This document shows positions 1 to 64,000 of a stretch of DNA of 64,000 bases, in pieces. The position numbers and the translations under genes were made by a program. The notes below the pieces were generated by a model. That model had not been told where the DNA came from and ran no database searches. It worked only from the letters and a program-made list of their open reading frames with translations. The stretch's first letter is position 1. Every line of letters starts with the position of its first letter. The stretch comes from a virus (taxonomy: Duplodnaviria > Caudoviricetes), in IMG/VR virus record IMGVR_UViG_3300033073_000243, positions 20,600 to 84,599 of that record, one strand, 5' to 3'.

Positions 1-375
1 CAAAGTAAGTTCAAAGGTGTTAAGTGGGATGTTGAGTTTGATCCACTTAAGAGCAAAGTAAGTGAAATGAGTCAAAAGGCTGGTATCTACAGCGCAATTG
101 AACCTACATTTACTGTTAAGACCGAAAACGGCAACTTAGTGTTTATCTTTGGTAGTGACACAGGCGGTAGCCACTTTGGTCGAATGGTATTTGCTACCAA
201 TGTAGCAGGTACTGTTAAGGAAGGCTATGCTTGGCCCATTGACAAGTTTTTGGCAATCTTAAAGCTTGGCATGGCAGGCGAGTGTACTGTACACTTTAGT
301 CAAGTGGCCTGTATGATTACCATCGATAGTGGCATCGGTGTGTATAACTATATCCTCCCAGGTCATACACGATAA
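1..375 (+). CDS. C-terminal part of a probable DNA polymerase sliding clamp-like protein (starts before the window)
   Basis: Frame is open from base 1 (QSKFKGVKWDVEFDP...ITIDSGIGVYNYILPG); recalled similarity to the clamp-like gene of large T4-like phages. Confidence 0.5.
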   Translation, partial: QSKFKGVKWDVEFDPLKSKVSEMSQKAGIYSAIEPTFTVKTENGNLVFIFGSDTGGSHFGRMVFATNVAGTVKEGYAWPIDKFLAILKLGMAGECTVHFSQVACMITIDSGIGVYNYILPGHTR

Positions 376-614
376 TGGATAATATTCAGGAACAAATACT
401 TGCAGAGCTTAAAAAGCAAAACGAGTATTTTGAGAAAATGGACTGGAAGCTTTGGATGCTTCAAAATATGATTAAGGCTATTGCCGAAGAGAATGGTTAT
501 ACATTTGATATCGAAGAAAACACAGCAACAGTCGAAACATATGAAGAGCCAGTAGAGCGCACAACTTCTGATCTCAAACCTAAATATGATGATAGTAATT
601 GGAGTTTAGAATGA
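375..614 (+). CDS. hypothetical protein (79 aa)
   Basis: ORF coupled to both neighbours (TAATG at the start, ATGA at the end). Confidence 0.6.
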   Translation: MDNIQEQILAELKKQNEYFEKMDWKLWMLQNMIKAIAEENGYTFDIEENTATVETYEEPVERTTSDLKPKYDDSNWSLE

Positions 615-988
615 CCAAAAAAATGATATGGGTTACTTTCCAAAAGGAAGGTATTCACAAGTATCCAGCGGCATTAACTGATCCTAACTTAGCTACAGGC
701 GACGAATACGATGTTAGCTTTTTAGGATATCCGCATCGTCATATATTTCATTTCAAAGTAGCAATTGAAGTGTTTCATGATGATCGTGACATTGAATTTA
801 TTCAATTTAAACGCTGGCTAGAAAACTTATACAAAGAAGCAACATTAACTCTTGACTACAAGAGTTGCGAAATGATTGCAGAAGATGTATATAATCAAAT
901 TAACGCAAGATATCCTAATAGGGATGTCTGGATTGATGTAAGTGAGGATAATGAAAATGGATGCCACATTCAATTTAACAAAGGGTAA
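611..988 (+). CDS. QueD-like / 6-pyruvoyl-tetrahydropterin synthase-like T-fold protein (DpdL-like)
   Basis: ATG at 611 overlaps the upstream TGA; LGYPHRHIFHF (LxxxHRHxF), IEFIQFK, SCEM and VSEDNENG motifs; next to a TGT-like gene. Confidence 0.7.
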   Translation: MTKKMIWVTFQKEGIHKYPAALTDPNLATGDEYDVSFLGYPHRHIFHFKVAIEVFHDDRDIEFIQFKRWLENLYKEATLTLDYKSCEMIAEDVYNQINARYPNRDVWIDVSEDNENGCHIQFNKG

Positions 989-998
989 AGTTCGCACT

Positions 999-1355
999 AT
1001 GAACCAATACCATAACAATGTTAGTCGTGCGATGATTCACATCAACGACATTAAGTATGACCTACTAAAGATTGCAGAAATGTATGACGGCATTCTGCAA
1101 GAAGGCTTAGGTCATTTGGCAGCAGATATGTTCCAAGCATATCTAAGTGACCTCCGTGGTAATGAATGGATTCATGACTACGAAGTTACTGAAATTGTTC
1201 TTAAAGAACAAAGCTATACTTACGATGTAAGTATTCAAATTACTAAGGATCGTACTCCTAAGAAACTAAAGATCCACGTCGGTCTTTACAAGAGTGCGTG
1301 GCCGGAGTTGGCTGCTACTATGAAATATACAGGCAGCGGATATGTCTCTAAGTAA
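999..1355 (+). CDS. hypothetical protein
   Basis: ORF; ATG at 999 preferred over the overlapping start at 942. Confidence 0.6.
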   Translation: MNQYHNNVSRAMIHINDIKYDLLKIAEMYDGILQEGLGHLAADMFQAYLSDLRGNEWIHDYEVTEIVLKEQSYTYDVSIQITKDRTPKKLKIHVGLYKSAWPELAATMKYTGSGYVSK

Positions 1356-2886
1356 AAAATCAAGAGTCGACTTACAAGCAAAGAATAAAGACTATGCAGT
1401 CTTTCTTCCGAGCATTAGCGGCTTTTACCAAGAGCAAGTAAGCAATCAGCAACAGGATCCTAACTGGATCTCATCTGATCGCTTACCGGCAGAGTTTGAA
1501 CAAGGAGTAGAAGGACTTAACTTCCTTAACAAGGAACAAGCTTACTTCTACTATCCAGATGCTCTTTACTCTGCTGGTCACGCTCAACTGAATATAACTA
1601 AGAGCGCAACAGAAGAAAGTATGATCCAAGACCGGGATCGTAAAAACACTTTCATCTTAGGCGACTCTGGTGGTTTCCAGATTGGTAAAGGTGTTATTAA
1701 CTTTGACTGGCAACACTTCTGGGAGAAGCAAGGCGATGCAGGTTATATCGGTAAAGCAGATAAAACCCGTATGGCTATTCTTAATTGGTTAGAGTACACT
1801 GCTGATTACAGCATGGTACTTGATATTCCAACTTGGGCGGCTGCTCCTATTAACCAAGAACGCACAGGACTTAGAGACTTTAAAGATTGCCTTAACGGAA
1901 CATTGTTTAACAATGATTTCTTCTTAAAGCATCGTCAAGGTAAAACTAAATTCCTAAATGTTCTGCAAGGCGGTAACAACGTCGATGCTGAGATTTGGTA
2001 CGAAGCTGTCAAACACTATCCATTTGAAGGTTGGGCGATGGGTGGTAATAACATGAAGGACGTGGACTTAATGTTACGCCGCTTGATTAAACTTCGTGAT
2101 GAAAAATTGCTAGAGCCAGGTCGTGACGTCATTCACTTCTTAGGTACAAGCAAACTCGAACTTGCTTGTTTGTTAACTGCGGTACAGCGTAACATTCGTG
2201 AGCATGTTAATCCTAACATGAAGGTAACTTATGACTGTGCTAGTCCGTTCTTGGCAACTGCCTACGGTCAAATCTATACACAGCATGTACACTTGAATAA
2301 GCGTTTTAGTTACATCATGGATAAAGCTATCGACGACAAACGATTGAGTGGTAGTAAGCTTCCATTGCCCTGGACTAGTCCTATCGCAGAACGAGTTACG
2401 ATGGGCGACTTGTGTTGGTACAAGCCAGGTGATACTAACAAGTTTGGCAAGGAATGTAAAACATCGTGGGATAGTTTCAGCTATGCAATTATGATGGCAC
2501 ATAATGTCTATCAACATATCGAAAGCGTTCAACGAGCAAATGCATTACTCGATACGGCATGTGCATTGCATAAGCCAGATCCAAGCAAGTTTAGCAAAGC
2601 TAAAGGTCTAAGTGCAGAACTAAACAACTGGGTTCCGCGAGCAGTTATATATGGTGTCGAACTAATTAACCGTGTGTTTACTAGCGAAACTCCTTATACT
2701 GAATTAGACAATGCACAAGCATTATTAGCAGAACTTAATAACAAGAAAACTCTTAAGACTACTGCGGCAAGTCATAGTATGTTGTTTGAAGTCATTGACC
2801 AAGGCAACGACAATGATGCAGAAGCTTCTGAAAATTGGGATGAAGATACTGCTAACGAATTACTACACGAAGCATTAGATGAGTAA
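1342..2886 (+). CDS. tRNA-guanine transglycosylase-like / DpdA-like base-exchange enzyme (514 aa)
   Basis: FILGDSGGFQIGKG (TGT DSGGFQ motif), MVLDIP, NVLQGG, IHFLGTS, YDCASPF; folE and queE nearby. Confidence 0.8.
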   Translation: MSLSKKSRVDLQAKNKDYAVFLPSISGFYQEQVSNQQQDPNWISSDRLPAEFEQGVEGLNFLNKEQAYFYYPDALYSAGHAQLNITKSATEESMIQDRDRKNTFILGDSGGFQIGKGVINFDWQHFWEKQGDAGYIGKADKTRMAILNWLEYTADYSMVLDIPTWAAAPINQERTGLRDFKDCLNGTLFNNDFFLKHRQGKTKFLNVLQGGNNVDAEIWYEAVKHYPFEGWAMGGNNMKDVDLMLRRLIKLRDEKLLEPGRDVIHFLGTSKLELACLLTAVQRNIREHVNPNMKVTYDCASPFLATAYGQIYTQHVHLNKRFSYIMDKAIDDKRLSGSKLPLPWTSPIAERVTMGDLCWYKPGDTNKFGKECKTSWDSFSYAIMMAHNVYQHIESVQRANALLDTACALHKPDPSKFSKAKGLSAELNNWVPRAVIYGVELINRVFTSETPYTELDNAQALLAELNNKKTLKTTAASHSMLFEVIDQGNDNDAEASENWDEDTANELLHEALDE

Positions 2887-3766
2887 AGCATTAGTAGTCG
2901 GACTAGGCATGGGGCAACAGTATGCCCTGTGGCTAGCCGAATTAGGTTACGATGTTTATACTGTAGATATTGATCCTAGCAAGGCAGCATCCTATACAGA
3001 TGTTGCTATTGCTTTGGGCGATCGTCCTGTTTTAGACATTGTTTATATCGGTACTCCAAACTGGACACACGAGCCTATTGCTAGACAAGTTGCTCCGCAT
3101 AGCAAACTAGTATTGGTAGAAAAGCCGGGCGTCAGGTATAGCAAAGATTGGCAACAATTGGTTGCGGCTTATCCAGACACTCGTATTATGATGGTTAAGA
3201 ACAATCAGTTCAGACCAGAAATAAAACGATTCAAACAATTAGCAGACCAAAGCGAACGAGTATATGTTCGTTGGAATAATGCCAATCGTATTCCGCATCC
3301 AGGTAGTTGGTTCACTACTAAATCTAAATCATTTGGCGGAGTGAGCAGAGACCTTATGCCTCACATGCTCAGTTATTACTGTGCGTTGACAAACTATACG
3401 CAAGGTGTTAAAATTAAAGGGTACGCAAAACAAAACTATGAACTCGAGGATATTCATAATACTGATTACGGCAGCGTTAATCCTAATGGCACTTACGATG
3501 TCGATGACTTCTGTCACTTTGAATTCAAGAATGGCGACACCACTTGGATTTTAAGTGCAAACTGGAAAACAAACTTAGATAACGATGATAGCAGTATTGC
3601 GTTTGGTATGAAGAACTCTGCCGTTAGACATGAGCTAGGTTTGTGCCCTGGAGTAGCGTATAAGAACATGATAACACTTGCGATGAACAACCTAAATAAC
3701 AATGAGTTCTGGCAACAACAGCTAGCACAAGATCTGTGGATTCATCAACAAATAGAAAATCTATGA
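2879..3766 (+). CDS. Gfo/Idh/MocA family NAD(P)-dependent oxidoreductase
   Basis: VVGLGMG Rossmann motif, IGTPNWTH, VLVEKPG, GGVSRDLMPH. Confidence 0.85.
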   Translation: MSKALVVGLGMGQQYALWLAELGYDVYTVDIDPSKAASYTDVAIALGDRPVLDIVYIGTPNWTHEPIARQVAPHSKLVLVEKPGVRYSKDWQQLVAAYPDTRIMMVKNNQFRPEIKRFKQLADQSERVYVRWNNANRIPHPGSWFTTKSKSFGGVSRDLMPHMLSYYCALTNYTQGVKIKGYAKQNYELEDIHNTDYGSVNPNGTYDVDDFCHFEFKNGDTTWILSANWKTNLDNDDSSIAFGMKNSAVRHELGLCPGVAYKNMITLAMNNLNNNEFWQQQLAQDLWIHQQIENL

Positions 3767-4671
3767 ACAGAGTATTAGTTACAACAGGCGAAGGTGAGTT
3801 TGAGGAAACCGCATACGATATTCCTGCATTACTAGAAGACGATCACATTTTCGTTCGTTCAATAATGACAGGCGTATGTCGTAGCGACATCGATATGATG
3901 CAAGGCAATTTCGGTCCATTGCCTAAACACATGCAAGGGCATGAAGGACTAGCACAAGTAGTAAGGATAGGTAAAAATGTCAAAGACGTCCAAAAAGGCG
4001 ACTATGTCGCAACCAGAGGAGAACCAGCTTATGCCGACGAATACATTGTTCGTCCTAGAGAGTATGTTCGCGTTCCAGAGGCTCTTCCTAGATATATCCT
4101 TGAGCCCGTGGCTTGCGGCATCAATGTGGTACAGCAACCCATTCGTGAAATTGCCGAACGAAGCGGTCCAGGACAACGACTCTTAATACTAGGCAGCGGC
4201 TTCTTAGCTTGGGTCGCTTACAACACAATCAAACTTAACCATTTGGATTTTGACATTACTGTGTTTGGACACAGCAACAAAGAACTTTGGGGAGATGCAC
4301 TAAGTCCAATATATGATGGGAAGTTTGATGTTGTTATTGATCTTAGCCCGCATTGCGATGTATTCCTAAATGACATGCTCAATAATGAAGCTCTTGTTGT
4401 TATGGGTGTAGAGAAGCAAGTAAACACTGACTTTGCTAGATTACTTTGGAAAGCTTGCACTATAGTATTTCCAAGTCCACGCACCGATAAATTCTACAAG
4501 TGTATGCAAGATGCGGCATATTGGGTAGAGAATGGTGACCTTGTGGTTGATAACTTTTGGACAAAAGGTTATAATAGAGATACAGAATGGCAACAAGCCT
4601 TTGCAGACGGTCTAAACAGACCTGCTGGTTATAGCAGAGGTTACATATATTGGAATAACAATGGCACTTGA
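3763..4671 (+). CDS. Zn-dependent medium-chain dehydrogenase (sorbitol/threonine dehydrogenase-like)
   Basis: GVCRSD, GHEG, LEPVACG, ILGSG; ATG at 3763 overlaps the upstream TGA. Confidence 0.85.
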   Translation: MNRVLVTTGEGEFEETAYDIPALLEDDHIFVRSIMTGVCRSDIDMMQGNFGPLPKHMQGHEGLAQVVRIGKNVKDVQKGDYVATRGEPAYADEYIVRPREYVRVPEALPRYILEPVACGINVVQQPIREIAERSGPGQRLLILGSGFLAWVAYNTIKLNHLDFDITVFGHSNKELWGDALSPIYDGKFDVVIDLSPHCDVFLNDMLNNEALVVMGVEKQVNTDFARLLWKACTIVFPSPRTDKFYKCMQDAAYWVENGDLVVDNFWTKGYNRDTEWQQAFADGLNRPAGYSRGYIYWNNNGT

Positions 4672-5176
4672 TACAGTTGAAAGAAAAGCGGCAACATACT
4701 TCATCGGCACAGAAGTAGAACATACAGCAATGTACAATGAAAAAACTTTGTTTGTTGTAGGAGTTCGTCCTGTTGATGAAGTCGCGAAACATGCTAGACA
4801 GCATAACATTCGTCATTTATACTTTGGCACAAGTCAAAGTTTCCATCCTAAAACAAATGAAGAGTGGGCAGAGTGGAATAACATGATTACTCCACTACTA
4901 CAAGAAGGCTTCTGGGTTACATTAGACTTTGGTGTAGAATATGCAGATACTTTGCATGAAGAAGGATGGTGCGAGTTTAATACTTTTATTCCTATGATTA
5001 GTGTTAAGCTTCCTTACATTAAGTTATACAACTATAATGCAACTCTTAAGATTGACGACACCACATGGGGTCACAGTAATCCAGGAGTATGGTGTCATAG
5101 TTTACATGACTTAATGGATCGTAAAGTTTACACCGACTGGAAAGACTATGTAGGAGACGAACCAGTAAATGGCTAA
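4661..5176 (+). CDS. hypothetical protein embedded in the deazaguanine/sugar operon
   Basis: 171-aa ORF overlapping both neighbours. Confidence 0.65.
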   Translation: MALDTVERKAATYFIGTEVEHTAMYNEKTLFVVGVRPVDEVAKHARQHNIRHLYFGTSQSFHPKTNEEWAEWNNMITPLLQEGFWVTLDFGVEYADTLHEEGWCEFNTFIPMISVKLPYIKLYNYNATLKIDDTTWGHSNPGVWCHSLHDLMDRKVYTDWKDYVGDEPVNG

Positions 5177-6245
5177 AATTTTCTTAGTTGACTTAGAAGC
5201 AGTCGAAACCCGTTACACAGGAGAATGGAAACATTATGTACCCGAAATACTTACGAAACAAGGACATCAAGTTCAAATTATCTCTGGTCCTACGGACATT
5301 CCTAGTGCCACTACTCCTGGTGCCTTTCTTAATTTTGGGGGCACTAATATTTACAAGTCTGCACAAGTTGAGCAGATGGGCCGTTTATTTTGCGACGGAG
5401 CCGTTTGCCCCGGCGATCACTTTATTTTTACTGATGCTTGGCACCCTGGTATTATCAACTTGAAATACATGAGCGAGCTTCTTAACATTCCAGTTAAGAT
5501 TCACGCATTGTGGCATGCCGGTAGCTATGACCCTGCCGACTTCTTAGGACGCTTAATTGGTGATGCTCCGTGGGTTAGACATGCAGAGAAAAGCTTCTTC
5601 CACGCTATTGATTATAACTACTTTGCCACTAGCTTCCATATCAACATGTTTGCTAAAAACTTGCTAGATACAAACATTGGTACAATGTACAATTATAAAG
5701 AAGCTAAAAAGATTATTCGTACAGGTTGGCCCATGGATTATATGGATAATACTTTGCAAGTTTACAAAGGTATGAAGAAAACAAATACCATTGTATTCCC
5801 ACATCGTATTGCACCCGAGAAACAAGTTGAAATCTTCCGTGACCTAAAAGAACAACTACCACAATATAACTTTGTTGTTTGCCAAGATCAGCAATTAACA
5901 AAGAATGAATATCACAATATTCTTGGCGAGGCTAAAATTGTGTTTAGTGCAAGTTTGCAAGAAACACTAGGTATCGGCTGTTATGAAGGTTCTATTGTTG
6001 ATGCTATTCCAATGGTACCAAACAGACTAAGCTATAGCGAAATGTATTTAGACGAGTTTAAGTATCCCAGTGTATGGACTGCCGACTTTGACCACTACAA
6101 AACTCGTAGAAAAGACGTTTGTGATAAAATTGTCGACTACATAGAAAACTATGAGTCATACTTGCCAGCACTTAAAAAGCAAACTGCTTTGCTTACTAAT
6201 GATTTCTTCAGTGCAGGCGATTTATTAAGGAACATAAATGATTAA
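5169..6245 (+). CDS. GT-B (GT4-like) glycosyltransferase resembling the GTDC1/DUF3524 type
   Basis: IVFPHRIAPEK and FSASLQETLGIGCYEG...PMVPNRLSYSEM (ExxGxxxxE donor-binding motif). Confidence 0.75.
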   Translation: MAKIFLVDLEAVETRYTGEWKHYVPEILTKQGHQVQIISGPTDIPSATTPGAFLNFGGTNIYKSAQVEQMGRLFCDGAVCPGDHFIFTDAWHPGIINLKYMSELLNIPVKIHALWHAGSYDPADFLGRLIGDAPWVRHAEKSFFHAIDYNYFATSFHINMFAKNLLDTNIGTMYNYKEAKKIIRTGWPMDYMDNTLQVYKGMKKTNTIVFPHRIAPEKQVEIFRDLKEQLPQYNFVVCQDQQLTKNEYHNILGEAKIVFSASLQETLGIGCYEGSIVDAIPMVPNRLSYSEMYLDEFKYPSVWTADFDHYKTRRKDVCDKIVDYIENYESYLPALKKQTALLTNDFFSAGDLLRNIND

Positions 6246-6615
6246 AGTACAATTTACGGGCAGTAGCCCAAACATGTATCAAAATGATCGCAGTTACAAC
6301 CTGCCTAGCATCACTGGTGCAGTGCAATGGAATGGGCAAAACAAATGGTTCGAAGTTAGCACTGGGTCTGGCTGGCAGCGTATTGACAATACTGTGGAGT
6401 TCAGCGTTAATCAACCGTCACATCCCGACCTGTGGTCAATGCATTATTGGATTGAAGAACAAAAGAAAGAACAGGCTAAGGAAAAGGAATTGCGTAGTAA
6501 ATATCCAGCACTAGACGAAGCTTATAAACACATGGAGTTTATTAGAGAAATCGTTAAAGCTGGACCAGAGCAAGAGAACGAGTCTGAAGCTGGGCTAGTA
6601 CAATCAGGACCATGA
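6238..6615 (+). CDS. hypothetical protein
   Basis: 125-aa ORF overlapping both neighbours. Confidence 0.6.
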   Translation: MIKVQFTGSSPNMYQNDRSYNLPSITGAVQWNGQNKWFEVSTGSGWQRIDNTVEFSVNQPSHPDLWSMHYWIEEQKKEQAKEKELRSKYPALDEAYKHMEFIREIVKAGPEQENESEAGLVQSGP

Positions 6616-7079
6616 TATTTACTAAAGTTCGATCATTAAAAGAGCAAGGCAAGAAAATTGGTATTACATTTAGTACATTCGATCTTCTCCACGCTGGTCA
6701 TGTTGCCATGCTTGCCGAAGCAAAAAACCACTGCGACTACCTTATCTGCGGATTACAAACAGACCCAACCATTGATAGACCAGATACGAAAAATAAACCC
6801 ATCCAGAGTATTGTGGAGAGACAAATTCAACTTGCGGCGTGCCGTTATGTTGATGAAGTGGTTGTGTACTCCACAGAACAAGACCTCGTTGACCTCCTAC
6901 TTATTCTCCCAGTTGATGTCAGAATACTTGGTGTCGAATATGCAGAAAAGGACTTCACTGGCAGAAGTGAATGCGAACTCAGATCCATCGACATTGTCTT
7001 TAACGGTCGAGATCACTCCTTTAGTTCCAGTAGCTTGCGTAAGCGTGTCTATGATAGTGAAGTCGAAAAACGAGGATAA
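6612..7079 (+). CDS. cytidylyltransferase (TagD / glycerol-3-phosphate cytidylyltransferase-like)
   Basis: TFDLLHAGH (HxGH), GLQTDP, CRYVDEV, SSSSLR. Confidence 0.85.
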   Translation: MIFTKVRSLKEQGKKIGITFSTFDLLHAGHVAMLAEAKNHCDYLICGLQTDPTIDRPDTKNKPIQSIVERQIQLAACRYVDEVVVYSTEQDLVDLLLILPVDVRILGVEYAEKDFTGRSECELRSIDIVFNGRDHSFSSSSLRKRVYDSEVEKRG

Positions 7080-7082
7080 AGA

Positions 7083-7889
7083 ATGAAAACAAAAGTAGCG
7101 GTTATTGGGTTAGGATTTGTTGGAAGTGCAATATATACTTCCTTTCAACTCTATCAACCTACACTCGAAGTAGTAGGTATAGATCCTGCCAAAGGATATA
7201 ACACACCATTATCAGATATCAAAGACTTTGACGGTGTGTTTGTATGTGTGCCCAGTCCACAGTTAGAAGATGGTAGTTGTGATACAAGCATATTGGAATC
7301 AGTTATAAAAGAACTAGATCAAGTTGGGTTCAGCGGCGTTATTATTAGTAAAGTAACAGCACCGCCGGCTGTGTATCAAAAGCTACAAGAACAACATAGC
7401 AACCTAGTTCATGCACCGGAGTTTTTAACTGCGGCTAATTCCTTTATTGATTATAGTACTGGCAAGTTTGCTATCATAGGAGGTCGTATTTCTGCATTTC
7501 GTTCGGAAGCAGAACGGCTTATTAGAATTAGTCAAACAAAGTTAGAAACCGTTATGCATTGTAGCATCGGAGAAGCAAGTTTAGCAAAGTACAGTATTAA
7601 TTCATTCTTAGCTACCAAAGTAGTCTTTATGAATGAAGTTGCCAAACTAACAGAAGCATCAGGTTGTAATTGGGAAACTGTTAGCAGTTTGATTAATCTA
7701 GATCATAGGATCGGTTCCAGTCACATGAAGGTACCCGGTCCGGATGGGGAATATGGCTTTGGTGGCCATTGTTTCCCAAAGGATACTAACGCATTGCTCA
7801 AATACGCAGAATCCGTTGATTCTAATCTAAGCGTTTTGGATGCCGCGGTAAAGAAAAACCTAGTAATTAGGTTGACTGATCCTAAATAA
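7083..7889 (+). CDS. UDP-glucose/GDP-mannose dehydrogenase family protein lacking the C-terminal domain
   Basis: IGLGFVG, CVPSP, PEFL, KYSINSFLATKVVFMNE, GFGGHCFPKD; only 268 aa. Confidence 0.85.
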   Translation: MKTKVAVIGLGFVGSAIYTSFQLYQPTLEVVGIDPAKGYNTPLSDIKDFDGVFVCVPSPQLEDGSCDTSILESVIKELDQVGFSGVIISKVTAPPAVYQKLQEQHSNLVHAPEFLTAANSFIDYSTGKFAIIGGRISAFRSEAERLIRISQTKLETVMHCSIGEASLAKYSINSFLATKVVFMNEVAKLTEASGCNWETVSSLINLDHRIGSSHMKVPGPDGEYGFGGHCFPKDTNALLKYAESVDSNLSVLDAAVKKNLVIRLTDPK

Positions 7890-7908
7890 TAGTTGTATAA
7901 TCTAAATA
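7872..7908 (+). promoter_or_regulatory. sigma70-like promoter (TTGACT-18-TATAAT) plus CTAAATA late-like motifs upstream of folE
   Basis: TTGACT 7872-7877, TATAAT 7896-7901, CTAAATA 7882-7888 and 7902-7908. Confidence 0.45.
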
Positions 7909-7943
7909 CATTTGTGACCCACCACATTAACTCGGAGAAAAAA

Positions 7944-8663
7944 TTGACAATACTAAAATATAGAGAAGAAGACGGACGACCTCTTAGCCAGGTTATCCGC
8001 GATAGACTTAAACGCGATAACAAACGCTTTTGGGCAGGCGATAACATTAGTGATTATATCAGCGATGTTGAAAAAGATGCTCTAATCGACGAAGCAACTA
8101 CAGCATTTGAACAAGTGCTAGACACATTGCTAATTGACAGGGAAACAGATCCCAACTCACAAGGTACAGCAAGACGTCTTGCTAAAATGTACTACAATGA
8201 AATAATGGCAGGTAGATATGATCCAGCACCAGACGCAACAGCATTTCCAAATGATTCGAAGGACCGTTATGAAGGCATGCTGGTTGTTCGCAGTGAGCTT
8301 CGCAGTATGTGTAGCCATCATCACCAACCTGTGGTTGGCGTTGCTTATATTGGTATTATTGCTGCCGAGAAACTCATTGGACTTTCGAAGTATACAAGAA
8401 TCGCCCAGTGGTGTGCAAGACGAGGTACTCTCCAGGAGGAACTTGCTAATGACATTGCTCGGGAAATCGAAAAAGCCACAGGGGCAAAAGACCTAGGCGT
8501 TTATATTCAAGCAGTTCACGGATGCTGTGAGAATCGAGGCATTATGGCTCATAGTAGCTTAACACAGACAACAGTGTTAAGAGGTGCATTTAAAGATGAT
8601 ATGGGTACAAAGAAAGAGTTCTTTGACAACATCAAAATGCAACAGGAATTTGCGCCACGATAA
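7944..8663 (+). CDS. folE: GTP cyclohydrolase I
   Basis: LRSMCSHHHQP, IGLSKYTRI, TLQEELA, HGCCENRG; probable TTG start at 7944 with GGAG 6 nt upstream (track start 7893). Confidence 0.92.
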   Translation: MTILKYREEDGRPLSQVIRDRLKRDNKRFWAGDNISDYISDVEKDALIDEATTAFEQVLDTLLIDRETDPNSQGTARRLAKMYYNEIMAGRYDPAPDATAFPNDSKDRYEGMLVVRSELRSMCSHHHQPVVGVAYIGIIAAEKLIGLSKYTRIAQWCARRGTLQEELANDIAREIEKATGAKDLGVYIQAVHGCCENRGIMAHSSLTQTTVLRGAFKDDMGTKKEFFDNIKMQQEFAPR

Positions 8664-8992
8664 TGGCAAATCAATTTCCATTTCACGGAATAACAGGACC
8701 TGCGGGTCCTATTGGTGCTATTGGTGCAACTGGCAGTAACATGTCTTGGACTAATAGTGTATCGACTAGTGCATTTGAAATACGACAAAATAATAGTATC
8801 TTGCGTATCGATACAGACGGAACAATTACAACTCCCGGTGCAGGTAGTATACACGCTGACGAATGGATTGAAACTATTAAACTCATGAAACAACTTATCA
8901 TGGATATTGGCAGAGATCCAGAACTTAGCGAAAAGTTTCCTTACTTAAAGGAAGCCGCACATAAATGGCTAATGAAGGAGCTATCTAAATGA
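8663..8992 (+). CDS. hypothetical protein with a short Gly-X-Y stretch
   Basis: GITGPAGPIGAIGATGSN near the N-terminus; coupled ORF. Confidence 0.55.
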   Translation: MANQFPFHGITGPAGPIGAIGATGSNMSWTNSVSTSAFEIRQNNSILRIDTDGTITTPGAGSIHADEWIETIKLMKQLIMDIGRDPELSEKFPYLKEAAHKWLMKELSK

Positions 8993-9441
8993 AGGTTTAT
9001 AGAATTACTCCGCTTGAAAAGAAAAGCATCTACTACAAAGCGGAAATGTATAGAGACAATCCAGACGGTACTATAAGCTGGTTTAATGTAGAAGATCATT
9101 ACCGATGGGGTCAGGGCTTTATTAATGAAGATATGGATTGCAATCTTCCTCTTAAAGATAGTGAAGAAGCATATTGTGATCCAACTGCCGGCTGGGGAGC
9201 AGAATTAGACGATCAAGTTGCTTGTTGGTTCGAATACAGCGATGACATTCCACAAGAAGAACGAGATCAAATTGAAGAAGCATATCACGAAGGCGGCGCT
9301 GGGTTCTTACACGACGGTGACCATGAATGGCAAGTTGAAGATGATTACATAGTTGTAATAGGTCCTTTCAAAGTTGATTTATGTGAAGAAGATGGCACTG
9401 TATTACAAGAAAATATTCCACTAAGAACAAGGGGTGAATAA
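8989..9441 (+). CDS. acidic hypothetical protein (paralog 1)
   Basis: D/E-rich; shares EKKS, RWG and GP motifs with the next ORF. Confidence 0.65.
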   Translation: MKVYRITPLEKKSIYYKAEMYRDNPDGTISWFNVEDHYRWGQGFINEDMDCNLPLKDSEEAYCDPTAGWGAELDDQVACWFEYSDDIPQEERDQIEEAYHEGGAGFLHDGDHEWQVEDDYIVVIGPFKVDLCEEDGTVLQENIPLRTRGE

Positions 9442-9851
9442 TGGCAACATGGAAAATATCTAATAGAGAAAAGAAAAGCTGCGAAGAACGCACATTCTGG
9501 ACGAAGGACGGCGTTACTGTTATTCGTACAGAAGGTTTCCGCTGGGGAACTTTTACAGTGGAAACTACTGACGACAATCCGCCAGAGGGCATCACGGAAG
9601 AGAATGAAGACGGAATTGACATGTATGGTTATTCTGGCGAAAATGCAGAAGATGGTGCTCAACTTGATATAATGGATGACGGCTGGTATGGCGACTGGGA
9701 GTTTCCAGACGATATGGACGAAGAAGAACAAGAGCGCATCATAGAAGGCTGGGACGAAGACAGCTATGATTTTATGGAAGGCGACGGATGGTACAACGAC
9801 GAAACAGAAGCTTGGTTGTTTGGACCACTTGACATCGAAAGGATAGATTAA
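9441..9851 (+). CDS. acidic hypothetical protein (paralog 2)
   Basis: About 42 of 136 residues are D/E by hand count. Confidence 0.65.
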   Translation: MATWKISNREKKSCEERTFWTKDGVTVIRTEGFRWGTFTVETTDDNPPEGITEENEDGIDMYGYSGENAEDGAQLDIMDDGWYGDWEFPDDMDEEEQERIIEGWDEDSYDFMEGDGWYNDETEAWLFGPLDIERID

Positions 9852-9852
9852 A

Positions 9853-10188
9853 ATGGTAACAAAACCAAAAGCAACTAAAAAGACTAAAGAGCCAGCAAAG
9901 GCACCAAAAGTTAAAGTAACAAAAGCTAAGAAAGAAAAAATCACAACTTGGCCACATGTTGTTAAAGGTACTCACTTAACTGTAACAACATACGAAGACG
10001 GACACACTGAATTAGTTTGGGATGACGAACAGTTAGCTAAAGAAGTTCACGATGCTATTGCTAGCGTAGAATTAGCGAATATGAAGCCAGCAGTAAGAGC
10101 TAAAGTTGCAGTTCGTAAAAAGAAAGAAGCAGAGAAAAAGGCAGTACCAAAGATTACCGCCGCAAAGAAAACTAAGAGTAAAAAGTAA
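9853..10188 (+). CDS. basic Lys/Ala/Pro-rich protein with histone-H1-like tails
   Basis: KPKATKKTKEPAKAPK and RKKKEAEKK...AAKKTKSKK flank a small core. Confidence 0.6.
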   Translation: MVTKPKATKKTKEPAKAPKVKVTKAKKEKITTWPHVVKGTHLTVTTYEDGHTELVWDDEQLAKEVHDAIASVELANMKPAVRAKVAVRKKKEAEKKAVPKITAAKKTKSKK

Positions 10189-10331
10189 TGCCGACATTCC
10201 TTTCTATCATAGGATTTATTATTAGTATGGGTCTTGTATCATATGTAGTGAACAAGACTATACTCAAAAATATAAAAGGATGCAGTGGCGATTGTAATCA
10301 AGGACGCCGCGCATGTAATTGTTCAGAATAA
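10188..10331 (+). CDS. 47-aa membrane-anchored Cys-rich peptide (not in the ORF track)
   Basis: Hand translation MPTFLSIIGFIISMGLVSYVVNKTILKNIKGCSGDCNQGRRACNCSE; start overlaps the upstream TAA (TAATG) and the stop is 1 nt before the next ATG. Confidence 0.7.
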   Translation: MPTFLSIIGFIISMGLVSYVVNKTILKNIKGCSGDCNQGRRACNCSE

Positions 10332-10332
10332 C

Positions 10333-10566
10333 ATGTCCAAATCTATATTACTCAATATTAACTTTTGGGAAGCAAAGCAGTTAGAATATTGGTTGAAAGA
10401 TAATTATCCAGATTGTACTATTAAACCAGTTAACCACGACTTATATGTTCCGCCCGAAGAACACGAATACTATCGAGTAGAAGGTAAAATTGATGTTGAC
10501 TTGTCATGTATATTACAGTTAAAATATGGGTTATCAGATAATCATTTAAACCATGGAAAAAATTAA
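10333..10566 (+). CDS. hypothetical protein
   Basis: ATG at 10333 follows the Cys-rich ORF. Confidence 0.55.
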   Translation: MSKSILLNINFWEAKQLEYWLKDNYPDCTIKPVNHDLYVPPEEHEYYRVEGKIDVDLSCILQLKYGLSDNHLNHGKN

Positions 10567-11413
10567 AGTAAGCGAAATCTTTTATAGCGCACAAGGCGAG
10601 GGACGCTTTATTGGTGTCCCTAGTGTCTTTTTTAGAACCTTTGGATGTAACTTCAAATGCCCCGGCTTTGGATTACCGCCCGGTGTAAAAACTACAGAGC
10701 CAGACGAAATAGGTGCTAAGGTTCATCTATACAAATCATTTATGGATCTGCCATTAGCTAACAGTGGATGCGATAGTTATGCATCTTGGCATCCTGCATT
10801 TAAACATTTAAGTCCAAGCTATTCTGTCGATGAAGCAGTTGATGCAATGCTTAAACTCACACCCAATAATAAATGGACACAAACTAACGGCAACGATGTT
10901 CATCTTGTTATTACCGGCGGTGAACCATTGCTAGGTTGGCAAGCCTTATATCCAGAACTACTAAGTCATAACCGCATGAAAGACTTACATAATCTTACAT
11001 TTGAAACTAATGGTACTCAACCATTACATCATGCGTTTAAGTATTTCTTAATGGACGGTTTTAGACTTCCACGAGATAACATTACATTTAGTGTAAGTCC
11101 TAAGCTAAGTGCAAGTGGTGAGGCATGGAACGATGCTATCTGTCCTGATGTAGTTAGAGAGTATCAACAAGTAGGTTACACTTATCTAAAGTTTGTTGTA
11201 GATAAAACAGCAGACTTTGAAGAAGTAGAAGCCGCAGTAAATGAATATCGCAAAGCCGGGTTCCAAGGTCCAGTTTATGTTATGCCTGTTGGTGGTACAG
11301 ATAATGCATACTTTGCAAATAGCAAACATATCGCAGATGTTGCATTGGAAAAAGGATACCGTTATAGTCCACGTCTACATGTAGACATTTGGAGCAATGG
11401 GTGGGGCAAGTGA
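10553..11413 (+). CDS. queE: 7-carboxy-7-deazaguanine synthase-like radical SAM enzyme
   Basis: EIFYSAQGEG, FFRTFGCNFKC...GCDS, VITGGEP, FETNGT, VSPKL, RYSPRLH. Confidence 0.85.
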   Translation: MEKIKVSEIFYSAQGEGRFIGVPSVFFRTFGCNFKCPGFGLPPGVKTTEPDEIGAKVHLYKSFMDLPLANSGCDSYASWHPAFKHLSPSYSVDEAVDAMLKLTPNNKWTQTNGNDVHLVITGGEPLLGWQALYPELLSHNRMKDLHNLTFETNGTQPLHHAFKYFLMDGFRLPRDNITFSVSPKLSASGEAWNDAICPDVVREYQQVGYTYLKFVVDKTADFEEVEAAVNEYRKAGFQGPVYVMPVGGTDNAYFANSKHIADVALEKGYRYSPRLHVDIWSNGWGK

Positions 11414-11595
11414 AAAAACAGTTGTTGCTTACACGAAAACAATTCGAAGAAATTAAAAAGGTTTTCGAAGAGTACGATATAGATTATATTCTTTTGACTA
11501 AAGATAATTCGTCTGGCATTGGTGAAAACGTCTATATGGAATTTGATCCTTTGCGTACAATTACAAAAGATATAACAGACTATGAAGCGTGGTAA
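11410..11595 (+). CDS. small hypothetical protein
   Basis: GTG start overlapping the queE stop (GTGA). Confidence 0.5.
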   Translation: MKKQLLLTRKQFEEIKKVFEEYDIDYILLTKDNSSGIGENVYMEFDPLRTITKDITDYEAW

Positions 11596-11597
11596 TA

Positions 11598-11798
11598 ATG
11601 GAAACACATAAAAGAACAATAGTTAGAATGATTAGTTACCGTATTACCGCGTTACTGCTTACGATCCCAGTTACTTACTGGTTAACAGGCGATTGGACTA
11701 AAGCGTTCGAAGGTTCTGTTTTAATTCACTTAATACTATCATTGGATTATTATATACACGAACGCATTTGGTTAAAGATTAAATGGGGTAGAGAATGA
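11598..11798 (+). CDS. DUF2061-like small membrane protein
   Basis: METHKRTIVRMISYR...YYIHERIWLKIKWG pattern. Confidence 0.65.
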   Translation: METHKRTIVRMISYRITALLLTIPVTYWLTGDWTKAFEGSVLIHLILSLDYYIHERIWLKIKWGRE

Positions 11799-12136
11799 AA
11801 GCACAAAAACCAGCTCAGGGTATTATGTTACAAGGCGACTTCGGTAACAGCAAAAACTTCAAAGTAGAATGTGATTGTTCCAGTGACGATCACTCTGTCT
11901 ATATGTGGATTGAAGTATCAGAAGATAAAGACATTCCAGATGTGGAAGTCAGCTTCTATGTAAAAACCTGGACGCCAGTATGGCAAGGATGGGGTCAACG
12001 CCTTAAAGCAGTATATGAAATTTTGTTTAAAGGCGTACACAGACAAGAACATCATATGCTTTTAAATAAGCAAAGTGCATTGAACTTTGCAGAGACTATC
12101 AAGCAAACAGTTAAAGAAATGGAAGGAAAGAAATGA
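11795..12136 (+). CDS. hypothetical protein
   Basis: ATGA-coupled ORF, 113 aa. Confidence 0.6.
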   Translation: MKAQKPAQGIMLQGDFGNSKNFKVECDCSSDDHSVYMWIEVSEDKDIPDVEVSFYVKTWTPVWQGWGQRLKAVYEILFKGVHRQEHHMLLNKQSALNFAETIKQTVKEMEGKK

Positions 12137-13233
12137 GTTATCTATTTACAAGTGAGAGTGTTTCAGAAGGACATCCAGATAAGGTAGCTGATGCTATCAG
12201 TGATGCCGTTCTAGATTTAGTTATGTCCAAAGAAGATACTTCTTTGCGTTGTGCTTGCGAAACATTAGTAACAACTAACAGAGTTGTACTAGCAGGCGAA
12301 TATAAAGGTATTCTACATGAAGAAGAAGTAGAAAGTGCAGTCCGTAAGGTCATTAAAGACATCGGATATGAGCAACAAGGATTTGATTGGCGCACTGCTG
12401 AAATCACAAACCTATTACACGAACAAAGTGCCGATATTGCTCTTGGCACTGATAATTTTGGTGCGGGCGATCAGGGTCTAATGTTCGGTTATGCATGTAA
12501 TGAGACTAGTGCTTATATGCCCAGCGCCATTTATTGGAGCCATCGTATTGTAGAAGAATTAGCTCGTTTACGCAAAGTAGGCACAATAGCTTGGTTAGAG
12601 CCCGATGCCAAGAGTCAAGTTACTTTTGAATATAACGATGATGGTACGCCAAAACGAATTGCAAAAGTTGTTTGCTCAACACAACACGCACCTGATGTTG
12701 ATTTGTATGCGTTGCGTTTGGGTATTACGGAAATTATTCGTGCAATTTTACCTAAAGAATATGTTGATACAAATACTGAGTTTTACATTAATCCTACTGG
12801 TCGTTTTGTTGTAGGCGGACCTGATGGGGATACTGGACTCACAGGCAGAAAGATTATTGTGGATACTTACGGTGGTTACAGTCCTCATGGCGGCGGCGCC
12901 TTCTCGGGAAAAGATCCAACTAAGGTAGACCGCAGTGCCGCATACATGATGCGTTACATTGCCAAGAACATTGTAGCAAGTGGTCGTGCATCTTGGGCTA
13001 CATGTCAAATCAGTTATGCTATTGGTATGGCTGAACCTATGAGCTTCTATATCGAATGCGAAGATAAGGCCTTAGCTAGAGACTTAACAATGCTCATTCC
13101 AAAAGTAGTTGACCTTACACCAAAAGGGATTATTGACAAGTTCCAATTGTTCCGCCCTATCTATAGCAAGACAACTAACTATGGACACTTTGGCAAAGAT
13201 TACTTGCCATGGGAAAAAGTAGACTTATTTTAA
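12133..13233 (+). CDS. metK: S-adenosylmethionine synthetase
   Basis: FTSESVSEGHPDK, GAGDQG, GGGAFSGKDPTKVDRS, YGHFG. Confidence 0.97.
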   Translation: MSYLFTSESVSEGHPDKVADAISDAVLDLVMSKEDTSLRCACETLVTTNRVVLAGEYKGILHEEEVESAVRKVIKDIGYEQQGFDWRTAEITNLLHEQSADIALGTDNFGAGDQGLMFGYACNETSAYMPSAIYWSHRIVEELARLRKVGTIAWLEPDAKSQVTFEYNDDGTPKRIAKVVCSTQHAPDVDLYALRLGITEIIRAILPKEYVDTNTEFYINPTGRFVVGGPDGDTGLTGRKIIVDTYGGYSPHGGGAFSGKDPTKVDRSAAYMMRYIAKNIVASGRASWATCQISYAIGMAEPMSFYIECEDKALARDLTMLIPKVVDLTPKGIIDKFQLFRPIYSKTTNYGHFGKDYLPWEKVDLF

Positions 13234-13235
13234 TT

Positions 13236-13562
13236 ATGATTGATTTATTTAAAAACCTATTCAAAGGCAAACAGCCTACCAATCCAAAGGAAAGTAAAGA
13301 GCCTTGGGTTAATGTAGTTAACACAGACTTTGACGAGCAAAACCCTCGTCAAGGTTTCATGGAATTGGAATGGAACGCTGCCTTTATCCAATTTCTAAAA
13401 GACCACGGCTACGAAGGTAAAACTGACGAAGAAATTGTCGACAAATGGTTTACCGAATTGTGCAGGAACATTGGTGCTCAGTTTGATGAAGAATCCAAAT
13501 TTGTAGCTAATGCAGATGTCTTGCCCAAAAAGCGTAAAAAAGTTGACACAAAAAAGCAATAA
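13236..13562 (+). CDS. hypothetical protein
   Basis: ATG at 13236 just after the metK stop. Confidence 0.6.
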   Translation: MIDLFKNLFKGKQPTNPKESKEPWVNVVNTDFDEQNPRQGFMELEWNAAFIQFLKDHGYEGKTDEEIVDKWFTELCRNIGAQFDEESKFVANADVLPKKRKKVDTKKQ

Positions 13563-13571
13563 CGCTACAAT
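13543..13571 (+). promoter_or_regulatory. early sigma70-type promoter
   Basis: TTGACA-17-TACAAT with the CAAA extension; ATG 6 nt after the -10 hexamer. Confidence 0.7.
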
Positions 13572-13577
13572 ACAATC

Positions 13578-13787
13578 ATGAGTAAACTTAACTGGAGTTT
13601 CAAGGTCAATTTTGTTGGCGAAGATTTTATCCTTCTTTCCTTTAAAAAGAAGGACGAAGAAAACTGGTACGAGCTCTTACTTTCAGTAAGAGAATACACA
13701 GAGCTAATGACCTTGCTCCAAGCATTTAATATGCAATTCGGTTCACAAATTGAAAACAAACTTCTTCAACATTATCTAAATGGCTAA
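13578..13787 (+). CDS. small hypothetical protein, probably from a leaderless mRNA
   Basis: 69-aa ORF starting at the predicted +1. Confidence 0.55.
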   Translation: MSKLNWSFKVNFVGEDFILLSFKKKDEENWYELLLSVREYTELMTLLQAFNMQFGSQIENKLLQHYLNG

Positions 13788-14769
13788 AACTTATCTTCTC
13801 GTAGATGCCGCTAATATGTTCTTCCGGGCACGACATGTTGTTCGCGGCGAAGACCCTGAAACTAAAATTGGTATGGCTTACCATATCATGTTCAACAGTA
13901 TCAACAAAGTATGGCGAGACTTTAAAGGCAGTCATGTCATTATCTGTCTCGAAGGTCGTAGCTGGCGCAAAGACTTTGATACTAACTATAAAGCAAATCG
14001 GGCGGCTGCTCGTGCCGCCTTGACGGTTAAAGAAGCGGAAGAAGATAAAATGTTCTGGGAAGCTTTTGACGAGCTCAAAACTTTCTTCCAAACTAAATCT
14101 AATTGTAGTGTATTACAACACGAAAACTGCGAAGCTGATGATTTTATCGCTCGCTGGATTCAGAGTCACCCTAACGACGAGCATGTTATTGTAAGTAGCG
14201 ACAGTGACTTCTACCAATTGCTTGCACCAAATGTTAGACAGTTTAATGGTATTAGTAAACAACTAATTACAGTTGAAGGTATCTTCGACGAAAAAAACAA
14301 GCGGGTACTAGATAAGAAAACTAAAGAACCACTAGCGCCGCCAGATCCTGCTTGGCTACTGTTCGAAAAGTGTATGCGTGGTGATAGTTCAGATAATGTC
14401 TTTAGTGCTTATCCAGGTGTGCGCGAGAAAGGTACCAAAAACAAAGTTGGTCTTCGCGAAGCGTTTGCCGATAAGGATACCAAAGGATATAATTGGAACA
14501 ATATGATGCTTCAGCGTTGGGTTGACCATAATGGTGTCGAACATCGTGTGCGTGATCGTTATCTACATAATAAGAAGCTAATTGACTTGACAGAACAGCC
14601 AGATGAAATTAAACTAGCGTTAGATACTACAATTACAGAAATTACAAATAAAGAGCCGGTTAAGCAAGCAGGCTTGCATTTTGTTAAATTTTGCGGTAAA
14701 TGGAACCTTGTCAATGTCGCCGACAGAATGACAGAACACAGCGAATACTTAGGAGCGGCTTATAAATGA
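13780..14769 (+). CDS. rnh: T4-type RNase H / 5'-3' exonuclease (FEN/PIN fold)
   Basis: YLLVDAANMFFR, EADDFI, SSDSDF, GDSSDNV...YPGV. Confidence 0.85.
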   Translation: MAKTYLLVDAANMFFRARHVVRGEDPETKIGMAYHIMFNSINKVWRDFKGSHVIICLEGRSWRKDFDTNYKANRAAARAALTVKEAEEDKMFWEAFDELKTFFQTKSNCSVLQHENCEADDFIARWIQSHPNDEHVIVSSDSDFYQLLAPNVRQFNGISKQLITVEGIFDEKNKRVLDKKTKEPLAPPDPAWLLFEKCMRGDSSDNVFSAYPGVREKGTKNKVGLREAFADKDTKGYNWNNMMLQRWVDHNGVEHRVRDRYLHNKKLIDLTEQPDEIKLALDTTITEITNKEPVKQAGLHFVKFCGKWNLVNVADRMTEHSEYLGAAYK

Positions 14770-15236
14770 TTTTAGCAAAGAGTGTTATCAAGGATAAATT
14801 TTGGATACTAGAAGAAAATGCCCAGCGGGTGGGTATGATGAACTTCAAAGATAATAGCTACAGCATTAATCTAAAACGAAAAGACTACACAGCAAAAGAC
14901 AGCAAGGATCTTAAGATCCTTGGTATTGAATTTGTTGTTAGAGACTTTAAACACGGCGGACACTTGGAAGTACTCGGCTATCCTACCGATCAAGAAGAAG
15001 TCTATAATGTAAAAGACATTGATGGCTATCCTACTTTTACTAAAAAAGCCGCAAGCAAAAGTACCCATGTAGCTGGTTGGTACGGTTTAAAGTTTAAAAA
15101 CGGCTGGGTTTGTAGCTTATGCCCGCGTCTAACTACAATTAAAACTAACACCCATGTTGGCCCTTATAAGACTAAAATGGACTTGAAAGTTGTTTTGGGT
15201 CAGCAAAAAGATAGCGTTATCGACGACGAAGAATAA
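14766..15236 (+). CDS. hypothetical protein
   Basis: ATGA-coupled ORF, 156 aa. Confidence 0.6.
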   Translation: MILAKSVIKDKFWILEENAQRVGMMNFKDNSYSINLKRKDYTAKDSKDLKILGIEFVVRDFKHGGHLEVLGYPTDQEEVYNVKDIDGYPTFTKKAASKSTHVAGWYGLKFKNGWVCSLCPRLTTIKTNTHVGPYKTKMDLKVVLGQQKDSVIDDEE

Positions 15237-15262
15237 TTAAAATAGCTTTTAATCGCTTCTCT

Positions 15263-15270
15263 GATAAATA
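15263..15270 (+). promoter_or_regulatory. late-type promoter (GATAAATA)
   Basis: Intergenic variant of the T4 late consensus, 18 nt before an ATG with GGAG. Confidence 0.45.
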
Positions 15271-15288
15271 ATACTATCGGAGAAACGA

Positions 15289-15606
15289 ATGGCTAGACCA
15301 AAACCAACAATATTATTAACACATACGGATCCAGGAACATACAAAAGCGACGAGATTTTGGAAGCTGATGCCATCTATGCGGTATTCTACAAAAACAAAC
15401 CTTTTAACCTTCGTACATTCCTGAATAGTCTGCAAGATTATCCCGGACCTAAATATAAAAAGGTATCGTTTAGTAATCCAGGACATGCTTTTAACCTAAT
15501 GGAAAAGTTAAACAAGTTATTCAAGTGTTCGGACTTTACTGTAGTTGAGCTAAAAGAAGGTACAGTTGTCAATGAATACGAACTTATCAAAAGAGCAGAA
15601 AAGTAA
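15289..15606 (+). CDS. hypothetical protein
   Basis: 105-aa ORF with GGAG Shine-Dalgarno. Confidence 0.65.
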   Translation: MARPKPTILLTHTDPGTYKSDEILEADAIYAVFYKNKPFNLRTFLNSLQDYPGPKYKKVSFSNPGHAFNLMEKLNKLFKCSDFTVVELKEGTVVNEYELIKRAEK

Positions 15607-15913
15607 GTTAATACTAGACACTATACAACAGTCAGTGGATCTTCCACTGACTTTTTTTAAGGTTTTTAAAAACGACAAAGGCACAAGGTTCACTGGTATT
15701 GGATTTGAAATAGCAAAAACTTTATGGAATACATACACAGTTAAGCTACCGCAACACTATGTCGTTCTAAACAAAACTCTGCTACTCTTAGACGAACGCA
15801 TGGATTGGCCATACTATTTGAGCAAAACGAAACTGGTATTATTCAGCGAACTAGATGCTTTTGAATTTTCACTATATCAAGGAGACATAAATTTATGGGC
15901 CAACAAATTCTAA
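15566..15913 (+). CDS. hypothetical protein
   Basis: ORF overlapping both neighbours; start uncertain. Confidence 0.5.
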   Translation: MSMNTNLSKEQKSKLILDTIQQSVDLPLTFFKVFKNDKGTRFTGIGFEIAKTLWNTYTVKLPQHYVVLNKTLLLLDERMDWPYYLSKTKLVLFSELDAFEFSLYQGDINLWANKF

Positions 15914-16590
15914 AAACATTACAAGAACAAGGATATTGTGTTGCCAAAAATGTCTTAGATATCAAATGGATAGAACAACTAAACTCTTTAACTAGTTTAC
16001 TAATACCACAGCGTGGGCATGACTATAATTCTAAATATTTTCCAAGACAACGATTAGCAGAAGCAGACAAATTTGCTATATGGTGGAGTCAACAAGTCAC
16101 TACATGGGTAGGGGCTAAGGAAATCAACAATAAATTACTTGAAATAACAGAAGGTTGGTTTAATAATAATTGCGTGTATGTAAGTGATGTTATTAGCAAT
16201 GAACCTGGCAATCAATTCGTAAAGCCGCATATAGATAGTCCTTACAGGTTTGATAAGTGGCACGAAAGTTTTGAGCTATTGGGTGTACAATGTATTATTC
16301 CGTTATGTGATTTCAACGAAGAGAACGGTGGCACAGGAATCTATCCAAGCAGTCATTTAAAGAACTGGGATGTGCAGGAATCATATAAAGGCAAATATAC
16401 AGCAGAGTTTATGGAACATGTTTATCAACCCGAAATGAATGTAGGAGATGTGTTGATATACAATCCGAGAGTTTTGCACAGTACAATGCCAAACAACACA
16501 AACACAGTAAGACGGGCGTTGTTAACACATATCACAACAAAAGAAATGGTTGTGGAAATGAAGTCTGTTGATAATATTTGGTTAGAATGA
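15895..16590 (+). CDS. phytanoyl-CoA dioxygenase-like Fe(II)/2OG oxygenase
   Basis: KPHIDSP (HxD), ENGGT, GDVLIYNPRVLHS, RRALL. Confidence 0.85.
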   Translation: MGQQILKTLQEQGYCVAKNVLDIKWIEQLNSLTSLLIPQRGHDYNSKYFPRQRLAEADKFAIWWSQQVTTWVGAKEINNKLLEITEGWFNNNCVYVSDVISNEPGNQFVKPHIDSPYRFDKWHESFELLGVQCIIPLCDFNEENGGTGIYPSSHLKNWDVQESYKGKYTAEFMEHVYQPEMNVGDVLIYNPRVLHSTMPNNTNTVRRALLTHITTKEMVVEMKSVDNIWLE

Positions 16591-16677
16591 CCAAATTGTG
16601 TAAACGCTTTAATAGGCTAAGGCGTTATTATATTAGCAAGTATAAGTCTTGCTAGATTTCTATCAAAGGAGATAAAC

Positions 16678-16908
16678 ATGAAATCATTAGTCGCTATCAT
16701 CGCCGCATTAGGCATCGCTACAGCATTCGCCGCAGAACCTGCAAAAGCACCGGAAGCAGTTAAGGCACCGGCAGCTACAGCAAGTGCTCCTGCTACACCG
16801 AAGGAAATGCCCAAAGTCGAAAAGCCAGCTAAAAAGCACGATAAGAAAGCAGACGCCACTAAAAGCGAACCTGCCAAAGATCAAAAAGCCGAAGCTCCTA
16901 AGAAGTAA
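16678..16908 (+). CDS. small exported Ala/Lys/Pro-rich protein (Asr-like composition)
   Basis: Signal peptide MKSLVAIIAALGIATAFA, low-complexity tail, AAGGAG Shine-Dalgarno. Confidence 0.7.
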   Translation: MKSLVAIIAALGIATAFAAEPAKAPEAVKAPAATASAPATPKEMPKVEKPAKKHDKKADATKSEPAKDQKAEAPKK

Positions 16909-17116
16909 TCCGCTAAGACTTTCTTCGATAAAATTTCTTGGCAGTGATCCATATGACTTACCAGACGACGAAGACATACTGGTAAACAATTTAAGACCTG
17001 CCAGGACTTTTAAATTCGTTCCAATATTTGATGACGAAGTAGAAGACCACATAGCCAAACGCTTAGAGCAAGCTCGTATGTTGGCGTTAAAAGCATACAA
17101 AGAAAAGTGGACCTAG
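16784..17116 (+). CDS. hypothetical ORF with unclear start, overlapping the previous gene in the +1 frame
   Basis: Protein-like C-terminal half fills 16909-17116, but there is no ATG/GTG/TTG start in frame shortly after the upstream stop. Confidence 0.35.
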   Translation: MLLLHRRKCPKSKSQLKSTIRKQTPLKANLPKIKKPKLLRSNPLRLSSIKFLGSDPYDLPDDEDILVNNLRPARTFKFVPIFDDEVEDHIAKRLEQARMLALKAYKEKWT

Positions 17117-17130
17117 TGTCCACTTTTTAT
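17103..17130 (+). terminator. rho-independent terminator
   Basis: AAAAGTGGAC-ctagt-GTCCACTTTT followed by TATTT. Confidence 0.75.
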
Positions 17131-17131
17131 T

Positions 17132-17160
17132 TTGACACAAATATACCAATGTGTTATTAT
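17132..17160 (+). promoter_or_regulatory. early promoter
   Basis: TTGACA-17-TATTAT with an extended -10 TG. Confidence 0.7.
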
Positions 17161-17197
17161 AACTATACCGACCACTCAACTAAGAAAGGACTCCAAA

Positions 17198-17407
17198 ATG
17201 GCAAAAGTCACTCTAGACCGGGCACTGTTCAAGGTTGTATTCACTGAGTATGATCGGTTCTCTGGTCAAAAGCACTGGGATACCGAGTATTACGACAACG
17301 AAGAAGAAGCTCGCAATCGTGCTATCTCTTATAACAAAGAGCACAATAACCTAGACTATGCGCCTGAATGGTATGTCCGAGCAGACTATGCAGGTAAAGT
17401 AAACTAA
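17198..17407 (+). CDS. small early hypothetical protein
   Basis: AAGGA Shine-Dalgarno then ATG at 17198. Confidence 0.65.
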   Translation: MAKVTLDRALFKVVFTEYDRFSGQKHWDTEYYDNEEEARNRAISYNKEHNNLDYAPEWYVRADYAGKVN

Positions 17408-17424
17408 AGTATACAAAAAAGAAA

Positions 17425-17733
17425 ATGAAGTCAGTAATTAAGTTAAACGGCAGGCATAAGTTGTACAAGGATTTGCGTATGTCTCATGCCTGGCGTTTTA
17501 CCGATTATGGTAAACATGCCAAGGAAATTCAAGCAATTGAAAGTTTCCTCCGTGATCGTTATGGCGATCAAGAATGGGGATGGAAGTTTCATGTTCGACA
17601 TTCATGGGAATTTAAAAAACAGTGGGCTACATACTGGAGCGACCCCAAGCGAGATCGTCCACGCATTTACTGGATTGGCGTCAAGGATCCTGAAATCATT
17701 TTGATGGCGGGTCTGTGCGGGCTCACGACTTAA
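17425..17733 (+). CDS. hypothetical protein
   Basis: 102-aa ORF. Confidence 0.55.
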   Translation: MKSVIKLNGRHKLYKDLRMSHAWRFTDYGKHAKEIQAIESFLRDRYGDQEWGWKFHVRHSWEFKKQWATYWSDPKRDRPRIYWIGVKDPEIILMAGLCGLTT

Positions 17734-17762
17734 TTGACACAAATTGGTTTTGGGCATATAAT
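17734..17762 (+). promoter_or_regulatory. early promoter
   Basis: TTGACA-caaattggttttgggca-TATAAT. Confidence 0.85.
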
Positions 17763-17768
17763 ACAAGT

Positions 17769-17993
17769 ATGAAAAGAACCAATGACATCCTACAGTGGGC
17801 GGGCACAATTTGTATACTTTCTATGTATGCAGTTATGAGCTTTCGCAAAGACCTTTATCCGCTTAACTTGATCCTAGGTGTAGCAGGAAGTATACTTTTT
17901 CTTACATGGGCTTGGCGAACAAAAAATACTCCCCAGAGTATTGTAAACCTTGTTTCTGTAGTAATTTGTAGTATAGGTATCTACAATTCATAA
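17769..17993 (+). CDS. small multi-pass membrane protein, probably leaderless
   Basis: About three hydrophobic segments; ATG 6 nt after TATAAT. Confidence 0.65.
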   Translation: MKRTNDILQWAGTICILSMYAVMSFRKDLYPLNLILGVAGSILFLTWAWRTKNTPQSIVNLVSVVICSIGIYNS

Positions 17994-17994
17994 A

Positions 17995-18023
17995 TTGGCA
18001 CAAATTGGTTCTTGCGTTATAAT
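17995..18023 (+). promoter_or_regulatory. early promoter
   Basis: TTGGCA-caaattggttcttgcgt-TATAAT. Confidence 0.75.
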
Positions 18024-18049
18024 ACATACATGAACAAAACAGGACTGAA

Positions 18050-18226
18050 ATGAAAATCTTCATTGTACAAATCGATATGTCTGACGCTTACGATGGCACC
18101 GATTGGCAAAATGCTGACTTGGCTTTCAAGTCCAAAGAACATGCGGAAGCTCACATCGAGCAAGTAATCGAAGAATACGGCATTGAGCGTAAAGGCCTGC
18201 GTATTGTTGAATTGGAGTTGGTATGA
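18050..18226 (+). CDS. 58-aa hypothetical protein (not in the ORF track)
   Basis: MKIFIVQIDMSDAYDG...IVELELV; AGGA Shine-Dalgarno; ATGA overlap with the next gene. Confidence 0.65.
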   Translation: MKIFIVQIDMSDAYDGTDWQNADLAFKSKEHAEAHIEQVIEEYGIERKGLRIVELELV

Positions 18227-18432
18227 ACGAACGAATTAACGAACTTATCAAACAGTCATACAAGACTGTCCAATTTGAGAGCGGGTATTCGCAAACATAT
18301 TTCAGCCAAGAAAAGTTCGCCGAGTTGATTATTGCTGAATGTATTGAGATTGCCCGCGAAGAAGAAGGCCATTCGCCTTTTGAAGGTCCTGTAGAAACTA
18401 AGATTAAACTATATTTCGGAGTCGAAGAATGA
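18223..18432 (+). CDS. small phage protein of the MNERI...EKFAELI type
   Basis: Recognisable small-phage-protein motif; coupled ORF. Confidence 0.6.
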   Translation: MNERINELIKQSYKTVQFESGYSQTYFSQEKFAELIIAECIEIAREEEGHSPFEGPVETKIKLYFGVEE

Positions 18433-18719
18433 ACCTGCAAACCGTAGCAGAGAACCTGCGTAACACAATTGCCGGCAAGGAAAAGTATCTTGCTCAAGTT
18501 GATTCTGCTCTTGCTGAAGGTGTCGCTAGTAGTCAACTTCGTATTGCATTGTCAACTACCCAAGAGTTTCTGCAAATCAATATTGACGAACTCAAGCGGA
18601 TCCTATCCGATGTAGAGAAGTGTGTGGACAAGGATGTAGAACAAAGCTGGCGTGACAATCCGGACCGTATGGGCGGACAGTTTACGCAAGATGAAATTGA
18701 CAATGCGGAGAAATGGTAA
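18429..18719 (+). CDS. hypothetical protein
   Basis: Coupled ORF ending in SWRDNPDRMGGQFTQDEI. Confidence 0.6.
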   Translation: MNLQTVAENLRNTIAGKEKYLAQVDSALAEGVASSQLRIALSTTQEFLQINIDELKRILSDVEKCVDKDVEQSWRDNPDRMGGQFTQDEIDNAEKW

Positions 18720-18967
18720 TGATTAAGATTGACGGGCTAACTGCCGAGCAGGTTGACATGCTGGAAATTATTTGGAGTTTCAAAAGCAAAGACGAATACT
18801 TCGACTGGCTTGAACAACTTGACGAAGATGACATGGAAATGGCACAAGGGCTAATGCGTCTGCTTGCTATTGCAATAATCGACGAGGCTCAAGAAGAACT
18901 TACAGATCCTTACAAAGATGCAAGATTGGTTATCCAAAAGATCCAATCAAAATTTGACACAAAATAA
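18713..18967 (+). CDS. acidic hypothetical protein
   Basis: 84-aa ORF. Confidence 0.55.
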   Translation: MVMIKIDGLTAEQVDMLEIIWSFKSKDEYFDWLEQLDEDDMEMAQGLMRLLAIAIIDEAQEELTDPYKDARLVIQKIQSKFDTK

Positions 18968-18982
18968 ATAAACCAGTACAAT
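18954..18982 (+). promoter_or_regulatory. early promoter
   Basis: TTGACA-17-TACAAT. Confidence 0.7.
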
Positions 18983-18991
18983 AGAAGAATT

Positions 18992-19156
18992 ATGAAACGA
19001 GAGATTATCACTGCTAAACTGCCAAAACAGAAGCGCCGTGCTGACTTCTTGTTCCATAACGGGCAATTCAAACCAAAGACAGAGCAAAACCGCAAAGCCT
19101 ATAATCGCAAGAAATTGGCAAAAACGGATATTGACACAAATTTGGATGGTTGCTAA
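18992..19156 (+). CDS. 54-aa basic peptide resembling ribosome-rescue factor ArfA (not in the ORF track)
   Basis: MKREIITAKLPKQKRRADFLFHNGQFKPKTEQNRKAYNRKKLAKTDIDTNLDGC. Confidence 0.55.
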   Translation: MKREIITAKLPKQKRRADFLFHNGQFKPKTEQNRKAYNRKKLAKTDIDTNLDGC

Positions 19157-19159
19157 AAT
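19131..19159 (+). promoter_or_regulatory. early promoter
   Basis: TTGACA-caaatttggatggttgc-TAAAAT. Confidence 0.7.
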
Positions 19160-19226
19160 AGAGGTATGGTGAGCAATGGTGCAATCCATACATTTTTACA
19201 CACACAGAGAAAAGGAAACTTTTAAA

Positions 19227-19487
19227 ATGGCTACTTCTAAGACTTTCAAGGTTATCGGTATTTCTACCCTTAACGGCAAAACTAAAGTTCGCTTTGCGAA
19301 CGATTTGGCAAGTCGCATCAAGAATCTTGTCAAGAACAACCACACCGACGTGGAACTGTTCGAGCTGCCTGAGGCTATGACTAAGGAAGCTGGCATTGCT
19401 TATGCCAAGGCGAACAACCTGTTCGCAGTACCTGCAGACACAGACACTTCTGCAGAAGATGTAGTTGCCGCCGCTCAAGGCGAGTAA
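19227..19487 (+). CDS. hypothetical protein
   Basis: AAGGA Shine-Dalgarno, ATG at 19227. Confidence 0.65.
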   Translation: MATSKTFKVIGISTLNGKTKVRFANDLASRIKNLVKNNHTDVELFELPEAMTKEAGIAYAKANNLFAVPADTDTSAEDVVAAAQGE

Positions 19488-19499
19488 CCCCTACAAGCG

Positions 19500-19520
19500 G
19501 TGGGGGTGCAATTCCCCCAC
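19500..19520 (+). other. GC-rich hairpin (GTGGGGG-TGCAATT-CCCCCAC)
   Basis: 7-bp perfect intergenic stem. Confidence 0.6.
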
Positions 19521-19546
19521 ACTTTCCCTAACTTTAAGGATAATCC

Positions 19547-19768
19547 ATGAGTAGATTACAACTGCATGGCAGACCGTGGGTGGTATTTGACGCAAAAAAC
19601 AAAGATCATCGCCGGTGGTTTGCTGACTTTAATGAAACACTGTCGTGGGGTCGTTGTCCTGTTCGTTTTGTAGTAAATGACGATCATGGCGACTTGCTCA
19701 CAATGATCCAACGAGAACTTATTAAATTTTATGTCGACAAAGAATTCAAAACCAAACAACCTGCCTAA
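19547..19768 (+). CDS. hypothetical protein
   Basis: AAGGA Shine-Dalgarno, 73 aa. Confidence 0.6.
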   Translation: MSRLQLHGRPWVVFDAKNKDHRRWFADFNETLSWGRCPVRFVVNDDHGDLLTMIQRELIKFYVDKEFKTKQPA

Positions 19769-19840
19769 GTCCATTCCTAGTTCAACTGGTGGAATCATCA
19801 CTTTTACGCCCACTGGTTTGATCCACACAGCCGCAAAGCG

Positions 19841-19899
19841 TTAATTGACACAAATTCATTTTGGTCATATAATACATACATAGCGTAACAAAACAGGAG
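19841..19899 (+). repeat. 59-bp promoter+RBS direct repeat, copy 1
   Basis: ttaattgacacaaattcattttggtcatataatacatacatagcgtaacaaaacaggag is identical to 20109-20167. Confidence 0.9.
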
Positions 19900-19905
19900 C
19901 ACATT

Positions 19906-20112
19906 ATGTCTAAACGCAATTCGCAAATCAGCCAAGACATTGCACGACTGAAAGCATGGTTGAGCACTTTTGGTTGCAATACTATTTTCCGGAATCAGAT
20001 TTATATCGAATTCCAAAAAGGTATCGAGGGTCTAGTCCGTAAAGCCGAAGCTCTTGGTATTCTAAAACGTCTGCCTAAAGTCAAAGGCGCTGTGGCATTC
20101 CAAATCGTTTAA
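19906..20112 (+). CDS. small hypothetical protein between the two repeat copies
   Basis: AGGAG Shine-Dalgarno supplied by the repeat. Confidence 0.6.
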   Translation: MSKRNSQISQDIARLKAWLSTFGCNTIFRNQIYIEFQKGIEGLVRKAEALGILKRLPKVKGAVAFQIV

Positions 20113-20167
20113 TTGACACAAATTCATTTTGGTCATATAATACATACATAGCGTAACAAAACAGGAG
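20109..20167 (+). repeat. 59-bp promoter+RBS direct repeat, copy 2
   Basis: Contains TTGACA 20113-20118, TATAAT 20136-20141 and AGGAG. Confidence 0.9.
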
Positions 20168-20173
20168 TCGAAG

Positions 20174-20530
20174 ATGGCGTTTGTTTCCCAAGAGCTGAAA
20201 GCTAAACTGGCACCCCGCATTAAGGCAATTTGCAATAAGCATGGTGTTAAGGCTTCCATTGCAGTTCGCAATCATATGACACTGGTACTCAATATCAAAT
20301 CTGGAAAGATTGACTTTGGTGGTACTAACATTGATGTGAACACTTATTGGTATAACGAACACTTCAAAGACAAGCCTAAAGCACTGGCTTTCTTGAGCGA
20401 AGTCATTCCTGCAATGAACAATGGCAACCACGACCGTAGCGACATCCAGTCTGACTACTTTGATGTAGGTTGGTACATTGACGTTAACATCGGCAAGTGG
20501 AACAAACCGTACACTGTCGAAAGTGTTTAA
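20174..20530 (+). CDS. hypothetical protein of a common phage type (SDIQSDYFDVGWY...IGKWNKPY)
   Basis: 118-aa ORF with the RBS from the repeat. Confidence 0.65.
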   Translation: MAFVSQELKAKLAPRIKAICNKHGVKASIAVRNHMTLVLNIKSGKIDFGGTNIDVNTYWYNEHFKDKPKALAFLSEVIPAMNNGNHDRSDIQSDYFDVGWYIDVNIGKWNKPYTVESV

Positions 20531-20559
20531 TAGACACAAATCCCCAAACCTCGTATAAT
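20531..20559 (+). promoter_or_regulatory. early promoter
   Basis: TAGACA-caaat...-TATAAT, 17-bp spacer. Confidence 0.7.
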
Positions 20560-20594
20560 ACACATATTGCAAAACAATTTAAGGAGTAAATGCA

Positions 20595-21704
20595 ATGGCT
20601 AAGAAAGATGCAGTGACCGAAGGTCGTACAGTTAAAATTAGTGAAGCCAAGCGACTGGTTCGTCGTGCAATGGCTGTCAAGCGTCCCGTTTTTATGTGGG
20701 GCCCTCCAGGCGTAGGCAAGTCCGATCTGGCTGCTCAGCTGGCAACAGAAATGGGCGGTGCTCTTGTTGACGTTCGCTTGAACCTTTGGGAACCTACTGA
20801 CATTAAAGGTATCCCGTATTACAACTCTAAAGAAAATACAATGAGCTGGGCTCCTCCTAGCGAACTGCCTACTAAAGAGTTTGCCTCAAAGCATCCTATC
20901 GTTGTTCTGTTCTTGGACGAACTTGCAGGTGCTCCTCCTGCTGTTCAAAGTGCGGCTTATCAGCTGATCCTGAACCGCAAGGTTGGTACTTACGAACTGC
21001 CTGACAATGTTGTCATTATGGCGGCTGGTAACCGAATGACTGACAAGGGTGTTACTTATCGTATGCCTACTCCGCTGGCTAACCGTTTCGTTCACTTTGA
21101 ACTGCGAGTTGACTTTGCTGACTGGAACGTCTGGGCTCTACAAAATCGTATCCACCAAGACGTGGTTGGTTACCTGAACTATGCTAAGGGCGACCTGTAC
21201 AATTTCGATCCTACTGTCCATGACCGTAGCTTCGCAACTCCTCGTTCTTGGAGCTTTGTGTCTGACCTGCTTGACGACACTATGACTGAAAACGAGCAGA
21301 CTGACATGGTGGCAGGTTGTATTGGTGAAGGCCTTGCAATTAAGTTTATGGCTCATCGCAAGATCAGTGCCGATCTGCCTAACCCTGCAGACATCCTTGC
21401 AGGTAAGGTTAAGGAACTGAAGATCAAAGAAGTGTCCGCTATGTACTCTTTGACTACTGGTATGTGCTACGAGCTGAAGGACGGTTACGATAACGCCAAG
21501 AAGACTGGCAAGCTAGACACATGGCATAGCCAATGTGAACACTTTATCCAGTTCATGATGGATAATTTCGAACCTGAAATGGTTATCATGGGTGCTCACA
21601 CTGCGCTCAAGAACTACAACCTGCCGTTCGACCACAAGAAGCTGAAGAACTTCCCAGACTTCTTCAAGCGTTATGCACATCTCGTCGTCGACGTCAGTAA
21701 CTAA
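20595..21704 (+). CDS. MoxR-like AAA+ ATPase
   Basis: WGPPGVGKS (Walker A), LFLDEL (Walker B), AAGNR, PLANRF, TPRSW. Confidence 0.9.
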   Translation: MAKKDAVTEGRTVKISEAKRLVRRAMAVKRPVFMWGPPGVGKSDLAAQLATEMGGALVDVRLNLWEPTDIKGIPYYNSKENTMSWAPPSELPTKEFASKHPIVVLFLDELAGAPPAVQSAAYQLILNRKVGTYELPDNVVIMAAGNRMTDKGVTYRMPTPLANRFVHFELRVDFADWNVWALQNRIHQDVVGYLNYAKGDLYNFDPTVHDRSFATPRSWSFVSDLLDDTMTENEQTDMVAGCIGEGLAIKFMAHRKISADLPNPADILAGKVKELKIKEVSAMYSLTTGMCYELKDGYDNAKKTGKLDTWHSQCEHFIQFMMDNFEPEMVIMGAHTALKNYNLPFDHKKLKNFPDFFKRYAHLVVDVSN

Positions 21705-21705
21705 T

Positions 21706-21734
21706 GGGGCGGGGGACTTGATCCCCCTTTCCCC
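21706..21734 (+). other. G/C hairpin after the AAA ATPase (possible terminator or processing site)
   Basis: GGGG-c-GGGGGA-cttga-TCCCCC-ttt-CCCC. Confidence 0.55.
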
Positions 21735-21741
21735 TTATGTA

Positions 21742-22017
21742 ATGCAACTGGCATATGGAGATCTAGATTATGTTAGAAGTGTGTTTGGTACTACAGATAT
21801 CAACAGATATGATCTAGAACTTTATTATAATAATGCTAGCAAATACTGGACAAAGATAACAGGTGTAGAAGAAAAGATGCGAGAGCAGATAGGTAAATGG
21901 CTCAGATCATCTAATATGCGTGGTTTGGATTATTGGTTTCCACTAGGCAGAAATGCTATGTGGTTTAAGTATCCCGAAGATGCCTTCGCTTTTAGTTTAA
22001 AGTTTGGAATAAAATGA
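21742..22017 (+). CDS. hypothetical protein
   Basis: ATG at 21742 after the hairpin. Confidence 0.5.
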   Translation: MQLAYGDLDYVRSVFGTTDINRYDLELYYNNASKYWTKITGVEEKMREQIGKWLRSSNMRGLDYWFPLGRNAMWFKYPEDAFAFSLKFGIK

Positions 22018-22259
22018 TGAAACAAAAAGGTTTTACTCTTATTGAACTAATGATTGTCGTTGCCTTTATTGGCATTCTGGCGGCTATCGCTATGCCGGTC
22101 CTAATGGGTACTGCATCAGGTTCTAACAACACAATCAGCGTAGGATGGAATGGTCTTACAGAAGTGCGATGCATCGAAGGCTACAAGTTTGTAGTCGGCG
22201 AAAACGGACAAGCACGCCAAATCCTAGATGAGTTCGGTAAAGGTGCAAGGTGCAATTAA
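22014..22259 (+). CDS. type IV pilin-like protein (prepilin N-terminal cleavage/methylation motif), short
   Basis: KQKG/FTLIELMIVVAFIGILAAIAMP with Glu at +5; C-terminal Cys pair. Confidence 0.85.
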   Translation: MMKQKGFTLIELMIVVAFIGILAAIAMPVLMGTASGSNNTISVGWNGLTEVRCIEGYKFVVGENGQARQILDEFGKGARCN

Positions 22260-22547
22260 ATGAGTTTCTTCGATTGGTTCAAAGGAAAGAAAATGGAAAA
22301 GGAAAATAATGTGATTAATTTTCCGCCACTTAAACCAGTTGAGCCGGTTAAACCAGTACAACCAGTGCCGCCGGTTAAACCAGCACAGCCCCGTAATGAA
22401 AATCGAGAACACTACCGCATCGGTTGTACCCCAGCTGGTATGACTACACTTACTATCATGTCACATGACGGTATGTCTATTACATTGTCAATGAATGAAG
22501 AAGCTTGTGAGCAGATGATTAGGATGCTCAGGGCTACTTACGAATAA
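22260..22547 (+). CDS. hypothetical protein with a PVxPVxP stretch
   Basis: 95-aa ORF directly after the pilin-like gene. Confidence 0.6.
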   Translation: MSFFDWFKGKKMEKENNVINFPPLKPVEPVKPVQPVPPVKPAQPRNENREHYRIGCTPAGMTTLTIMSHDGMSITLSMNEEACEQMIRMLRATYE

Positions 22548-22576
22548 TTGACATAAATTCATTTTGGCTATATAAT
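22548..22576 (+). promoter_or_regulatory. early promoter
   Basis: TTGACA-taaattcattttggcta-TATAAT; spacer nearly identical to that of the 59-bp repeat. Confidence 0.85.
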
Positions 22577-22598
22577 AAAGCATTACTAAGGAATTCAT

Positions 22599-23804
22599 AT
22601 GAAACTTGACGTTCGTGACCGCCTAACTAAAGCTCGTGTTAAGATGCTTCTCAAGCATCCTTTCTGGGGCAACTTGGCAACCCGACTTAAATTGGTAGAA
22701 GCTAGCGACTGGTGCCAAACTGCGGCAACTGATGGTCGCCACTTTTATTACTGTACCGATTTCATTAATCGTCTGGACGATGACGAACTCGTGTTCTTGT
22801 TTGGACACGAAGTAGGTCACTGCGTTTACAACCACATGAGCCGCCGTGGCGACCGAGATCCACAAGTTTGGAACATGGCAGGCGATTACCTTGTTAACGA
22901 CATGCTAATCCAAAACAATGTGGGTCGCAAAATTACTACTGTCCCTATCTTGCACGATACAAAATATCGTGACATGACTGCGGAAGAAGTTTACGACGAG
23001 CTGATGAAGAACGCTGTCAAAATCCAAATGACCCTGGACATGCACATGGACGGCTCAGGTGAAGAAGCTGAAGATAAAGATGGCAACGGCAAAGCATCTG
23101 ACGGCAAGTCTAAATCCAGTGGCATTAAGATTGACGAAGAAGCGATGAAGAAGATTCGCGACGAGATTAAAGAAGCTGTTCTGCAAAGTGCCCAAGCGGC
23201 AGGTGCAGGTAACACTCCTGCTGGCATCCGTCGTCTGATCCAACAATTCACTGCTCCTAAAATGCGCTGGCAAGACCTGCTTCGCATTCAACTGGAATCT
23301 AGCTTGAAGAATAACTATAGCTTTATGCGTCCTAGCCGTAAGGCATGGCACACCGGTGCAGTACTGCCCGGCATGTTGCCAGCAGAACACTTGGATGTCG
23401 TTATTGCTATTGACACTTCGGGTTCTATTACTGAAGAAATGGTGCGGGACTTCTTAAGTGAAGTACAAGGCATGATGGAAATGTACACTACATATTCTAT
23501 CCTTGTGTTTACTTTTGATACCCAAGTTTACAACCCTGTCGTTTTTAGCGACGACTACGGCGACGAACTTTCCGAATACGATGTCCAAGGTGGAGGCGGT
23601 ACAGACTTTGATGTCTGCTACGAGTACATGAAGGAACAAGGTATTGAGCCGAAACAGTTCATCATGTTTACTGACGGTTATCCGTTTGGTAGCTGGGGTG
23701 ACCCGGACTACTGCGATAGCTTGTTTGTTGTGCATGGCAATGACAAGATCGAAGCACCATTTGGAGTTACTGCTCACTATGAGTTTCAAAAAGTAACTGC
23801 ATAA
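22599..23804 (+). CDS. metallopeptidase-like + vWA domain protein (MoxR partner)
   Basis: TAATDG, GHEVGHC (HExxH), VIAIDTSGS (MIDAS), GGGGTDF, FTDGY. Confidence 0.88.
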   Translation: MKLDVRDRLTKARVKMLLKHPFWGNLATRLKLVEASDWCQTAATDGRHFYYCTDFINRLDDDELVFLFGHEVGHCVYNHMSRRGDRDPQVWNMAGDYLVNDMLIQNNVGRKITTVPILHDTKYRDMTAEEVYDELMKNAVKIQMTLDMHMDGSGEEAEDKDGNGKASDGKSKSSGIKIDEEAMKKIRDEIKEAVLQSAQAAGAGNTPAGIRRLIQQFTAPKMRWQDLLRIQLESSLKNNYSFMRPSRKAWHTGAVLPGMLPAEHLDVVIAIDTSGSITEEMVRDFLSEVQGMMEMYTTYSILVFTFDTQVYNPVVFSDDYGDELSEYDVQGGGGTDFDVCYEYMKEQGIEPKQFIMFTDGYPFGSWGDPDYCDSLFVVHGNDKIEAPFGVTAHYEFQKVTA

Positions 23805-23820
23805 CATAGCAGAGCATACA

Positions 23821-23845
23821 AAAAGGGCAGGCAACTGCCCTTTTT
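23821..23845. terminator. bidirectional rho-independent terminator
   Basis: AAAAGGGCAG-gcaa-CTGCCCTTTTT between convergent genes. Confidence 0.9.
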
Positions 23846-24825
23846 CATTTTAGTCTTTGCTTTATATTACTGTATATGCTTTGTATCTTTTTGTTTAGCA
23901 AAAAGCTGGAATCATTAACTAGACTAGAAGTGTGGTCTAAATCAAATTGCTTTAATATTCCCACTGAAGCATCATGCATTTGATCTATTAATGCAACTTG
24001 TGTACGGCTTACAGATTCGCCTGTAATCTTTTCTAGCTCACTATAGTCTTTCTCAAAGATTAACTTATACATATCTACAACAGTAAAGTCAGGCTGTACT
24101 AAGTTGTTATAATGCCATCCACTTAAATGTGATGTTCGTTCATTGTTATATACATGCATGAATGAGCGGAATTCATTCTCACAATCATTTAAGAAGTTTG
24201 TTCCAAAGAATTTAAAGTAAGGAACTGAACCAGCAGAGTCTCTGTTTAGTTCAAACTCTTTATCTAACGAGAAATAATAGAAGTGTTTATAAAACACAAA
24301 CATAGAACCTATCCATGCTTTGTGTTGCGGAAGTGTGCAGAATATTTTATTCTTCCAGTTAAACAAGTTCACCCTGTCTAATGTTGGTAAGTGAGCCTTT
24401 ACATACGAGAAGCCGTTTACTTTATCTATATTCAGTGTTTGGAGTTTGGGTATGAAGCTATCGATATCTCCGTTGTTCCAAATGTTTATTAACTTTAAAT
24501 TTGGAACACTATTGTCAAACAAGTCAACTGACTTTAAGTATCCAAACTTCATTATGTTAGATATCAAGTCTTGTTCATCCTTGCAGTTTAATTTAGATGC
24601 CAGTTCATTGTAAGCAGATAAATCATTAAAGGACATTACTTGATATGTTCGTTCAACCCACGACCATTCCAATTGTGGTGTTGCTTTAAACATATGGTTA
24701 ATGTTTTGATTGGTAATAAACTTCTCGTTGATAAATTTGTCATTGAGTAGTCTTCCTAAACTTGCACCCATGTGACCGGGTTCCCATAGTATAGGAGTAA
24801 AGTGTTGAGTAAAATCGTCATTCAT
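23845..24825 (-). CDS. hypothetical protein (326 aa)
   Basis: Isolated minus-strand ORF; TTAAATA late-like motif just upstream. Confidence 0.6.
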   Translation of the reverse strand: MNDDFTQHFTPILWEPGHMGASLGRLLNDKFINEKFITNQNINHMFKATPQLEWSWVERTYQVMSFNDLSAYNELASKLNCKDEQDLISNIMKFGYLKSVDLFDNSVPNLKLINIWNNGDIDSFIPKLQTLNIDKVNGFSYVKAHLPTLDRVNLFNWKNKIFCTLPQHKAWIGSMFVFYKHFYYFSLDKEFELNRDSAGSVPYFKFFGTNFLNDCENEFRSFMHVYNNERTSHLSGWHYNNLVQPDFTVVDMYKLIFEKDYSELEKITGESVSRTQVALIDQMHDASVGILKQFDLDHTSSLVNDSSFLLNKKIQSIYSNIKQRLK

Positions 24826-24841
24826 TGTGCTATTTAATGTA

Positions 24842-24890
24842 TTGATCCTGCAACATTTTTAGTTTATAATAAGAACATACTCTATAAATA
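24842..24890 (+). promoter_or_regulatory. tandem sigma70 (TTGATC-17-TATAAT) and T4-late (TATAAATA) promoters
   Basis: TTGATC 24842-24847, TATAAT 24865-24870, TATAAATA 24883-24890. Confidence 0.6.
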
Positions 24891-24933
24891 AAATAGGTAT
24901 ATAATAGATCACTTTATACTATAAGGAGTTTAA

Positions 24934-25176
24934 ATGAACATTCAAGATCTTTCTATCATTCTGGCTGCAATTGAACTAGCTATCAAGCGTGGAACATACA
25001 GCCTATTTGAAATTGGCACAGTTGGACAAACTGCCGAAAAGTTAGCAGCCTTCTTAAAAGAAGCTAACGCTCAAGCCGAAGCCAATGCACAAGCACAAGC
25101 ACAAGCCGCTGAAGGTGAAGCAAGTGCAGAGCAACCTGCTGCCGAAGCACCAACAGGCGAGCAACCTGCTGCCTAA
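24934..25176 (+). CDS. hypothetical protein
   Basis: AAGGAG Shine-Dalgarno; Ala/Glu/Gln-rich tail. Confidence 0.7.
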   Translation: MNIQDLSIILAAIELAIKRGTYSLFEIGTVGQTAEKLAAFLKEANAQAEANAQAQAQAAEGEASAEQPAAEAPTGEQPAA

Positions 25177-25188
25177 TTGGAGAGTACT

Positions 25189-25809
25189 ATGCCCCAATTT
25201 ATCAAACATGTCGGGCAAGTAAACAACACAGGCAAGAAGTGTGTTGTTTTGTTCAGGGAAATCCCTGGCGAAGCGAACTCTTGCCTTGTTGTCGAAACAG
25301 AAGACATACCACAAAAGTATCATGACGAATTGATCGCCGCCGTCGAAAGCCCAGGCGCTCAAGAAGAAATGGATTTTTACAAGTACGCTAATCGTATGAC
25401 CTTCCATGATGGACGCAACATTTTAGAAGCGTTACATTTAAGTGGCTGGTTAAGAAAACATTCTACTAGTGAAGTTTCTATGCTTCCTACTAGAGAGATT
25501 AGCATTCGTTTAAGTGATTTAAATAATCAACTTAATGAAATTAACAACGCAGGCAGAACAACTAGTGGCGACATCAGTCAACCTCAAGCAGATACACCTG
25601 CAACATCTACAAATCCTCCAGGAACACTAAGCGATTCTCAAATTGCTAACCAAATGCGAAGCCAAGCGGCTTTCTTTAAGAAAGAAGCTGAGCGTTTATA
25701 TGCCGAAGCAAACACATTAGATCCGCAAACTACTGCCAGTCTAGTGACTGAAACTGCTGCCGCTACTCCCGAAGTGCGAGTTAAAAGAAAATACACTAAA
25801 AAAAAGTAA
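25189..25809 (+). CDS. hypothetical protein
   Basis: GGAG Shine-Dalgarno, ATG at 25189. Confidence 0.65.
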   Translation: MPQFIKHVGQVNNTGKKCVVLFREIPGEANSCLVVETEDIPQKYHDELIAAVESPGAQEEMDFYKYANRMTFHDGRNILEALHLSGWLRKHSTSEVSMLPTREISIRLSDLNNQLNEINNAGRTTSGDISQPQADTPATSTNPPGTLSDSQIANQMRSQAAFFKKEAERLYAEANTLDPQTTASLVTETAAATPEVRVKRKYTKKK

Positions 25810-25825
25810 CTAAGGAAACAAACGC

Positions 25826-26131
25826 ATGGCGATTAGGAGAAAGGATCGAAGTTTTGAAGAGATCCTTAAAGACGTGGTCATGGAAGAAGTCCCGATAGAA
25901 TATATCACCCATATTCAACTCAAGTTAAAGAACGGTGATATATTAGAGTTTAGCCAAGACGAACTGTCGGGAATGAATAATGCTACTGAAGTCTTAAAGG
26001 CGCAAGGTCTAGAACATCTAAAAGAAAACATTCAAGATATTGAAGTGTTTATAGACAGTGCTAAGATTAAAGGCAAAGTAGTTCAGTATGTCCGTACATT
26101 ATTGACTAGCCAATTTGGCGACGAAAAATGA
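25826..26131 (+). CDS. hypothetical protein
   Basis: AAGGA Shine-Dalgarno, 101 aa. Confidence 0.6.
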   Translation: MAIRRKDRSFEEILKDVVMEEVPIEYITHIQLKLKNGDILEFSQDELSGMNNATEVLKAQGLEHLKENIQDIEVFIDSAKIKGKVVQYVRTLLTSQFGDEK

Positions 26132-26592
26132 AAGCAATATTTGCTATCGATACTAAAAATGGTATCGGCAAAAACGGAACCCTTCCTTGGCCTAAAAGCA
26201 AAGAAGATTTTGCATGGTTCAAAGAACACACAACAGGAAAGACAATAGTAATGGGTCGCAATACATGGGACGACCCTGCTTTCCCTAAACCCTTACCTAA
26301 TAGAACTAACATTGTTATTACAAGTAAACCTATTAGCATTGATAAAGTTATCACAACTAACTCTATCGACGATCCCATTATCCCCGATGATGCTTTTGTT
26401 ATTGGTGGAGCAAATTTAATAAAAAGCTTTTCAGACAAACTAGATACAATCTACATTACACGATTTAACAAAGACTACAATTGCGATGTGTTTGTTGATA
26501 TAGATCAACTACTAGACAATTTTAGAATCATAGAATCAAAAGTCGTAGGTGATCTTATTTTTGAAACTTGGATATTATGCAACAATACTTAA
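26128..26592 (+). CDS. folA: dihydrofolate reductase
   Basis: GIGKNGTLPWP, VMGRNTW, PLPNRTNIV, IGGA. Confidence 0.95.
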   Translation: MKAIFAIDTKNGIGKNGTLPWPKSKEDFAWFKEHTTGKTIVMGRNTWDDPAFPKPLPNRTNIVITSKPISIDKVITTNSIDDPIIPDDAFVIGGANLIKSFSDKLDTIYITRFNKDYNCDVFVDIDQLLDNFRIIESKVVGDLIFETWILCNNT

Positions 26593-27488
26593 ACGACTTA
26601 CAATACATTTTAGACAACGGCGTTGAAAGTAACGACCGCACTGGCACAGGTACCAAAAGTATATTTGGTATGCAAACACGCTACAACTTAGAAAAAGGAT
26701 TCCCTGCTGTTACTACAAAGAAACTAGCATGGAAAGCTGTTGTTAGTGAACTACTATGGTTCATAGAGGGAAGCGGAGATGAAAGACGACTCGCTGAGAT
26801 ATTACATGGAACTCGTGACGCTAGCAAGTCAACGATATGGACGGCCAACGCTAGAGCAGATTATTGGACTCCAAAAGCAGAGTATCCCGGAGACCTCGGA
26901 CGGGTTTATGGAGTACAATGGCGCAAATGGCGCACACCAGTAGAACATAAAGCAACTACATTTAAAGATGACTTTGGCAGTACATACAGTAGAGCAGGTT
27001 ATGTCCACTTTAAAGAAGTCGATCAACTTTCAAACTTGATTGAAGGTATCAAATCTAAACCAGAAGATCGCAGACATATCTTATCCGCTTGGAATCCTGG
27101 CGAACTAGATAACATGGCATTACCTCCTTGCCATTCATTCGCACAGTTTTATGTTCGCAATGGAAAATTGAGCTGTCAAATGTATCAACGAAGTGCTGAC
27201 TTCTTCTTGGGCATTCCTTTTAATATTGCCAGCTATAGTTTACTAACACATATGATTGCACAAGCTTGTGACTTGGGCGTAGGAGAATTCATCCATACTA
27301 TAGGTGATGCTCACATATACAACAACCATATAGAACAAGTTAAAGAACAACTTGCAAGAACACCATTAGCATTACCTACACTGAAACTTAATCCTAATAT
27401 TAAGGATATCACAAAGTTTACCATGGAAGATATTGTGTTAGAGAACTACGAAAGCCTAGGCACTATTAAAGCGCCTATGGCTGTTTAA
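26577..27488 (+). CDS. thyA: thymidylate synthase
   Basis: DRTGTGT, ELLWF, LGRVYG, MALPPCH, YQRSAD, PFNIASY, GDAHIY. Confidence 0.97.
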   Translation: MQQYLNDLQYILDNGVESNDRTGTGTKSIFGMQTRYNLEKGFPAVTTKKLAWKAVVSELLWFIEGSGDERRLAEILHGTRDASKSTIWTANARADYWTPKAEYPGDLGRVYGVQWRKWRTPVEHKATTFKDDFGSTYSRAGYVHFKEVDQLSNLIEGIKSKPEDRRHILSAWNPGELDNMALPPCHSFAQFYVRNGKLSCQMYQRSADFFLGIPFNIASYSLLTHMIAQACDLGVGEFIHTIGDAHIYNNHIEQVKEQLARTPLALPTLKLNPNIKDITKFTMEDIVLENYESLGTIKAPMAV

Positions 27489-28042
27489 AACTGCAACGGA
27501 TCTAAACTTATTTCGTTAATGTGAAGTTCTGCAGGCTGCTCGATTATCCAATTGATATATTGAGCAGCCTTTTCTAATGACATTGTTTTTCTGTCAGGAT
27601 GCTTTGCTTGCATGTTGCTTAATGTACCAAAACTAATTAAAGTAACACGAGGATTATTTCCCCACACACCGGTTAAAGTTAAACTGTTGCAATAATCACG
27701 CAAGGCTTTCTTCTCTGCATTGTATAACCAATCGGTTGCTTTCATAACTCTATCAGTTGTACTACCTACACAGATAATTAATGTGCGCTTGTTTTCGGCT
27801 TTCAACTTTTTATATGTTGCTTCTAACAATAGCGTTTGATTAAAACGCCACAAAGCACTACATATAATAACTAAATCGTACTCCAATGCCATTGTAGCGA
27901 ATTGCTGTTGGCACTCTGCTCTTGTCAAATCCATTGGATTAGGACTACTTCTACTTACAAAAGTGAGATCGTGTCCTTTTAGTTCACTAGCCAATGCATT
28001 ACCCAAACCATATGCTGGGTTTCCTGAGATTAATATTTTCAA
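27485..28042 (-). CDS. short-chain dehydrogenase/reductase
   Basis: ILISGNPAYGLG, ICVGST, YNAEK (YxxxK); stop overlaps the thyA stop. Confidence 0.75.
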   Translation of the reverse strand: MKILISGNPAYGLGNALASELKGHDLTFVSRSSPNPMDLTRAECQQQFATMALEYDLVIICSALWRFNQTLLLEATYKKLKAENKRTLIICVGSTTDRVMKATDWLYNAEKKALRDYCNSLTLTGVWGNNPRVTLISFGTLSNMQAKHPDRKTMSLEKAAQYINWIIEQPAELHINEISLDPLQF

Positions 28043-29352
28043 TTGAATAGTCCTTTGTACTGCGGTGCAATGTCTAATATGCTATGTCCGCGAGCTTTAT
28101 CTAAGTAAGTTGTGAACTTAACAAATTCTTCTAATTTGTCTCCATAGTCTGCAGAGTTAGTGTATTTTAGAATACCTCGTAAAATCGATTCTGCATTTTT
28201 TGCTATTTCTTCTGGATAGCTAACTTTAAAGTCTGCTATACATTTCTCGTAATACTCTGTTAACTCTTGTTTCAAGTTAGCAGGTAAGATGCGAACATTA
28301 ACTCTCTTTGGTCCATGCGCTACATGATGAGTTATTATTGGACGTTTCTTTGTGCTGTTAATTTTAACAAAGCCGCTGTCATCTAACTTCCATTTCATAA
28401 ATGTAGGAATGTGCCAAACATTGTATGCTGTTACAGTACAAGCCAACCATGCAATGATGTTAGAATTCTTTTGTGCGTATTCATCTAGCTTTTGTAAATT
28501 CTTATATGCCTGACTCCACTTTAGTGGCCAGCGTTGATATTCTACAGTTTCACCCATTCCATCCATACTTGCACCAACGCGAACTTGCTTAAACTGTGTC
28601 CACATATCCAACACACGATTGGGCAAGTTAGCCATGTTTGTATTGTATTCAAGTATCATCTTTTTACTTTGACCCATGTCTATACATTTTTGCAAGAACT
28701 CGTAATGACGTTCAATCATCATTGGCTCGCCTCCTGCCATATAAACATGTTTCAAGTTAGGAATGTTATCTTCCATCTGTTGCCAAAAGCTTTCGCTATT
28801 GTGCCAATCATAATCAGATGTCGTTAAACGACCGTTTTCGTTACGAGTTAATTTAACTATGCCATGTGTGTCTTGATAATCTGTACTACCGTGATACTCT
28901 GTCCATTGTTCATACCAAGTATGACTATCAGTTGGTCCGCACATACGGCAAGCTAAGTTACATAAGTTACCAAAACGCAAATCATAATATTCTAACTTAG
29001 GTTCTGATATTGTGCCGTCTTCATTAGTAACATAACGGGCATCATCTAAACTAAATTTCCAATTTTCAAGCTCGTATTGTCTACGACTGTTTAATCCTGA
29101 TTCTTCTTCTTGTTTACAACGACCGCATTCCTGGCTCCACTCTCCTACTAACATGTTCTTGCGAACTTCTTTCATTAGAGTGGCATTACGAGCTTCTGAC
29201 ATGTTGTCCCGGCCTGCATTGTAAGGAGACCCATCTTCGTGTCTAACAACACCTTGATTGTCTGTTACATTGGCTTGACAACAAATACGGATGTCGCCAT
29301 TATTTCTAACTGCTTGGAATATCCAGGGAATAGGACAAAAAGTATTACTCAT
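28039..29352 (-). CDS. radical SAM enzyme with an N-terminal twitch/SPASM-like Cys region
   Basis: CPIPW...CCQ; DLRFGNLCNLACRMCGP; YMAGGEP. Confidence 0.9.
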   Translation of the reverse strand: MSNTFCPIPWIFQAVRNNGDIRICCQANVTDNQGVVRHEDGSPYNAGRDNMSEARNATLMKEVRKNMLVGEWSQECGRCKQEEESGLNSRRQYELENWKFSLDDARYVTNEDGTISEPKLEYYDLRFGNLCNLACRMCGPTDSHTWYEQWTEYHGSTDYQDTHGIVKLTRNENGRLTTSDYDWHNSESFWQQMEDNIPNLKHVYMAGGEPMMIERHYEFLQKCIDMGQSKKMILEYNTNMANLPNRVLDMWTQFKQVRVGASMDGMGETVEYQRWPLKWSQAYKNLQKLDEYAQKNSNIIAWLACTVTAYNVWHIPTFMKWKLDDSGFVKINSTKKRPIITHHVAHGPKRVNVRILPANLKQELTEYYEKCIADFKVSYPEEIAKNAESILRGILKYTNSADYGDKLEEFVKFTTYLDKARGHSILDIAPQYKGLFN

Positions 29353-30124
29353 ATGCCTCCCAGATTAAATAATGTTCCAGCGTTTTCGATGGAATAACAA
29401 AGCTATCATGCGTTAGCATTAGCTCTCCTGAGAAATTATTATCTATAGCTTGTAGCAAAATATTTCCTAAAATTAAATTGTTTTCTTCCGATAAGTGATT
29501 GCATCTAATATCTCTTGCAACTCGTTTGTTTTCTGTATCTACGGTTGATAAATTATTATCAACATTTACATGACCTACTGCTACAAGCTCATTCATAGAA
29601 ACATCTACTAATGCTGCTTTCTCAGTTGAAGAGTTCGAGTCCACTAATATGATATTTTTATCAGAGCGAATCTTATCAATTAATGCTGCATTAGTTTCGG
29701 TTAGATAAGCAGTGTCCATCCATGAAGCCATTGCAAACTCTACATTTTCAACTACCTTTAATTTGAATTTTGTTCCGCTATTTGTTTCTTGATTAGCTAA
29801 GTGTATTTTAGCTAGCTCAACAGAACTAAGATTCACGAACCAATTCCTAAAAAGTAAAGTATCTTTTAATAAATTAAACAAGTGTTCGGAGAAGAATCTC
29901 TGCAATGTAGGAATTATAAAAATATTGTAATCATGTTTGTCTTTATTGTTGATATAATCTTTGTAGCATTGGTACGGGGAATTACCACATTCCCCGTAGT
30001 TGACTACATTATGTACTGTTTGTAAATGATGAACCCAGCTATAGCTCCCTGGTTTATCCAAGTTCATATTAGCATAACTATCGCCATAAACACCAACAGA
30101 TATTTTATTCATATGTCTTATCAC
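29345..30124 (-). CDS. SGNH-like protein
   Basis: VYGDSY, NYGECGNS, DIRCNHL. Confidence 0.6.
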   Translation of the reverse strand: MIRHMNKISVGVYGDSYANMNLDKPGSYSWVHHLQTVHNVVNYGECGNSPYQCYKDYINNKDKHDYNIFIIPTLQRFFSEHLFNLLKDTLLFRNWFVNLSSVELAKIHLANQETNSGTKFKLKVVENVEFAMASWMDTAYLTETNAALIDKIRSDKNIILVDSNSSTEKAALVDVSMNELVAVGHVNVDNNLSTVDTENKRVARDIRCNHLSEENNLILGNILLQAIDNNFSGELMLTHDSFVIPSKTLEHYLIWEAYE

Positions 30125-31271
30125 CCGGGAATAAAGGAAGCTTGGTACCTGGCGCTCGTTTAGGAATCTTACTGTCTGCGCTACTTACGCAACTTGTTCC
30201 GCCGCAAGGCATTGGCTTGTCATATAACTTAAAGCCAGTTTCAATATGACCTAGCGGGACTTCGCTACAGCTATAACTTCTTTTAACTGTGCCATCGGGT
30301 TCACGAATAATAATACTGCGATAGCCACTGCTACATTCCCAACCATTGAAGTTGTTAAAGTTAAACGCATTGAATCGTTCTGCTTGGTCCATGAACCAAG
30401 GATTACCTTCCTTATCAATAAATTCAATTTGGAAATGAGGATCTACTTCGACTTGCTTTTTACGGTTGGCATCTGTTTTGTCGATTAAATAAGTTGGCTT
30501 TGGACGTTGTACTAATCCAGCCTTCTTTGCTTTCTCTTCTGTAAATGCTCGCTGTGGCATCCCGTTATGCAACTTAGCTAACATGTCATCAGTGTAACCA
30601 TCTACTACACGACTAGCTGTTGGATCGCTTTGTGGCTTCAATGTGACATTAATGCCACGATCATGAAAGTAAAGAGCAAGATCATAAATTTCATAAAACT
30701 GTTCCGGAACCATAACTTGATTCACTGTTACTTGTGTATCATATTCTTGACACAATACCAGTTTGTCGGCAAACTCTTTAACTTTTGCATCAGTGTTTAC
30801 ATGTTCACGATGGCAACTTGCTGTGATACTAGCGCGGTGGAAATTCTTAACTGCCGGTACATATTTTTCTTCAAACCACTTTAACGGACGACTCATGTTA
30901 CTTGTCATATGAACCGATGTATAGTTTGTATTTTGTACATCATCATTTAAGTAGTTTAAGATGTCAATGTAAGCAGGGTGGAATGTTGGTTCTCCTCCGC
31001 TTAGGCTAAAGTGATAGCTATTAAAGCCACGCTCACGAGCTTGGCGTTTAATCTCATCAACAGTCTTAAGCATTAAAGGAGTAGGGCGATGATCTTTTGT
31101 ATCGCTGCGAGCATATGGCCAGCAATAGCTACAGCGATAATTGCAGTAGCGTCCTAGTAACCACGACACAGTAAACATGTCACGGTATAGCATTGTTCGT
31201 TGCCCTACTCTAACTAAATCGTCGTAGGGAATTTTTGTAAAGTCGTATTGGCTTACTTTTAAATCACTCAT
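30105..31271 (-). CDS. radical SAM enzyme with a C-terminal SPASM/twitch-like region
   Basis: WLLGRYCNYRCSYC, SGGEPT, GWECSSG...SYSC...CVSSAD; start MSDLK at 31271. Confidence 0.9.
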   Translation of the reverse strand: MSDLKVSQYDFTKIPYDDLVRVGQRTMLYRDMFTVSWLLGRYCNYRCSYCWPYARSDTKDHRPTPLMLKTVDEIKRQARERGFNSYHFSLSGGEPTFHPAYIDILNYLNDDVQNTNYTSVHMTSNMSRPLKWFEEKYVPAVKNFHRASITASCHREHVNTDAKVKEFADKLVLCQEYDTQVTVNQVMVPEQFYEIYDLALYFHDRGINVTLKPQSDPTASRVVDGYTDDMLAKLHNGMPQRAFTEEKAKKAGLVQRPKPTYLIDKTDANRKKQVEVDPHFQIEFIDKEGNPWFMDQAERFNAFNFNNFNGWECSSGYRSIIIREPDGTVKRSYSCSEVPLGHIETGFKLYDKPMPCGGTSCVSSADSKIPKRAPGTKLPLFPGDKTYE

Positions 31272-31497
31272 CTTGTTCGTATACCATTTTAATATCTTTG
31301 CCGGGACCAACTTCACTAGGCAGTCCGCCGTATTCTTTTATATACCATTCGATTGCCGCAACATACCAACCTTGGCTGTTATGTCTACTTGCTATATTGA
31401 ACTTGTAAATGTTATCGTTAGTTGCTGGCATTGTGCTAATAACACGAGCGGCTTCTAACTGTAATGTTCGCAAAGGTAAATCTTTTATGTCTGTCAT
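31264..31497 (-). CDS. 77-aa hypothetical protein between two radical SAM genes
   Basis: Overlaps both neighbours. Confidence 0.6.
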   Translation of the reverse strand: MTDIKDLPLRTLQLEAARVISTMPATNDNIYKFNIASRHNSQGWYVAAIEWYIKEYGGLPSEVGPGKDIKMVYEQDE

Positions 31498-32690
31498 AGA
31501 TCTAAGTTATCCATTAATTTTAACAATGCATCGGTCTTTTTATATTTTTGCTTCTTCTCTAAAAATGCCAATGCCGCTTGTTTATAATCAGGGTTATAAG
31601 AAGTTCCTACTCTGTTTCGCATTTGATTTAAGTAATCAAGGAATTCTTGCTTCCTAACAAAATTTATACCTTCTGAATTGTTAATTGCCTTTTCTGCAAG
31701 GTCTATATATTGTACATAATCTTTAGGTAAATGAGCAATATCTAATTCGTCTGGCCAGCTGGTAAAGTTACCATACCAAGTAAATTCTTTTGTCGGTGCG
31801 TATTTTCTAAACTGCTCATGTACCCAATCTATATATAAATGGAACGTCTTTAAACTAAAAATACTTGCCGCTGGGCTTAATACTATTAGTTCAGTCTTTG
31901 GATGACTAATGTATTTTACAAAGTTACCAGTGAATCTCTCCCAACTTAATCCATGACGAATTAGTTCAGCATCTATACCAAAGCCTTCGTTGCTAATACC
32001 AATTCCCCACGACAACTTACTAGTATCCATACGAGCAATGATCTTATCCATTAAGAATCTCTTGCTGTTAGCGTTAGTGCATATTTCTAAACGAATGTTT
32101 TTATGCGAAGTCTCTGCACATTCTTCTATGTAATCAACTAGTTCGTAGAAGCGTTCACTAGTTGTTGGCTCACCGCCAAGGAAAATAAAAATTGCTTGGT
32201 TATTTGCACTTTGTTTATTGTTTAGGAAATCACGAATCCATTGTTTAAAAACAGTGTAGTCATTTTCTTTTGTCAAATCTTCGTAAGGTTCGTTTTGTTC
32301 TTGTGCGACTTTACTGCTACTCCACGAACTGCAATATAAACAACTCATATCACATGTTCTGTCTGTTTTAATTTCTACATAATAAACATGACGGTCATCA
32401 TTAAGAATATGTCTATTACTTTCTACAAAGGCGTCTTTCCAATTATTAGCCCAATCTCTGTATGCGCTGTTACCTTTGGCATAATCATTCCAGCAACTGG
32501 CACAATCAGAATGTGCGATGTTCTGCAGACTTTGTGCCCTGCGTTCTTGTATTCGTGGACCGTTACTAATGAACTCGGTTGTGAGCGTTTCAGGGAAATC
32601 ATATGTTACTGCTTTACAGCAATGTTTTAATGTCCTTGACTCAAAATCGATATTGATATCCGTCCAAGTTTTTGAACAATATGTTTTCAT
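31494..32690 (-). CDS. radical SAM enzyme with an N-terminal Cys region
   Basis: YCSKTW...HCCK; TDRTCDMSCLYCSS; FLGGEPT. Confidence 0.88.
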   Translation of the reverse strand: MKTYCSKTWTDINIDFESRTLKHCCKAVTYDFPETLTTEFISNGPRIQERRAQSLQNIAHSDCASCWNDYAKGNSAYRDWANNWKDAFVESNRHILNDDRHVYYVEIKTDRTCDMSCLYCSSWSSSKVAQEQNEPYEDLTKENDYTVFKQWIRDFLNNKQSANNQAIFIFLGGEPTTSERFYELVDYIEECAETSHKNIRLEICTNANSKRFLMDKIIARMDTSKLSWGIGISNEGFGIDAELIRHGLSWERFTGNFVKYISHPKTELIVLSPAASIFSLKTFHLYIDWVHEQFRKYAPTKEFTWYGNFTSWPDELDIAHLPKDYVQYIDLAEKAINNSEGINFVRKQEFLDYLNQMRNRVGTSYNPDYKQAALAFLEKKQKYKKTDALLKLMDNLDL

Positions 32691-33415
32691 ATTTCAATAA
32701 TCATGCTTCTTTGTTTAGAATTTACAAAAAAGCTTTCTTCTCTTCCACGACGCTGATAATGAGTCACACCATTTAAGTAAGGCTCTTTTACTACATCGCT
32801 GTCACCTGCATATATGTCGATGATTTTTTGATCTTTAGGTCCTATGCACAAAACAACAATTGGCTCTATAAATTCTCCGTTCAATTTATCTTCAAATAAG
32901 TTTTTAAATTTTTCATTGGACATCATATCTTCAAGACCGCAAGCCACAAATGCTGTCCCGTAACCTAACTCTTCTGCTGTTAATTGAGCATAACTTGCAC
33001 TAATCATAGCGTCACGAACACTGCTCTTAATCATTGCATATTTGTTAACAGAACTTGTTACTTCACTATAAGATCTATCGAAAATTTCAGTTCCGGTTTG
33101 TTCATTGACAGATAACATCTGATGCTCAGGAGCAGGATTGGCAACATATACCAAAACCAAAGGAGCCTTCACTTGCATCAAATATATAGTATCATCGGTT
33201 TCTTCATATAATGTTATATGATCGCATAGCTCCTTCTTTAGTTCATTGGCTTCTGCGGTTTCTCCTAATGCAAAGATTTTATAACCGTAAATCTTATTTT
33301 TACTAGGAGCACGCCTTGCACTATCTAGTATAGTGGCTACATCATTTTCGGATACAGATCCTGACATTAGTCTTGTTGTGTGACGTTTATTGATTATGGA
33401 ATTAATTTTAGACAT
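32687..33415 (-). CDS. nitroreductase-family flavoprotein
   Basis: INKRHTTR, ARRAPSKN, AEELGYGTAFVAC. Confidence 0.75.
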   Translation of the reverse strand: MSKINSIINKRHTTRLMSGSVSENDVATILDSARRAPSKNKIYGYKIFALGETAEANELKKELCDHITLYEETDDTIYLMQVKAPLVLVYVANPAPEHQMLSVNEQTGTEIFDRSYSEVTSSVNKYAMIKSSVRDAMISASYAQLTAEELGYGTAFVACGLEDMMSNEKFKNLFEDKLNGEFIEPIVVLCIGPKDQKIIDIYAGDSDVVKEPYLNGVTHYQRRGREESFFVNSKQRSMIIEI

Positions 33416-33436
33416 GTGAAATTTATTAAGTTAGTA

Positions 33437-33450
33437 GATAAATATTTATT
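33437..33450. promoter_or_regulatory. back-to-back late-type promoters (GATAAATA on +, AATAAATA on -)
   Basis: Palindrome ATAAATATTTAT at 33438-33449 in the 65-bp gap between divergent genes. Confidence 0.55.
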
Positions 33451-33480
33451 AGTAACAACCATGAAGCATAGGAGACAAGC

Positions 33481-34224
33481 ATGAGCGATGACAGCGTACT
33501 AAATGAGTATGGGATCAGCGGTGAACCAATCGAATCATTTGTTAGACGAAATGATTTCCCAGCAAATATACATTACCCACAAGATTTACAAACAGGAATG
33601 GAAGTAAGACGAGATAGTCGTATTCCATTTTTACCAATCGATGATTGGATGCAAACCGAAGATTGGGCAGGTATGCATGAAGAAGCAAAGCGTCTTAGCA
33701 AACATTATATTCAACATAGAAGTCATGAGTCTCATAAAGGTTGGAGCAGTTTGGTAATTCACGGTCTAAGTAGCGTTCACACAGAAAGCAGTCATACATA
33801 CGGCTTTACAGATGAAAATGCTCCTTGGCGTTGGACTGACGTTTCGGATTGGTGTCCACTTATTACTAACTTTATCAAAACCAAAGTCAACTACAAAAAG
33901 TTCTTTAGAGTTCGTATTATGAAACTTGCACCAGGCGGCTGGGTTATCCCTCATAAGGATAGTTTAACACAACAAGAAAATCATATCGGTCCATTAAATA
34001 TTGCGTTGAATCATCCAGACGGCTGTAAGTTTATTATGGACGGAGTTGGATGTTTACCATGGACGCAAGGACGAGCAATTACATTGAACCTATTTAATGT
34101 ACACGCTGTTTATAACGATAGCAACGAAGATAGATATCATATGATTGTGCATGGTTGGGCTCCTGATCACTGGAGCGATTTAGTCTACAACAATTATAAT
34201 AATTGGAAGAAGGTGTATGCGTAA
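33481..34224 (+). CDS. Asp/Asn beta-hydroxylase-family Fe(II)/2OG oxygenase
   Basis: RIMKLAPGGWVIPHKD, HAVYNDSNEDRYHMIVHG; AGGAG Shine-Dalgarno. Confidence 0.85.
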   Translation: MSDDSVLNEYGISGEPIESFVRRNDFPANIHYPQDLQTGMEVRRDSRIPFLPIDDWMQTEDWAGMHEEAKRLSKHYIQHRSHESHKGWSSLVIHGLSSVHTESSHTYGFTDENAPWRWTDVSDWCPLITNFIKTKVNYKKFFRVRIMKLAPGGWVIPHKDSLTQQENHIGPLNIALNHPDGCKFIMDGVGCLPWTQGRAITLNLFNVHAVYNDSNEDRYHMIVHGWAPDHWSDLVYNNYNNWKKVYA

Positions 34225-35704
34225 AACCTATGTAAATGCATTAGTAAGCGACAAAGGCAATCTGGGAATAGACCCAGCGGTTAGACAAAGTTTAAGAATT
34301 TTTTATCAAAGAAATATATACATTGATAGTATTGCAGATAACCCGATGTGTTCCATTATATGCGACACAGAGGATGAATGTATTCGTTCTGCTGCCGATC
34401 AAAACTTTAATTACCTAATACTAACATGGGAAGGGAATATTTTTAATATTCATCAATACCATCAAGGATGTATTGCTGCCATTAACAAAATGGAAGAGCA
34501 AACTAATGGCGATTGGCTTGTTGCTGGTCATCTAATGGATCAGTATCAAAACAGAATTCTATACAAAGACCCCAATGCAGATCAATGGAAAGATAGCTTT
34601 TGGCTATTCCCTATCACTGCTATTATTAACATTGACAAGTGGAAAGAACTAGGATGCCCTGCTTGGGGTATCGATAGTGGCAGAGCTGTACAAAAAGTTA
34701 TTAAAGCTATACCTAGTTCAGAAACCATCCACGACAATTACACTCCATTGGAGTTATCAGCAGGTACAGAAGAAGTCGAAGTAAAAACTAAAAAAGGCTG
34801 GAACATGATTAACGCTTCGCTTAAGGCAGGTTATAAAGTCTTAAATGTCCCGGTTGAAGTTAGAAATTTACAAAACTACTTGTACCCAGAAAACGATGTA
34901 AAGCAATTCAATAACTTTTGGAATTCAGTTTATATGATGCCAAAGTTAAACGGACAATACAAAAGAGTATTGGAAAGCATCTTAACTAGTAAGAACCCGA
35001 GACGAATAAACGACCATACTTGGCAATGCTTTATCCGAAACACAGAAGAATATTTCCCACTAAGAAATAATCTAGACTGGTCTTCTATTGATACTATCGC
35101 ATTACCTAGTAGCGGGTTTAAAGATTTTATTGTTAGCATGGGACGCGATGGCATCAAGAGAGATAATTTAAATGTTATACACTTTGACATTATCCAAGAA
35201 TGTACAGAGATCAAAAGAAAAATGATCGAACGATGGGATGGCAAGCGTAGCACATTTGAAGAAACTTTACTTGGCATTGGTGGCGAATATAGAAAGAATC
35301 CAACGGACGCATTTCACATGCATTCTATGAAATCTGTTATAGAAGCATACGAACATTTATTGCCGTTCTTTGATAGCGAAGACGCTTTGGAACAAGCTTG
35401 GCTTAAATTTAAGAGTTATAATCACGCTTACATTGCTACTGATATGTTAACAGATCCGTGGCCAGCAATCAAACTAGTACAAACTAAAAATGTTTATATC
35501 TGTCTAAGCGATATTGCAGGATGGAGAAACAACATTATTAGTTATGGTTGTAAGAACCTTAGACAAGATATCGCAACTTGTATTAAGGCATTAACAAATA
35601 AAGGTGTCGACGGATATCTTGATTATAAGGATCCTGCATCAGACTTGCAACAATGGCAGTCATTTACAGATGCAATAGCGTATTTGGAACAACCAATTAC
35701 ATAA
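34217..35704 (+). CDS. hypothetical protein (495 aa)
   Basis: Long ORF overlapping the oxygenase; no family recognised with confidence. Confidence 0.65.
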   Translation: MRKTYVNALVSDKGNLGIDPAVRQSLRIFYQRNIYIDSIADNPMCSIICDTEDECIRSAADQNFNYLILTWEGNIFNIHQYHQGCIAAINKMEEQTNGDWLVAGHLMDQYQNRILYKDPNADQWKDSFWLFPITAIINIDKWKELGCPAWGIDSGRAVQKVIKAIPSSETIHDNYTPLELSAGTEEVEVKTKKGWNMINASLKAGYKVLNVPVEVRNLQNYLYPENDVKQFNNFWNSVYMMPKLNGQYKRVLESILTSKNPRRINDHTWQCFIRNTEEYFPLRNNLDWSSIDTIALPSSGFKDFIVSMGRDGIKRDNLNVIHFDIIQECTEIKRKMIERWDGKRSTFEETLLGIGGEYRKNPTDAFHMHSMKSVIEAYEHLLPFFDSEDALEQAWLKFKSYNHAYIATDMLTDPWPAIKLVQTKNVYICLSDIAGWRNNIISYGCKNLRQDIATCIKALTNKGVDGYLDYKDPASDLQQWQSFTDAIAYLEQPIT

Positions 35705-35705
35705 C

Positions 35706-35731
35706 AAAATAGGACCAATTGGTCCTATTTT
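35706..35731. terminator. bidirectional terminator (perfect 26-bp palindrome)
   Basis: AAAATAGGACCAATTGGTCCTATTTT between convergent genes. Confidence 0.85.
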
Positions 35732-36999
35732 TATTTCACTATACTTGCTAACTCTGGAAACACTGTGCTAAAATCAGTATCAGCATATTTGTCCATAAAC
35801 TTGATAAACTCTACAGTGTCGTTTAACTCATTCGAGTAATCTTCAGCGTTCATGTAGTTAATGGCATAATCACCATAGCGTATAATTCTACGCTTTTGTT
35901 GCTTAACTAATTTTTCATTTTGCCATTGACTATGTTGCCATAACGACATATCAGTGTCTATTGTTTCCTTAAACGCATTCCATTCTGCTGTTAACTTTTG
36001 CTTAATATCAGCTGGTAAAACTTTAGGGTTAATTGCCTTTGGATATTGCACAATGCTAGTATGGAACAACCCGCCTGCATTGTTAACAAATCGAACAATG
36101 TCTACCAGTCTAGTTATATTGTAAATGCTAATAGTAGTTGTAAGACTCATTTCAACATTCTTTAAAGCGTGAAGCTTTTGAACATTTTCTACGATCTTAC
36201 CAATGTCCCCGTTAGTTCTAAAATAACTAAATGTGTTATCATCACCGTCTATACTTACACGCAAAATGATCTTTTTAAATTTAGGCCAATGATCCAATAC
36301 ACTATAATTACCAATACCTAACGCTGTTAGATTACTGTTATAGCTTAATGTAATATTAGAAGCATAAGGCTCCATTGCTTCTATCATTTCCCAATGGCGT
36401 TTCTGTTGTAATGGTTCGCCGCCTGCTACTAGCACTTCCTTTAAGTAAGGAATAGCTGTTTTGAATTGTTCAAAGCTTTCTTCTGGTAAGTTGATATGCT
36501 TCTTCTCTAAACGTCCTGCTCCCCACTTAACAAAGAACTCTTTAACTTCAGGGTCTTTAAACGCCAATACTTCCCATTGACTACTGTAAGTAGGACTACA
36601 ATGTCTGCATCTTAAATTACAAGTATTGTCAAAACGAATCTCTATGCTTTGAGGTTCATAAGGCATACTGTAATCATCTGCAACTTTGCTAACAACTTCG
36701 TCAAAGTCAATCTTATATGATTGGCTGTATGTTTCATTGCAAGTATCACGAGTACTTGCAACTCCGCTATCTTCAAAATCCCAGCAACTACGACATCCGT
36801 TTGGACGCTCACCATTTAATAGTGCGCGGCGTAATTCTTTCGTTTCATCGCTGTTCCAAATGTCTTGTAGACTTTGTTTACGATAATCACCTATGCGATC
36901 AGGATATCTCCAACAAGCGGCAACTTTGCCTTCTTGTTTAATATTCTGATGTATAAATGGCATTATACAAAATGTCTTACTTCTTTCTGTAGTCATCAA
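35731..36999 (-). CDS. radical SAM enzyme with an N-terminal twitch-like region
   Basis: FCIMPFIH...ACW; IRFDNTCNLRCRHCSP; AGGEPL. Confidence 0.9.
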   Translation of the reverse strand: MMTTERSKTFCIMPFIHQNIKQEGKVAACWRYPDRIGDYRKQSLQDIWNSDETKELRRALLNGERPNGCRSCWDFEDSGVASTRDTCNETYSQSYKIDFDEVVSKVADDYSMPYEPQSIEIRFDNTCNLRCRHCSPTYSSQWEVLAFKDPEVKEFFVKWGAGRLEKKHINLPEESFEQFKTAIPYLKEVLVAGGEPLQQKRHWEMIEAMEPYASNITLSYNSNLTALGIGNYSVLDHWPKFKKIILRVSIDGDDNTFSYFRTNGDIGKIVENVQKLHALKNVEMSLTTTISIYNITRLVDIVRFVNNAGGLFHTSIVQYPKAINPKVLPADIKQKLTAEWNAFKETIDTDMSLWQHSQWQNEKLVKQQKRRIIRYGDYAINYMNAEDYSNELNDTVEFIKFMDKYADTDFSTVFPELASIVK

Positions 37000-38470
37000 A
37001 TGCCTTTGCTATGTCAGGGAATGTTTCTTCAAAACTTTCTTCGCGCAACTCGTCTAAGTCTTTTGTGTAGATTAATAACTTCTCGACATCGTTTGGTACT
37101 GGTTTGTATTTCTTGAAAATAGAAATCAACTTTTCTAACTTGACACGCATCTCTGCAATAAACCAATGCTCGTAGTCATCAAACGGCAAATGTTGGTACA
37201 TTACTTTAGTTTGACGATCTACAATGTCTAATAATTCTTTTGGTAACTGAGCTTCGTATAGCCCATTTACATTTACTTCTCTTAGTAGATCAAGACATAA
37301 CAATCTATTTCTAAACTTCAACTCGCTTACAGCAACAAGAATGTCGCAAATTGCTTTTTCTTTTATTTCCCAGGGCAACTGTATCATGGACAAATGACTT
37401 GGATATGTTAACACATTGAACTTAAACTTGCCGGCGGGCAATACTTCATTGCTCTTAGCAGTTTTATTAATGTTAACACTTGCAGCCATCCAATGTTCAT
37501 TAACGCTTTCATTCTTAGCAATCCACCAATCGAACATTTCTTTAATAGAACTAACATTATATACATTCAATGTTGGATTCCAAATGACGTTAATTGTTTC
37601 GCGTCGGCTTTCTTCTAACTCTAACCATGCCGTGACTGCATTATCAACAACATCCCATTTACTAGGATTGCGAATGTATTCATTAACTTTACCTACTCCA
37701 TCAATACTTAAAGAAAGAACAATCCGCTTAAACTGCTTTAGTCTCTCTAAATACTTTTCGCCGGGAATCCAACTACAGTTAGTGAAGATATCTAGTTTAA
37801 TGTTCTTAGCTACATCGATTTCGATTAGCATATCCATTAACTTAATAAAGTCAGGATGTACCATTGGTTCACCGCCAGTGAACTTGATTTCTTCTACATT
37901 AACAAAATCTTCCTTTTTCCAGTTAAAAGGAATGTTCATTGTTTTCTGTCCATGACTGTTAAGATACAGTTCACGCTCTTTGTGTCTACCGCTAGCAACT
38001 AACGCATTTTCATCTTCCCACCATGTGCTAGATAAGTCAGCATTACATGTACGACATTTTAGATTACAATAATTTCCAAATGTCATTTCAAGATATTTAA
38101 TTGTAGGTTTAGTTACATCGAAGGCAGGAGCCGAATTGTTTTTATCATTGCGTAGTTTATTTTCGGATGTACGCATCGAGAAACCATTGGTTGCTTCCTC
38201 TTGATAACACTTACTGCATCCAGCAACTGTCTCATTGTTTAGTAATTTTTGTCGTATGCTTTCCCAAAGTTCGCTGTTCTGCCCTTCCGATAAAGAAGTT
38301 CCTTTAGTGATGTTGTAGTGGTCAAAGACATATTTCTTTTCTGTTTCGCTGTCTAAGTATTCTTTGTTATGGAATTCAAAACGACAGCATGGCTTCATAG
38401 CACCGCTTGGTTTTACTTGCATGTGTACAAACGGTAATATGCAAAATGTTGTTCTTTTTTTCTCGCTCAT
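36977..38470 (-). CDS. radical SAM enzyme with an N-terminal twitch-like region
   Basis: FCILPFVH...PCC; FGNYCNLKCRTC; FTGGEPM. Confidence 0.9.
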   Translation of the reverse strand: MSEKKRTTFCILPFVHMQVKPSGAMKPCCRFEFHNKEYLDSETEKKYVFDHYNITKGTSLSEGQNSELWESIRQKLLNNETVAGCSKCYQEEATNGFSMRTSENKLRNDKNNSAPAFDVTKPTIKYLEMTFGNYCNLKCRTCNADLSSTWWEDENALVASGRHKERELYLNSHGQKTMNIPFNWKKEDFVNVEEIKFTGGEPMVHPDFIKLMDMLIEIDVAKNIKLDIFTNCSWIPGEKYLERLKQFKRIVLSLSIDGVGKVNEYIRNPSKWDVVDNAVTAWLELEESRRETINVIWNPTLNVYNVSSIKEMFDWWIAKNESVNEHWMAASVNINKTAKSNEVLPAGKFKFNVLTYPSHLSMIQLPWEIKEKAICDILVAVSELKFRNRLLCLDLLREVNVNGLYEAQLPKELLDIVDRQTKVMYQHLPFDDYEHWFIAEMRVKLEKLISIFKKYKPVPNDVEKLLIYTKDLDELREESFEETFPDIAKAFDDYRKK

Positions 38471-39528
38471 GACTTTAAAATGTTCTCTTTGTTTAAATTC
38501 TCTGTATAATATAATGTGGTGTTTTCTTCATATCCGCATATCATTAAGCAAGTTAGAAGATTTCCATTCTCGATTGTATCATTCCATTTATCACTTATAT
38601 TATACATCTTTTCAATAGCGTAGTCTACAGTTTTGGTGTTCAAGTCAAAATCATCTAACTTATGCAATTGATTGAACTGCAATGCCCCTGAACTATCATG
38701 TGTATATGTTCCAAGATAACAACATGGAAGCAATAAGCCACTTGCTGTTAGATATACTTCCTGTCTCTCTAAACTTTTACAACTAACCTTATGCTCATTG
38801 AGCCAAGTAAACTTTTCTAAATTAACCTTGGTTATAGATATCGGTATATGTTCAAGCTTACCGACATTGGAATGCTTGTACATATCTTGTTCGGGTGGCT
38901 CCAAAGTAAAACGATGTTCACCGTCTATCATTACCTTGTGCTCGTACTTTCCCCTGAACTTTTGGGTTACTTTGATTCTGAACTTTGCACCAACTTCTTC
39001 TGCTATTCGCTTTGCTTCTTCGACTTGATGCTCATTGTGTTTGAACACAATAAAATTCCACTGAGCGGCCCCGCCTGAGCTAATGTAAGATTTTAAGTTA
39101 GCTAATACTTTGTCATACCGAACACCGATTCTATACTTGTCTAGCGTTTCGTTATCTGTGCCATCTATTGCAAAGTTGATTAGAACATTTGGATGTGCTA
39201 ACTTTGCCCACCAATCTTCACCCCTATATCCGCCATTAGTGTCAATACTAACGCTCTTACATCCGTTGTTAAGCAAATAATTAACAAACTCTGGCAAGTC
39301 TTTATTAAGGCAAGGATCTCCGTATACTCCACTAAAATAAACATGATCCATTTGGCTTGCAAACTCTGGCGTAAACAACTTGTAAAATACGTCAGGTGAT
39401 AAATCGCCTTCTTGTAAATCAGGTTGAACAAAGCCAGTGGATGTGAATCTACTGCACATAGGGCAACGACTGTTGCACCTACTACTGGCTTCGACGTGGA
39501 CCATTTTAATTTTTTGTTTTTCAATCAT
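38467..39528 (-). CDS. radical SAM enzyme with a C-terminal SPASM-like region
   Basis: HVEASSRCNSRCPMC, SGVYGDP, AIDGTD, CKS...GLLLPCC...CLMIC. Confidence 0.9.
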   Translation of the reverse strand: MIEKQKIKMVHVEASSRCNSRCPMCSRFTSTGFVQPDLQEGDLSPDVFYKLFTPEFASQMDHVYFSGVYGDPCLNKDLPEFVNYLLNNGCKSVSIDTNGGYRGEDWWAKLAHPNVLINFAIDGTDNETLDKYRIGVRYDKVLANLKSYISSGGAAQWNFIVFKHNEHQVEEAKRIAEEVGAKFRIKVTQKFRGKYEHKVMIDGEHRFTLEPPEQDMYKHSNVGKLEHIPISITKVNLEKFTWLNEHKVSCKSLERQEVYLTASGLLLPCCYLGTYTHDSSGALQFNQLHKLDDFDLNTKTVDYAIEKMYNISDKWNDTIENGNLLTCLMICGYEENTTLYYTENLNKENILKS

Positions 39529-40349
39529 TTTTTAATTGTTGTCATCATTGCAAGGCCGCACTTCATTGTAACTTTATTCTTTTGAAAGTTAATACCGCTA
39601 TGTGCTTGGCAACGGTCAAATACAATTATTCCGCCACGCTTCCAGTTATACACTGCTTCTAATTCAAACCCGTCCAACCATTCACGCTTATAATGAGAAA
39701 AATACTTATTATAAGTTTCATCATCTATTGTACGCTTATTCCAATCTACATCCCATGGCGTTCCATCTCTGTGATAACATGGCATACCACGATAGTCGCT
39801 AATTGTGTAGAACACATTTGTTTCGTATTGCGGGCTATTCTTTGCAAAGTTTGTTCCATACATTAGGAAACGGTTCTTGAAGATTGCTGTGCCACACATA
39901 GGATGATCTTCTTCTTTGTTAGTGTGACATACCCATAATGGAATAATAAACTGCTTACCAGGAATACTATCACTGTCTTTTAGTGTATTAGGATTACCAG
40001 TATCGATATGCAAGTTATATGGCGTTGCTGTTAATAAGAAGTTGCCTTCCCATATTGTTTCATTTTCCAATTCTGGTATAACTGATTTAAGTTTGTCAAA
40101 GAATTTGTTTTGTATTACTCTATTATCAACATTGAAGTGTAGCGTACCATTCTTCTTAACACGACGAGATTGATGCTGTCTATGCATGAAATCTTCTAGC
40201 CATAACAATTCGTCTTCTGTAAACACATTGTCAACAGAATAACTACTGTCACTCCATGTGCTCATCCATTTTGGATGCTCGATTGGATCAACAGGTATAA
40301 ACTCTTTAACTAAATTGTCTCCGGGTACATATTCTAAATTATGTTCCAT
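39525..40349 (-). CDS. probable Fe(II)/2OG oxygenase-like protein
   Basis: NLHIDTG (HxD) ... WKRGGIIVFDRCQAHSG (distal His). Confidence 0.55.
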   Translation of the reverse strand: MEHNLEYVPGDNLVKEFIPVDPIEHPKWMSTWSDSSYSVDNVFTEDELLWLEDFMHRQHQSRRVKKNGTLHFNVDNRVIQNKFFDKLKSVIPELENETIWEGNFLLTATPYNLHIDTGNPNTLKDSDSIPGKQFIIPLWVCHTNKEEDHPMCGTAIFKNRFLMYGTNFAKNSPQYETNVFYTISDYRGMPCYHRDGTPWDVDWNKRTIDDETYNKYFSHYKREWLDGFELEAVYNWKRGGIIVFDRCQAHSGINFQKNKVTMKCGLAMMTTIKK

Positions 40350-41061
40350 CTTTAATCCCTTTCATTTTTTCGTATATCTTTTCCGCTAAAAATTCGTTCC
40401 CGTCGTGATCCAAATGATTACAATCTATTTCCGGATGCAAATCTTTACCAACTTTATATCCAAACTTCTTGGCATATTGTATAATGCCACCAAAATCAAT
40501 TAGAGGCAGATTGTAGTCTTTATTAACAATCCCCTGTGGCGCTAACATGTTCACAAAATAGTGCTCAATGCCATAATGCTTTAAGAATATATGTAATGTC
40601 AATAAATCCAAATTAATCTTTTCAGTTTCGTAGGTATCGTTATAAAACACACCATAATGAACATCTAAATAAGTTTGTACATCTTTCATAGGTACACGAC
40701 ACCACGGTCCTACAATGTTAACGATATAACTTTTATTTGCAAAAAAATCTACAGCCGGTCCTTCTATTTGATGTTCTGTAACAAGTTCTAATCTACTTAA
40801 ATCTGTTATACCAAAGAATACAATAAGATTACTTGCATTTTCTAAGTTGTCTAAAATGTATTCTTTAATAACTCTAAACGATCTTGCATTAGATCCGCCC
40901 GGTGCTGCTAAGTTTACAACATTATTAGTTGGAAAATATTTGTTTCCAAGCTTCTTAACCCATGAACGCTGATTGCATTCTTCTTTTGCAAACATATCAT
41001 TGGAATTTAGATAACTCCCAAATACATGACTACACCCGACTGCAACTATTGTTTTAGACAT
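40339..41061 (-). CDS. SGNH-like protein
   Basis: AVGCSH, NLAAPGGSN, DCNHL. Confidence 0.7.
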   Translation of the reverse strand: MSKTIVAVGCSHVFGSYLNSNDMFAKEECNQRSWVKKLGNKYFPTNNVVNLAAPGGSNARSFRVIKEYILDNLENASNLIVFFGITDLSRLELVTEHQIEGPAVDFFANKSYIVNIVGPWCRVPMKDVQTYLDVHYGVFYNDTYETEKINLDLLTLHIFLKHYGIEHYFVNMLAPQGIVNKDYNLPLIDFGGIIQYAKKFGYKVGKDLHPEIDCNHLDHDGNEFLAEKIYEKMKGIKDGT

Positions 41062-42470
41062 TAGATATCCTTAAAAATATCTTTCATCTCCGGGAATGTT
41101 TCATAGAAGTTAGTGCCACGCTGTGCATCTAGTAATTCAATGTACTCTTTCATTTCTGGTAAGCGTACACTCCAGTCTTCACTCTTAGCAAAACGAACCA
41201 TGCCTCTTAAACGATCTATTCCGTAGTTAGCACCCTCGAACATTTGTTGAGTTACTTTGCCTTTATGCCATTCAGGAACACCTAACTGCCAATTCTCTTT
41301 CCACCATGGAATGAATTCTTCATACTTGGCTTCGATTTCATCCTTGAACCATGCTGGTAATATCTTAACATTGAGATGCGGCGGATGGTAAACAAAGTGA
41401 TAGTTAATGCCGCCGGCGCCAAATGGCCACATGTTTACTTTCTTAAACCCGTGTTCTAGTTTCCACTTCAAGAACTCTGGAATGTAATAAATGTTTAATG
41501 CTTGAACTGCACAAGCGATTGTAACTTCTACATTATCAGAGGTTTCTTCGTCTAACTGTCTAAATGCTTCTAAGTTTCGTTCCCACTTACTTGGATAACG
41601 AATATAATCATTGCGTTCTCCAACTGCATCAACACTATAGTGATAACGAACAAGTTTGAAGTGTTTCCACAACTCAAACAAGTCTTCACGCCATTCTACA
41701 CCATTACTGTTATAACGAATTTCCATATCTTTGGCATAGCCGCGCTTAATACACTCTTCTAAAATCTCATAGTGTTCTTCAATGATTAGCGGTTCTCCTC
41801 CTGCAAAATACAATTGCTTCATGTTAGGGATCTGTTCCCATAACTGTTCCCAGAACTTAGGATTGTTCTTATGCCAATTGTAACTTGCCCCGTTTTCTTG
41901 TCCTTTGTTACCCCATTGCATACTGTCTTTTAAAACAGGATGTTGGACTTTTGGATACATCTTTTGCCACTCTGGAATCCATAAGCTACTGTCATGAGGG
42001 CTACACATTACACAAGCTAAATTACACTTGGTGCCAAAACGCATATCAATATAAGCAATATGAGGAGGTACGCTTCCATCTGGTTCAGTATCTGCAATTA
42101 GCTTATCTAAATCAACACGCTGACGCCAATATGCTGTTTCCCATTGACGTTTACTTTTGTGTCCTTCTCTTTCCTCTTTGTAGCATTTGATACAACTAGG
42201 TGGCTCGGAACCCGCTAACATGTGTAAGCGGTTGTTCTTCATGTAATCGTTATTCCAACTTGTTAAAAAGTCAGTGTGGTTTAGGTTAGCAGGTTTGCCG
42301 TCTGCGTTTTTGAGAACGCCAACTTCGCCGCCATAAACTTTATCGTTGGTAGGACCAACACTACTGGCATTAGCTGTACAACATACACGCATGTGTCCAT
42401 TTGGTCTTGTGCTTAAATGTACCCATGGTAAGATACAAAATGTTTTGCTTGGTAAGTTATCTTCTGTCAT
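41061..42470 (-). CDS. radical SAM enzyme with an N-terminal twitch-like region
   Basis: FCILPWVH...VCC; DMRFGTKCNLACVMCSP; FAGGEPL. Confidence 0.9.
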   Translation of the reverse strand: MTEDNLPSKTFCILPWVHLSTRPNGHMRVCCTANASSVGPTNDKVYGGEVGVLKNADGKPANLNHTDFLTSWNNDYMKNNRLHMLAGSEPPSCIKCYKEEREGHKSKRQWETAYWRQRVDLDKLIADTEPDGSVPPHIAYIDMRFGTKCNLACVMCSPHDSSLWIPEWQKMYPKVQHPVLKDSMQWGNKGQENGASYNWHKNNPKFWEQLWEQIPNMKQLYFAGGEPLIIEEHYEILEECIKRGYAKDMEIRYNSNGVEWREDLFELWKHFKLVRYHYSVDAVGERNDYIRYPSKWERNLEAFRQLDEETSDNVEVTIACAVQALNIYYIPEFLKWKLEHGFKKVNMWPFGAGGINYHFVYHPPHLNVKILPAWFKDEIEAKYEEFIPWWKENWQLGVPEWHKGKVTQQMFEGANYGIDRLRGMVRFAKSEDWSVRLPEMKEYIELLDAQRGTNFYETFPEMKDIFKDI

Positions 42471-42474
42471 ATTG

Positions 42475-43227
42475 TTATTTACTGTTTATTATCTGCTTAA
42501 AATGTTCCGTTATGAATTCAGCTAAATCTTCATGAGACTCTTGTGACCAATGATCTCCTGCCAATTGGTAACCTCTTTTCTTTATGATATTATTTACATT
42601 GATAGTTGGTAAGGATTTTGCTTGTTCTATTAAGAAATGATATCTAGGTTCGTTTTCTAACTCTATATATCGTTCTTCTATTTCTTTTCCAAATTCAAGA
42701 AATGTTACAGGTATATTAAGCGTTTTTAAATGCGATGTTAGCATAATTAAATCCATAAGATCCTCAACTGCCCATTGTATTGGATTGTGTGATAGTACTT
42801 TTTCTTTTAAGTAATCTTTCCATATAAAATGAGGATGTATTACTGCTACTTGAATATCAGTAAAATTACCGTTTGGATATATAAACAACTCCCTAAACAC
42901 CGGAGGAACTTGAAAATATATTGCATCAATAATTTGTCCCGATGCTAATACTTCTAACAGTCTAAGCATATTTGCTCTAACTGCGCCGCCGTTCTCTGCA
43001 AGATTGTGCGTTGTTATTTCATCGGTATTCATTAATGCTGGATAAGCTAACTCTTTGTTATCCTTAATATATGCTTGTAAAAATTCATGATTCGAAAAAG
43101 CTTTTGATCTTCTGTTGTAATACGCATCTCTGTCAGGTTTATCCGTAAACTTCCACGGAAACCATTTGGCATCAGAAAGCTCGTCACCTGCTGTGAAACT
43201 GCAACCAAAGAAATAAATGTTCTTCAT
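42475..43227 (-). CDS. SGNH-like protein
   Basis: FFGCSFTAG, NLAENGG, GDHWS. Confidence 0.65.
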   Translation of the reverse strand: MKNIYFFGCSFTAGDELSDAKWFPWKFTDKPDRDAYYNRRSKAFSNHEFLQAYIKDNKELAYPALMNTDEITTHNLAENGGAVRANMLRLLEVLASGQIIDAIYFQVPPVFRELFIYPNGNFTDIQVAVIHPHFIWKDYLKEKVLSHNPIQWAVEDLMDLIMLTSHLKTLNIPVTFLEFGKEIEERYIELENEPRYHFLIEQAKSLPTINVNNIIKKRGYQLAGDHWSQESHEDLAEFITEHFKQIINSK

Positions 43228-44285
43228 AAAACTTTATATCCCCCAATTGGTAGCTTTTCTAATTTCTTAACACTACACACCTCTGTACACCTATGTATGC
43301 GATCAGTTTTGCCGGTACCATGAACATTACTGCTCCAGCTTTCTACTAAGTCATTTGAATAGAAAGAATGACTTAACACTTCAGCTACACTGTGCTTTTC
43401 TAAATTGTTCCAATCATCCGATCCATACGCATCAAATAATCTCTGCTGTAATAATGCCCGCTTTCCTTCGTCTGTGTTAACAAAACCATTTTGAATAAAA
43501 CAACATGGCCATAATTTGCTATCATAACCTATGAAAAACATTTTCCTGTTTCCATAGTTACATGCAATATCATCGTTTACTGTGTTTAATAAGCTATTGT
43601 TTATGTCGTCGACATTAGATACTTTTTTCTTCTTTGTAATGTTCTCTACTTTAATCTTTTGGATCTGTGCAAGTCCTAAAGATGTTGCTACACTTCTATC
43701 ATGTCTGCTTGCAAATTCTACAAAGCCCATCTTAACACTTAATTCTTTGGCTTCGTTAATTTGATGTTCATTCCACGGGAAGATTAAGTATTGCCAAAAA
43801 GCACGACCGCCTGCGGCGATAAATGCTTCTGCATTTTCCATAATTTTCTTCCAAGTAGTGTTTTGTCTATATAAGTGGTTAGTGTCTTCTAATCCATCTA
43901 TGCTAAACTTAACAACATGATTACGATGCTGTTTAAGTACCGTTGCTAATTTTGTCCAATACTCTGTATTTCTTAAACTTGCATTTGTATGAATTAATAT
44001 GTTGTACTTCTTAACTGTACTTGCCCAATCTAGAAATTCAAGAAACTCCGGATGCATTAATGGATCATCAATGGTTCCACAAAACTCTAAATCAACTACA
44101 GACTGAAAATCAGGTGCTGTTAAAATCTTCTTAAATGTATCAAATAAAATGTATTGTTTGTCAGGGATAATGCTTTTCTTGTGATTGAAATGCATGTCTG
44201 TGCGAACACAACCCAAGCAAAGTGCATTACACATACTGCTTAACTCAAACTGTAGTTTTGATGGGTTTATTAAATAGTTATTCAT
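43224..44285 (-). CDS. radical SAM enzyme with a C-terminal SPASM-like region
   Basis: ELSSMCNALCLGC, CGTIDDP, SIDGLEDTN, WPCC...CTEVC. Confidence 0.9.
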   Translation of the reverse strand: MNNYLINPSKLQFELSSMCNALCLGCVRTDMHFNHKKSIIPDKQYILFDTFKKILTAPDFQSVVDLEFCGTIDDPLMHPEFLEFLDWASTVKKYNILIHTNASLRNTEYWTKLATVLKQHRNHVVKFSIDGLEDTNHLYRQNTTWKKIMENAEAFIAAGGRAFWQYLIFPWNEHQINEAKELSVKMGFVEFASRHDRSVATSLGLAQIQKIKVENITKKKKVSNVDDINNSLLNTVNDDIACNYGNRKMFFIGYDSKLWPCCFIQNGFVNTDEGKRALLQQRLFDAYGSDDWNNLEKHSVAEVLSHSFYSNDLVESWSSNVHGTGKTDRIHRCTEVCSVKKLEKLPIGGYKVL

Positions 44286-45222
44286 TTCTCTTTGGTATCA
44301 ATACATCTGCTGTACACATACACCATTCTGTGTGGCAAGTAGTAGGAGCAGGAGACAATTCCTTAAAGTCTAATATAGTTCCAATCCTAGTAGCTTGTCT
44401 ACATGCTGATTGCATAATATCTCCGTCGGCTCTAATTAAGATATGGTCAACACCTAAATTACATTGCCAACCTAAGAATGTATTTTTTCTATTGTTAGTG
44501 TATTCAACTTCGTCAAATTTTGTCACAACTCCGTTTTCTTCTATAAAAGAATTGCCATAATAATTGTTTTGTGGGGGAGGAAAACCTGTTGGGCTAAATC
44601 TAACTGTGCTGTTATCATTTAGCCAATCTAACTGTTCCTGTGTGTAATCGTAACTTTTATCCGCTGACCCGAAACCCTCGTCTCTTCTGAAAACTCTGCT
44701 AGGTGCAATAGTTACATTAGGCATGCTTTTAAATTTGTTATAAGCATTTACAGACTTTTCCCAGTATGGCGGGAACATTAAAGTAAATACACCTACATTT
44801 GTTTGTGTTCCAATGTATTCTACTTTTTCAAATATTTCTTCATCTACTACAGCTTCTGGATGATAGCTTATAGTTACTTTATAAATCTTCTTGGCATATT
44901 CTTGCCACCATTCTAAACTGCGACTACCATTTGTATTAACATACGCACACCAATTGTTTTCTGCACAGAAGTCGATAATAGTTTCTAAGCTAGGACTTAT
45001 AGTTGGCTCACCACCATTTATGTAAATATGCACACTGCGACCTTGTACATATCTTTTGATTGTTTCAAGAAAGTTTTTAACTATAGCAGGATCTTCTACT
45101 TTACTTTTTAAAAAGTTAGTCCCGTTATATAATCCTGGATGACAATAACTGCATTTGTAAGTGCAAAGAGTGTTTAATGTCCAATCAATAGTAAACCTAT
45201 TGGTATCATTGTATATTCTCAT
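44278..45222 (-). CDS. radical SAM enzyme with a C-terminal twitch-like region
   Basis: WTLNTLCTYKCSYC, NGGEPT, GWQCNLG...SAC...CHTEWCMC; start MRIY at 45222. Confidence 0.9.
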   Translation of the reverse strand: MRIYNDTNRFTIDWTLNTLCTYKCSYCHPGLYNGTNFLKSKVEDPAIVKNFLETIKRYVQGRSVHIYINGGEPTISPSLETIIDFCAENNWCAYVNTNGSRSLEWWQEYAKKIYKVTISYHPEAVVDEEIFEKVEYIGTQTNVGVFTLMFPPYWEKSVNAYNKFKSMPNVTIAPSRVFRRDEGFGSADKSYDYTQEQLDWLNDNSTVRFSPTGFPPPQNNYYGNSFIEENGVVTKFDEVEYTNNRKNTFLGWQCNLGVDHILIRADGDIMQSACRQATRIGTILDFKELSPAPTTCHTEWCMCTADVLIPKRNE

Positions 45223-46457
45223 TCTATGTCTTTTAACCAAGGAAATGTTTCACGCCAATTAGTACCACGGCGTGTATCGATAATATTTAACTCATCTTTC
45301 AATTGTTTAATATTCGCTTTATTCCCGGCTGACGAGTTAATTTCATTGAAAATTCCCTCTGCATACTGTAACGATACTGGATCTTCATCAAATAGTTCTT
45401 TGTTTAATTCCAATATTTCCTCTATGTACTTTGTATAAGTTCCTGCGGGCATAATAGATGGATTGTACTTAATTGGATCTATACACTTGTTATAGTTTAC
45501 TGATATGATACGCTTTTCTTTCCACTTCAATATCTTTCTAATCAATTCTGGAATATAAGGTATACTTAAAGTAGTTACAGTCAAATTCATTGTAGGGATA
45601 ATTTCAGGACATTCGTTTACCATGTATAACATGTTTTCCTGAAATGTTTCCATATCCATACCAAAACGAATGTATTCGATAGCTGGACCCCAACAATCTA
45701 TACTTGCTACAAACCTAATTTCTTTTACTGTACTTGCTAACTTACGCATCTTATCCATGCCACGCTTGAATAAGACCGGCTTAACTTGCATATTACTGTA
45801 AATCTCTACATCACATTCTTTGTTAGGATGTTCAATCATCCAATCAACACAATCCCAAGTTTCATTTTGAATAAAAGATTCTCCACCTAACAAATCAAAT
45901 GCTTTTAAGTTAGTATAGTTCTTTTCCATCCATTGATAGAACTTTTCTAAACGCTGTTTGTATGTTGCATCAAGTTCCCATGGATCAAAATCGTAATCTT
46001 TGCTTTCTTCATATTGCCATTTCTCTTTAACCCAAGCACTACTTAGATTAGGACCACAATATAAACATTTTAAATTACACTTGTTATTGAAGTGTACACT
46101 TAATTGTGTAGGTTGAACTTTAGTTGCTCTTGGATTGCTATACAATTCAACAGGAACATATCTTGAATTTTCAGGTCTGCTAAAAAAGTTAACTCTGTCA
46201 CTCATCCCACCTGCTAACTCTTGATCTCTACAATGTTCGCATCCGCGACCATCACTAGGCCATTCTCCTCGTAACATCTTTTCACGATGTTCAACTACTG
46301 GCGCTGTATTGTGAAAGTCATAATCATCTGGGATATCTGCGTTTTGGTTTCTATGACAACTGCTACTTTTATTTTCCCATAGGTAAAGACTTACCTGACT
46401 CCATTTTTGTAAACAGGCAGTATCTCCTTTTGCCGGGAACCATTTTGCAACTGACAT
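45219..46457 (-). CDS. radical SAM enzyme with an N-terminal Cys region
   Basis: ACLQKW...SSCH...GCEHC; FNNKCNLKCLYC; LLGGE. Confidence 0.9.
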   Translation of the reverse strand: MSVAKWFPAKGDTACLQKWSQVSLYLWENKSSSCHRNQNADIPDDYDFHNTAPVVEHREKMLRGEWPSDGRGCEHCRDQELAGGMSDRVNFFSRPENSRYVPVELYSNPRATKVQPTQLSVHFNNKCNLKCLYCGPNLSSAWVKEKWQYEESKDYDFDPWELDATYKQRLEKFYQWMEKNYTNLKAFDLLGGESFIQNETWDCVDWMIEHPNKECDVEIYSNMQVKPVLFKRGMDKMRKLASTVKEIRFVASIDCWGPAIEYIRFGMDMETFQENMLYMVNECPEIIPTMNLTVTTLSIPYIPELIRKILKWKEKRIISVNYNKCIDPIKYNPSIMPAGTYTKYIEEILELNKELFDEDPVSLQYAEGIFNEINSSAGNKANIKQLKDELNIIDTRRGTNWRETFPWLKDIE

Positions 46458-46463
46458 ATATCC

Positions 46464-47642
46464 TCACTTAAATTGTTCGCTAAATGCATCGTACTTAGAT
46501 CCGCAAATCTTTGCACACATTGCACTTTTACCTTCTGCACAGCTTGGCTTATTCCAACTCTCGGGAATTACCTTTTGGAAAAAGTCACCATTAACAATTT
46601 CTTCTATACTGTGATTCTTTGCATTTAAATTATCAATACCAACTTGATCTATAAAATCCCAAATCTGTGCACCTTTTGGCTTGTAATACCAAATGTACAT
46701 TTGTCCTGCTGTCCAACAGCAAGGCTGCAATACACCTTCTGCTGTTACATATAAGTTCTTTTCTTTAGCAACTTTACAATTGATAACTGCTTCGTCCCAT
46801 ACTTTTTCCATGGGCTTTTTCTTTTCTGGATCTAAAGAAAACTTCTGTGTACCTTGAATTAAATGTAAATTCTCAGAACTGATAATTGTATCGACTGTAA
46901 TAGCATTTGCAGTATTCTTAATAGCCGCAACACTTGCTAACTTATCTAATGCCGCATTGCGATACTTTGGATTCTGCGGTGCTTGTAACAATGTAGTGTT
47001 TTCTTTTCTACTTTGTGCTTGATGCTCTGCTTTAACTGCCCCTTGCGAATTACTGAAGAATCTAGCAGACTTCTTAAACTGAAACTGCTCAAACCCCATT
47101 TGTTTTGATAAAGCTTCTGCTTCTTCTACTTGATGCTCGTTATGTGCGAATACAATAAAGTCCCAACGAGCTCTACCGCCTGCTCCAATGAATGCTTCAA
47201 CATTACGCTTAATGTTTTTCCATACTGTGCCTTGACGATAGAAGTGATTAGTATCTTCAAGTCCGTCTAAGCCAAACACAACATAACCTTTACGTCCGAT
47301 AACTTGTGCAAGTTCAGCCCACCATTCAGGTTTTTTCATAGATCCATTGGTATGCATACTTAAAAAGATATCAGGATTATGTTCCCTGAAGTACGCAAAT
47401 ACTTCTAAAGTATCACTTGCAACTGCTGGATCACCATAATTGCCACAAAGATAAAGACGTTTTAGCTGCTTAACAAAATCAACAGGAAACATCTTTTCAA
47501 TGTCTGCTATTGTTAATTCTCTATTGTTTAGATATGGATTTGGCTCACCGCCATTAAGATTACGAGCACACATAGGACAAGAAGCATTGCAAGCTTCTGT
47601 CATTTCTAAATGCACTACTTCGATTTCGTTGTAATTATACAC
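46464..47642 (-). CDS. radical SAM enzyme with a C-terminal SPASM-like region
   Basis: HLEMTEACNASCPMC, CGNYGDP, GLDGLEDTN, GVLQPCC...CAKIC. Confidence 0.9.
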   Translation of the reverse strand: MYNYNEIEVVHLEMTEACNASCPMCARNLNGGEPNPYLNNRELTIADIEKMFPVDFVKQLKRLYLCGNYGDPAVASDTLEVFAYFREHNPDIFLSMHTNGSMKKPEWWAELAQVIGRKGYVVFGLDGLEDTNHFYRQGTVWKNIKRNVEAFIGAGGRARWDFIVFAHNEHQVEEAEALSKQMGFEQFQFKKSARFFSNSQGAVKAEHQAQSRKENTTLLQAPQNPKYRNAALDKLASVAAIKNTANAITVDTIISSENLHLIQGTQKFSLDPEKKKPMEKVWDEAVINCKVAKEKNLYVTAEGVLQPCCWTAGQMYIWYYKPKGAQIWDFIDQVGIDNLNAKNHSIEEIVNGDFFQKVIPESWNKPSCAEGKSAMCAKICGSKYDAFSEQFK

Positions 47643-48309
47643 CTAACCAACCTTTAAATTGTTCTTCTAACCAAGCAAAGTCATTTACTTTATTTGCATC
47701 ATTTCCATTTTGAACATACTTAATTCCAGCTCTAGCACCATGAATACTAAAATAACCATATTGCGTTTCATTGCCAGCTTCACACCACATTGTTAAACGC
47801 TCTTTGCTTTCAGTATCATTATTGTTTTTATTGATACCTGCACTTAATTTAACTGCTTCGCGAAACGCTGTTCGCCATGTTGCGTATGGACTGTAATTGA
47901 ATCTATGCTCACTAGCTAATATATTTACTTTGATATAAGAATCAGCCAATGTAGTGGTCATATCTGGTCTATCTAAACGCTCTACGCTGAAACAATCTTT
48001 GCTGAATAGTTTGATTCCGCCGTGCCCATATACTAAACCATTGACTGGATTCTTTGCGCGGAATACTGCTACACTGCGTGGCTTTAGATCTATTTGTTTA
48101 TCAAAGTTAAAACTCTCCACAATCCAGCAATCAGCATCTACTACATAGAATCTATCTTCTTGGCACATATTTGCAATATGCTTATGACTTTCGAATATAG
48201 TTCCTACTGCTTCGACTGCAATAGCATCTTTTGTTTTTTGATTTAAGCGAAACCAATTGTCTTGCATATTGTCTTCGCCGTTATGTAAAAAGTAAACTGG
48301 TATTGTCAT
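47635..48309 (-). CDS. glycosyltransferase-like protein (GT-A-type DxD), paralog 1
   Basis: FYVVDADC, NPVNGLVYGHGGIKLF, TWRTAFREAVKL; start MTIP at 48309. Confidence 0.65.
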   Translation of the reverse strand: MTIPVYFLHNGEDNMQDNWFRLNQKTKDAIAVEAVGTIFESHKHIANMCQEDRFYVVDADCWIVESFNFDKQIDLKPRSVAVFRAKNPVNGLVYGHGGIKLFSKDCFSVERLDRPDMTTTLADSYIKVNILASEHRFNYSPYATWRTAFREAVKLSAGINKNNNDTESKERLTMWCEAGNETQYGYFSIHGARAGIKYVQNGNDANKVNDFAWLEEQFKGWLGV

Positions 48310-48310
48310 A

Positions 48311-49261
48311 TTAAAATCTCGGTAATGTAAATCCATACAAAGGCAATGCGCTTTGACTTAAAATACTTGGCCAGCCAAAGTTGCGTGGAGGATTTACATT
48401 AACATGTTTGAACCAACGACTTTGATCTGCATCTAATTCTACTAGCGGCAAGTTCAGTCGTTCCACTAATACTTTTAAAATCCTATTACTAGATTCTGCG
48501 GGATCAGAAATAGAATGTTCAATATCTTTCCAGAAACCATTGAACCAATCATAATCGCTGATTAATGTTTGATCGAAGTTTTCGATGTATAGTTTATATG
48601 CACCTAAACGAGCGCCATACATTGCCCAGTCGCCATTTTGTACATCACGACCCACTGTCATCCATATTAGCCAACGAGCATAGTTTCCTGGGAATAGTTT
48701 GTGATTAAAGTCTTCTACATTAACTTTATGTCCTTGATCTAGACCCATTTTAACGCCTTCACGAAAACCCGCCCTAAATGCTTGAAACGGACTGCTATTA
48801 TTCATAACTGTTCCGTATGTATTGTTCATTTGTTTGTAGTTTTCAAAGTCCCAACAGAAGTCCACATTATTGTTATTATCATCTTTACTTGCGGCTTCAT
48901 GTGTTTGCATATTCATAACATACGGAGCATGCCATAACTTAATGCCTCCATTACCGTATACTAAGCCGTTGACAATGTTGCGACTGCTCCAACTGAATGT
49001 ACATTCTTTCTCTGCGAATGGAACTTCAATTTGTTGCTTCCATATGGCAGGATTGACTAGACAATCAGCATCTACTGTAAAGAAACGATCATCTTTGGCG
49101 AAAGCGGCACATGCTTTATGAGCCGCATCAAACCCTTTAACTCCATGTACTCTGTTGACCATTTTCTTGTTAGGATGACTTGCTAATAGCTTGTCGTAAT
49201 TTTCGTCAGCATTAGGTTCATCAAAACTTAAAAAGACAACAGGGATTTCCCTGAGCTTCAT
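48311..49261 (-). CDS. glycosyltransferase-like protein, paralog 2
   Basis: FLSFDEPNA, FTVDADC, NGLVYGNGGIKLW, AFRAGFREGVKM; start uncertain. Confidence 0.65.
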   Translation of the reverse strand: MKLREIPVVFLSFDEPNADENYDKLLASHPNKKMVNRVHGVKGFDAAHKACAAFAKDDRFFTVDADCLVNPAIWKQQIEVPFAEKECTFSWSSRNIVNGLVYGNGGIKLWHAPYVMNMQTHEAASKDDNNNNVDFCWDFENYKQMNNTYGTVMNNSSPFQAFRAGFREGVKMGLDQGHKVNVEDFNHKLFPGNYARWLIWMTVGRDVQNGDWAMYGARLGAYKLYIENFDQTLISDYDWFNGFWKDIEHSISDPAESSNRILKVLVERLNLPLVELDADQSRWFKHVNVNPPRNFGWPSILSQSALPLYGFTLPRF

Positions 49262-49292
49262 TGTTATTGTTTTAGATTGTGTTTGTACATTT

Positions 49293-51080
49293 TTAGAGTT
49301 GAAAGAATTTAGTAAACTCATTTTTCATCCATTCGAAATCGTTAATCTTTTTCATCATTTCAACATCGTTGAAATGTTGTAAACCATAATTAGTTCCCAA
49401 TTTTGCACCATGCAAAGCATAGGTTCCAAAAGGTTTGTCCTCGCCTACTGAATTCCATATACGCAAGCGTTCTTCTGTTTCTGCAAATTGATATTGATTC
49501 ATATGCAAACTGGCACTTAACTTAGCACATTCCCTAAATGCACTTCTCCATGTGTTAAATGGATCTGTGTTGAATGCCGTTACATTACTTACTTTGTGAT
49601 AAAATGCTAATGGACCTAGACCCGTTGTTAAGTCAATGTTCCATGTTTCGGCATCTAATAACACTTGGCGAGGGAATAATTTAACTCCACCGTAACCATA
49701 TTCTAAATCATTGATAGGATTTAAACTTGTCCATAGATGTACACAATTCATTTGGAATATAGGAGGAACAAAGTCAAAGTTAAAGTCATCTACAATTTCA
49801 GCATCGCCGTCAACTACATAGAACATTTCTGTAGTTGCAAGCTGTGCGGCTTGTTTGTGTGCTTCAAAAATACCTTTAACATTCTTAACTCGTTTAGCAA
49901 AAGGAAAACGCTCTTTAAGTATTTGCCAATTAGCTTCAGCGTTAGGCTCATGATAGCTAATAAACACAACATCAAATTGATTATGCTTAACGCCAATATT
50001 GCCCATATCCTTTACACCTAAACTAAATGCGTTAGGAATAATTTTAGCGGCCCAAATTCGTTCAGCATCAGAGTGCAAATCGTCTGGCAAATACCAAACA
50101 TGCTCATAACCCAAGTCATAATAAGGAACCGTGCTATCTACATAGTAATCTAGTCTAGCAGGCAAGTCGGGGTTGAATGTTACTTTAGGACTTACATATC
50201 CCACATCCTTAACATTCTCCTCATTGTATTTAGACTTAATCTTTACTGCCCATATCTTATCGTCCGATGGATTAAATTGCGGATCTAGATACCACACCAA
50301 ATCGTATACTAAATCATAGTAAGGAATAATGTCGTCACTAAAGTGAAAATCTACATCCGGGATATCAGGATTCTTAATAAAGGAAGGAGCAACATATCCG
50401 CGATCTTTTGTACCTTCACTTACTTTAGGTTTTAATTTTGCTAGCCAAATCTTCTTACCAAATGGATTAAACTTATTGTCTAAGTACCAGATGTTTTCAT
50501 ATTTTAAATCGTAATAAGGAACCGCAAATGTAGAATCAAATTCTACTTGTGGAATGTCGGGATTGAACTCTAGTTCAGGGAGTGATCCTTCTATAGGTTT
50601 AACATAACCTCTTTTTTTAGATCCTTTAATTTGCACATACGGGAATCTAACTTTAGCAACCCAAGGACGGGCAGCATCTGGATCTAAACTAGGATGCAAG
50701 TAATAGACATATTCATACATTGCATCATCAAATTCCAATGTTTTGTCAATGTCAAACTCTAAGAAGCTTAATGCCGCATTGTATTCTACTTCTGGCTTAA
50801 GGTCAATTTCACAATCAACTAATGCCCAACCTGCTGTTGGATTCCAAGTGGATTTAAATTTCTTAACAATCCAAGTTTGATTTATATTCCAAATTAAACA
50901 TCTGTCATCTGACACAATGTCAGTATCAACATAATTTAAAATCCATGGATCATATTTTGGATTTACAACAATAAATTCGTCGTATTCATTTGATCCTAAC
51001 GCACATAGTCGTTGATCGAATGTATCAGGATCATCTTCCCATTTGACAGTTTCTACTAATTGTTTTGCTATTTTGTTCAT
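49293..51080 (-). CDS. glycosyltransferase-like protein, paralog 3, with four N-terminal ~65-aa repeats
   Basis: C-terminal FISYHEPNA...FYVVDGDA...YGYGGVKLFP...TWRSAFRECAKL. Confidence 0.65.
   Translation of the reverse strand: MNKIAKQLVETVKWEDDPDTFDQRLCALGSNEYDEFIVVNPKYDPWILNYVDTDIVSDDRCLIWNINQTWIVKKFKSTWNPTAGWALVDCEIDLKPEVEYNAALSFLEFDIDKTLEFDDAMYEYVYYLHPSLDPDAARPWVAKVRFPYVQIKGSKKRGYVKPIEGSLPELEFNPDIPQVEFDSTFAVPYYDLKYENIWYLDNKFNPFGKKIWLAKLKPKVSEGTKDRGYVAPSFIKNPDIPDVDFHFSDDIIPYYDLVYDLVWYLDPQFNPSDDKIWAVKIKSKYNEENVKDVGYVSPKVTFNPDLPARLDYYVDSTVPYYDLGYEHVWYLPDDLHSDAERIWAAKIIPNAFSLGVKDMGNIGVKHNQFDVVFISYHEPNAEANWQILKERFPFAKRVKNVKGIFEAHKQAAQLATTEMFYVVDGDAEIVDDFNFDFVPPIFQMNCVHLWTSLNPINDLEYGYGGVKLFPRQVLLDAETWNIDLTTGLGPLAFYHKVSNVTAFNTDPFNTWRSAFRECAKLSASLHMNQYQFAETEERLRIWNSVGEDKPFGTYALHGAKLGTNYGLQHFNDVEMMKKINDFEWMKNEFTKFFQL
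49992..50795 (-). repeat. four tandem ~65-aa protein repeats (NPDIP...PYYDLxYxxxWYL...KIWxxK...KDxGYVxP)
   Basis: Residues ~96-363 of the 595-aa ORF align by eye. Confidence 0.8.
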
Positions 51081-52549
51081 GTAATTACTGGTACATTGTA
51101 TTTCTCTGTAAATGCACGAGCGTGAGAAATATCATTGACCATTGGTTGTCCTTTAATGTTCAAACTTGTGTTTAATAACATTGGACATCCTGTTTCTGCA
51201 TACCAATTTTCCAGTAATTTGCGGAATCCAGGACTATCATCTTTACTAACTGTTTGAACGCGACTCGTGCCATCTCCATGTATTATAGCAGGAAACAACT
51301 CAGGTTGTCTACACTTTGCCACAAATTGCATATACGGACTTGCCGTAATTCCCTGGGGCATTTCAAAATATTCATGAACATGCTCTTCTAAGATTGCGGG
51401 TGCGAATGGTCTGAATTTTTGTCTGCGTTTGATTGCGTTAACTGTGTCTTTGATTTCGGGTCCTCGGGGATCTGCCAATAAACTGCGGTGGCCCAATGCT
51501 CTAGGGCCGTACTCTGCATGTCCTGTAGCCACTCCGACGATTTTATCTTTTCTAAGAATTTCAATAGCTTGTTCAACTGGATACTCTCCTCCCATATTGG
51601 TGCCTAAATATGCTCCTGGCCAAACAACATGCTCGCCAAAATATCCGCATACTGCACCCACAGCACTACCGGCATCGCCCGGATTAGGCATAATCCACAT
51701 GTTATCCCAATCTCCGCTAATGCTACTGTTTGCCACACAATTAAGAGCACATCCGCCCATTAACACTAAGTTCTTGCTAGGCAAAGTCTTTCTAGCCCAC
51801 TTGCTTATACCTTGCAATAGCTCTTCATAAATTGCTTGTGTAGCGGCTGCAATGTCGAAACTGTCTTGTTGACTTAATAAATCTAAACGCCAATCAGGAC
51901 AACCACGATGCAAATTGCGTTTAAACTTAATTTCAGGACCATTTATACTGGCAAAGAAATCATTGTATATTGCATCTTTGTATTTGTTGGGATCACCATA
52001 AGCTGCCATTCCCATTAGAATGTATTCTTCTTCATTTGGCTTTAATCCGATACGCTGTGTCATTGCAGAAAACCACAATCCAACACTGTCAGGATAACTT
52101 TGACTAAATGAACGCTTTAACTCTTTACCTATACCTTGCCAAACAGTTAATGTTTCAAATTCGCCTATACTATCAACAACAATTACTGTAGCATCTGTGA
52201 ATTTACTGGTGTAATATCCTGCGGCAGCATGAGATTTATGATGTTCCCCATAAACAACTGGCGCATTGATATTGTACTTTGCTAAGTATTCTTCGATATT
52301 GTTAGCAACTGCCATATCACCTTGACCGGCATACTTTTGACGAATTGTTTTTAAGCGTGGATTCTCATACCAAACAACTAAGTCCGGCTGACCAAATGTA
52401 TTAGCTTCTTCTATAATGCCAGAACATAAATGTCCGTCATTCTTAATGCCGCTATACCGCTCACTATGTGCTGCGAACTTTATTTCTTTATCATGCCAAA
52501 CACTGATGGCAGCATCATGACTGTTGGCACTTATTCCCCAAATGTTCAT
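51077..52549 (-). CDS. carbamoyltransferase (NodU/CmcH family)
   Basis: HDAA, HHKSHAAA, VVDSIGE, GGCALNCVAN, PGDAG, GPRALGHRS, RPFAP, LNTSLN. Confidence 0.93.
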   Translation of the reverse strand: MNIWGISANSHDAAISVWHDKEIKFAAHSERYSGIKNDGHLCSGIIEEANTFGQPDLVVWYENPRLKTIRQKYAGQGDMAVANNIEEYLAKYNINAPVVYGEHHKSHAAAGYYTSKFTDATVIVVDSIGEFETLTVWQGIGKELKRSFSQSYPDSVGLWFSAMTQRIGLKPNEEEYILMGMAAYGDPNKYKDAIYNDFFASINGPEIKFKRNLHRGCPDWRLDLLSQQDSFDIAAATQAIYEELLQGISKWARKTLPSKNLVLMGGCALNCVANSSISGDWDNMWIMPNPGDAGSAVGAVCGYFGEHVVWPGAYLGTNMGGEYPVEQAIEILRKDKIVGVATGHAEYGPRALGHRSLLADPRGPEIKDTVNAIKRRQKFRPFAPAILEEHVHEYFEMPQGITASPYMQFVAKCRQPELFPAIIHGDGTSRVQTVSKDDSPGFRKLLENWYAETGCPMLLNTSLNIKGQPMVNDISHARAFTEKYNVPVIT

Positions 52550-52550
52550 A

Positions 52551-53621
52551 TTATCTATAAATGAAAGGATCGCGGCGTCGTAGTTCTTCTAAACGCTGTT
52601 TCAATTTTCTTTGAAACTCTGCTTCTTCTGCATCGTAATCTTTGTCAAATACTTTATAGGAATTTAACAAGTTGTCAATACGATTCTTTAACTCTGCATT
52701 AAAAGCATTTTTATCAATTGCAGAAAGAATTGCTTTATATTCATCACTGTTATAACAGTAATGCCCGCTTACACTTACTGCAACATCTTTATCAGCATTG
52801 CCATTTGTCCAGCGTTGCCACTTGTTTTGTGCATATACATAATCGGCAAACTTATTCCAAAGATCAATTGGAGCTAACTCTTTTAACAAATCAGTTTGAA
52901 TTTTACCTAATTGCGGAGCAATGTTTAAACTATCAATACCTGCTTCTACACGATTCTTTAAATCCTGCTCAGTAAAGTAATCTGCATTGTGTTCTTTGAA
53001 TAAGAAACCGGCATTTTTAATGTGAGCCGCAACTTGTTTGTTTTGCTCTACATTGAAAGTACCTACTTGGTTATCTTTAGTTAAACTTCCTGTTTGTGTT
53101 ACAAAAAACTTAACATTATCCTTGTATTTAGATAAGAAAACTAACTGCTCGTTTACTCTGCTTAAACTATCTTCTACATTAGTCCCAGTGTTTTCTTCAC
53201 TACCGAACTCTAATTTCATATCTGGCTTAATGCTTAATGTAAAGTCAATTAGTTCTGTAGCGTATTGCAATTGATTCTCAGGAATTTTACTTACATCAAT
53301 ATGAATAAGATCCATTCCTGATGCTATATCATTTTGAATTGTTTGCTTTGTTCTAACCATTGCATCTGCTAATGACAAGTCTTTATCAGCATCGCAGAAA
53401 TATGGGCCGCAATGATCTCTACATACTAGTAGATTATCGTTTCTATACTGAGCAACTGTATCTAATAGCTCTTTTGTAGTGCAGACATAGCCAGAATCGT
53501 AGTCAACTTGATTGCGACTAGCAATAATCATCAGCGGGTAGTTGTTTTCTTTTGTATGTTGAGCAAGTATTTCGATTATTTCCTTGCTCATAGGACCAAA
53601 GCCTAATTTAAATTGTTTCAT
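52551..53621 (-). CDS. GatZ/KbaZ-like (tagatose aldolase/epimerase-like) TIM-barrel protein
   Basis: IASRNQVD, RDHCGP, IHID, KEHNADY, NIAPQLG. Confidence 0.65.
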   Translation of the reverse strand: MKQFKLGFGPMSKEIIEILAQHTKENNYPLMIIASRNQVDYDSGYVCTTKELLDTVAQYRNDNLLVCRDHCGPYFCDADKDLSLADAMVRTKQTIQNDIASGMDLIHIDVSKIPENQLQYATELIDFTLSIKPDMKLEFGSEENTGTNVEDSLSRVNEQLVFLSKYKDNVKFFVTQTGSLTKDNQVGTFNVEQNKQVAAHIKNAGFLFKEHNADYFTEQDLKNRVEAGIDSLNIAPQLGKIQTDLLKELAPIDLWNKFADYVYAQNKWQRWTNGNADKDVAVSVSGHYCYNSDEYKAILSAIDKNAFNAELKNRIDNLLNSYKVFDKDYDAEEAEFQRKLKQRLEELRRRDPFIYR

Positions 53622-54349
53622 TGTTGTTCACTTTCGAATTTGTCAAATACTGCGGGATCGGGTTTGATCCCTGTGTAAATTTCAAATTGAGTTAAGAATT
53701 GTTGTTTATAAAATTCTCTACCAGGCAAGTATTTAATGTTATGTGCCTTACATTGTGCTTGCAATTCGTTTTCCTTAATAGCCAAATCAATTACCAAGCG
53801 AACATTTGGATGCATTTGACCTGGCAAATATGGACTTTCTGAAGTACTTGTGCCCAACGCTGTACAGTTAATAACTACATCAGCTTCCTTAAATCTGTTT
53901 TGCCATGTGTTTAAACTTCTAGCACATACATTTAACAGTGGATAATGGCTTTCTTCCAAATACTTAATAAACATAGATGCAATTGCACCTGCACCTAAAA
54001 TAGTTATTTTATCATTTGGGAGTATATTTTTACATGCCCATTCAACTCCTGCAATATCAGCATTGTATCCTTTTATAGTATCTTCTTCAATAGTAACAGT
54101 ATTGCAACTATTATACAATTGAACATAGGCGCTTTGTTTATTAAGATGTTTGATAATACTTTGTTTAAATGGCATACTAACGCTAATGCCAGACACGCCT
54201 TCATTTAGTGCATCGTTTAAACTTTGTTCAACATTATCTGTTCCACGCGGTTCGTATGTAGCATCTATATTGTAGTGATTAAAAAACTTTGTATAAAAGT
54301 ATTCTCCCGTTTTGCCGGGGAATTTACTGATACTAATGTACTTTTTCAT
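53618..54349 (-). CDS. shikimate dehydrogenase-like oxidoreductase
   Basis: SVSMPFK, SCNT, GYNAD, ILGAGA, VINCT. Confidence 0.8.
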   Translation of the reverse strand: MKKYISISKFPGKTGEYFYTKFFNHYNIDATYEPRGTDNVEQSLNDALNEGVSGISVSMPFKQSIIKHLNKQSAYVQLYNSCNTVTIEEDTIKGYNADIAGVEWACKNILPNDKITILGAGAIASMFIKYLEESHYPLLNVCARSLNTWQNRFKEADVVINCTALGTSTSESPYLPGQMHPNVRLVIDLAIKENELQAQCKAHNIKYLPGREFYKQQFLTQFEIYTGIKPDPAVFDKFESEQQ

Positions 54350-54678
54350 TTCTTGTATGCCTTTATTCTTGTTATTTTGCCAGCGGCATTAAATGTAATT
54401 CTATCCTGAACTTCAACAGTTATAGTATTATCAATTAAAATAGAAATATCAGCCATTACATAATCTTCTGAGATATTTGCCAATCCAGTAACTGTAATAT
54501 CAATTGTAGATATACTGTCAAAGAATTGTCGGTTATGCGCTAATATTTCTTTTTTACCTGTTATATCTATTTCCCAGTCTTTTACTTGTGCGTTATCGTC
54601 AAACATTTCGGATAGTTTATTAATATCTTTATTACTAAATGCTTGGAAATATTCTTTTACTTGTTTCCTTCTAGCCAC
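54346..54678 (-). CDS. SnoaL/NTF2-like protein
   Basis: YFQAFSNKDINKLSEMF...GKKEI...ITFNAAGKITRI. Confidence 0.75.
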   Translation of the reverse strand: MARRKQVKEYFQAFSNKDINKLSEMFDDNAQVKDWEIDITGKKEILAHNRQFFDSISTIDITVTGLANISEDYVMADISILIDNTITVEVQDRITFNAAGKITRIKAYKK

Positions 54679-56203
54679 GATCTAATTCCTCAAACAACTT
54701 AATGCCTAAGTACCAAAGGAATAAATCAAACGGCGCTGTGTGTAATGGTGCCATATTCCAAAAGATAATAGGTATTAGTTGCTGTACTTTCTTATAATCT
54801 AACCCTTGTTTCTTAACATATTCTTTTAACTTGCGCTGATATACAGTAATGTGATCTACATTTGGAACACTTAATGTAACTGCATGATTATCTATTTCGA
54901 TATTAAAATTGTGATCTTTAATGTTAGCGTAGTTAATTATAAACCCGCCGGCCATTTTAGCCAAGTCATAATAGATATCACCATATTCGACTATACCTGC
55001 AAATTCGTGTCTCCAATCAATAATCTTGAACTCACCTGAAGAGTTAATTACAACATTATCAAATTGTAAATCACCGTGAATAAATCCCGGGCGACATGTT
55101 TTACTTAGATATTCCCAATCAATGTTATCTAAATAATGTCTATAGTCTTTAACCGCAACTCCATTAACGCTGTGTACTGGTTCTAAGTTAGGGTATTTTT
55201 CTAGAAACTTATTAATGCGTAGTAGGCTTTTTGTTTTATAAAACTCCACTGCGGCTGATGTTATATCGGTATTAGTTTCATGCCAAACATTTTCTTCCAG
55301 CCATTCTAATAAAGCAGTAAATGCTATTGGATTATTAAATTGATAAAGAGTTTTACCCGGCCAAAAATCGTAAGCCATATAGTTTCCACTATGCATAACA
55401 TTGGGAGGAAATACTGTTGGATTAACTGTTGTCTTGTGATATTTCTTTTCAGCTATACTAGCATCTAACCACCATTTGACTACACGATTATTAACAATAT
55501 AAGTTACTTCGTCTGTTTTACTAAAATCAAACTTTTGACTTTTACTTAACTCGGTTTGATATATTTCTGGATTGCCAAAGTCTTTCCAAGTTACTAAACC
55601 GGCAGTATCTGCGCCTTTGCGTATAATGTGAATAAACTCGTTGCTTTTTAATTTGTTTAAGTCTGCCCAGAATGTTTTATAATCATCAATATACATTAGA
55701 CCCGTAAATGCCATCCAATCTTCTGGAGTATGCTTTTTAAACACAACATCTTTAATAGTAAAGTCATTATCTACTTCAAACATTGTATAGAGGTTAGTGT
55801 CCTTTTCAGGAACATGTTTAACAAAATAGCAATCGTTATTGCCTATTTTATCAATAATAGATTCATTAAAGTAAGTGTCACAAGGCACATACCAAAATGG
55901 TCCTTGTACATATTGTTGACATTGTTTTAAAGTATAGCCGGTGCCGCTATTATCGCTGATATAGTCGTCAATTTTAACAAATTCAATATCACGATCAGCA
56001 TAAGCTACTGTACAAAAGTCCATTACTTGTTCTGCTAAGTAGCCAACTGGGATAATGAATTTTGTATTTTTTGGAAAGGCATCAATAATATACCCTATAA
56101 CTGGTTTGTCTTTATAGGGTAATAATGCTTTGTTAAGATTTTTAGTAAAGTTTCCCATCCTACTGCCAAGACCAGCAGTAGGTATAATAACTGTATTACT
56201 CAT
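54671..56203 (-). CDS. nucleotidyltransferase fused to an APH/choline-kinase-like phosphotransferase
   Basis: IIPTAGLGSRM...NKALLP; HGDLQFDN...IIDWR...YYDLAK; start MSNT at 56203. Confidence 0.85.
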   Translation of the reverse strand: MSNTVIIPTAGLGSRMGNFTKNLNKALLPYKDKPVIGYIIDAFPKNTKFIIPVGYLAEQVMDFCTVAYADRDIEFVKIDDYISDNSGTGYTLKQCQQYVQGPFWYVPCDTYFNESIIDKIGNNDCYFVKHVPEKDTNLYTMFEVDNDFTIKDVVFKKHTPEDWMAFTGLMYIDDYKTFWADLNKLKSNEFIHIIRKGADTAGLVTWKDFGNPEIYQTELSKSQKFDFSKTDEVTYIVNNRVVKWWLDASIAEKKYHKTTVNPTVFPPNVMHSGNYMAYDFWPGKTLYQFNNPIAFTALLEWLEENVWHETNTDITSAAVEFYKTKSLLRINKFLEKYPNLEPVHSVNGVAVKDYRHYLDNIDWEYLSKTCRPGFIHGDLQFDNVVINSSGEFKIIDWRHEFAGIVEYGDIYYDLAKMAGGFIINYANIKDHNFNIEIDNHAVTLSVPNVDHITVYQRKLKEYVKKQGLDYKKVQQLIPIIFWNMAPLHTAPFDLFLWYLGIKLFEELDRG

Positions 56204-56636
56204 GTTCTGATTGTATTTTTCCGTGTGTACGACCTTGGTCATCATGTAAACGAATAACATCGTCAACATGTTCTGTACTAACTTCGATAAACTCTAAGTC
56301 AGTAGTTGCATAGACTCTATGTGCATATCCAGGTGCCATATCAAATACTGTACCAGGAGTCAATTCAACTAACTCTAGTGTTGCTTCATAATCAGCAACT
56401 TGTTCAGGAGTCATTCCGTTTAGAAGAAAACTATTAAAGTCAAAAGGTTCCTTACTGCGGTACAATTTACCAGTGCCGTTTAGAACATAATTCGTTTCAA
56501 ACTTCTCTGCATGTACTTGTAAACTAGTTCTATTGCCGGCTCTGAATAGGATTCTTTTTAATGCGTAAGGTGTGCGAACACCGTCTGCTATCCATAATTC
56601 ATAACCCCAATGTTTAGAAACTTTTTTTATATCCAT
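56196..56636 (-). CDS. cupin (mannose-6-phosphate isomerase type II C-terminal-like)
   Basis: KHWGYE, TSLQVH...ETNYVLNG, HRV, EVST...DDVIRL. Confidence 0.8.
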   Translation of the reverse strand: MDIKKVSKHWGYELWIADGVRTPYALKRILFRAGNRTSLQVHAEKFETNYVLNGTGKLYRSKEPFDFNSFLLNGMTPEQVADYEATLELVELTPGTVFDMAPGYAHRVYATTDLEFIEVSTEHVDDVIRLHDDQGRTHGKIQSEHE

Positions 56637-57436
56637 TTGTTTTCCTTTAGCTTTGACATTATCAAGTCAAAGGCTTTTCTATGTCCTTGTGCGCTGGTAT
56701 GCCAACTTGGCAAATCATCAGGATAATCTATCGAAAGTTGTCCCCAGCTCAATTCACAGATATTTATAGGACAAATAAACTTTTCGTAGTAAGCAGGCTC
56801 ATGTGTTAGTATTAAGTGATTAATTCCAGCATTTTTTAACAATGTATGAGCCATAGTCATAAGCCCAATTGTATGGATTCTGTTTATTCTACTATCATGT
56901 ATAGTAGTTCCATAGTCATACAATGTTTTCATCCGTTGTTTTGGCTCATCTATAAATCTATGATAATACCCGGATTGCACATTTTTACTGCCAAAGTTCT
57001 CCCAATAGTCAATTACACCCATTAGGTTATCTGTGAACATGTTACCTTTGTATCGAGGATTATCTTGCATAGGATGTGGGAGTCTTATCTCTTTATCCTT
57101 TACATGATATGTATGTTCTCCATACGGCGGGTATTGATGATAGTTAACATCCTCTAAAGTAATTTCCCCGCTTTGATCCACTTCCATCGGAAACCAATCA
57201 ACTCTATCATAACTAGTATGACTTATAATTACTAAATCTAAATTGTCTTTAAAATGCTCCAGAGCATACTTAGCTTGTAAGTAGATGCTAAAATTTGTAC
57301 TAGATCCTTTGGCTAAGTTGATAACATCTTTATCGAGTTCTTTACCTAATAGTTGTCCATAAGGTTCTGTGGCAAGGTCGTGACAACCTATACCAATGTT
57401 AAAACTATCTCCGCATATTGCTATACTTTTATTCAC
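56627..57436 (-). CDS. SGNH-like protein
   Basis: ICGDSF, NLAKGSSTN, WHTSAQGH. Confidence 0.7.
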   Translation of the reverse strand: MNKSIAICGDSFNIGIGCHDLATEPYGQLLGKELDKDVINLAKGSSTNFSIYLQAKYALEHFKDNLDLVIISHTSYDRVDWFPMEVDQSGEITLEDVNYHQYPPYGEHTYHVKDKEIRLPHPMQDNPRYKGNMFTDNLMGVIDYWENFGSKNVQSGYYHRFIDEPKQRMKTLYDYGTTIHDSRINRIHTIGLMTMAHTLLKNAGINHLILTHEPAYYEKFICPINICELSWGQLSIDYPDDLPSWHTSAQGHRKAFDLIMSKLKENKWI

Positions 57437-58235
57437 TATATAACTCCATTAGCTTTGGATATAAAACTTCCTCTGCCCAGTACTTATGTCCGTCACGAAG
57501 TACATGCATTGCCGGACCATGTTGAAAGCCTTTTAAGTTACAAACTGTTTGCATAGCATCATTAAAGTAGATACCGATATTAGCAGGATGCTCTGTTAAC
57601 TTTAACTCAGTTGCATACTTCTCGTAAACATTTTCTCCCAGCCAAGTGTCCCACCAAGCTGGAACGCTTTGGAAGAACAAATACTTTATACCAAGATGCT
57701 CTAAAGTATTTTTCATCATAAACTGTTGCTGTAGATAAGTTTCCACACAACCAACTAAACTTATACCTGTAGCAGTATAATGTTTTTGTAATTCTTCTAT
57801 AGACTTGATTGTATGTTTAGCTGTTTCCTTTTCGTATGGTCCCAGGAAATCACTAAACGGTTGTGTCATGTTGAATCTATGCCAACCTCTAATAGCAGGG
57901 TCATCTACATAAATCTCGTTACGCTCTGCACTTGTCCAACCCAATACAACTACTAATTCTTGCTGTTGTTCTTTAGTTAACTTGTTGATATAGTTTAAGG
58001 TAGTTCTTATCATGCGTTGATTAGACCCGCCGCCAATTGATTCATTGACAACAGGCATGTTTAACTTTGCACCTAAGTAAGCTCCCCAGTTGTACATATT
58101 GTAGAATTCGACTAAGTTTAAATCTGTTTTGTTTGTATAAGGAGGTTGTGACTTAGCCCACTCATTAAATAGTTCTTCTTCATGCTCTAATTCTAGACCT
58201 GCTGTCCAACTACAACCATTTACATATAACATCAT
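57429..58235 (-). CDS. SGNH-like protein
   Basis: VNGCSWTAG, NESIGGGSN, MHVLRDGH. Confidence 0.7.
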   Translation of the reverse strand: MMLYVNGCSWTAGLELEHEEELFNEWAKSQPPYTNKTDLNLVEFYNMYNWGAYLGAKLNMPVVNESIGGGSNQRMIRTTLNYINKLTKEQQQELVVVLGWTSAERNEIYVDDPAIRGWHRFNMTQPFSDFLGPYEKETAKHTIKSIEELQKHYTATGISLVGCVETYLQQQFMMKNTLEHLGIKYLFFQSVPAWWDTWLGENVYEKYATELKLTEHPANIGIYFNDAMQTVCNLKGFQHGPAMHVLRDGHKYWAEEVLYPKLMELYSE

Positions 58236-59131
58236 AGTATTTTATTCTCTTTGATATATCTATACAACTCATTTGCCCAAGCGGCATGACCTTCTGGGCT
58301 AGGATGCCAGCCTGCACCTTGACCAACTGTACAGTAAGGGTTGATTAAGTTAGCATTGTCTATATAGCTTTTGAAAGTTGAGTTAGGCTGATCTTTCTTA
58401 TAAAAGCTAATTGGATCTATCAGTTCCCACATAGTGGAATATTCTGTCAACGCATGATAGCGTTGTTTGTTATCACTATAGCTGTATCCAAATTTGTGTA
58501 GATTGTTTATAGCATCCTTAACATTTAATTCTTCCCAGCTATCTATATTTGCGTTTGGGCTTTGATAAAATGCATTAAACTGTATCAGCTTGATGTTGTT
58601 TGCTTGACAAAAGTTCTGTAGCTGTAAGCAATTCATTACAAAGCGTACAATATATTCTTCGGGGTTCCACAAGTAAGCTACATACAATTCCCATATTTTC
58701 TCTTGAGCTTTATGTGCAAAGTTTGGAACATTGGGCCACAATCTAAAAGGCATAGAGCTGTTATCATCTTTAAACCAAAAGCTATTTCGTTCGGGACTAC
58801 TCCAACCTACAACTACTAATAAGTCATCTGTGGGTCTCTTAGGAACAAGATAGTTTGTAGTAATGTATTCGATTGTTCTTCTAAGTATACTGCCATTATC
58901 ATCTGCAGGCCAAGCCAAGTTAATAACTTCTGCATTTAGTTTGTTTGCTAGATAGCTTGGATATGTGCGCGGGATCCTATACGCATCGTTATCTTCATTA
59001 AAGTCATATTGGCAAACATGTGTAGCGTTGGGATTTTTATCGACAAGTTCTTGCGGGACTATTTCAGAGCCAAAGGTCCAGCTATCGCCATTAGCAATTA
59101 TCGTTTTAGTTTTTAAGTTAAGCAAGCTCAT
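58232..59131 (-). CDS. SGNH-like protein
   Basis: ANGDSWTFG, NLAWPADDN, WHPSPEGH. Confidence 0.72.
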   Translation of the reverse strand: MSLLNLKTKTIIANGDSWTFGSEIVPQELVDKNPNATHVCQYDFNEDNDAYRIPRTYPSYLANKLNAEVINLAWPADDNGSILRRTIEYITTNYLVPKRPTDDLLVVVGWSSPERNSFWFKDDNSSMPFRLWPNVPNFAHKAQEKIWELYVAYLWNPEEYIVRFVMNCLQLQNFCQANNIKLIQFNAFYQSPNANIDSWEELNVKDAINNLHKFGYSYSDNKQRYHALTEYSTMWELIDPISFYKKDQPNSTFKSYIDNANLINPYCTVGQGAGWHPSPEGHAAWANELYRYIKENKIL

Positions 59132-59946
59132 CTATACCAATCCATACACATTTTCATAACTTGTTCCCAATCGTAAATAGGATCAAGTCCGGACTCTGCT
59201 ACATTCTTTCTAACAACATACCAAGGGAAACTATAAAAGCAAGTTGGATGTATAGACATATCAATTAAGTTTCTATATATCATAGTACCAGGTCCATAAA
59301 AGAACTCCGGAGCCACATTGCCTATGCCTGTCATATCAATCGGAGCAGCCTTTTGATGATGTATATAGTATATGTTGGAAGCCAAGTCCATTGTTTTACT
59401 ATCGCCATAGAAGAACACATCATCAAAGTTATTGTAGTGGAATTCAAATGGAAATTTTGCAATCGGTGTACAAGTATACATCATAAGCGGACTCATGACA
59501 TGCGGAATAAAATTTGTATGTGGATTGTATATTGTATCTAGGCGTAGCTTAATAACTAAGTCGTATTCGAAATCGTTAGCGAGTTCATGTTTGCGTTTCA
59601 TATGAACGCTTTTCATAAAGCTGTAGAACATTCCATCAAAGTTTCTAGTAGAGTTAGTTCGTTCTAAAAAGCCATCCCATTTATCTACACAAACATCAAC
59701 AGGGTTATACGCTTCGATAAGTTTTTGTTTCAAATCAGGAGTTACTTGTTCGTGTGTAAATTCTTGTGTAGCTGTATTTGGTCGATAGGAATTAGTATCC
59801 CAAGTATGGATAAAGATATCGTATTTTATAGGTACAAAGGTCTCAGGATGATCCTGTCTGCTGAAAAAGTGTTTAATACTTTTGACTGCGAACTCCCAAG
59901 TGCGTGGTTGTCCGCTAAAGCAAAGTGCTATTCTATATGGTTTCAT
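59128..59946 (-). CDS. putative glycosyltransferase of the IAxCxSGQPR type, paralog 1
   Basis: IALCFSGQPR, IFIHTW, YDLVIKLRLD. Confidence 0.55.
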   Translation of the reverse strand: MKPYRIALCFSGQPRTWEFAVKSIKHFFSRQDHPETFVPIKYDIFIHTWDTNSYRPNTATQEFTHEQVTPDLKQKLIEAYNPVDVCVDKWDGFLERTNSTRNFDGMFYSFMKSVHMKRKHELANDFEYDLVIKLRLDTIYNPHTNFIPHVMSPLMMYTCTPIAKFPFEFHYNNFDDVFFYGDSKTMDLASNIYYIHHQKAAPIDMTGIGNVAPEFFYGPGTMIYRNLIDMSIHPTCFYSFPWYVVRKNVAESGLDPIYDWEQVMKMCMDWYR

Positions 59947-59948
59947 AA

Positions 59949-60749
59949 TTAAGTGAGTTCATGTCCGCCGAGACCTCCTTGACCTTGTTCGAGTTTCTTT
60001 GTCAAGTATTCGTTAGTACGCATTACTTTAGGATCTGCGTAGTTACAACGATTCTTAATTAACATCATCTGTATAAAGAAAGCGAAAGGTACTTCGGGCG
60101 GGTTGTTATCGTGTCCAAATGGTTGTATACCTATAACGGGTAGCCAACGATAAAACTCGCCCAGCTTGTCAAAAGTATTGCTATCTGCATAGTAGAATAT
60201 ATCTCCTATTCTAAAGAACGGAAACCCGTCGGCTCTGCCATTATGACAACTATGTATAGTGTTGAATTCAGGATACTCGAAACTGTTAATAAACAAGTCA
60301 ATCGACTCTTCGTTAAAGTATAAATCTGTTCTTAACTTAAAGCAAATGTCGTATCTAAATCCTTGTTCAACTTCGTATTCCTTTTTCAGTTGAGTAGCTC
60401 GCATTGCGCTATAGAACTGACTGCCTGACCAATGTACAGGTGTACCTCCACTGATGGAATAAACTTCGCCTGCTCTACGGATATCTTCCATAACTTTCAT
60501 GCTTTTGTCGTAGCCTTCGATTAAGCATTTCTTTGGGCGCAGATGTTCGTTCAGTCGTTGGAATTCTTCTTCAGATACTCGTTGAGGAGTTAAGTCGTTA
60601 AGTATTTGTGGGAGACTATTAAAGTCCCACAGGTGGTAAAAGAAATCTACTTCGGCATCAGCAAAGCGTGAAAACAATTGTTTCCACGATTCTACACAGC
60701 TTTCCCATGTTCTTGGTTGCCCATTAAGACAAACGGCTATTCTTACCAT
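59949..60749 (-). CDS. putative glycosyltransferase of the IAxCxSGQPR type, paralog 2
   Basis: IAVCLNGQPR, FFYHLW, YDICFKLRTD. Confidence 0.55.
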   Translation of the reverse strand: MVRIAVCLNGQPRTWESCVESWKQLFSRFADAEVDFFYHLWDFNSLPQILNDLTPQRVSEEEFQRLNEHLRPKKCLIEGYDKSMKVMEDIRRAGEVYSISGGTPVHWSGSQFYSAMRATQLKKEYEVEQGFRYDICFKLRTDLYFNEESIDLFINSFEYPEFNTIHSCHNGRADGFPFFRIGDIFYYADSNTFDKLGEFYRWLPVIGIQPFGHDNNPPEVPFAFFIQMMLIKNRCNYADPKVMRTNEYLTKKLEQGQGGLGGHELT

Positions 60750-62133
60750 ATTTCCAGTAGTTATATAATTCTTCCATCTCGGGGAATGTCTTTAAAAAGT
60801 TTGTACCGCGACGGCGATCATGCTCATCTACAAATTTAATAAAGTCCCTGTGATAAGGTGTTATCTCTTTGTGTTCATCTTTACGAATCATTAATTCGTA
60901 TATGCGTCTAAACTTGTCTGCTTCCCACTTAAAGAATCCACGATTGCTAGTACCAAACCATTCAGGATGTTCTAAGTTTTCATACATAAATGTAACTTGT
61001 TCGTACACCAAATCAGCATATTTGTTTGGCATAATAAAAATAGCCTGGTGTCCCGGATGACGTAAGTACGGAACATCAACAATTAGAGGTGCATTAGTTT
61101 TACCATGCCCGCCGTACTTGTTTTTAATCTCTAACATATCCTGTAAAAACTCTTTGTATCTAAACAAACTAAGAGCATTGTATGTGCTCATAATTGTAAT
61201 AGTACAATTAGGTACTTCAGACAGTATGCGATTGATATTGCGCTTCCACAATTCGTAGTTAAGTCCATCTCGGATGTATTCGGCTTGTTCACCATAAGTG
61301 TCACAGCTAGTGAATACTTTAAACTTTTGAACTTTCTTTTCACCGCAGATAATTTTAATCTTCTCTATGAACTTGTCAAAGATTTTATCAGGTATACATA
61401 AGTTGCTATTAACGCTTAAATGTATCTCAGGATTAGGGTTATCTATAACATAGTCAAGTACCTTAAAAGTATCTTTAGTTAGTAGTGGTTCTCCGCCAGT
61501 TATTCTAAAGTGTTTAAGTGTTGGATAAACGCTAGGCCACCATTTCCAAAATGCTTCTACATAAGGGTTATGTTGATTGTGTGGGATTGGCATAACGCCA
61601 TCACGCTTCATCCATTCTATGTCGTTGTATTTTAAACCGGTTGGATAAGGTCCGTGTTTCTCTATTTCTTCCATCCACATGCTACTAATTTGTGGACTGC
61701 AATAGCTGCATTTAAAGTTACAAACATTGCTAAAGCTAACTTCTAAGTAGCTTGGGTTTACATCCTGATCCCATGGCATTGTTCGTACTTCGTCGAAGTA
61801 TGGTTGTGCCCAAACATCATAGCTTTTATAAATTCTATCGCTAACGGCGTCTGGGTTACTATCTTCCACATTCCAACAGTAGTCGCACTCTGCTGGGCGA
61901 GTGCCTTCTAGCATCATTTTGCGTTGTTCTTTTTTAAAATTGGTATTATGTAATGCGCTAGGATTTTTTGCAATCTCGTCCAATGGGATTCGATGTGCAA
62001 CAGGGTGGTGACAGCTATGAGTTTGCCCGAGTTGTAAATGGAGTGTAACTTGTTTCCATTTTGCTAAACAAAAACTCGGACTTACTTCGTTGATTTTGTT
62101 TTTGTAGTCTTTGATATCTTTATTAATGTCCAT
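60724..62133 (-). CDS. radical SAM enzyme with an N-terminal Cys region
   Basis: FCLAKW...SCHH...ECDYC; FSNVCNFKCSYC; ITGGEPL. Confidence 0.9.
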   Translation of the reverse strand: MDINKDIKDYKNKINEVSPSFCLAKWKQVTLHLQLGQTHSCHHPVAHRIPLDEIAKNPSALHNTNFKKEQRKMMLEGTRPAECDYCWNVEDSNPDAVSDRIYKSYDVWAQPYFDEVRTMPWDQDVNPSYLEVSFSNVCNFKCSYCSPQISSMWMEEIEKHGPYPTGLKYNDIEWMKRDGVMPIPHNQHNPYVEAFWKWWPSVYPTLKHFRITGGEPLLTKDTFKVLDYVIDNPNPEIHLSVNSNLCIPDKIFDKFIEKIKIICGEKKVQKFKVFTSCDTYGEQAEYIRDGLNYELWKRNINRILSEVPNCTITIMSTYNALSLFRYKEFLQDMLEIKNKYGGHGKTNAPLIVDVPYLRHPGHQAIFIMPNKYADLVYEQVTFMYENLEHPEWFGTSNRGFFKWEADKFRRIYELMIRKDEHKEITPYHRDFIKFVDEHDRRRGTNFLKTFPEMEELYNYWKYGKNSRLS

Positions 62134-62157
62134 TTTCGTTAAGTGCGTTGTTAATTG

Positions 62158-62165
62158 TATTTATA
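62158..62165 (-). promoter_or_regulatory. T4-type late promoter TATAAATA at the head of the 26-gene operon
   Basis: Exact consensus on the minus strand, 24 nt upstream of the ATG at 62133. Confidence 0.7.
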
Positions 62166-62189
62166 GGTGTTACAGTGTTCTTAAGTCGT

Positions 62190-62215
62190 AAAAAAACCGC
62201 CCGAAGGCGGTTTTT
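62190..62215 (-). terminator. rho-independent terminator with a C(UUCG)G loop
   Basis: Minus strand AAAAACCGCC-TTCG-GGCGGTTTTTTT. Confidence 0.9.
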
Positions 62216-62228
62216 GGAGTTTTGCCAA

Positions 62229-63326
62229 TTATATAACAGGACTTGCTGTGGTTGTCGGTGCCGCTACTGGTGCAGGAGCAACCGGAGCAGGTGTTGTTGG
62301 AGCAACTGCCGGAGGAGCTACCGGAGCAGGTGTTACTGGCGCAGGAGCAACCGGAGCAGGTGTTACTGGCGCAGGAGTTGTCGGAGCAACTACTGGACTT
62401 GCAGTAGTGCTCGGTGCCGCTACTGGACTTGCCACTGGAGCAGGTGTTGTTGGAGCAACTGCCGGAGGAGCTACCGGAGCAGGTGTTGTTGGGGCAACTA
62501 CTGGGCTACTTGTTGTGCTAGGTGCCGCTACTGGTGCTACTGGAGAAGTTGCAGGAGCAGGTGTTGGAGCAACTACTGGGCTACTTGTTGTGCTCGGTGC
62601 CGCTACTGGAGCAGGGGTTACTGGTCCTACTACCGGAGCAGGTGTTACCGGAGCACCTGTCGGAGCAGGTGTTGGAGCAACTACTGGTGCAGGTGTTGGA
62701 GCAACTGGTGCAGGAGTTACAGGAGCTATTGTCGGTGCTGGAGTTGTCGGTGCTGATGGAGCAGTTGGTGCCACTGGCGAAGAAGGAGCAGTTGGGCTAA
62801 CTGTATAAACAGAAGCAATTACTGATGTAGTTCTAGTATTACCCGAACCATTAAAAGTAAAAGTTAAAGTTTGAGCACCAGTTGATGCAGGCATTGTATA
62901 AGAAAAGTTACCATGTCCATTAGCATCTAGTGTATATGTTGAACTAGAACCGCTAATAGTAAATGTACTTCCCGGTACGCCATTCATAACAGAAACTGTT
63001 ATAGGTCTGCTTGCGTATGCTGTTGCTGGAGCAATAACTGCTTCATTGTAGCCAGCTTTAATAATAGCCCAATCAGTTGATGCTGGTCCAACATAAACAT
63101 ATAAAACAGACAAATCAGTTCTATAGCATAGTTGACCTACAACTGGGTTACTAGGAAAAGCAGTGTTTGCAAAATTCTCTAATAAATGCACAAGGTTCTC
63201 AGCCATAATTTCGCCGTAACCCGAGTAATTTTTACCAATTAATCTAAGCGGTGATGTAGTATCGACAGTTCTATCTGCAACTATCGTTAATCGTTCGCCA
63301 TTGGTTTTTGTTATATCATACGCCAT
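62229..63326 (-). CDS. probable virion protein: jumbo-phage structural N-terminus, a beta-rich segment and a ~190-aa mucin-like Pro/Thr/Ala/Ser tail
   Basis: MAYDITKTNG...LIGKNYSGYGE...LLENFA...GQL N-terminus recalled from large-phage tail/baseplate proteins; low-complexity tail seen directly. Confidence 0.65.
   Translation of the reverse strand: MAYDITKTNGERLTIVADRTVDTTSPLRLIGKNYSGYGEIMAENLVHLLENFANTAFPSNPVVGQLCYRTDLSVLYVYVGPASTDWAIIKAGYNEAVIAPATAYASRPITVSVMNGVPGSTFTISGSSSTYTLDANGHGNFSYTMPASTGAQTLTFTFNGSGNTRTTSVIASVYTVSPTAPSSPVAPTAPSAPTTPAPTIAPVTPAPVAPTPAPVVAPTPAPTGAPVTPAPVVGPVTPAPVAAPSTTSSPVVAPTPAPATSPVAPVAAPSTTSSPVVAPTTPAPVAPPAVAPTTPAPVASPVAAPSTTASPVVAPTTPAPVTPAPVAPAPVTPAPVAPPAVAPTTPAPVAPAPVAAPTTTASPVI
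62232..62798 (-). repeat. degenerate tandem repeats encoding PAPV/APTT/PSTT units
   Basis: 51-bp duplicate at 62284-62334 and 62437-62487; 27-bp unit repeated at 62321 and 62351. Confidence 0.85.
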
Positions 63327-63349
63327 GTATAAATTCCTTTAACTTTATA

Positions 63350-63356
63350 TATTTAG
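63350..63356 (-). promoter_or_regulatory. late-type promoter (CTAAATA)
   Basis: Intergenic, upstream of an AAGGA Shine-Dalgarno and the ATG at 63326. Confidence 0.5.
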
Positions 63357-63361
63357 CGATT

Positions 63362-63919
63362 TCAAAGCCTTATTCTCAGTGTATATTGGACTTGAATAGC
63401 ACTTGTGGGTAATTTCTGGACATTTTCTGAAACATAATGTGTCAGTAAAAATCCCGAATTTAATCCGTTTGAGCCTTTGCTTTTTAATCCAATTTCATTG
63501 AATGTCAATAGCCCGCTTGTATTTTCTGGTTGGTTTTCTTCTAAGGTGCAGAGTATCACTACATCTGTGTAAGATAACCCGTCTAAGTGTTCGACTGTGA
63601 CGTTATTTCTATTTGCAGAGTCATTATTAATATCCATTGTATCAACTACTTTGTAATACAGTGGATTGTATAAATCTGCTAGAACACCGGCTGCTAAATT
63701 TGTAGTAACATCTTTAGTTGTTGTTCCGTCGATAATTCCGCCGTTTCCTAAGTGCAATTCATAGATATATTGCGATGCATTGCCTTTGAGCATATTAGCA
63801 ATCACGATGCTCATTGTTTCAGGATTGATGGCGTTTTTTCCTTCGTGGATGACCTTGTTTAAGGTCAAATCTACAATTTTAACAAACCCGTCTATTTTAA
63901 TATTAGTTTGATTTATCAT
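63362..63919 (-). CDS. probable structural (baseplate-region) protein
   Basis: KNAI...GNGG...LYNPLYYKVVD...FNEIGLK...LLTH...IQVQYTLRI pattern; TATAAATA upstream at 63924-63931. Confidence 0.45.
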   Translation of the reverse strand: MINQTNIKIDGFVKIVDLTLNKVIHEGKNAINPETMSIVIANMLKGNASQYIYELHLGNGGIIDGTTTKDVTTNLAAGVLADLYNPLYYKVVDTMDINNDSANRNNVTVEHLDGLSYTDVVILCTLEENQPENTSGLLTFNEIGLKSKGSNGLNSGFLLTHYVSENVQKLPTSAIQVQYTLRIRL

Positions 63920-63949
63920 CTGATATTTATATAATTCATGTCACCGAGT

Positions 63950-64000
63950 TTAGTAAATCGGGCTAGGAGAAGTTCCTACTACTGGGCTAGCTGTCGTAGC
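63950..64000 (-). CDS. C-terminal end of an upstream gene with a Ser/Thr/Pro-rich tail (partial)
   Basis: Hand translation ...ATTASPVVGTSPSPIY-stop; TTASPVV also occurs in the 62229-63326 tail. Confidence 0.6.
   Translation of the reverse strand, partial: ATTASPVVGTSPSPIY

Follow-up and report, generated by a model that had tools for sequence, protein, structure and literature searches.

Does a phage that inserts a 7-deazaguanine into its DNA also put a sugar on that base? The question arises from part of an uncultured giant-phage genome: at positions 611-11413 of the window (the whole 64,000-nucleotide stretch that we analysed), deazaguanine genes and sugar-enzyme genes lie together, all on the + strand and with overlapping junctions. 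An earlier note on this DNA had proposed that a pathway with no QueC in view makes a deazaguanine carrying a sugar or polyol side chain. ORF, domain, fold and motif searches recovered every gene that it named, each at its place on the + strand, and its interpretation overall is partly supported: the QueC-free route via 7-carboxy-7-deazaguanine (CDG) and DpdL is supported, and gene linkage suggests that the base may bear a sugar or polyol. We lean towards reading the locus as a giant-phage module for 7-deazaguanine modification of DNA, QueC-free and of the DpdL type, with a dedicated glycosyltransferase acting on the base, a reading that seems to us somewhat more probable than improbable. For comparison we used 84 loci on 80 related viral contigs.

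Predicted enzymes for making and inserting the base

The gene at 611..988 encodes a DpdL-type T-fold protein, a QueD paralogue and proposed CDG decarboxylase. Its sequence LGYPHRHIF matches the DpdL signature LxxxHRHxF (PMC10516641), and the protein matched phrog_17812 (E 6e-35) and, in tblastn, was 56% identical to DpdL of phage ACP17 and 33% identical to that of phage phiST; the Pfam PTPS model gave no match to it. Between dpdL and the transglycosylase gene lies an ORF (942..1355, + strand; at most 137 amino acids, start codon uncertain) that is present in 18 of the 84 loci and gave no match in family searches.

The 514-amino-acid product of 1342..2886 is a DpdA-like guanine transglycosylase of the TGT fold, in a long form. 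Although Pfam, NCBIfam and PHROG searches all returned no match, among the top 50 Foldseek ranks of its AF2 model (pLDDT 88.4) all listed PDB matches were tRNA-guanine transglycosylases (E 2e-7). In hhalign the protein aligned with E. coli Tgt (84%, E 7e-6), its DSGGFQ, LDIP, WAMGG and YDCASP pairing with Tgt motifs, and with its TGT-like counterpart in the ACP17 cluster (93.6%).

Two further enzymes of the pathway lie downstream. GTP cyclohydrolase I, FolE (7893..8663; PF01227, E 1e-38; NCBIfam FolE, E 8e-39), is present in 53 of the 84 loci. The QueE-like radical SAM enzyme (CDG synthase; 10553..11413) matched phrog_2076 (E 5e-54) and, under their cut-offs, NCBIfam QueE models (E 4e-13 to 3e-7); copies 80% identical to it occur in G001 and G002. 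The overlapping or short junctions described earlier hold up to folE (overlaps of 1-31 nt or gaps of 3 nt from 2879 to 8663, by the ORF list), but queE does not follow folE directly. Five small ORFs of 93-150 amino acids intervene (8663..10566, + strand), each found in 3-6 of the 84 loci, poorly conserved and with no significant match in family searches; they probably lie outside the deazaguanine pathway. An S-adenosylmethionine synthetase beyond queE (12133..13233, + strand; three MetK domains, E 1e-33 to 1e-57; 7 of 84 loci) could possibly supply SAM for QueE.

That no QueC was in view proved true well beyond the window. The Pfam QueC, TGT and PTPS models found nothing in the whole 84.6-kb record, and neither QueC nor QueF was found in the record or in a 99%-complete relative; the record is about 22% of the genome, so that a gene missing from it says little by itself. 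QueD is encoded elsewhere in the genome in relatives. One relative holds a divergent QueC-like gene, which counts against the QueC-free reading.

The glycosyltransferase and its neighbours

The product of 5169..6245 is a GT-B, GT4-like glycosyltransferase. Its AF2 model (pLDDT 84.5) gave Foldseek matches to BshA, MshA and glycogen synthase (E 5e-9), with VIA-align Z of 21-23.5 over 296-318 aligned residues. Within the family R213, K218 and E273 are invariant and E265 is nearly so (an E-x7-E pair), and this conservation extends to homologues of only 24% identity; we take these four to be the donor phosphate/ribose-binding residues of GT4 enzymes. The closest predicted viral structure in BFVD is ASD50404 of ACP17 (TM 0.84-0.88), which is 36% identical to the window protein. 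A resemblance to the queuosine mannosyltransferase QTMAN was considered and found no support: the QTMAN_N model finds nothing in the protein or the record, and QTMAN is absent from the listed fold matches.

Immediately upstream, 4661..5176 encodes a 171-amino-acid protein that had been noted as an unknown ORF. It is indeed unnamed, but it belongs to a large conserved family of 4578 homologues, none of them named and none with a Pfam domain. Its invariant positions number 40, many of them polar. It is present in 67 of the 84 loci. In ACP17 the gene directly upstream of the TGT-like one encodes a homologue of it; in phage PA5oct the homologue is encoded elsewhere in the genome.

The remaining sugar enzymes form two optional cassettes, found in 5-11 contigs. 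Cassette A comprises a Gfo/Idh/MocA sugar oxidoreductase (2879..3766; PF01408, E 2e-7; nearest solved relative DgpA, 7xr9, E 1e-8) and a medium-chain Zn-alcohol-dehydrogenase-like protein (3736..4671; PF08240, ADH_N, E 2e-10) that weakly matched alcohol and polyol dehydrogenases in NCBIfam and the PDB; each is present in 11 of the 84 loci, the former paired with the latter every time. Cassette B starts with a 125-amino-acid protein (6238..6615, + strand) that matched nothing in family searches and occurs in five loci (L005, L008-L011), always together with the next two genes. These encode a HIGH-motif cytidylyl/adenylyltransferase (6612..7079; PF01467, E 1e-12) and a short protein of the UDP-glucose/GDP-mannose dehydrogenase family (7083..7889). 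The former matched RfaE domain II (E 1e-22) and TagD (E 1e-15) of NCBIfam, both under cut-off, and, in the PDB, ethanolamine-phosphate cytidylyltransferase (E 4e-19) and TagD (E 3e-12). The latter was rightly assigned to the UDP-sugar dehydrogenases (PF00984, E 9e-23; PF03721, E 2e-12) and retains GFGGHCFPKD, but it is not the full form: it aligns to about residues 54-301 of 446-residue UDP-glucose dehydrogenases, and the Pfam search gave no match for the C-terminal, nucleotide-binding domain. A 262-amino-acid ORF stands at the matching place in relative L011.

The glycosyltransferase tracks DpdL

Over the 84 loci the core set consists of the DpdA-like protein, the 171-residue protein, DpdL, the glycosyltransferase, FolE and QueE. 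The expectation that the sugar genes accompany the TGT homologue in relatives held for the glycosyltransferase, present in 59 of 84 loci and, by a reading of the table, in nearly all those with enough downstream sequence, and failed for the four accessory genes (Gfo/Idh/MocA, alcohol-dehydrogenase-like, cytidylyltransferase and UDP-sugar-dehydrogenase-like), which are optional and found in only 9-11. Whether or not a locus has the cassettes, its glycosyltransferase shares about 70% identity with the window copy; the cassettes may therefore not supply the donor for this enzyme, and might belong to a different pathway. Various sugar enzymes adjoin it in various relatives.

Outside these loci, 18 records of cultured phages and 18 bacterial genomes also carry the glycosyltransferase. 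In phages, all 18 records with a glycosyltransferase match spanning 80% or more of the query contain DpdL as well, and the two genes are neighbours or stand no more than one gene apart in ACP17, PA5oct, Phosso, BUCT-ZZ01 and X1, unrelated phages with differing gene orders. In Vibrio phage 2.275.O this transglycosylase family occurs beside genes annotated as QueF, queuosine biosynthesis and aminohydrolase, and both DpdL and the glycosyltransferase are absent. The glycosyltransferase tracks DpdL, not the transglycosylase subtype. All 18 of the glycosyltransferase-bearing alphaproteobacterial genomes searched have a DpdA-like gene and 13 have DpdL; the DpdA-like gene adjoins the glycosyltransferase in the four bacterial loci compared. 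Near the glycosyltransferase locus of Magnetospirillum are a nuclease-domain gene and an integrase, which suggests DNA as the target.

A proposed route and its alternatives

Alongside the folds, motifs, gene order and co-occurrence established here, known enzymology suggests that FolE, QueD and QueE would convert GTP to CDG, the QueD coming from another part of the genome or from the host. DpdL would then turn CDG into the inserted form, by decarboxylation to 7-deazaguanine according to the published proposal, and the DpdA-like enzyme, possibly assisted by the 171-residue protein, would exchange guanine in DNA for the DpdL product. Gene linkage points to the last steps: the glycosyltransferase may glycosylate the deazaguanine from a nucleotide-sugar donor, most likely once the base is in DNA, cassettes A and B may diversify the sugar in this phage, and the mark may shield phage DNA from host nucleases. 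Counting against such a glycosylation, 7-deazaguanine lacks a hydroxyl group: the sugar would have to be attached at N2, O6 or a ring carbon, and no DNA glycosyltransferase is known to do so. The module predicts a sugar-bearing purine in DNA; our literature search found no paper describing a sugar-bearing 7-deazaguanine there. In PA5oct, restriction tests indicate that G is modified: the DNA is resistant to restriction where the site contains G, and nucleases specific for hypermodified DNA attack it (PMC12191111). ACP17 dpdA and dpdL alone gave no 2'-deoxy-7-deazaguanosine (dDG), and further enzymes were suggested (PMC10516641). Nucleoside data for either phage were not found in searchable papers.

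The module might instead make plain 7-deazaguanine (or CDG) DNA, the sugar genes being co-transcribed early genes with another role, in envelope polysaccharide remodelling against superinfection or in virion-protein glycosylation. Iyer et al. read nucleotide-sugar and glycosyltransferase clusters of giant phages as surface-polysaccharide modifiers (PMC7824862), and the accessory sugar genes are both infrequent and of general PHROG families. Moreover, phiST makes plain dDG via DpdL without a glycosyltransferase (PMC10516641), which means that DpdL does not require one. An envelope role, however, would not predict a glycosyltransferase that is missing from DpdL-less deazaguanine clusters and stays beside DpdL or the transglycosylase despite rearrangements, in unrelated phages and bacterial islands, and we consider this alternative unlikely. 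We are about as doubtful that the substrate is a small molecule, either a free 7-deazapurine (before insertion, or as a metabolite like huimycin) or a pterin intermediate of FolE/QueD. HuiG, which has a PF13439 domain, does glycosylate a free 7-deazapurine in huimycin biosynthesis (10.64898/2026.04.15.718813). A phosphoribosyltransferase is located in some related clusters, and a tetrahydrobiopterin glucosyltransferase (9v0l) is among the fold matches, but at rank 44 and not standing out among dozens of other GT4 enzymes. Pockets of the TGT type recognise the base through its N1/N2/O6 face, and one made bulky by glycosylation would therefore be an unlikely substrate; the nuclease-domain protein paired with the genes in bacterial islands also fits a DNA mark.

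Two other explanations appear very improbable. The glycosyltransferase-like protein could lack catalytic activity and act as a partner, perhaps as a subunit that binds DNA or serves as a scaffold for the transglycosylase; TGT enzymes are often heteromers, and the window copy scores 12 bits with Pfam Glycos_transf_1, under the cut-off. Against this stand its conserved presumed donor-binding residues and the nucleotide-sugar enzymes that adjoin it in relatives. Alternatively, it could decorate another base, such as a hydroxymethylated pyrimidine as in T-even phages, with the deazaguanine genes an independent second system. Known phage DNA glycosyltransferases use hydroxymethyl- or hydroxy-pyrimidines (PMC13216743, PMC13326640), and 78% of the genome is unseen. 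But the record's only thymidylate-synthase-family gene matches the ThyA model over its full length at 357 bits, a score expected of canonical ThyA; T4 glucosyltransferase is absent from the listed fold matches, and the glycosyltransferase is linked to DpdL.

Comparison with known systems

The preferred reading, of a deazaguanine module with its own glycosyltransferase, can be set against several systems. The DpdL/DpdA3 system of Cellulophaga phage phiST, which yields dDG (Cui, Hutinet et al., NAR 2023, PMC10516641), shares with the window FolE, QueE, DpdL with LxxxHRHxF, a TGT-like inserting enzyme and the lack of QueC. Unlike the window, it has no glycosyltransferase, 171-residue protein or sugar enzymes, and QueD, not found in this record, lies inside its cluster; its DpdA3 has 259 amino acids and aligns weakly with the 514-residue protein (hhalign 69%). 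The orthologous clusters of the cultured phages ACP17 and PA5oct have a TGT-like gene, the 171-residue protein, the glycosyltransferase, DpdL and QueE. In ACP17, FolE and QueD are present too, and the genes are contiguous. The four accessory sugar genes of the window were not found in the listed cluster stretches of either phage.

HuiG likewise puts a sugar on a 7-deazapurine and lies beside FolE/QueD/QueE-type genes, but its substrate is a free base, an O-methylated preQ0, and its secondary-metabolite cluster has no transglycosylase; it is likened here by description, not sequence (10.64898/2026.04.15.718813). Likeness to QTMAN is in concept only, as a glycosyltransferase acting on a 7-deazaguanine derivative within nucleic acid. 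QTMAN (GTDC1) mannosylates queuosine in eukaryotic tRNA, and queuosine has cyclopentenediol hydroxyls that 7-deazaguanine and CDG do not.

Bacterial Dpd restriction-modification, with DpdA/B/C, places preQ0 or ADG in DNA. It uses a TGT-family enzyme to put a deazaguanine into DNA, as the window module would, and like it the alphaproteobacterial islands pair a nuclease-domain protein with their genes; no QueC, DpdB or DpdC-type genes were seen here, and DpdL and the glycosyltransferase stand in their place. The alpha- and beta-glucosyltransferases of T4 act on 5-hydroxymethylcytosine in DNA, the acceptor being the hydroxymethyl on the pyrimidine. No hydroxymethylase was seen in our record, and the fold of the window enzyme is nearer to the retaining GT4 enzymes BshA and MshA than to that of T4. 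Both phages nevertheless encode a GT-B enzyme with base-modification genes, and as a working analogy the T4 parallel suggests a sugar added after replication to a modified base as an anti-restriction device.

Results

The window covers positions 20600-84599 of an 84.6-kb IMG/VR record. CheckV puts the completeness of this record at 22%, so that it is only part of a giant-phage genome; no close cultured relative emerged when the region was compared by megablast with the phage collection. The genes that the earlier note had placed in a deazaguanine module at 611-11413 are all there, every one of them on the + strand, and between 2879 and 8663 they are joined by overlaps of 1-31 nt or by 3-nt gaps. 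A scan for promoters and terminators gave counts close to the shuffled expectation and was uninformative.

The 514-aa product of 1342-2886 gave nothing significant in Pfam, PHROGs, NCBIfam, a phmmer search of PDB or two profile searches of PDB sequences. Indeed, the Pfam model of tRNA-guanine transglycosylase (TGT; PF01702) did not match it even at E 10, and a profile search of PDB sequences with its family reached TGT only at E 2.5, so that its placement came only from fold and profile-profile comparisons. An AF2 model built from 31 diverse relatives (pLDDT 88.4) has the TGT fold: the Foldseek PDB matches listed in the first 50 ranks were all tRNA-guanine transglycosylases (E ~2e-7, TM to target ~0.5). 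Alignment with E. coli Tgt by hhalign (84% probability, E 7e-6) paired the motifs DSGGFQ, LDIP, LQGG, WAMGG and YDCASP with the corresponding motifs of Tgt. D108, D161, G230 and D298 are invariant across the 31 relatives, and our reading of the alignment is that the conserved aspartates would be equivalent to the catalytic residues of Tgt. The family forms a highly divergent branch of TGT and numbers 913 clusters at 50% identity. Its profile matched the TGT-like gene of the cluster in the cultured phage ACP17 (hhalign 93.6%) and, weakly and over part of the length, DpdA3 of the Cellulophaga phage phiST (68.6%), while tblastn linked the 514-aa protein to neither. We call the protein DpdA-like, and it would lie inside or beside DpdA3.

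TGT-family enzymes swap guanine for a deazaguanine base. Among cultured phages, the transglycosylase lies near QueE in PA5oct, and in Vibrio phage 2.275.O it adjoins genes annotated as QueF, queuosine biosynthesis protein, nucleophile aminohydrolase and FolE. This context, with FolE, QueE, DpdL or QueF as neighbours in phages, supports a putative role of the 514-aa protein in inserting a deazaguanine into DNA.

A candidate identity for that base is suggested by the first gene of the module. DpdL was defined as a paralogue of QueD in which CxxxHGH is changed to LxxxHRHxF, is found in phages that have DpdA, FolE, QueD and QueE and lack QueC, and was proposed, as an activity that is a proposal in that source too, to decarboxylate 7-carboxy-7-deazaguanine (CDG) to 7-deazaguanine (Cui et al., PMC10516641). 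The 129-aa T-fold-like protein at 611-988 carries the signature, as LGYPHRHIF, and is 56% identical to ACP17 DpdL (E 5e-37) and 33% identical to phiST DpdL (E 5e-9; both tblastn). FolE (7893-8663) and QueE (10553-11413) are both encoded in the record, whereas the Pfam models of QueC, TGT and PTPS/QueD had no match anywhere in its 84.6 kb, which are 22% of the genome. FolE, QueD and QueE together produce CDG.

As the record is a fragment, we looked for QueC in five larger relatives. The earlier note's remark that no QueC was in view also held for one of them: a 99%-complete, 353-kb relative genome (G004) had no match to QueC or QueF. It does encode a canonical QueD, ~30 kb from its cluster, and QueD lies outside the cluster in three of the five relatives (this one and two others). 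The pathway, therefore, most likely ends at CDG and would continue through DpdL, with QueD coming from another part of the genome or from the host. G004, which also holds a DpdA-like gene, DpdL, the glycosyltransferase and FolE, gave no match to the QueE of the window at E 1e-5; its QueE is either very divergent or host-supplied. Another of the five relatives, G003, encodes a 211-aa divergent QueC-like protein (L087:1060-1695) with an SGGMDS PP-loop and a cysteine cluster of the QueC type. Its gene is 50 kb away from the deazaguanine cluster of that phage; no counterpart was found in the window's own record or in the four other relatives.

The 358-aa protein at 5169-6245 is a glycosyltransferase of the GT-B fold. 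Its model (pLDDT 84.5) aligned over the whole length with retaining GT4-type enzymes, with Foldseek E ~5e-9 to BshA, MshA and glycogen synthase, and VIA-align superimposed 296-318 residues on sucrose-phosphate synthase, BshA and MshA (Z 21-23.5, rmsd 3.3-4.0). R213, K218 and E273 are invariant and E265 nearly so (E265-x7-E273) in a family alignment reaching down to 24% identity. The GT4 counterparts of these residues hold the diphosphate and ribose of the donor, and we assign donor-binding roles to all four from this general knowledge of GT4. The Pfam model Glycos_transf_1 scored the window copy at 12.2 bits, below the cut-off of 26.4; it matched 8 of 12 family members weakly, and the member from locus L016 passes with 30.4 bits. 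At least 8000 relatives were found. In BFVD, a set of predicted viral structures, the protein ASD50404 of ACP17 ranks first (TM 0.84-0.88, 36% identity). Kinship with the queuosine mannosyltransferase QTMAN/GTDC1 was also considered and found no support: searched at E 10, the QTMAN_N model (PF12038) matched neither the protein nor any other part of the record, and QTMAN was absent among the Foldseek and VIA-align matches listed.

To see which genes travel with the transglycosylase, the window proteins were compared by tblastn with 84 loci, namely 80 transglycosylase-encoding viral contigs and four cultured-phage loci. Matches were found for DpdL in 72 of the 84, for the 171-aa protein (4661-5176; no assigned function) in 67, for the glycosyltransferase in 59, for FolE in 53 and for QueE in 41; many of these loci stop shortly downstream of the transglycosylase, and the informative ones were counted by reading the table. 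Of the viral loci that extend ~6 kb or more downstream, only L007, L034, L066 and L070 gave no match to the glycosyltransferase; nine loci have a remoter GT4 (21-23% identity) in its slot. Present in nearly all informative loci, the glycosyltransferase is thus a core gene. L066 and L070 also lack DpdL and the 171-aa protein. Joint loss of the three would fit a functional unit, although the two contigs are short (20-26 kb). Both loci have the transglycosylase, FolE, QueE, the cytidylyltransferase and MetK, with none of the three missing genes within 11 kb. The distant GT4 of L016, the locus checked, passes the Pfam cut-off and adjoins a nucleotide-sugar epimerase/dehydratase (L016:8725-10895).

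The earlier expectation that the sugar genes accompany the TGT homologue in relatives was, therefore, borne out for the glycosyltransferase and not for the others, which were matched in 5-11 of the 84 loci. These others form two optional cassettes, and the window has both. One, between the transglycosylase and the 171-aa gene, consists of a Gfo/Idh/MocA oxidoreductase (2879-3766) and a Zn-alcohol-dehydrogenase-like protein (3736-4671), each matched in 11 loci. The second lies between the glycosyltransferase and FolE and comprises a 125-aa protein without assigned function (6238-6615; 5 loci), a cytidylyltransferase (6612-7079; 11 loci) and a short protein of the UDP-glucose/GDP-mannose-dehydrogenase family (7083-7889; 9 loci).

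Five small ORFs of 93-150 aa between folE and queE (8663-10566, + strand) have no family match, and each occurs in only 3-6 of the 84 loci. A full-length S-adenosylmethionine synthetase (12133-13233, + strand) begins 0.7 kb past the radical-SAM enzyme QueE, and seven loci have one in the same place. At the other end, window 1-375 is the 3′ end of a phrog_12062 gene. A gene of this family lies ahead of the transglycosylase in 81 of the 84 loci, and mass spectrometry detected the PA5oct counterpart in virions; the gene probably serves as a marker of synteny and does not belong to the pathway. Further away, a thymidylate-synthase-family gene (26580-27485) scored 357 bits across the whole ThyA model, as expected of canonical ThyA, and there was no sign of a pyrimidine hydroxymethylase within the 84.6-kb record.

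Cultured phages tie the glycosyltransferase to DpdL. Eighteen phage records matched it at 80% query coverage or more (Phosso, eleven records of PA5oct type, two of ACP17, X1, BUDD, BUCT-ZZ01 and BCSR5), and all 18 encode DpdL. Conversely, DpdL occurs without the glycosyltransferase in ten records, including those of the phiST group; DNA of phiST contains plain 2'-deoxy-7-deazaguanosine (dDG) by mass spectrometry (PMC10516641). Gene orders vary: QueD, FolE, the 171-aa homologue, the TGT-like gene, glycosyltransferase, DpdL and QueE in ACP17; glycosyltransferase, transglycosylase, DpdL and QueE in X1; DpdL and glycosyltransferase in BUCT-ZZ01. The glycosyltransferase and DpdL are nevertheless kept together, in Phosso as a pair 170 kb away from its transglycosylase, and Vibrio phage 2.275.O, which has the transglycosylase family, encodes neither. 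The glycosyltransferase thus follows DpdL and not the subtype of transglycosylase. The 171-aa protein had no match among Pfam, NCBIfam, PHROG and PDB profiles and no usable Atlas match; neither hhalign against small neighbour genes of Phosso, BUCT-ZZ01 and X1 nor BLASTP against the phiST ATPase and a 172-aa PA5oct protein gave a match.

The glycosyltransferase family also occurs in alphaproteobacteria, Magnetospirillum, Pelagibacterium, Methylobacterium and Sulfitobacter among them. All 18 alphaproteobacterial genomes searched that carry it have a DpdA-like gene, 13 of the 18 have DpdL, and the DpdA-like gene adjoins the glycosyltransferase in all four genomes whose coordinates were compared. 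The chromosome of Magnetospirillum aberrantis SpK (L124, 6330-12059 and 14922-15494) encodes, one after the other, a protein with a CoiA nuclease domain, the glycosyltransferase, DpdL, the DpdA-like protein and QueD; an integrase follows 4 kb further on, and a HEPN_LA2681 protein lies upstream. The locus looks like a mobile, restriction-modification-like island, which would fit DNA as the target. A 288-aa gene in this island was considered as QueE and is not one.

None of the accessory sugar enzymes reaches the curated cut-off of a named family. The closest relatives of the cytidylyltransferase are ethanolamine-phosphate and glycerol-3-phosphate cytidylyltransferases and the domain of HldE that forms ADP-heptose. 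In the dehydrogenase-like protein, the Rossmann domain and the catalytic-cysteine motif are retained, but the C-terminal domain, which binds the nucleotide in UDP-glucose dehydrogenases, is missing. For the Gfo/Idh/MocA protein the nearest solved relative is DgpA (E 1e-8), which oxidises the sugar 3-hydroxyl of intact C-glycosides. Loci with and without the cassettes alike have glycosyltransferases ~70% identical to the window copy. Taken together, the missing nucleotide-binding part, the likeness to DgpA and the uniform glycosyltransferase hint, weakly, that the cassettes may remodel a sugar already attached rather than produce the donor; what the four additional sugar enzymes of the window do is the point on which our reading is least certain. 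In relatives, the same place is taken by other extras. L019:12044-16151 has a cytidylyltransferase-cupin fusion, a transporter of the YhhQ/Vut_1 type and a phosphoribosyltransferase, whereas L011:8493-16655 has a SulP permease, a fatty-acid-hydroxylase-family protein, a DUF6071 protein and a 306-aa protein that matched PP-loop weakly.

Discussion

The earlier note read the module as the source of a new glycosylated deazapurine. The deazaguanine DNA-modification part of this reading is strong. The glycosylated base is well motivated by linkage, and we consider it somewhat probable. The glycosyltransferase would add a sugar to the base left by DpdL, most likely in DNA. 7-Deazaguanine has no hydroxyl group, and candidate acceptors would be its 2-amino group or the electron-rich C7 exposed by decarboxylation. 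Huimycin reportedly bears its sugar on the 2-amino nitrogen; either position would be new for DNA.

More tentatively, and with rather less confidence than in the glycosylated base itself, we propose that these phages and some alphaproteobacterial islands sugar-modify 7-deazaguanine in DNA. DpdL may expose C7, or ready the base for the glycosyltransferase in another way, with a C- or an N-glycoside as the product; the optional DgpA-like 3-oxidase and short 6-dehydrogenase-like protein, enzymes without nucleotide-binding parts, may then remodel the sugar on DNA, which would produce lineage-specific variants.

If true, it would be the first case of a glycosylated purine in genomic DNA. To our knowledge, the sugar-bearing bases of DNA are all pyrimidines. 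The earlier note was aware of no glycosylated deazaguanine in phage DNA and, indeed, our literature searches gave no report of a sugar-bearing deazaguanine, or of another glycosylated purine, in DNA. A glycosyltransferase is mentioned by neither Cui et al. (PMC10516641) nor Hutinet et al. The deazaguanine system of PA5oct was noted by Iyer et al. (PMC7824862), and a 2025 preprint describes a modified G of unspecified chemistry in PA5oct DNA (PMC12191111). ACP17 dpdA and dpdL did not yield dDG in E. coli, for which other explanations were offered (PMC10516641); the failure is consistent with a requirement for the glycosyltransferase, the 171-aa protein or both, and our proposal, if true, would explain it. 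It would also identify the G modification of PA5oct-type phages, bear on restriction, CRISPR and phage DNA sequencing, and provide new enzymes for site-specific DNA glycosylation. Since the core genes are common to the cultured phages ACP17, PA5oct, X1, BUCT-ZZ01 and Phosso, the prediction is directly testable by mass spectrometry.

The proposed step is modelled on the T4 glucosyltransferases, which add sugar to hydroxymethylcytosine in DNA. With the phiST-type pathway the window has FolE and QueE in common, whereas the phiST group lacks the glycosyltransferase.

Follow-up and report, generated by a model that had tools for sequence, protein, structure and literature searches.

A radical-SAM-rich island beside the tail-fibre genes of a T4-like jumbo phage as a candidate glycan-tailoring system

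Introduction

What would a phage make with 12 radical-SAM enzymes, and to what would it attach the product? Radical-SAM expansions have been noted in T4-like environmental genomes with no function assigned (Nishimura 2017). A first-pass annotation of the stretch analysed here (64,000 nt, positions 20,600 to 84,599 of IMG/VR record IMGVR_UViG_3300033073_000243; hereafter the window) proposed that such a locus makes a glycan or metabolite, most simply attached to mucin-like virion proteins encoded next to it.

Results

A dense island of soluble enzymes

The window derives from an uncultured giant T4-like jumbo phage, of a lineage with genomes of ~350-385 kb, and in it the island is flanked by thyA and fibre-type genes. 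The 35-kb enzyme island (27485-62133) adjoins tail-fibre-type genes, thyA and a DHFR-like gene abut its edge, and a 7-deazaguanine cluster lies upstream. The 35 tightly packed genes originally described were recovered: 34 are ORFs of 80 aa or more and the last is a conserved ORF of 77 aa, with 28 of the 34 gene junctions overlapping or abutting and a widest gap of 65 nt. As had also been claimed, none of these genes matched a structural, replication or transport family. No transmembrane helix was predicted in any island protein. We found no priming transferase or other priming enzyme, flippase, polymerase, transporter or lipid-carrier gene between 27485 and 62133, and no protease, exporter or resistance gene.

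Two stretches of mixed content make up one side of the island. The first (27485..33415, minus strand) encodes the nitroreductase g06, radical-SAM g05 (class A), the 77-aa ORF (31264-31497), radical-SAM g04 (class C), the SGNH-like g03, radical-SAM g02 (class A) and the short SDR-like g01; the 77-aa protein, which lies between two radical-SAM genes, is 48-91% conserved over its full length and has no Cys. The second (35731..43227, minus strand) holds g15 (SGNH-like), g14 (radical-SAM class A), g13 (SGNH-like), g12 (HxD...H oxygenase-like), g11 (radical-SAM class B), and g10 and g09 (class A). Between them lies the sole plus-strand unit (33481..35704), composed of the Asp/Arg beta-hydroxylase-type oxygenase g07 (PF05118, 44 bits) and g08 (495 aa), for which no family or PDB match was found.

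Radical-SAM enzymes

The CxxxCxxC motif is intact in exactly 12 island ORFs, the number first reported; they form three paralogue classes, and nine score at or above the Pfam PF04055 gathering threshold. Four lie consecutively at 43224..47642 on the minus strand (g19, class B; g18, class A; g17, class C; g16, class B). NCBIfam NF033640 (N_Twi; cut-off 170), a family with no assigned reaction, is matched by six of the ORFs at 240-430 bits, and g05, just below the cut-off at 165.9, is a seventh N-terminal-twitch type. The six ORFs above the cut-off carry a four-Cys module N-terminal to the CxxxCxxC core together with a GGE motif. The five radical-SAM genes other than these six and g05 represent two other architectures. 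The most conserved island gene is g14 (429.7 bits), with >4000 homologues at E <= 1e-10, while g34 (60724..62133, minus strand; class A; 356.5 bits; CNFKCSYC) opens the long minus-strand unit.

No solved structure is close to the N_Twi proteins, the best PDB match (1e-05) covering the radical-SAM core only. BlsE is among the matches (1.1e-04), with likeness again confined to the core and with peptide maturases and viperins scoring equally. Secondary NCBIfam matches are to peptide maturases, among them PapB, SkfB, ScmE/F and QhpD. The substrates of SPASM/twitch radical-SAM enzymes are often peptides, not sugars, which counts against a glycan reading.

Glycosyltransferase-like proteins

None of the glycosyltransferase-like proteins has a Pfam match, and their assignment relies on structural modelling. 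The AlphaFold models of g21 (pLDDT 87.9) and g32 (pLDDT 88) are GT-A folds, with matches that hold at the level of fold only (6-15% identity): g21 gives a VIA Z of 10.7 (143 aa, rmsd 3.2) and Foldseek matches to SunS, TarP and PBCV-1 A64R at ~3-6e-04, and g32 gives a VIA Z of 12.0 (198 aa, rmsd 3.6) and matches to B3GalT5 (8e-07) and BoGT6a (1.1e-06). The five glycosyltransferase-like proteins previously proposed are reached, as predictions, by adding three paralogues to these two models: g20, the C-terminus of g22, and g33, which is 30% identical to g32. The paralogous g22, g21 and g20 (47635..51080, minus strand) share an invariant DxD motif (D84 and D86 of the alignment), and g22 consists of an N-terminal 370 aa with no assigned function followed by its GT-A domain. 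The GT6/GT8-like pair g33 and g32 lies at 59128..60749 on the minus strand.

Other tailoring enzymes and the building-block cassette

The O-carbamoyltransferase g23 (51077..52549, minus strand), described earlier as NodU/CmcH-type, matches PF16861 (177 bits), PF02543 (133 bits) and NovN (1e-55), placing it securely in the TobZ/NovN/GdmN/NodU family. The adjoining cassette g28-g24 (52551..56636, minus strand) encodes a cupin, an NTP-transferase fused to an APH-type kinase, a SnoaL-like protein, an AroE-like dehydrogenase and an aldolase-like TIM-barrel protein resembling GatZ/KbaZ. The fusion, g27, whose nucleotidylyltransferase part is LicC-like, is confirmed and has LicC as its closest solved protein (6.5e-06). 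Other assignments were upheld in part. Block I/II/V-type motifs occur in all six of the SGNH-like ORFs claimed, including the SGNH/DUF6071-like g31, g30 and g29 (56627..59131, minus strand; GDS/GCS block I motifs), and the curated DUF6071 model (PF19547) is passed by g30 (68 bits) and g31 (57 bits) only. The nitroreductase g06 is confirmed; the oxygenase g07 likewise stands, with motif support only for the second 2OG oxygenase, g12 (HxD...H), and for the SDR, g01.

Promoter motifs and transcription units

A motif of the T4 late-promoter type, TATAAATA, stands at 62158..62165 (minus strand), 25 nt upstream of g34, and a hairpin with a T-run ends the g35 transcript just before it. The same motif recurs internally at 56761..56768 (minus strand), where g28 starts 125 nt further downstream, and the palindromic ATAAATATTTAT (33438..33449) in the divergent g06/g07 gap provides late-type motifs in both directions. 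The ATAAATA motif is overall 3.5-fold depleted, yet it stands at the head of the locus units, and sigma-70-like sites show no excess. In the closest long relative (G001), the same late-type motif stands before the genes for portal, sheath, tube and neck, and also lies 27 nt upstream of the g07 homologue. The late promoters proposed at first are therefore supported at the level of motifs, which suggest that the island is transcribed late.

Conservation and cassette swapping

The island recurs, with cassettes swapped, in hundreds of IMG/VR contigs of the T4-like jumbo-phage lineage, with 8-20 N_Twi matches per related record. In G001, g01-g23 are syntenic (31-93% identity), and where the window has g24-g33 a different cassette encodes three NDP-sugar epimerase/dehydratases of the NAD-dependent type along with a TPP enzyme. 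In a survey of three bacterial phyla, 79 of 301 genomes of Bdellovibrionota carried the N_Twi family, as did 3 of 401 in Pseudomonadota and 3 of 251 in Planctomycetota. The Bdellovibrionota carry chromosomal islands, set among housekeeping genes, in which GT2 genes accompany homologues of g01, g02, g04 (65%), g14 (60-64%), g19, g21/g22, g23, g27 and g34; by homology, an enzyme core is common to the phage island and these surface-glycan-type islands. In one Pseudomonadota genome, the single case of an O-antigen context for the family, a tandem run of 4-5 N_Twi genes is flanked by RmlD/Wzm/Wzt on one side and by a sugar O-methyltransferase (TylF) and a glycosyltransferase (WbsX) on the other; one gene of the run is in a shared open frame with Wzt.

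The neighbouring Pro/Thr-rich proteins

The virion-type protein g35 (365 aa; 62229..63326, minus strand) is a neighbour of the island. Its conserved fibre-type N-terminus matches the virion structural protein family phrog_14394 (7.8e-08), and a Pro/Thr/Ala/Val tail begins at about residue 174. A further gene, cut at the window end, also has a Pro/Thr-rich finish (...ATTASPVVGTSPSPIY). In four of five long relatives, a g35 homologue is found with a radical-SAM cluster ~5 kb downstream of it, and the homologues of G001, G002, G004 and G005 have a globular fibre-type C-terminus and no Pro/Thr tail. No Pro/Thr/Ser-rich ORF was found in the 233 kb (~65% of the genome) available for G001, where the top 50-aa P/T/S fraction is 0.46, in a non-mucin sequence, against 0.62 in the window phage; nor did 2.6 Mb of related loci, many of which stop short of the g35 position, yield a true Pro/Thr-rich ORF. 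Attachment to mucin-like tails is therefore not the general role of the island, since relatives such as G001 keep it and, over the sequence covered, have no such tails, and this part of the first-pass annotation is not supported in the form proposed. In the window phage itself, the Pro/Thr tails could still serve as one acceptor.

Discussion

What the island makes is most likely an unusual sugar decoration, and the locus is probably, though far from certainly, a hypervariable, late-transcribed and wholly soluble (cytoplasmic) island for building and editing a glycan. A glycan function is well supported, by the GT-A folds, the activation cassette, the O-carbamoyltransferase, the NDP-sugar enzymes of G001, and the occurrence of N_Twi genes in an O-antigen locus and in GT2-rich Bdellovibrionota islands. 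In the order we presume, the swappable cassette g24-g28 would supply a nucleotide-activated building block, the five GT-A-fold transferases would join sugars to an acceptor, and the product would be rewritten by the 12 radical-SAM enzymes, seven of them N-terminal-twitch types with an auxiliary Fe-S cluster, alongside the six SGNH/DUF6071 acyl-transferase/esterase-like proteins, the O-carbamoyltransferase, the hydroxylase-type oxygenases, the nitroreductase-type flavoprotein and the SDR. Judging from position and timing, the most likely acceptor is one of the phage's own virion proteins, from the adjacent fibre module; the placement beside fibre genes may also reflect no more than a plastic genome region.

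The main alternative is a host acceptor, an envelope glycan in the course of assembly at the cytoplasmic face. The enzymes would act there on undecaprenyl-linked O-antigen or capsule, or on the nucleotide-sugar pool, and the altered glycan, exported by host machinery, would change the surface of the infected cell and so block superinfection or stop progeny sticking to debris. This fits the N_Twi genes of the Wzm/Wzt locus, including the one in frame with Wzt, and the Bdellovibrionota islands with the same core families, and g07 belongs to the Asp/Arg-hydroxylase family, which includes the lipid A hydroxylase LpxO. The published reading of glycosyltransferases in the host recognition clusters of pelagimyophages is also host-surface remodelling (PMC7029224). 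The lack of membrane proteins cannot separate the two targets, because a host O-antigen pathway of the ABC-transporter type works with soluble enzymes too. We nevertheless regard a host target as possible but rather doubtful, since in a lytic T4-like phage late-type motifs suit virion assembly better than a conversion of the cell surface early on, the position beside fibre genes is conserved, and the missing priming transferase, flippase, polymerase and transporter would make this route wholly dependent on a compatible host pathway. A glycan coat on the Pro/Thr tails that end g35 and the cut gene beside it, on the pattern of mycobacteriophage virions (Freeman 2023, as relayed in PMC12619734), appears unlikely: both genes adjoin the island, the g35 N-terminus is of virion type, late-type motifs are present and the fold matches include the peptide or protein glycosyltransferases SunS, PBCV-1 A64R and GalNAc-T2, but a terminator lies between g35 and the island, and G001, the globular g35 homologues and the 2.6 Mb of related loci all speak against it.

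Two further readings fare worse. The radical-SAM enzymes, Asp/Arg hydroxylase and nitroreductase-type dehydrogenase might cross-link, epimerise or hydroxylate residues of a phage protein or peptide in a RiPP-like maturation, in keeping with the secondary maturase matches, the classical action of Asp/Arg hydroxylases on proteins and the placement of the 77-aa ORF. That ORF is conserved and Cys-free, however, no hypervariable precursor-type ORF, protease or exporter accompanies it, and five GT-A proteins, the carbamoyltransferase, the activation cassette, the G001 NDP-sugar enzymes and the O-antigen context would be left unexplained, making this very improbable. Least credible of all, to our minds, is DNA hypermodification with a modified sugar, or a soluble aminoglycoside- or nucleoside-like metabolite. 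The thyA, DHFR-like and 7-deazaguanine neighbours, the solubility of all island enzymes and the tailoring of antibiotics such as tobramycin and novobiocin by carbamoyltransferases of the g23 family point that way, but ThyA scores like a canonical thymidylate synthase (357 bits) and its gene pairs with a DHFR-like one in the manner of T4 frd-td, neither a hydroxymethylase nor a T4-type DNA glucosyltransferase was recognised in the island, late-type motifs and the bacterial O-antigen context mismatch the timing of DNA synthesis, and a toxic metabolite would lack a resistance or export gene here.

A glycan-tailoring island of the kind proposed has partial counterparts among known systems. BtrN, BlsE, AprD4 and DesII, which act on sugars and aminocyclitols, likewise add a further Fe-S module to the radical-SAM core in a sugar-pathway setting, but their auxiliary domain is C-terminal, whereas that of the island is N-terminal. 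Like TobZ, NovN, GdmN and NodU, g23 has Kae1-like and YrdC-like domains, although it is shorter (~490 aa against 576-702 aa in the solved TobZ/NovN-family enzymes) and is no NodU equivalog (141 bits against 1000). ABC-transporter-dependent O-antigen loci, with Wzm and a Wzt that has a C-terminal carbohydrate-binding domain, likewise rely on soluble cytoplasmic tailoring enzymes, and in the one genome such a locus holds tandem N_Twi genes with RmlD, TylF-type and other methyltransferases and WbsX; unlike these loci, the phage island has no transporter, priming enzyme or lipid-carrier gene.

Among viruses, mycobacteriophages glycosylate capsid and tail tube (Freeman 2023, PMC10527164, via PMC12619734) and, like chlorovirus PBCV-1, whose A64R matches the g21 model at fold level (5.5e-04), encode cytoplasmic glycosyltransferases beside structural genes. 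The mycobacteriophage acceptors are C-terminal Ser/Thr/Pro-rich tails, whereas relatives of the island phage have no Pro/Thr tails, and these systems comprise one to few transferases and are not known to use radical-SAM, SGNH or carbamoyl enzymes; in the lineage of the island, virion glycosylation is a prediction from gene content. The cultured Ralstonia jumbo phage RsoM2USA, of another lineage and host, has a mini-module annotated as hypothetical (199-203) with a carbamoyltransferase (RsoM2USA_199, 48% identical to g23), three DUF6071/SGNH-like proteins and one N_Twi protein, its single radical-SAM gene (RsoM2USA_202, 36% to g34), and no match to the island GT-A families in the region searched.

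Similar in organization are the hypervariable "host recognition clusters" (HRC) of pelagimyophages and cyanomyophages, in which radical-SAM content was noted with no function assigned (Zaragoza-Solas 2020, PMC7029224). These too are large hypervariable islands of aquatic T4-like phages that adjoin tail-fibre genes and contain glycosyltransferases, LPS-type sugar genes, an Asp/Arg hydroxylase and radical-SAM cassettes gained and lost, with enzyme functions that are putative and with defining flanks, VrlC and gp14, that fall outside the comparison because the contig ends. In Pelagibacter phage Mosig, the interval from a fibre gene to VrlC contains a carbamoyltransferase, three radical-SAM genes of MoaA-like type, and two genes each for nitroreductases and Asp/Arg hydroxylases; in Synechococcus phage S-SSM7, a carbamoyltransferase and sugar-activation cluster fills the interval from a fibre gene to gp13. 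Both clusters are smaller, similarly flank tail-fibre genes and have low identity to the island (~30% for g23, 22-26% for radical-SAM proteins). The island is probably the jumbo-phage version of these clusters, here consisting of 35 kb of enzymes only, with 12 radical-SAM genes, in genomes of ~350-385 kb.

Gene content of the island

The island, at window 27485-62133, holds 34 open reading frames (ORFs) of at least 80 aa (g01-g34) together with a conserved 77-aa ORF (31264-31497, minus strand) that lies between the radical-SAM genes g05 and g04 and fills the sole sizeable gap, and it therefore comprises 35 genes. The 77-aa product contains no Cys and is 48-91% identical over its full length at no fewer than 43 related loci; it matched no family, a PDB sequence search returned chance-level TPR matches only, and it may be a small partner protein. 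The genes are tightly packed, with 28 of the 34 junctions overlapping or abutting and the largest gap only 65 nt. No transmembrane helix was predicted in any island protein; family searches and PHROGs yielded no match to structural, replication or transport families, and Pfam and other family searches yielded no peptidase family. The island is genuine, well past anything that chance would give, and the inventory in the first-pass annotation is correct as to gene count, 12 radical-SAM enzymes and the other enzyme classes (g12 and g01 by motif only), as is its statement that structural, replication and transport genes are absent.

Family searches assigned g06 to the nitroreductase family, g07 to an Asp/Arg beta-hydroxylase-type oxygenase and g24-g28 to a GatZ/KbaZ-like protein, an AroE-like dehydrogenase, a SnoaL-like protein, an NTP-transferase/APH-type kinase fusion (g27, whose nearest solved relative is the phosphocholine cytidylyltransferase LicC) and a cupin. 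The motif HxD...H makes g12 oxygenase-like, and GxxxGxG with YxxxK makes g01 SDR-like. PHROGs gave no match for g01, g08, g12, g13, g15, g22 or g29, and PDB sequence searches gave none for g08 or g12.

Elsewhere in the window, genes on the plus strand at 7083-13233 (a UDP-glucose-dehydrogenase-like gene at 7083-7889, GTP cyclohydrolase at 7893-8663 and QueE at 10553-11413) suggest that a 7-deazaguanine pathway, intermingled with sugar enzymes, is encoded here apart from the island. A 76-aa ORF (16678-16908, plus strand) opens with a signal-peptide-like stretch and continues into a low-complexity tail rich in Ala, Pro and Lys. An 81-aa ORF (22014-22259, plus strand) starts MMKQKGFTLIELMIVVAFIGILAAIAMP, a type IV pilin or pseudopilin-type N-terminus, and its neighbours encode a MoxR-like AAA ATPase (20595-21704) and a DUF2201 metallopeptidase and VWA protein (22599-23804).

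Radical-SAM enzymes with an N-terminal twitch module

The CxxxCxxC motif is carried by exactly 12 island ORFs, which all-against-all BLAST divides into three classes: class A (g02, g05, g09, g10, g14, g18 and g34), with a Cys-rich module ahead of the core; class B (g11, g16 and g19), with the core first and a SPASM-like region at the C-terminus; and class C (g04 and g17), of the viperin/MoaA/STM4011-like type. The PF04055 gathering score is reached by nine of the 12, with g02 and g16 at 26-27 bits and g18 recognized by NF033640 alone. This NCBIfam family (N_Twi_rSAM, 'twitch domain-containing radical SAM protein'; here N_Twi) is a whole-protein HMM with a curated cut-off of 170 bits, which is passed by g02 (384 bits), g09 (333), g10 (292), g14 (430), g18 (240) and g34 (356); g05, at 165.9 bits, falls under the cut-off and is not counted as a member. 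When the seven class A sequences are aligned, C12, C93 and C96 do not vary and each sequence also has a Cys near position 40; these are followed by the CxxxCxxC triad (C149, C153 and C156) and by G224-G225-E226. Pfam places a SPASM match at residues 11-73 of g09. These features place the Cys-rich, twitch/SPASM-like module of class A ahead of the CxxxCxxC core, on its N-terminal side. We found no close solved structure for the N_Twi profile, and our literature search found no paper assigning a reaction to the family or a product to such islands.

Predicted carbamoyl-, acyl- and glycosyl-transfer proteins

Both domains of an O-carbamoyltransferase are recognizable in g23, with Carbam_trans_N (Kae1-like) at 132.6 bits and Carbam_trans_C (YrdC-like) at 177.2 bits, both above cut-offs, and with matches to NovN (1e-55), GdmN (1e-46) and TobZ (8e-34); we predict that it has this activity. 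SGNH-type block motifs occur in six ORFs (g03, g13, g15, g29, g30 and g31), every one of which has a readable block I Ser motif and block V His-type motif. Their PF00657 scores are 17.6-21.3 against a cut-off of 23.6, and the curated model DUF6071 (PF19547) is passed by g30 (68.3) and g31 (57.3) only, g13 scoring 17.8, below cut-off.

No Pfam glycosyltransferase family matched g20-g22, g32 or g33 at E <= 0.01; the best Pfam-level match was DUF7796 to g32 (17.5 bits), and a protein atlas offered automatic-name leads only. Because the glycosyltransferase-like proteins lacked Pfam support, structure models were made for one member of each of their two paralogue families. The g21 model (pLDDT 87.9; paralogues g20 and the g22 C-terminus) gave Foldseek values of 3-6e-04 to SunS, TarP and PBCV-1 A64R, and VIA aligned it to B4GALNT1 with Z 10.7 and rmsd 3.2 over 143 aa. 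GT-A enzymes predominate among the VIA matches listed, beside the GT-A-like nucleotidyltransferases IspD/IspDF, MobA and HddC, and the candidate DxD residues D84 and D86 are invariant across 39 sequences of the g20/g21/g22 family. The g32 model (pLDDT 88; paralogue g33) gave Foldseek values of about 1e-06 and aligned to BoGT6a in VIA with Z 12.0 and rmsd 3.6 over 198 aa, and D129 and D137 are invariant in the g32/g33 family. The models thus predict a GT-A fold for the g21 family and a GT-A fold of the GT6/GT8/B3GalT type for the g32 family. The five glycosyltransferase-like proteins proposed from the sequence alone hold up on this basis, two through their own models and three (g20, the g22 C-terminus and g33) as paralogues.

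A common T4-like jumbo-phage lineage with a mosaic island

The source contig is a linear, 84.6-kb record classed as viral in IMG/VR that ends 1.9 kb past the island; its CheckV completeness of ~22% implies a genome of roughly 380 kb. A megablast search with both window halves against 50,697 deposited phage records brought up no near relative. Protein-guided scans located the g14 radical-SAM gene in at least 188 IMG/VR contigs (68-93% identity) and the carbamoyltransferase gene in at least 567, with 61-84% identity among the best 80 of these. More than 4000 g14 homologues were found in a large protein collection, all of metagenomic source, and a search with g05 returned viral or metagenomic proteins only, with no bacterial context. 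The comparison covered five long relatives, G001-G005 (211-246 kb; completeness 60-67%). The T4 gp23 major capsid protein is present in both of those searched for it (G001 and G003), and G001, the closest long relative, encodes T4-type portal, sheath, tube and neck proteins. The contig counts, gp23 and these T4-type proteins place the phage in a common, uncultured group of T4-like jumbo phages, of which we know of no cultured member. We also considered the 'moraphage' jumbo lineage and dropped it, as the paper describing it (PMC12619734) makes no mention of radical SAM.

The 158 related loci form a mosaic in gene content. Each of g14, g19-g21 and g23 turns up at >=50% identity in almost every locus, and g03, g06, g13, g15 and g30 occur seldom or have diverged strongly. 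The related long records carry 8-20 N_Twi matches each. In G001 the order of g01-g23 is kept at 31-93% identity, and g24-g33 have given way to 14 unrelated genes, among them genes for a TPP enzyme and for three NAD-dependent NDP-sugar epimerase/dehydratases; after this swapped cassette come g34-like radical-SAM genes, homologues of the adjoining fibre-type genes g35 and g36, and beyond g36 a gene for a 1988-aa protein. This combination of a conserved core and exchanged sugar-pathway cassettes is reminiscent of surface-glycan loci.

Late-promoter motifs

The T4 late-promoter consensus is TATAAATA. The 7-mer ATAAATA is about threefold depleted in the window (8 occurrences against 27.9 expected, with more in every shuffle), and five of the eight sites lie in the island or at its head. 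One is 25 nt upstream of g34, directly after a hairpin (CCGCC-TTCG-GGCGG) and T-run that close the g35 transcript; others face both ways in the divergent g06/g07 gap, and another lies 125 nt upstream of g28. G001 likewise has too few copies, 51 against about 137 expected, of which 34 stand no more than 80 nt, and typically 20-25 nt, upstream of a start codon, and the genes so preceded include those for portal, tail sheath, tail tube, neck adaptor and a head-decoration-type protein as well as the g35 and g07 homologues. Scans for sigma-70-type promoters and terminators gave no enrichment over shuffles. ATAAATA probably serves as a T4-type late promoter in this lineage, and late expression of the island can reasonably be inferred, because the depleted motif heads island units and precedes structural genes in G001; the late promoters that the first-pass annotation had assigned to the island are borne out at the level of motifs.

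Bacterial relatives of the N_Twi family

NF033640 exceeded its cut-off in none of 14 model genomes, and among sampled genomes it occurs in 3 of 401 Pseudomonadota, 3 of 251 Planctomycetota and 79 of 301 Bdellovibrionota, where carriers often have five or more copies. In one Pseudomonadota genome, four to five tandem N_Twi copies lie inside an ABC-transporter-type O-antigen locus with RmlD, Wzm, Wzt, a TylF-type sugar O-methyltransferase, another methyltransferase and a WbsX glycosyltransferase. There, Wzt (ABC_tran and the carbohydrate-binding Wzt_C) and an N_Twi radical-SAM protein form one open frame of 854 aa (G110:C19, 8579-11143, minus strand), which is followed by three to four further N_Twi genes.

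The Bdellovibrionota islands are chromosomal (G590:C1, 1.40-1.44 Mb; G452:C1, 2.375-2.412 Mb; G699:C15, 636-668 kb) and are flanked by the housekeeping genes Dus, YceG, BipA and cytochrome oxidase. As many as about ten radical-SAM genes occur in them beside GT2 glycosyltransferases, an epimerase and a nitroreductase, and there are homologues of g01, g02, g04 (65%), g14 (60-64%), g16/g19, g17, g21/g22, g23, g27 and g34. The sharing appears to be old because the g14 tree groups the phage copies in a single clade (support 91/77) that lies outside those of bacteria; for this reason, and with identity of only 58-63%, we reject a recent transfer from a Bdellovibrionota host to the phage, and as a lead to the phage host the sharing is at most weak. 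Matches to g14 on short metagenome-assembled contigs (Neisseriaceae, Planctomycetota and Bdellovibrionales) were likewise rejected as host evidence, because the Neisseriaceae contig nests within the phage clade.

What the island may make and to what the product may be attached

We consider the island best read as a late-expressed, soluble system for building and editing glycans, and that its product is a glycan seems probable to us. The acceptor is less certain. The first-pass annotation had proposed attachment to mucin-like virion proteins encoded next to the island, and two adjacent virion-type genes on the minus strand, g35 (62229-63326) and one cut by the window end (63932-64000), do carry C-terminal tracts of Pro/Thr/Ala/Val/Ser. 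PHROGs link the fibre-type N-terminus of g35 to a 'virion structural protein' family (7.8e-08), and at roughly residue 174 the protein turns into a pure P/T/A/V/S tract. In four of the five long relatives a g35 homologue is encoded about 5 kb upstream of a radical-SAM cluster and on its strand, but all four proteins end in a globular, fibre-type domain with no Pro/Thr tail, and no mucin-like ORF occurs in the 233 kb of G001 (about 65% of a complete genome). The tails would thus be a derived feature of this phage, and the island, which these relatives keep, is older and wider than they are; related phages that retain the locus and have no mucin-like protein were named by the first-pass annotation as contrary to its proposal, and attachment to such tails is not supported as the general role of the island. 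The association of the island with the fibre module is conserved. A virion protein of that module is a possible acceptor, to which we give a little less than an even chance, and within that share the Pro/Thr tails themselves are an improbable target.

A host envelope glycan, the main alternative, is a rather unlikely acceptor. The enzymes being soluble only might seem to exclude a host-surface target, an argument we reject since N_Twi genes also sit in the Wzm/Wzt locus, where tailoring is cytoplasmic too; modification of the host O-chain has itself been proposed for the host recognition clusters (HRCs) of pelagimyophages and cyanomyophages (PMC7029224). Peptide maturation, DNA modification or synthesis of a soluble metabolite is less likely. 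For the first of these, radical-SAM maturases are typical of RiPP clusters, which pair them with a precursor peptide, a recognition element and a protease or exporter, but the island departs from that arrangement because its only small ORF is conserved over its full length and free of Cys, and it contains no transmembrane protein and no peptidase family.

Returning to the glycan reading, we offer tentatively, and as rather doubtful in its entirety, a fuller proposal: that a very common uncultured T4-like jumbo lineage puts a coat of glycan, variable between strains, on its own fibre or virion proteins, that arrays of N-terminal-twitch radical-SAM enzymes rewrite this glycan through sugar chemistry undescribed for any radical-SAM family (e.g., C-H functionalization, epimerization or deoxygenation on a polymer- or protein-linked glycan), and that an unstudied surface-glycan system of the predatory Bdellovibrionota rests on the same toolkit, perhaps pointing to the phage hosts. 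If this is true, the island is among the largest known phage enzyme investments (about 10% of a roughly 350-385 kb genome), a function would be defined for an unassigned radical-SAM family with thousands of environmental members, and the hypervariable fibre-adjacent islands of aquatic T4-like phages would be explained as sources of phage-made glycans that form a variable interface with hosts, defences or grazers. The link to the Bdellovibrionota glycan islands would also offer a bacterial genetic system for study.

Comparison with known phage systems

Virion glycosylation is established in mycobacteriophages (Freeman 2023, as cited in PMC12619734), where Ser/Thr/Pro-rich C-terminal tails co-occur with transferases; here such tails are found in this phage but do not accompany the island across its relatives. 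A small related module is present in the cultured Ralstonia jumbo phage RsoM2USA, whose genes 199-203 (123467-129043), all annotated as hypothetical, encode a carbamoyltransferase (48% identity), three SGNH/DUF6071-like proteins and one N_Twi protein (36% identity), making it a culturable system for the conserved core of radical-SAM, SGNH and carbamoyltransferase genes. A T4-like environmental genome with 12 radical-SAM genes has been treated solely under Fe-S metabolism (Nishimura et al. 2017, PMC5332604). The island also resembles the hypervariable HRC defined in pelagimyophages and cyanomyophages, which contains fibres, glycosyltransferases and LPS-type genes and gains and loses radical-SAM cassettes (Zaragoza-Solas et al. 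2020, PMC7029224). Similar but smaller clusters flank the fibre genes of Pelagibacter phage Mosig and Synechococcus phage S-SSM7. The HRC of aquatic T4-like phages is a hypervariable island of a gp23-type phage that holds or touches tail-fibre genes and carries glycosyltransferase and LPS-type genes; in gene content and fibre-gene neighbours the present island is of this type, because its relatives encode gp23, its gene content is mosaic, its cassettes are swapped in G001 and the fibre-type genes g35 and g36 lie directly upstream.
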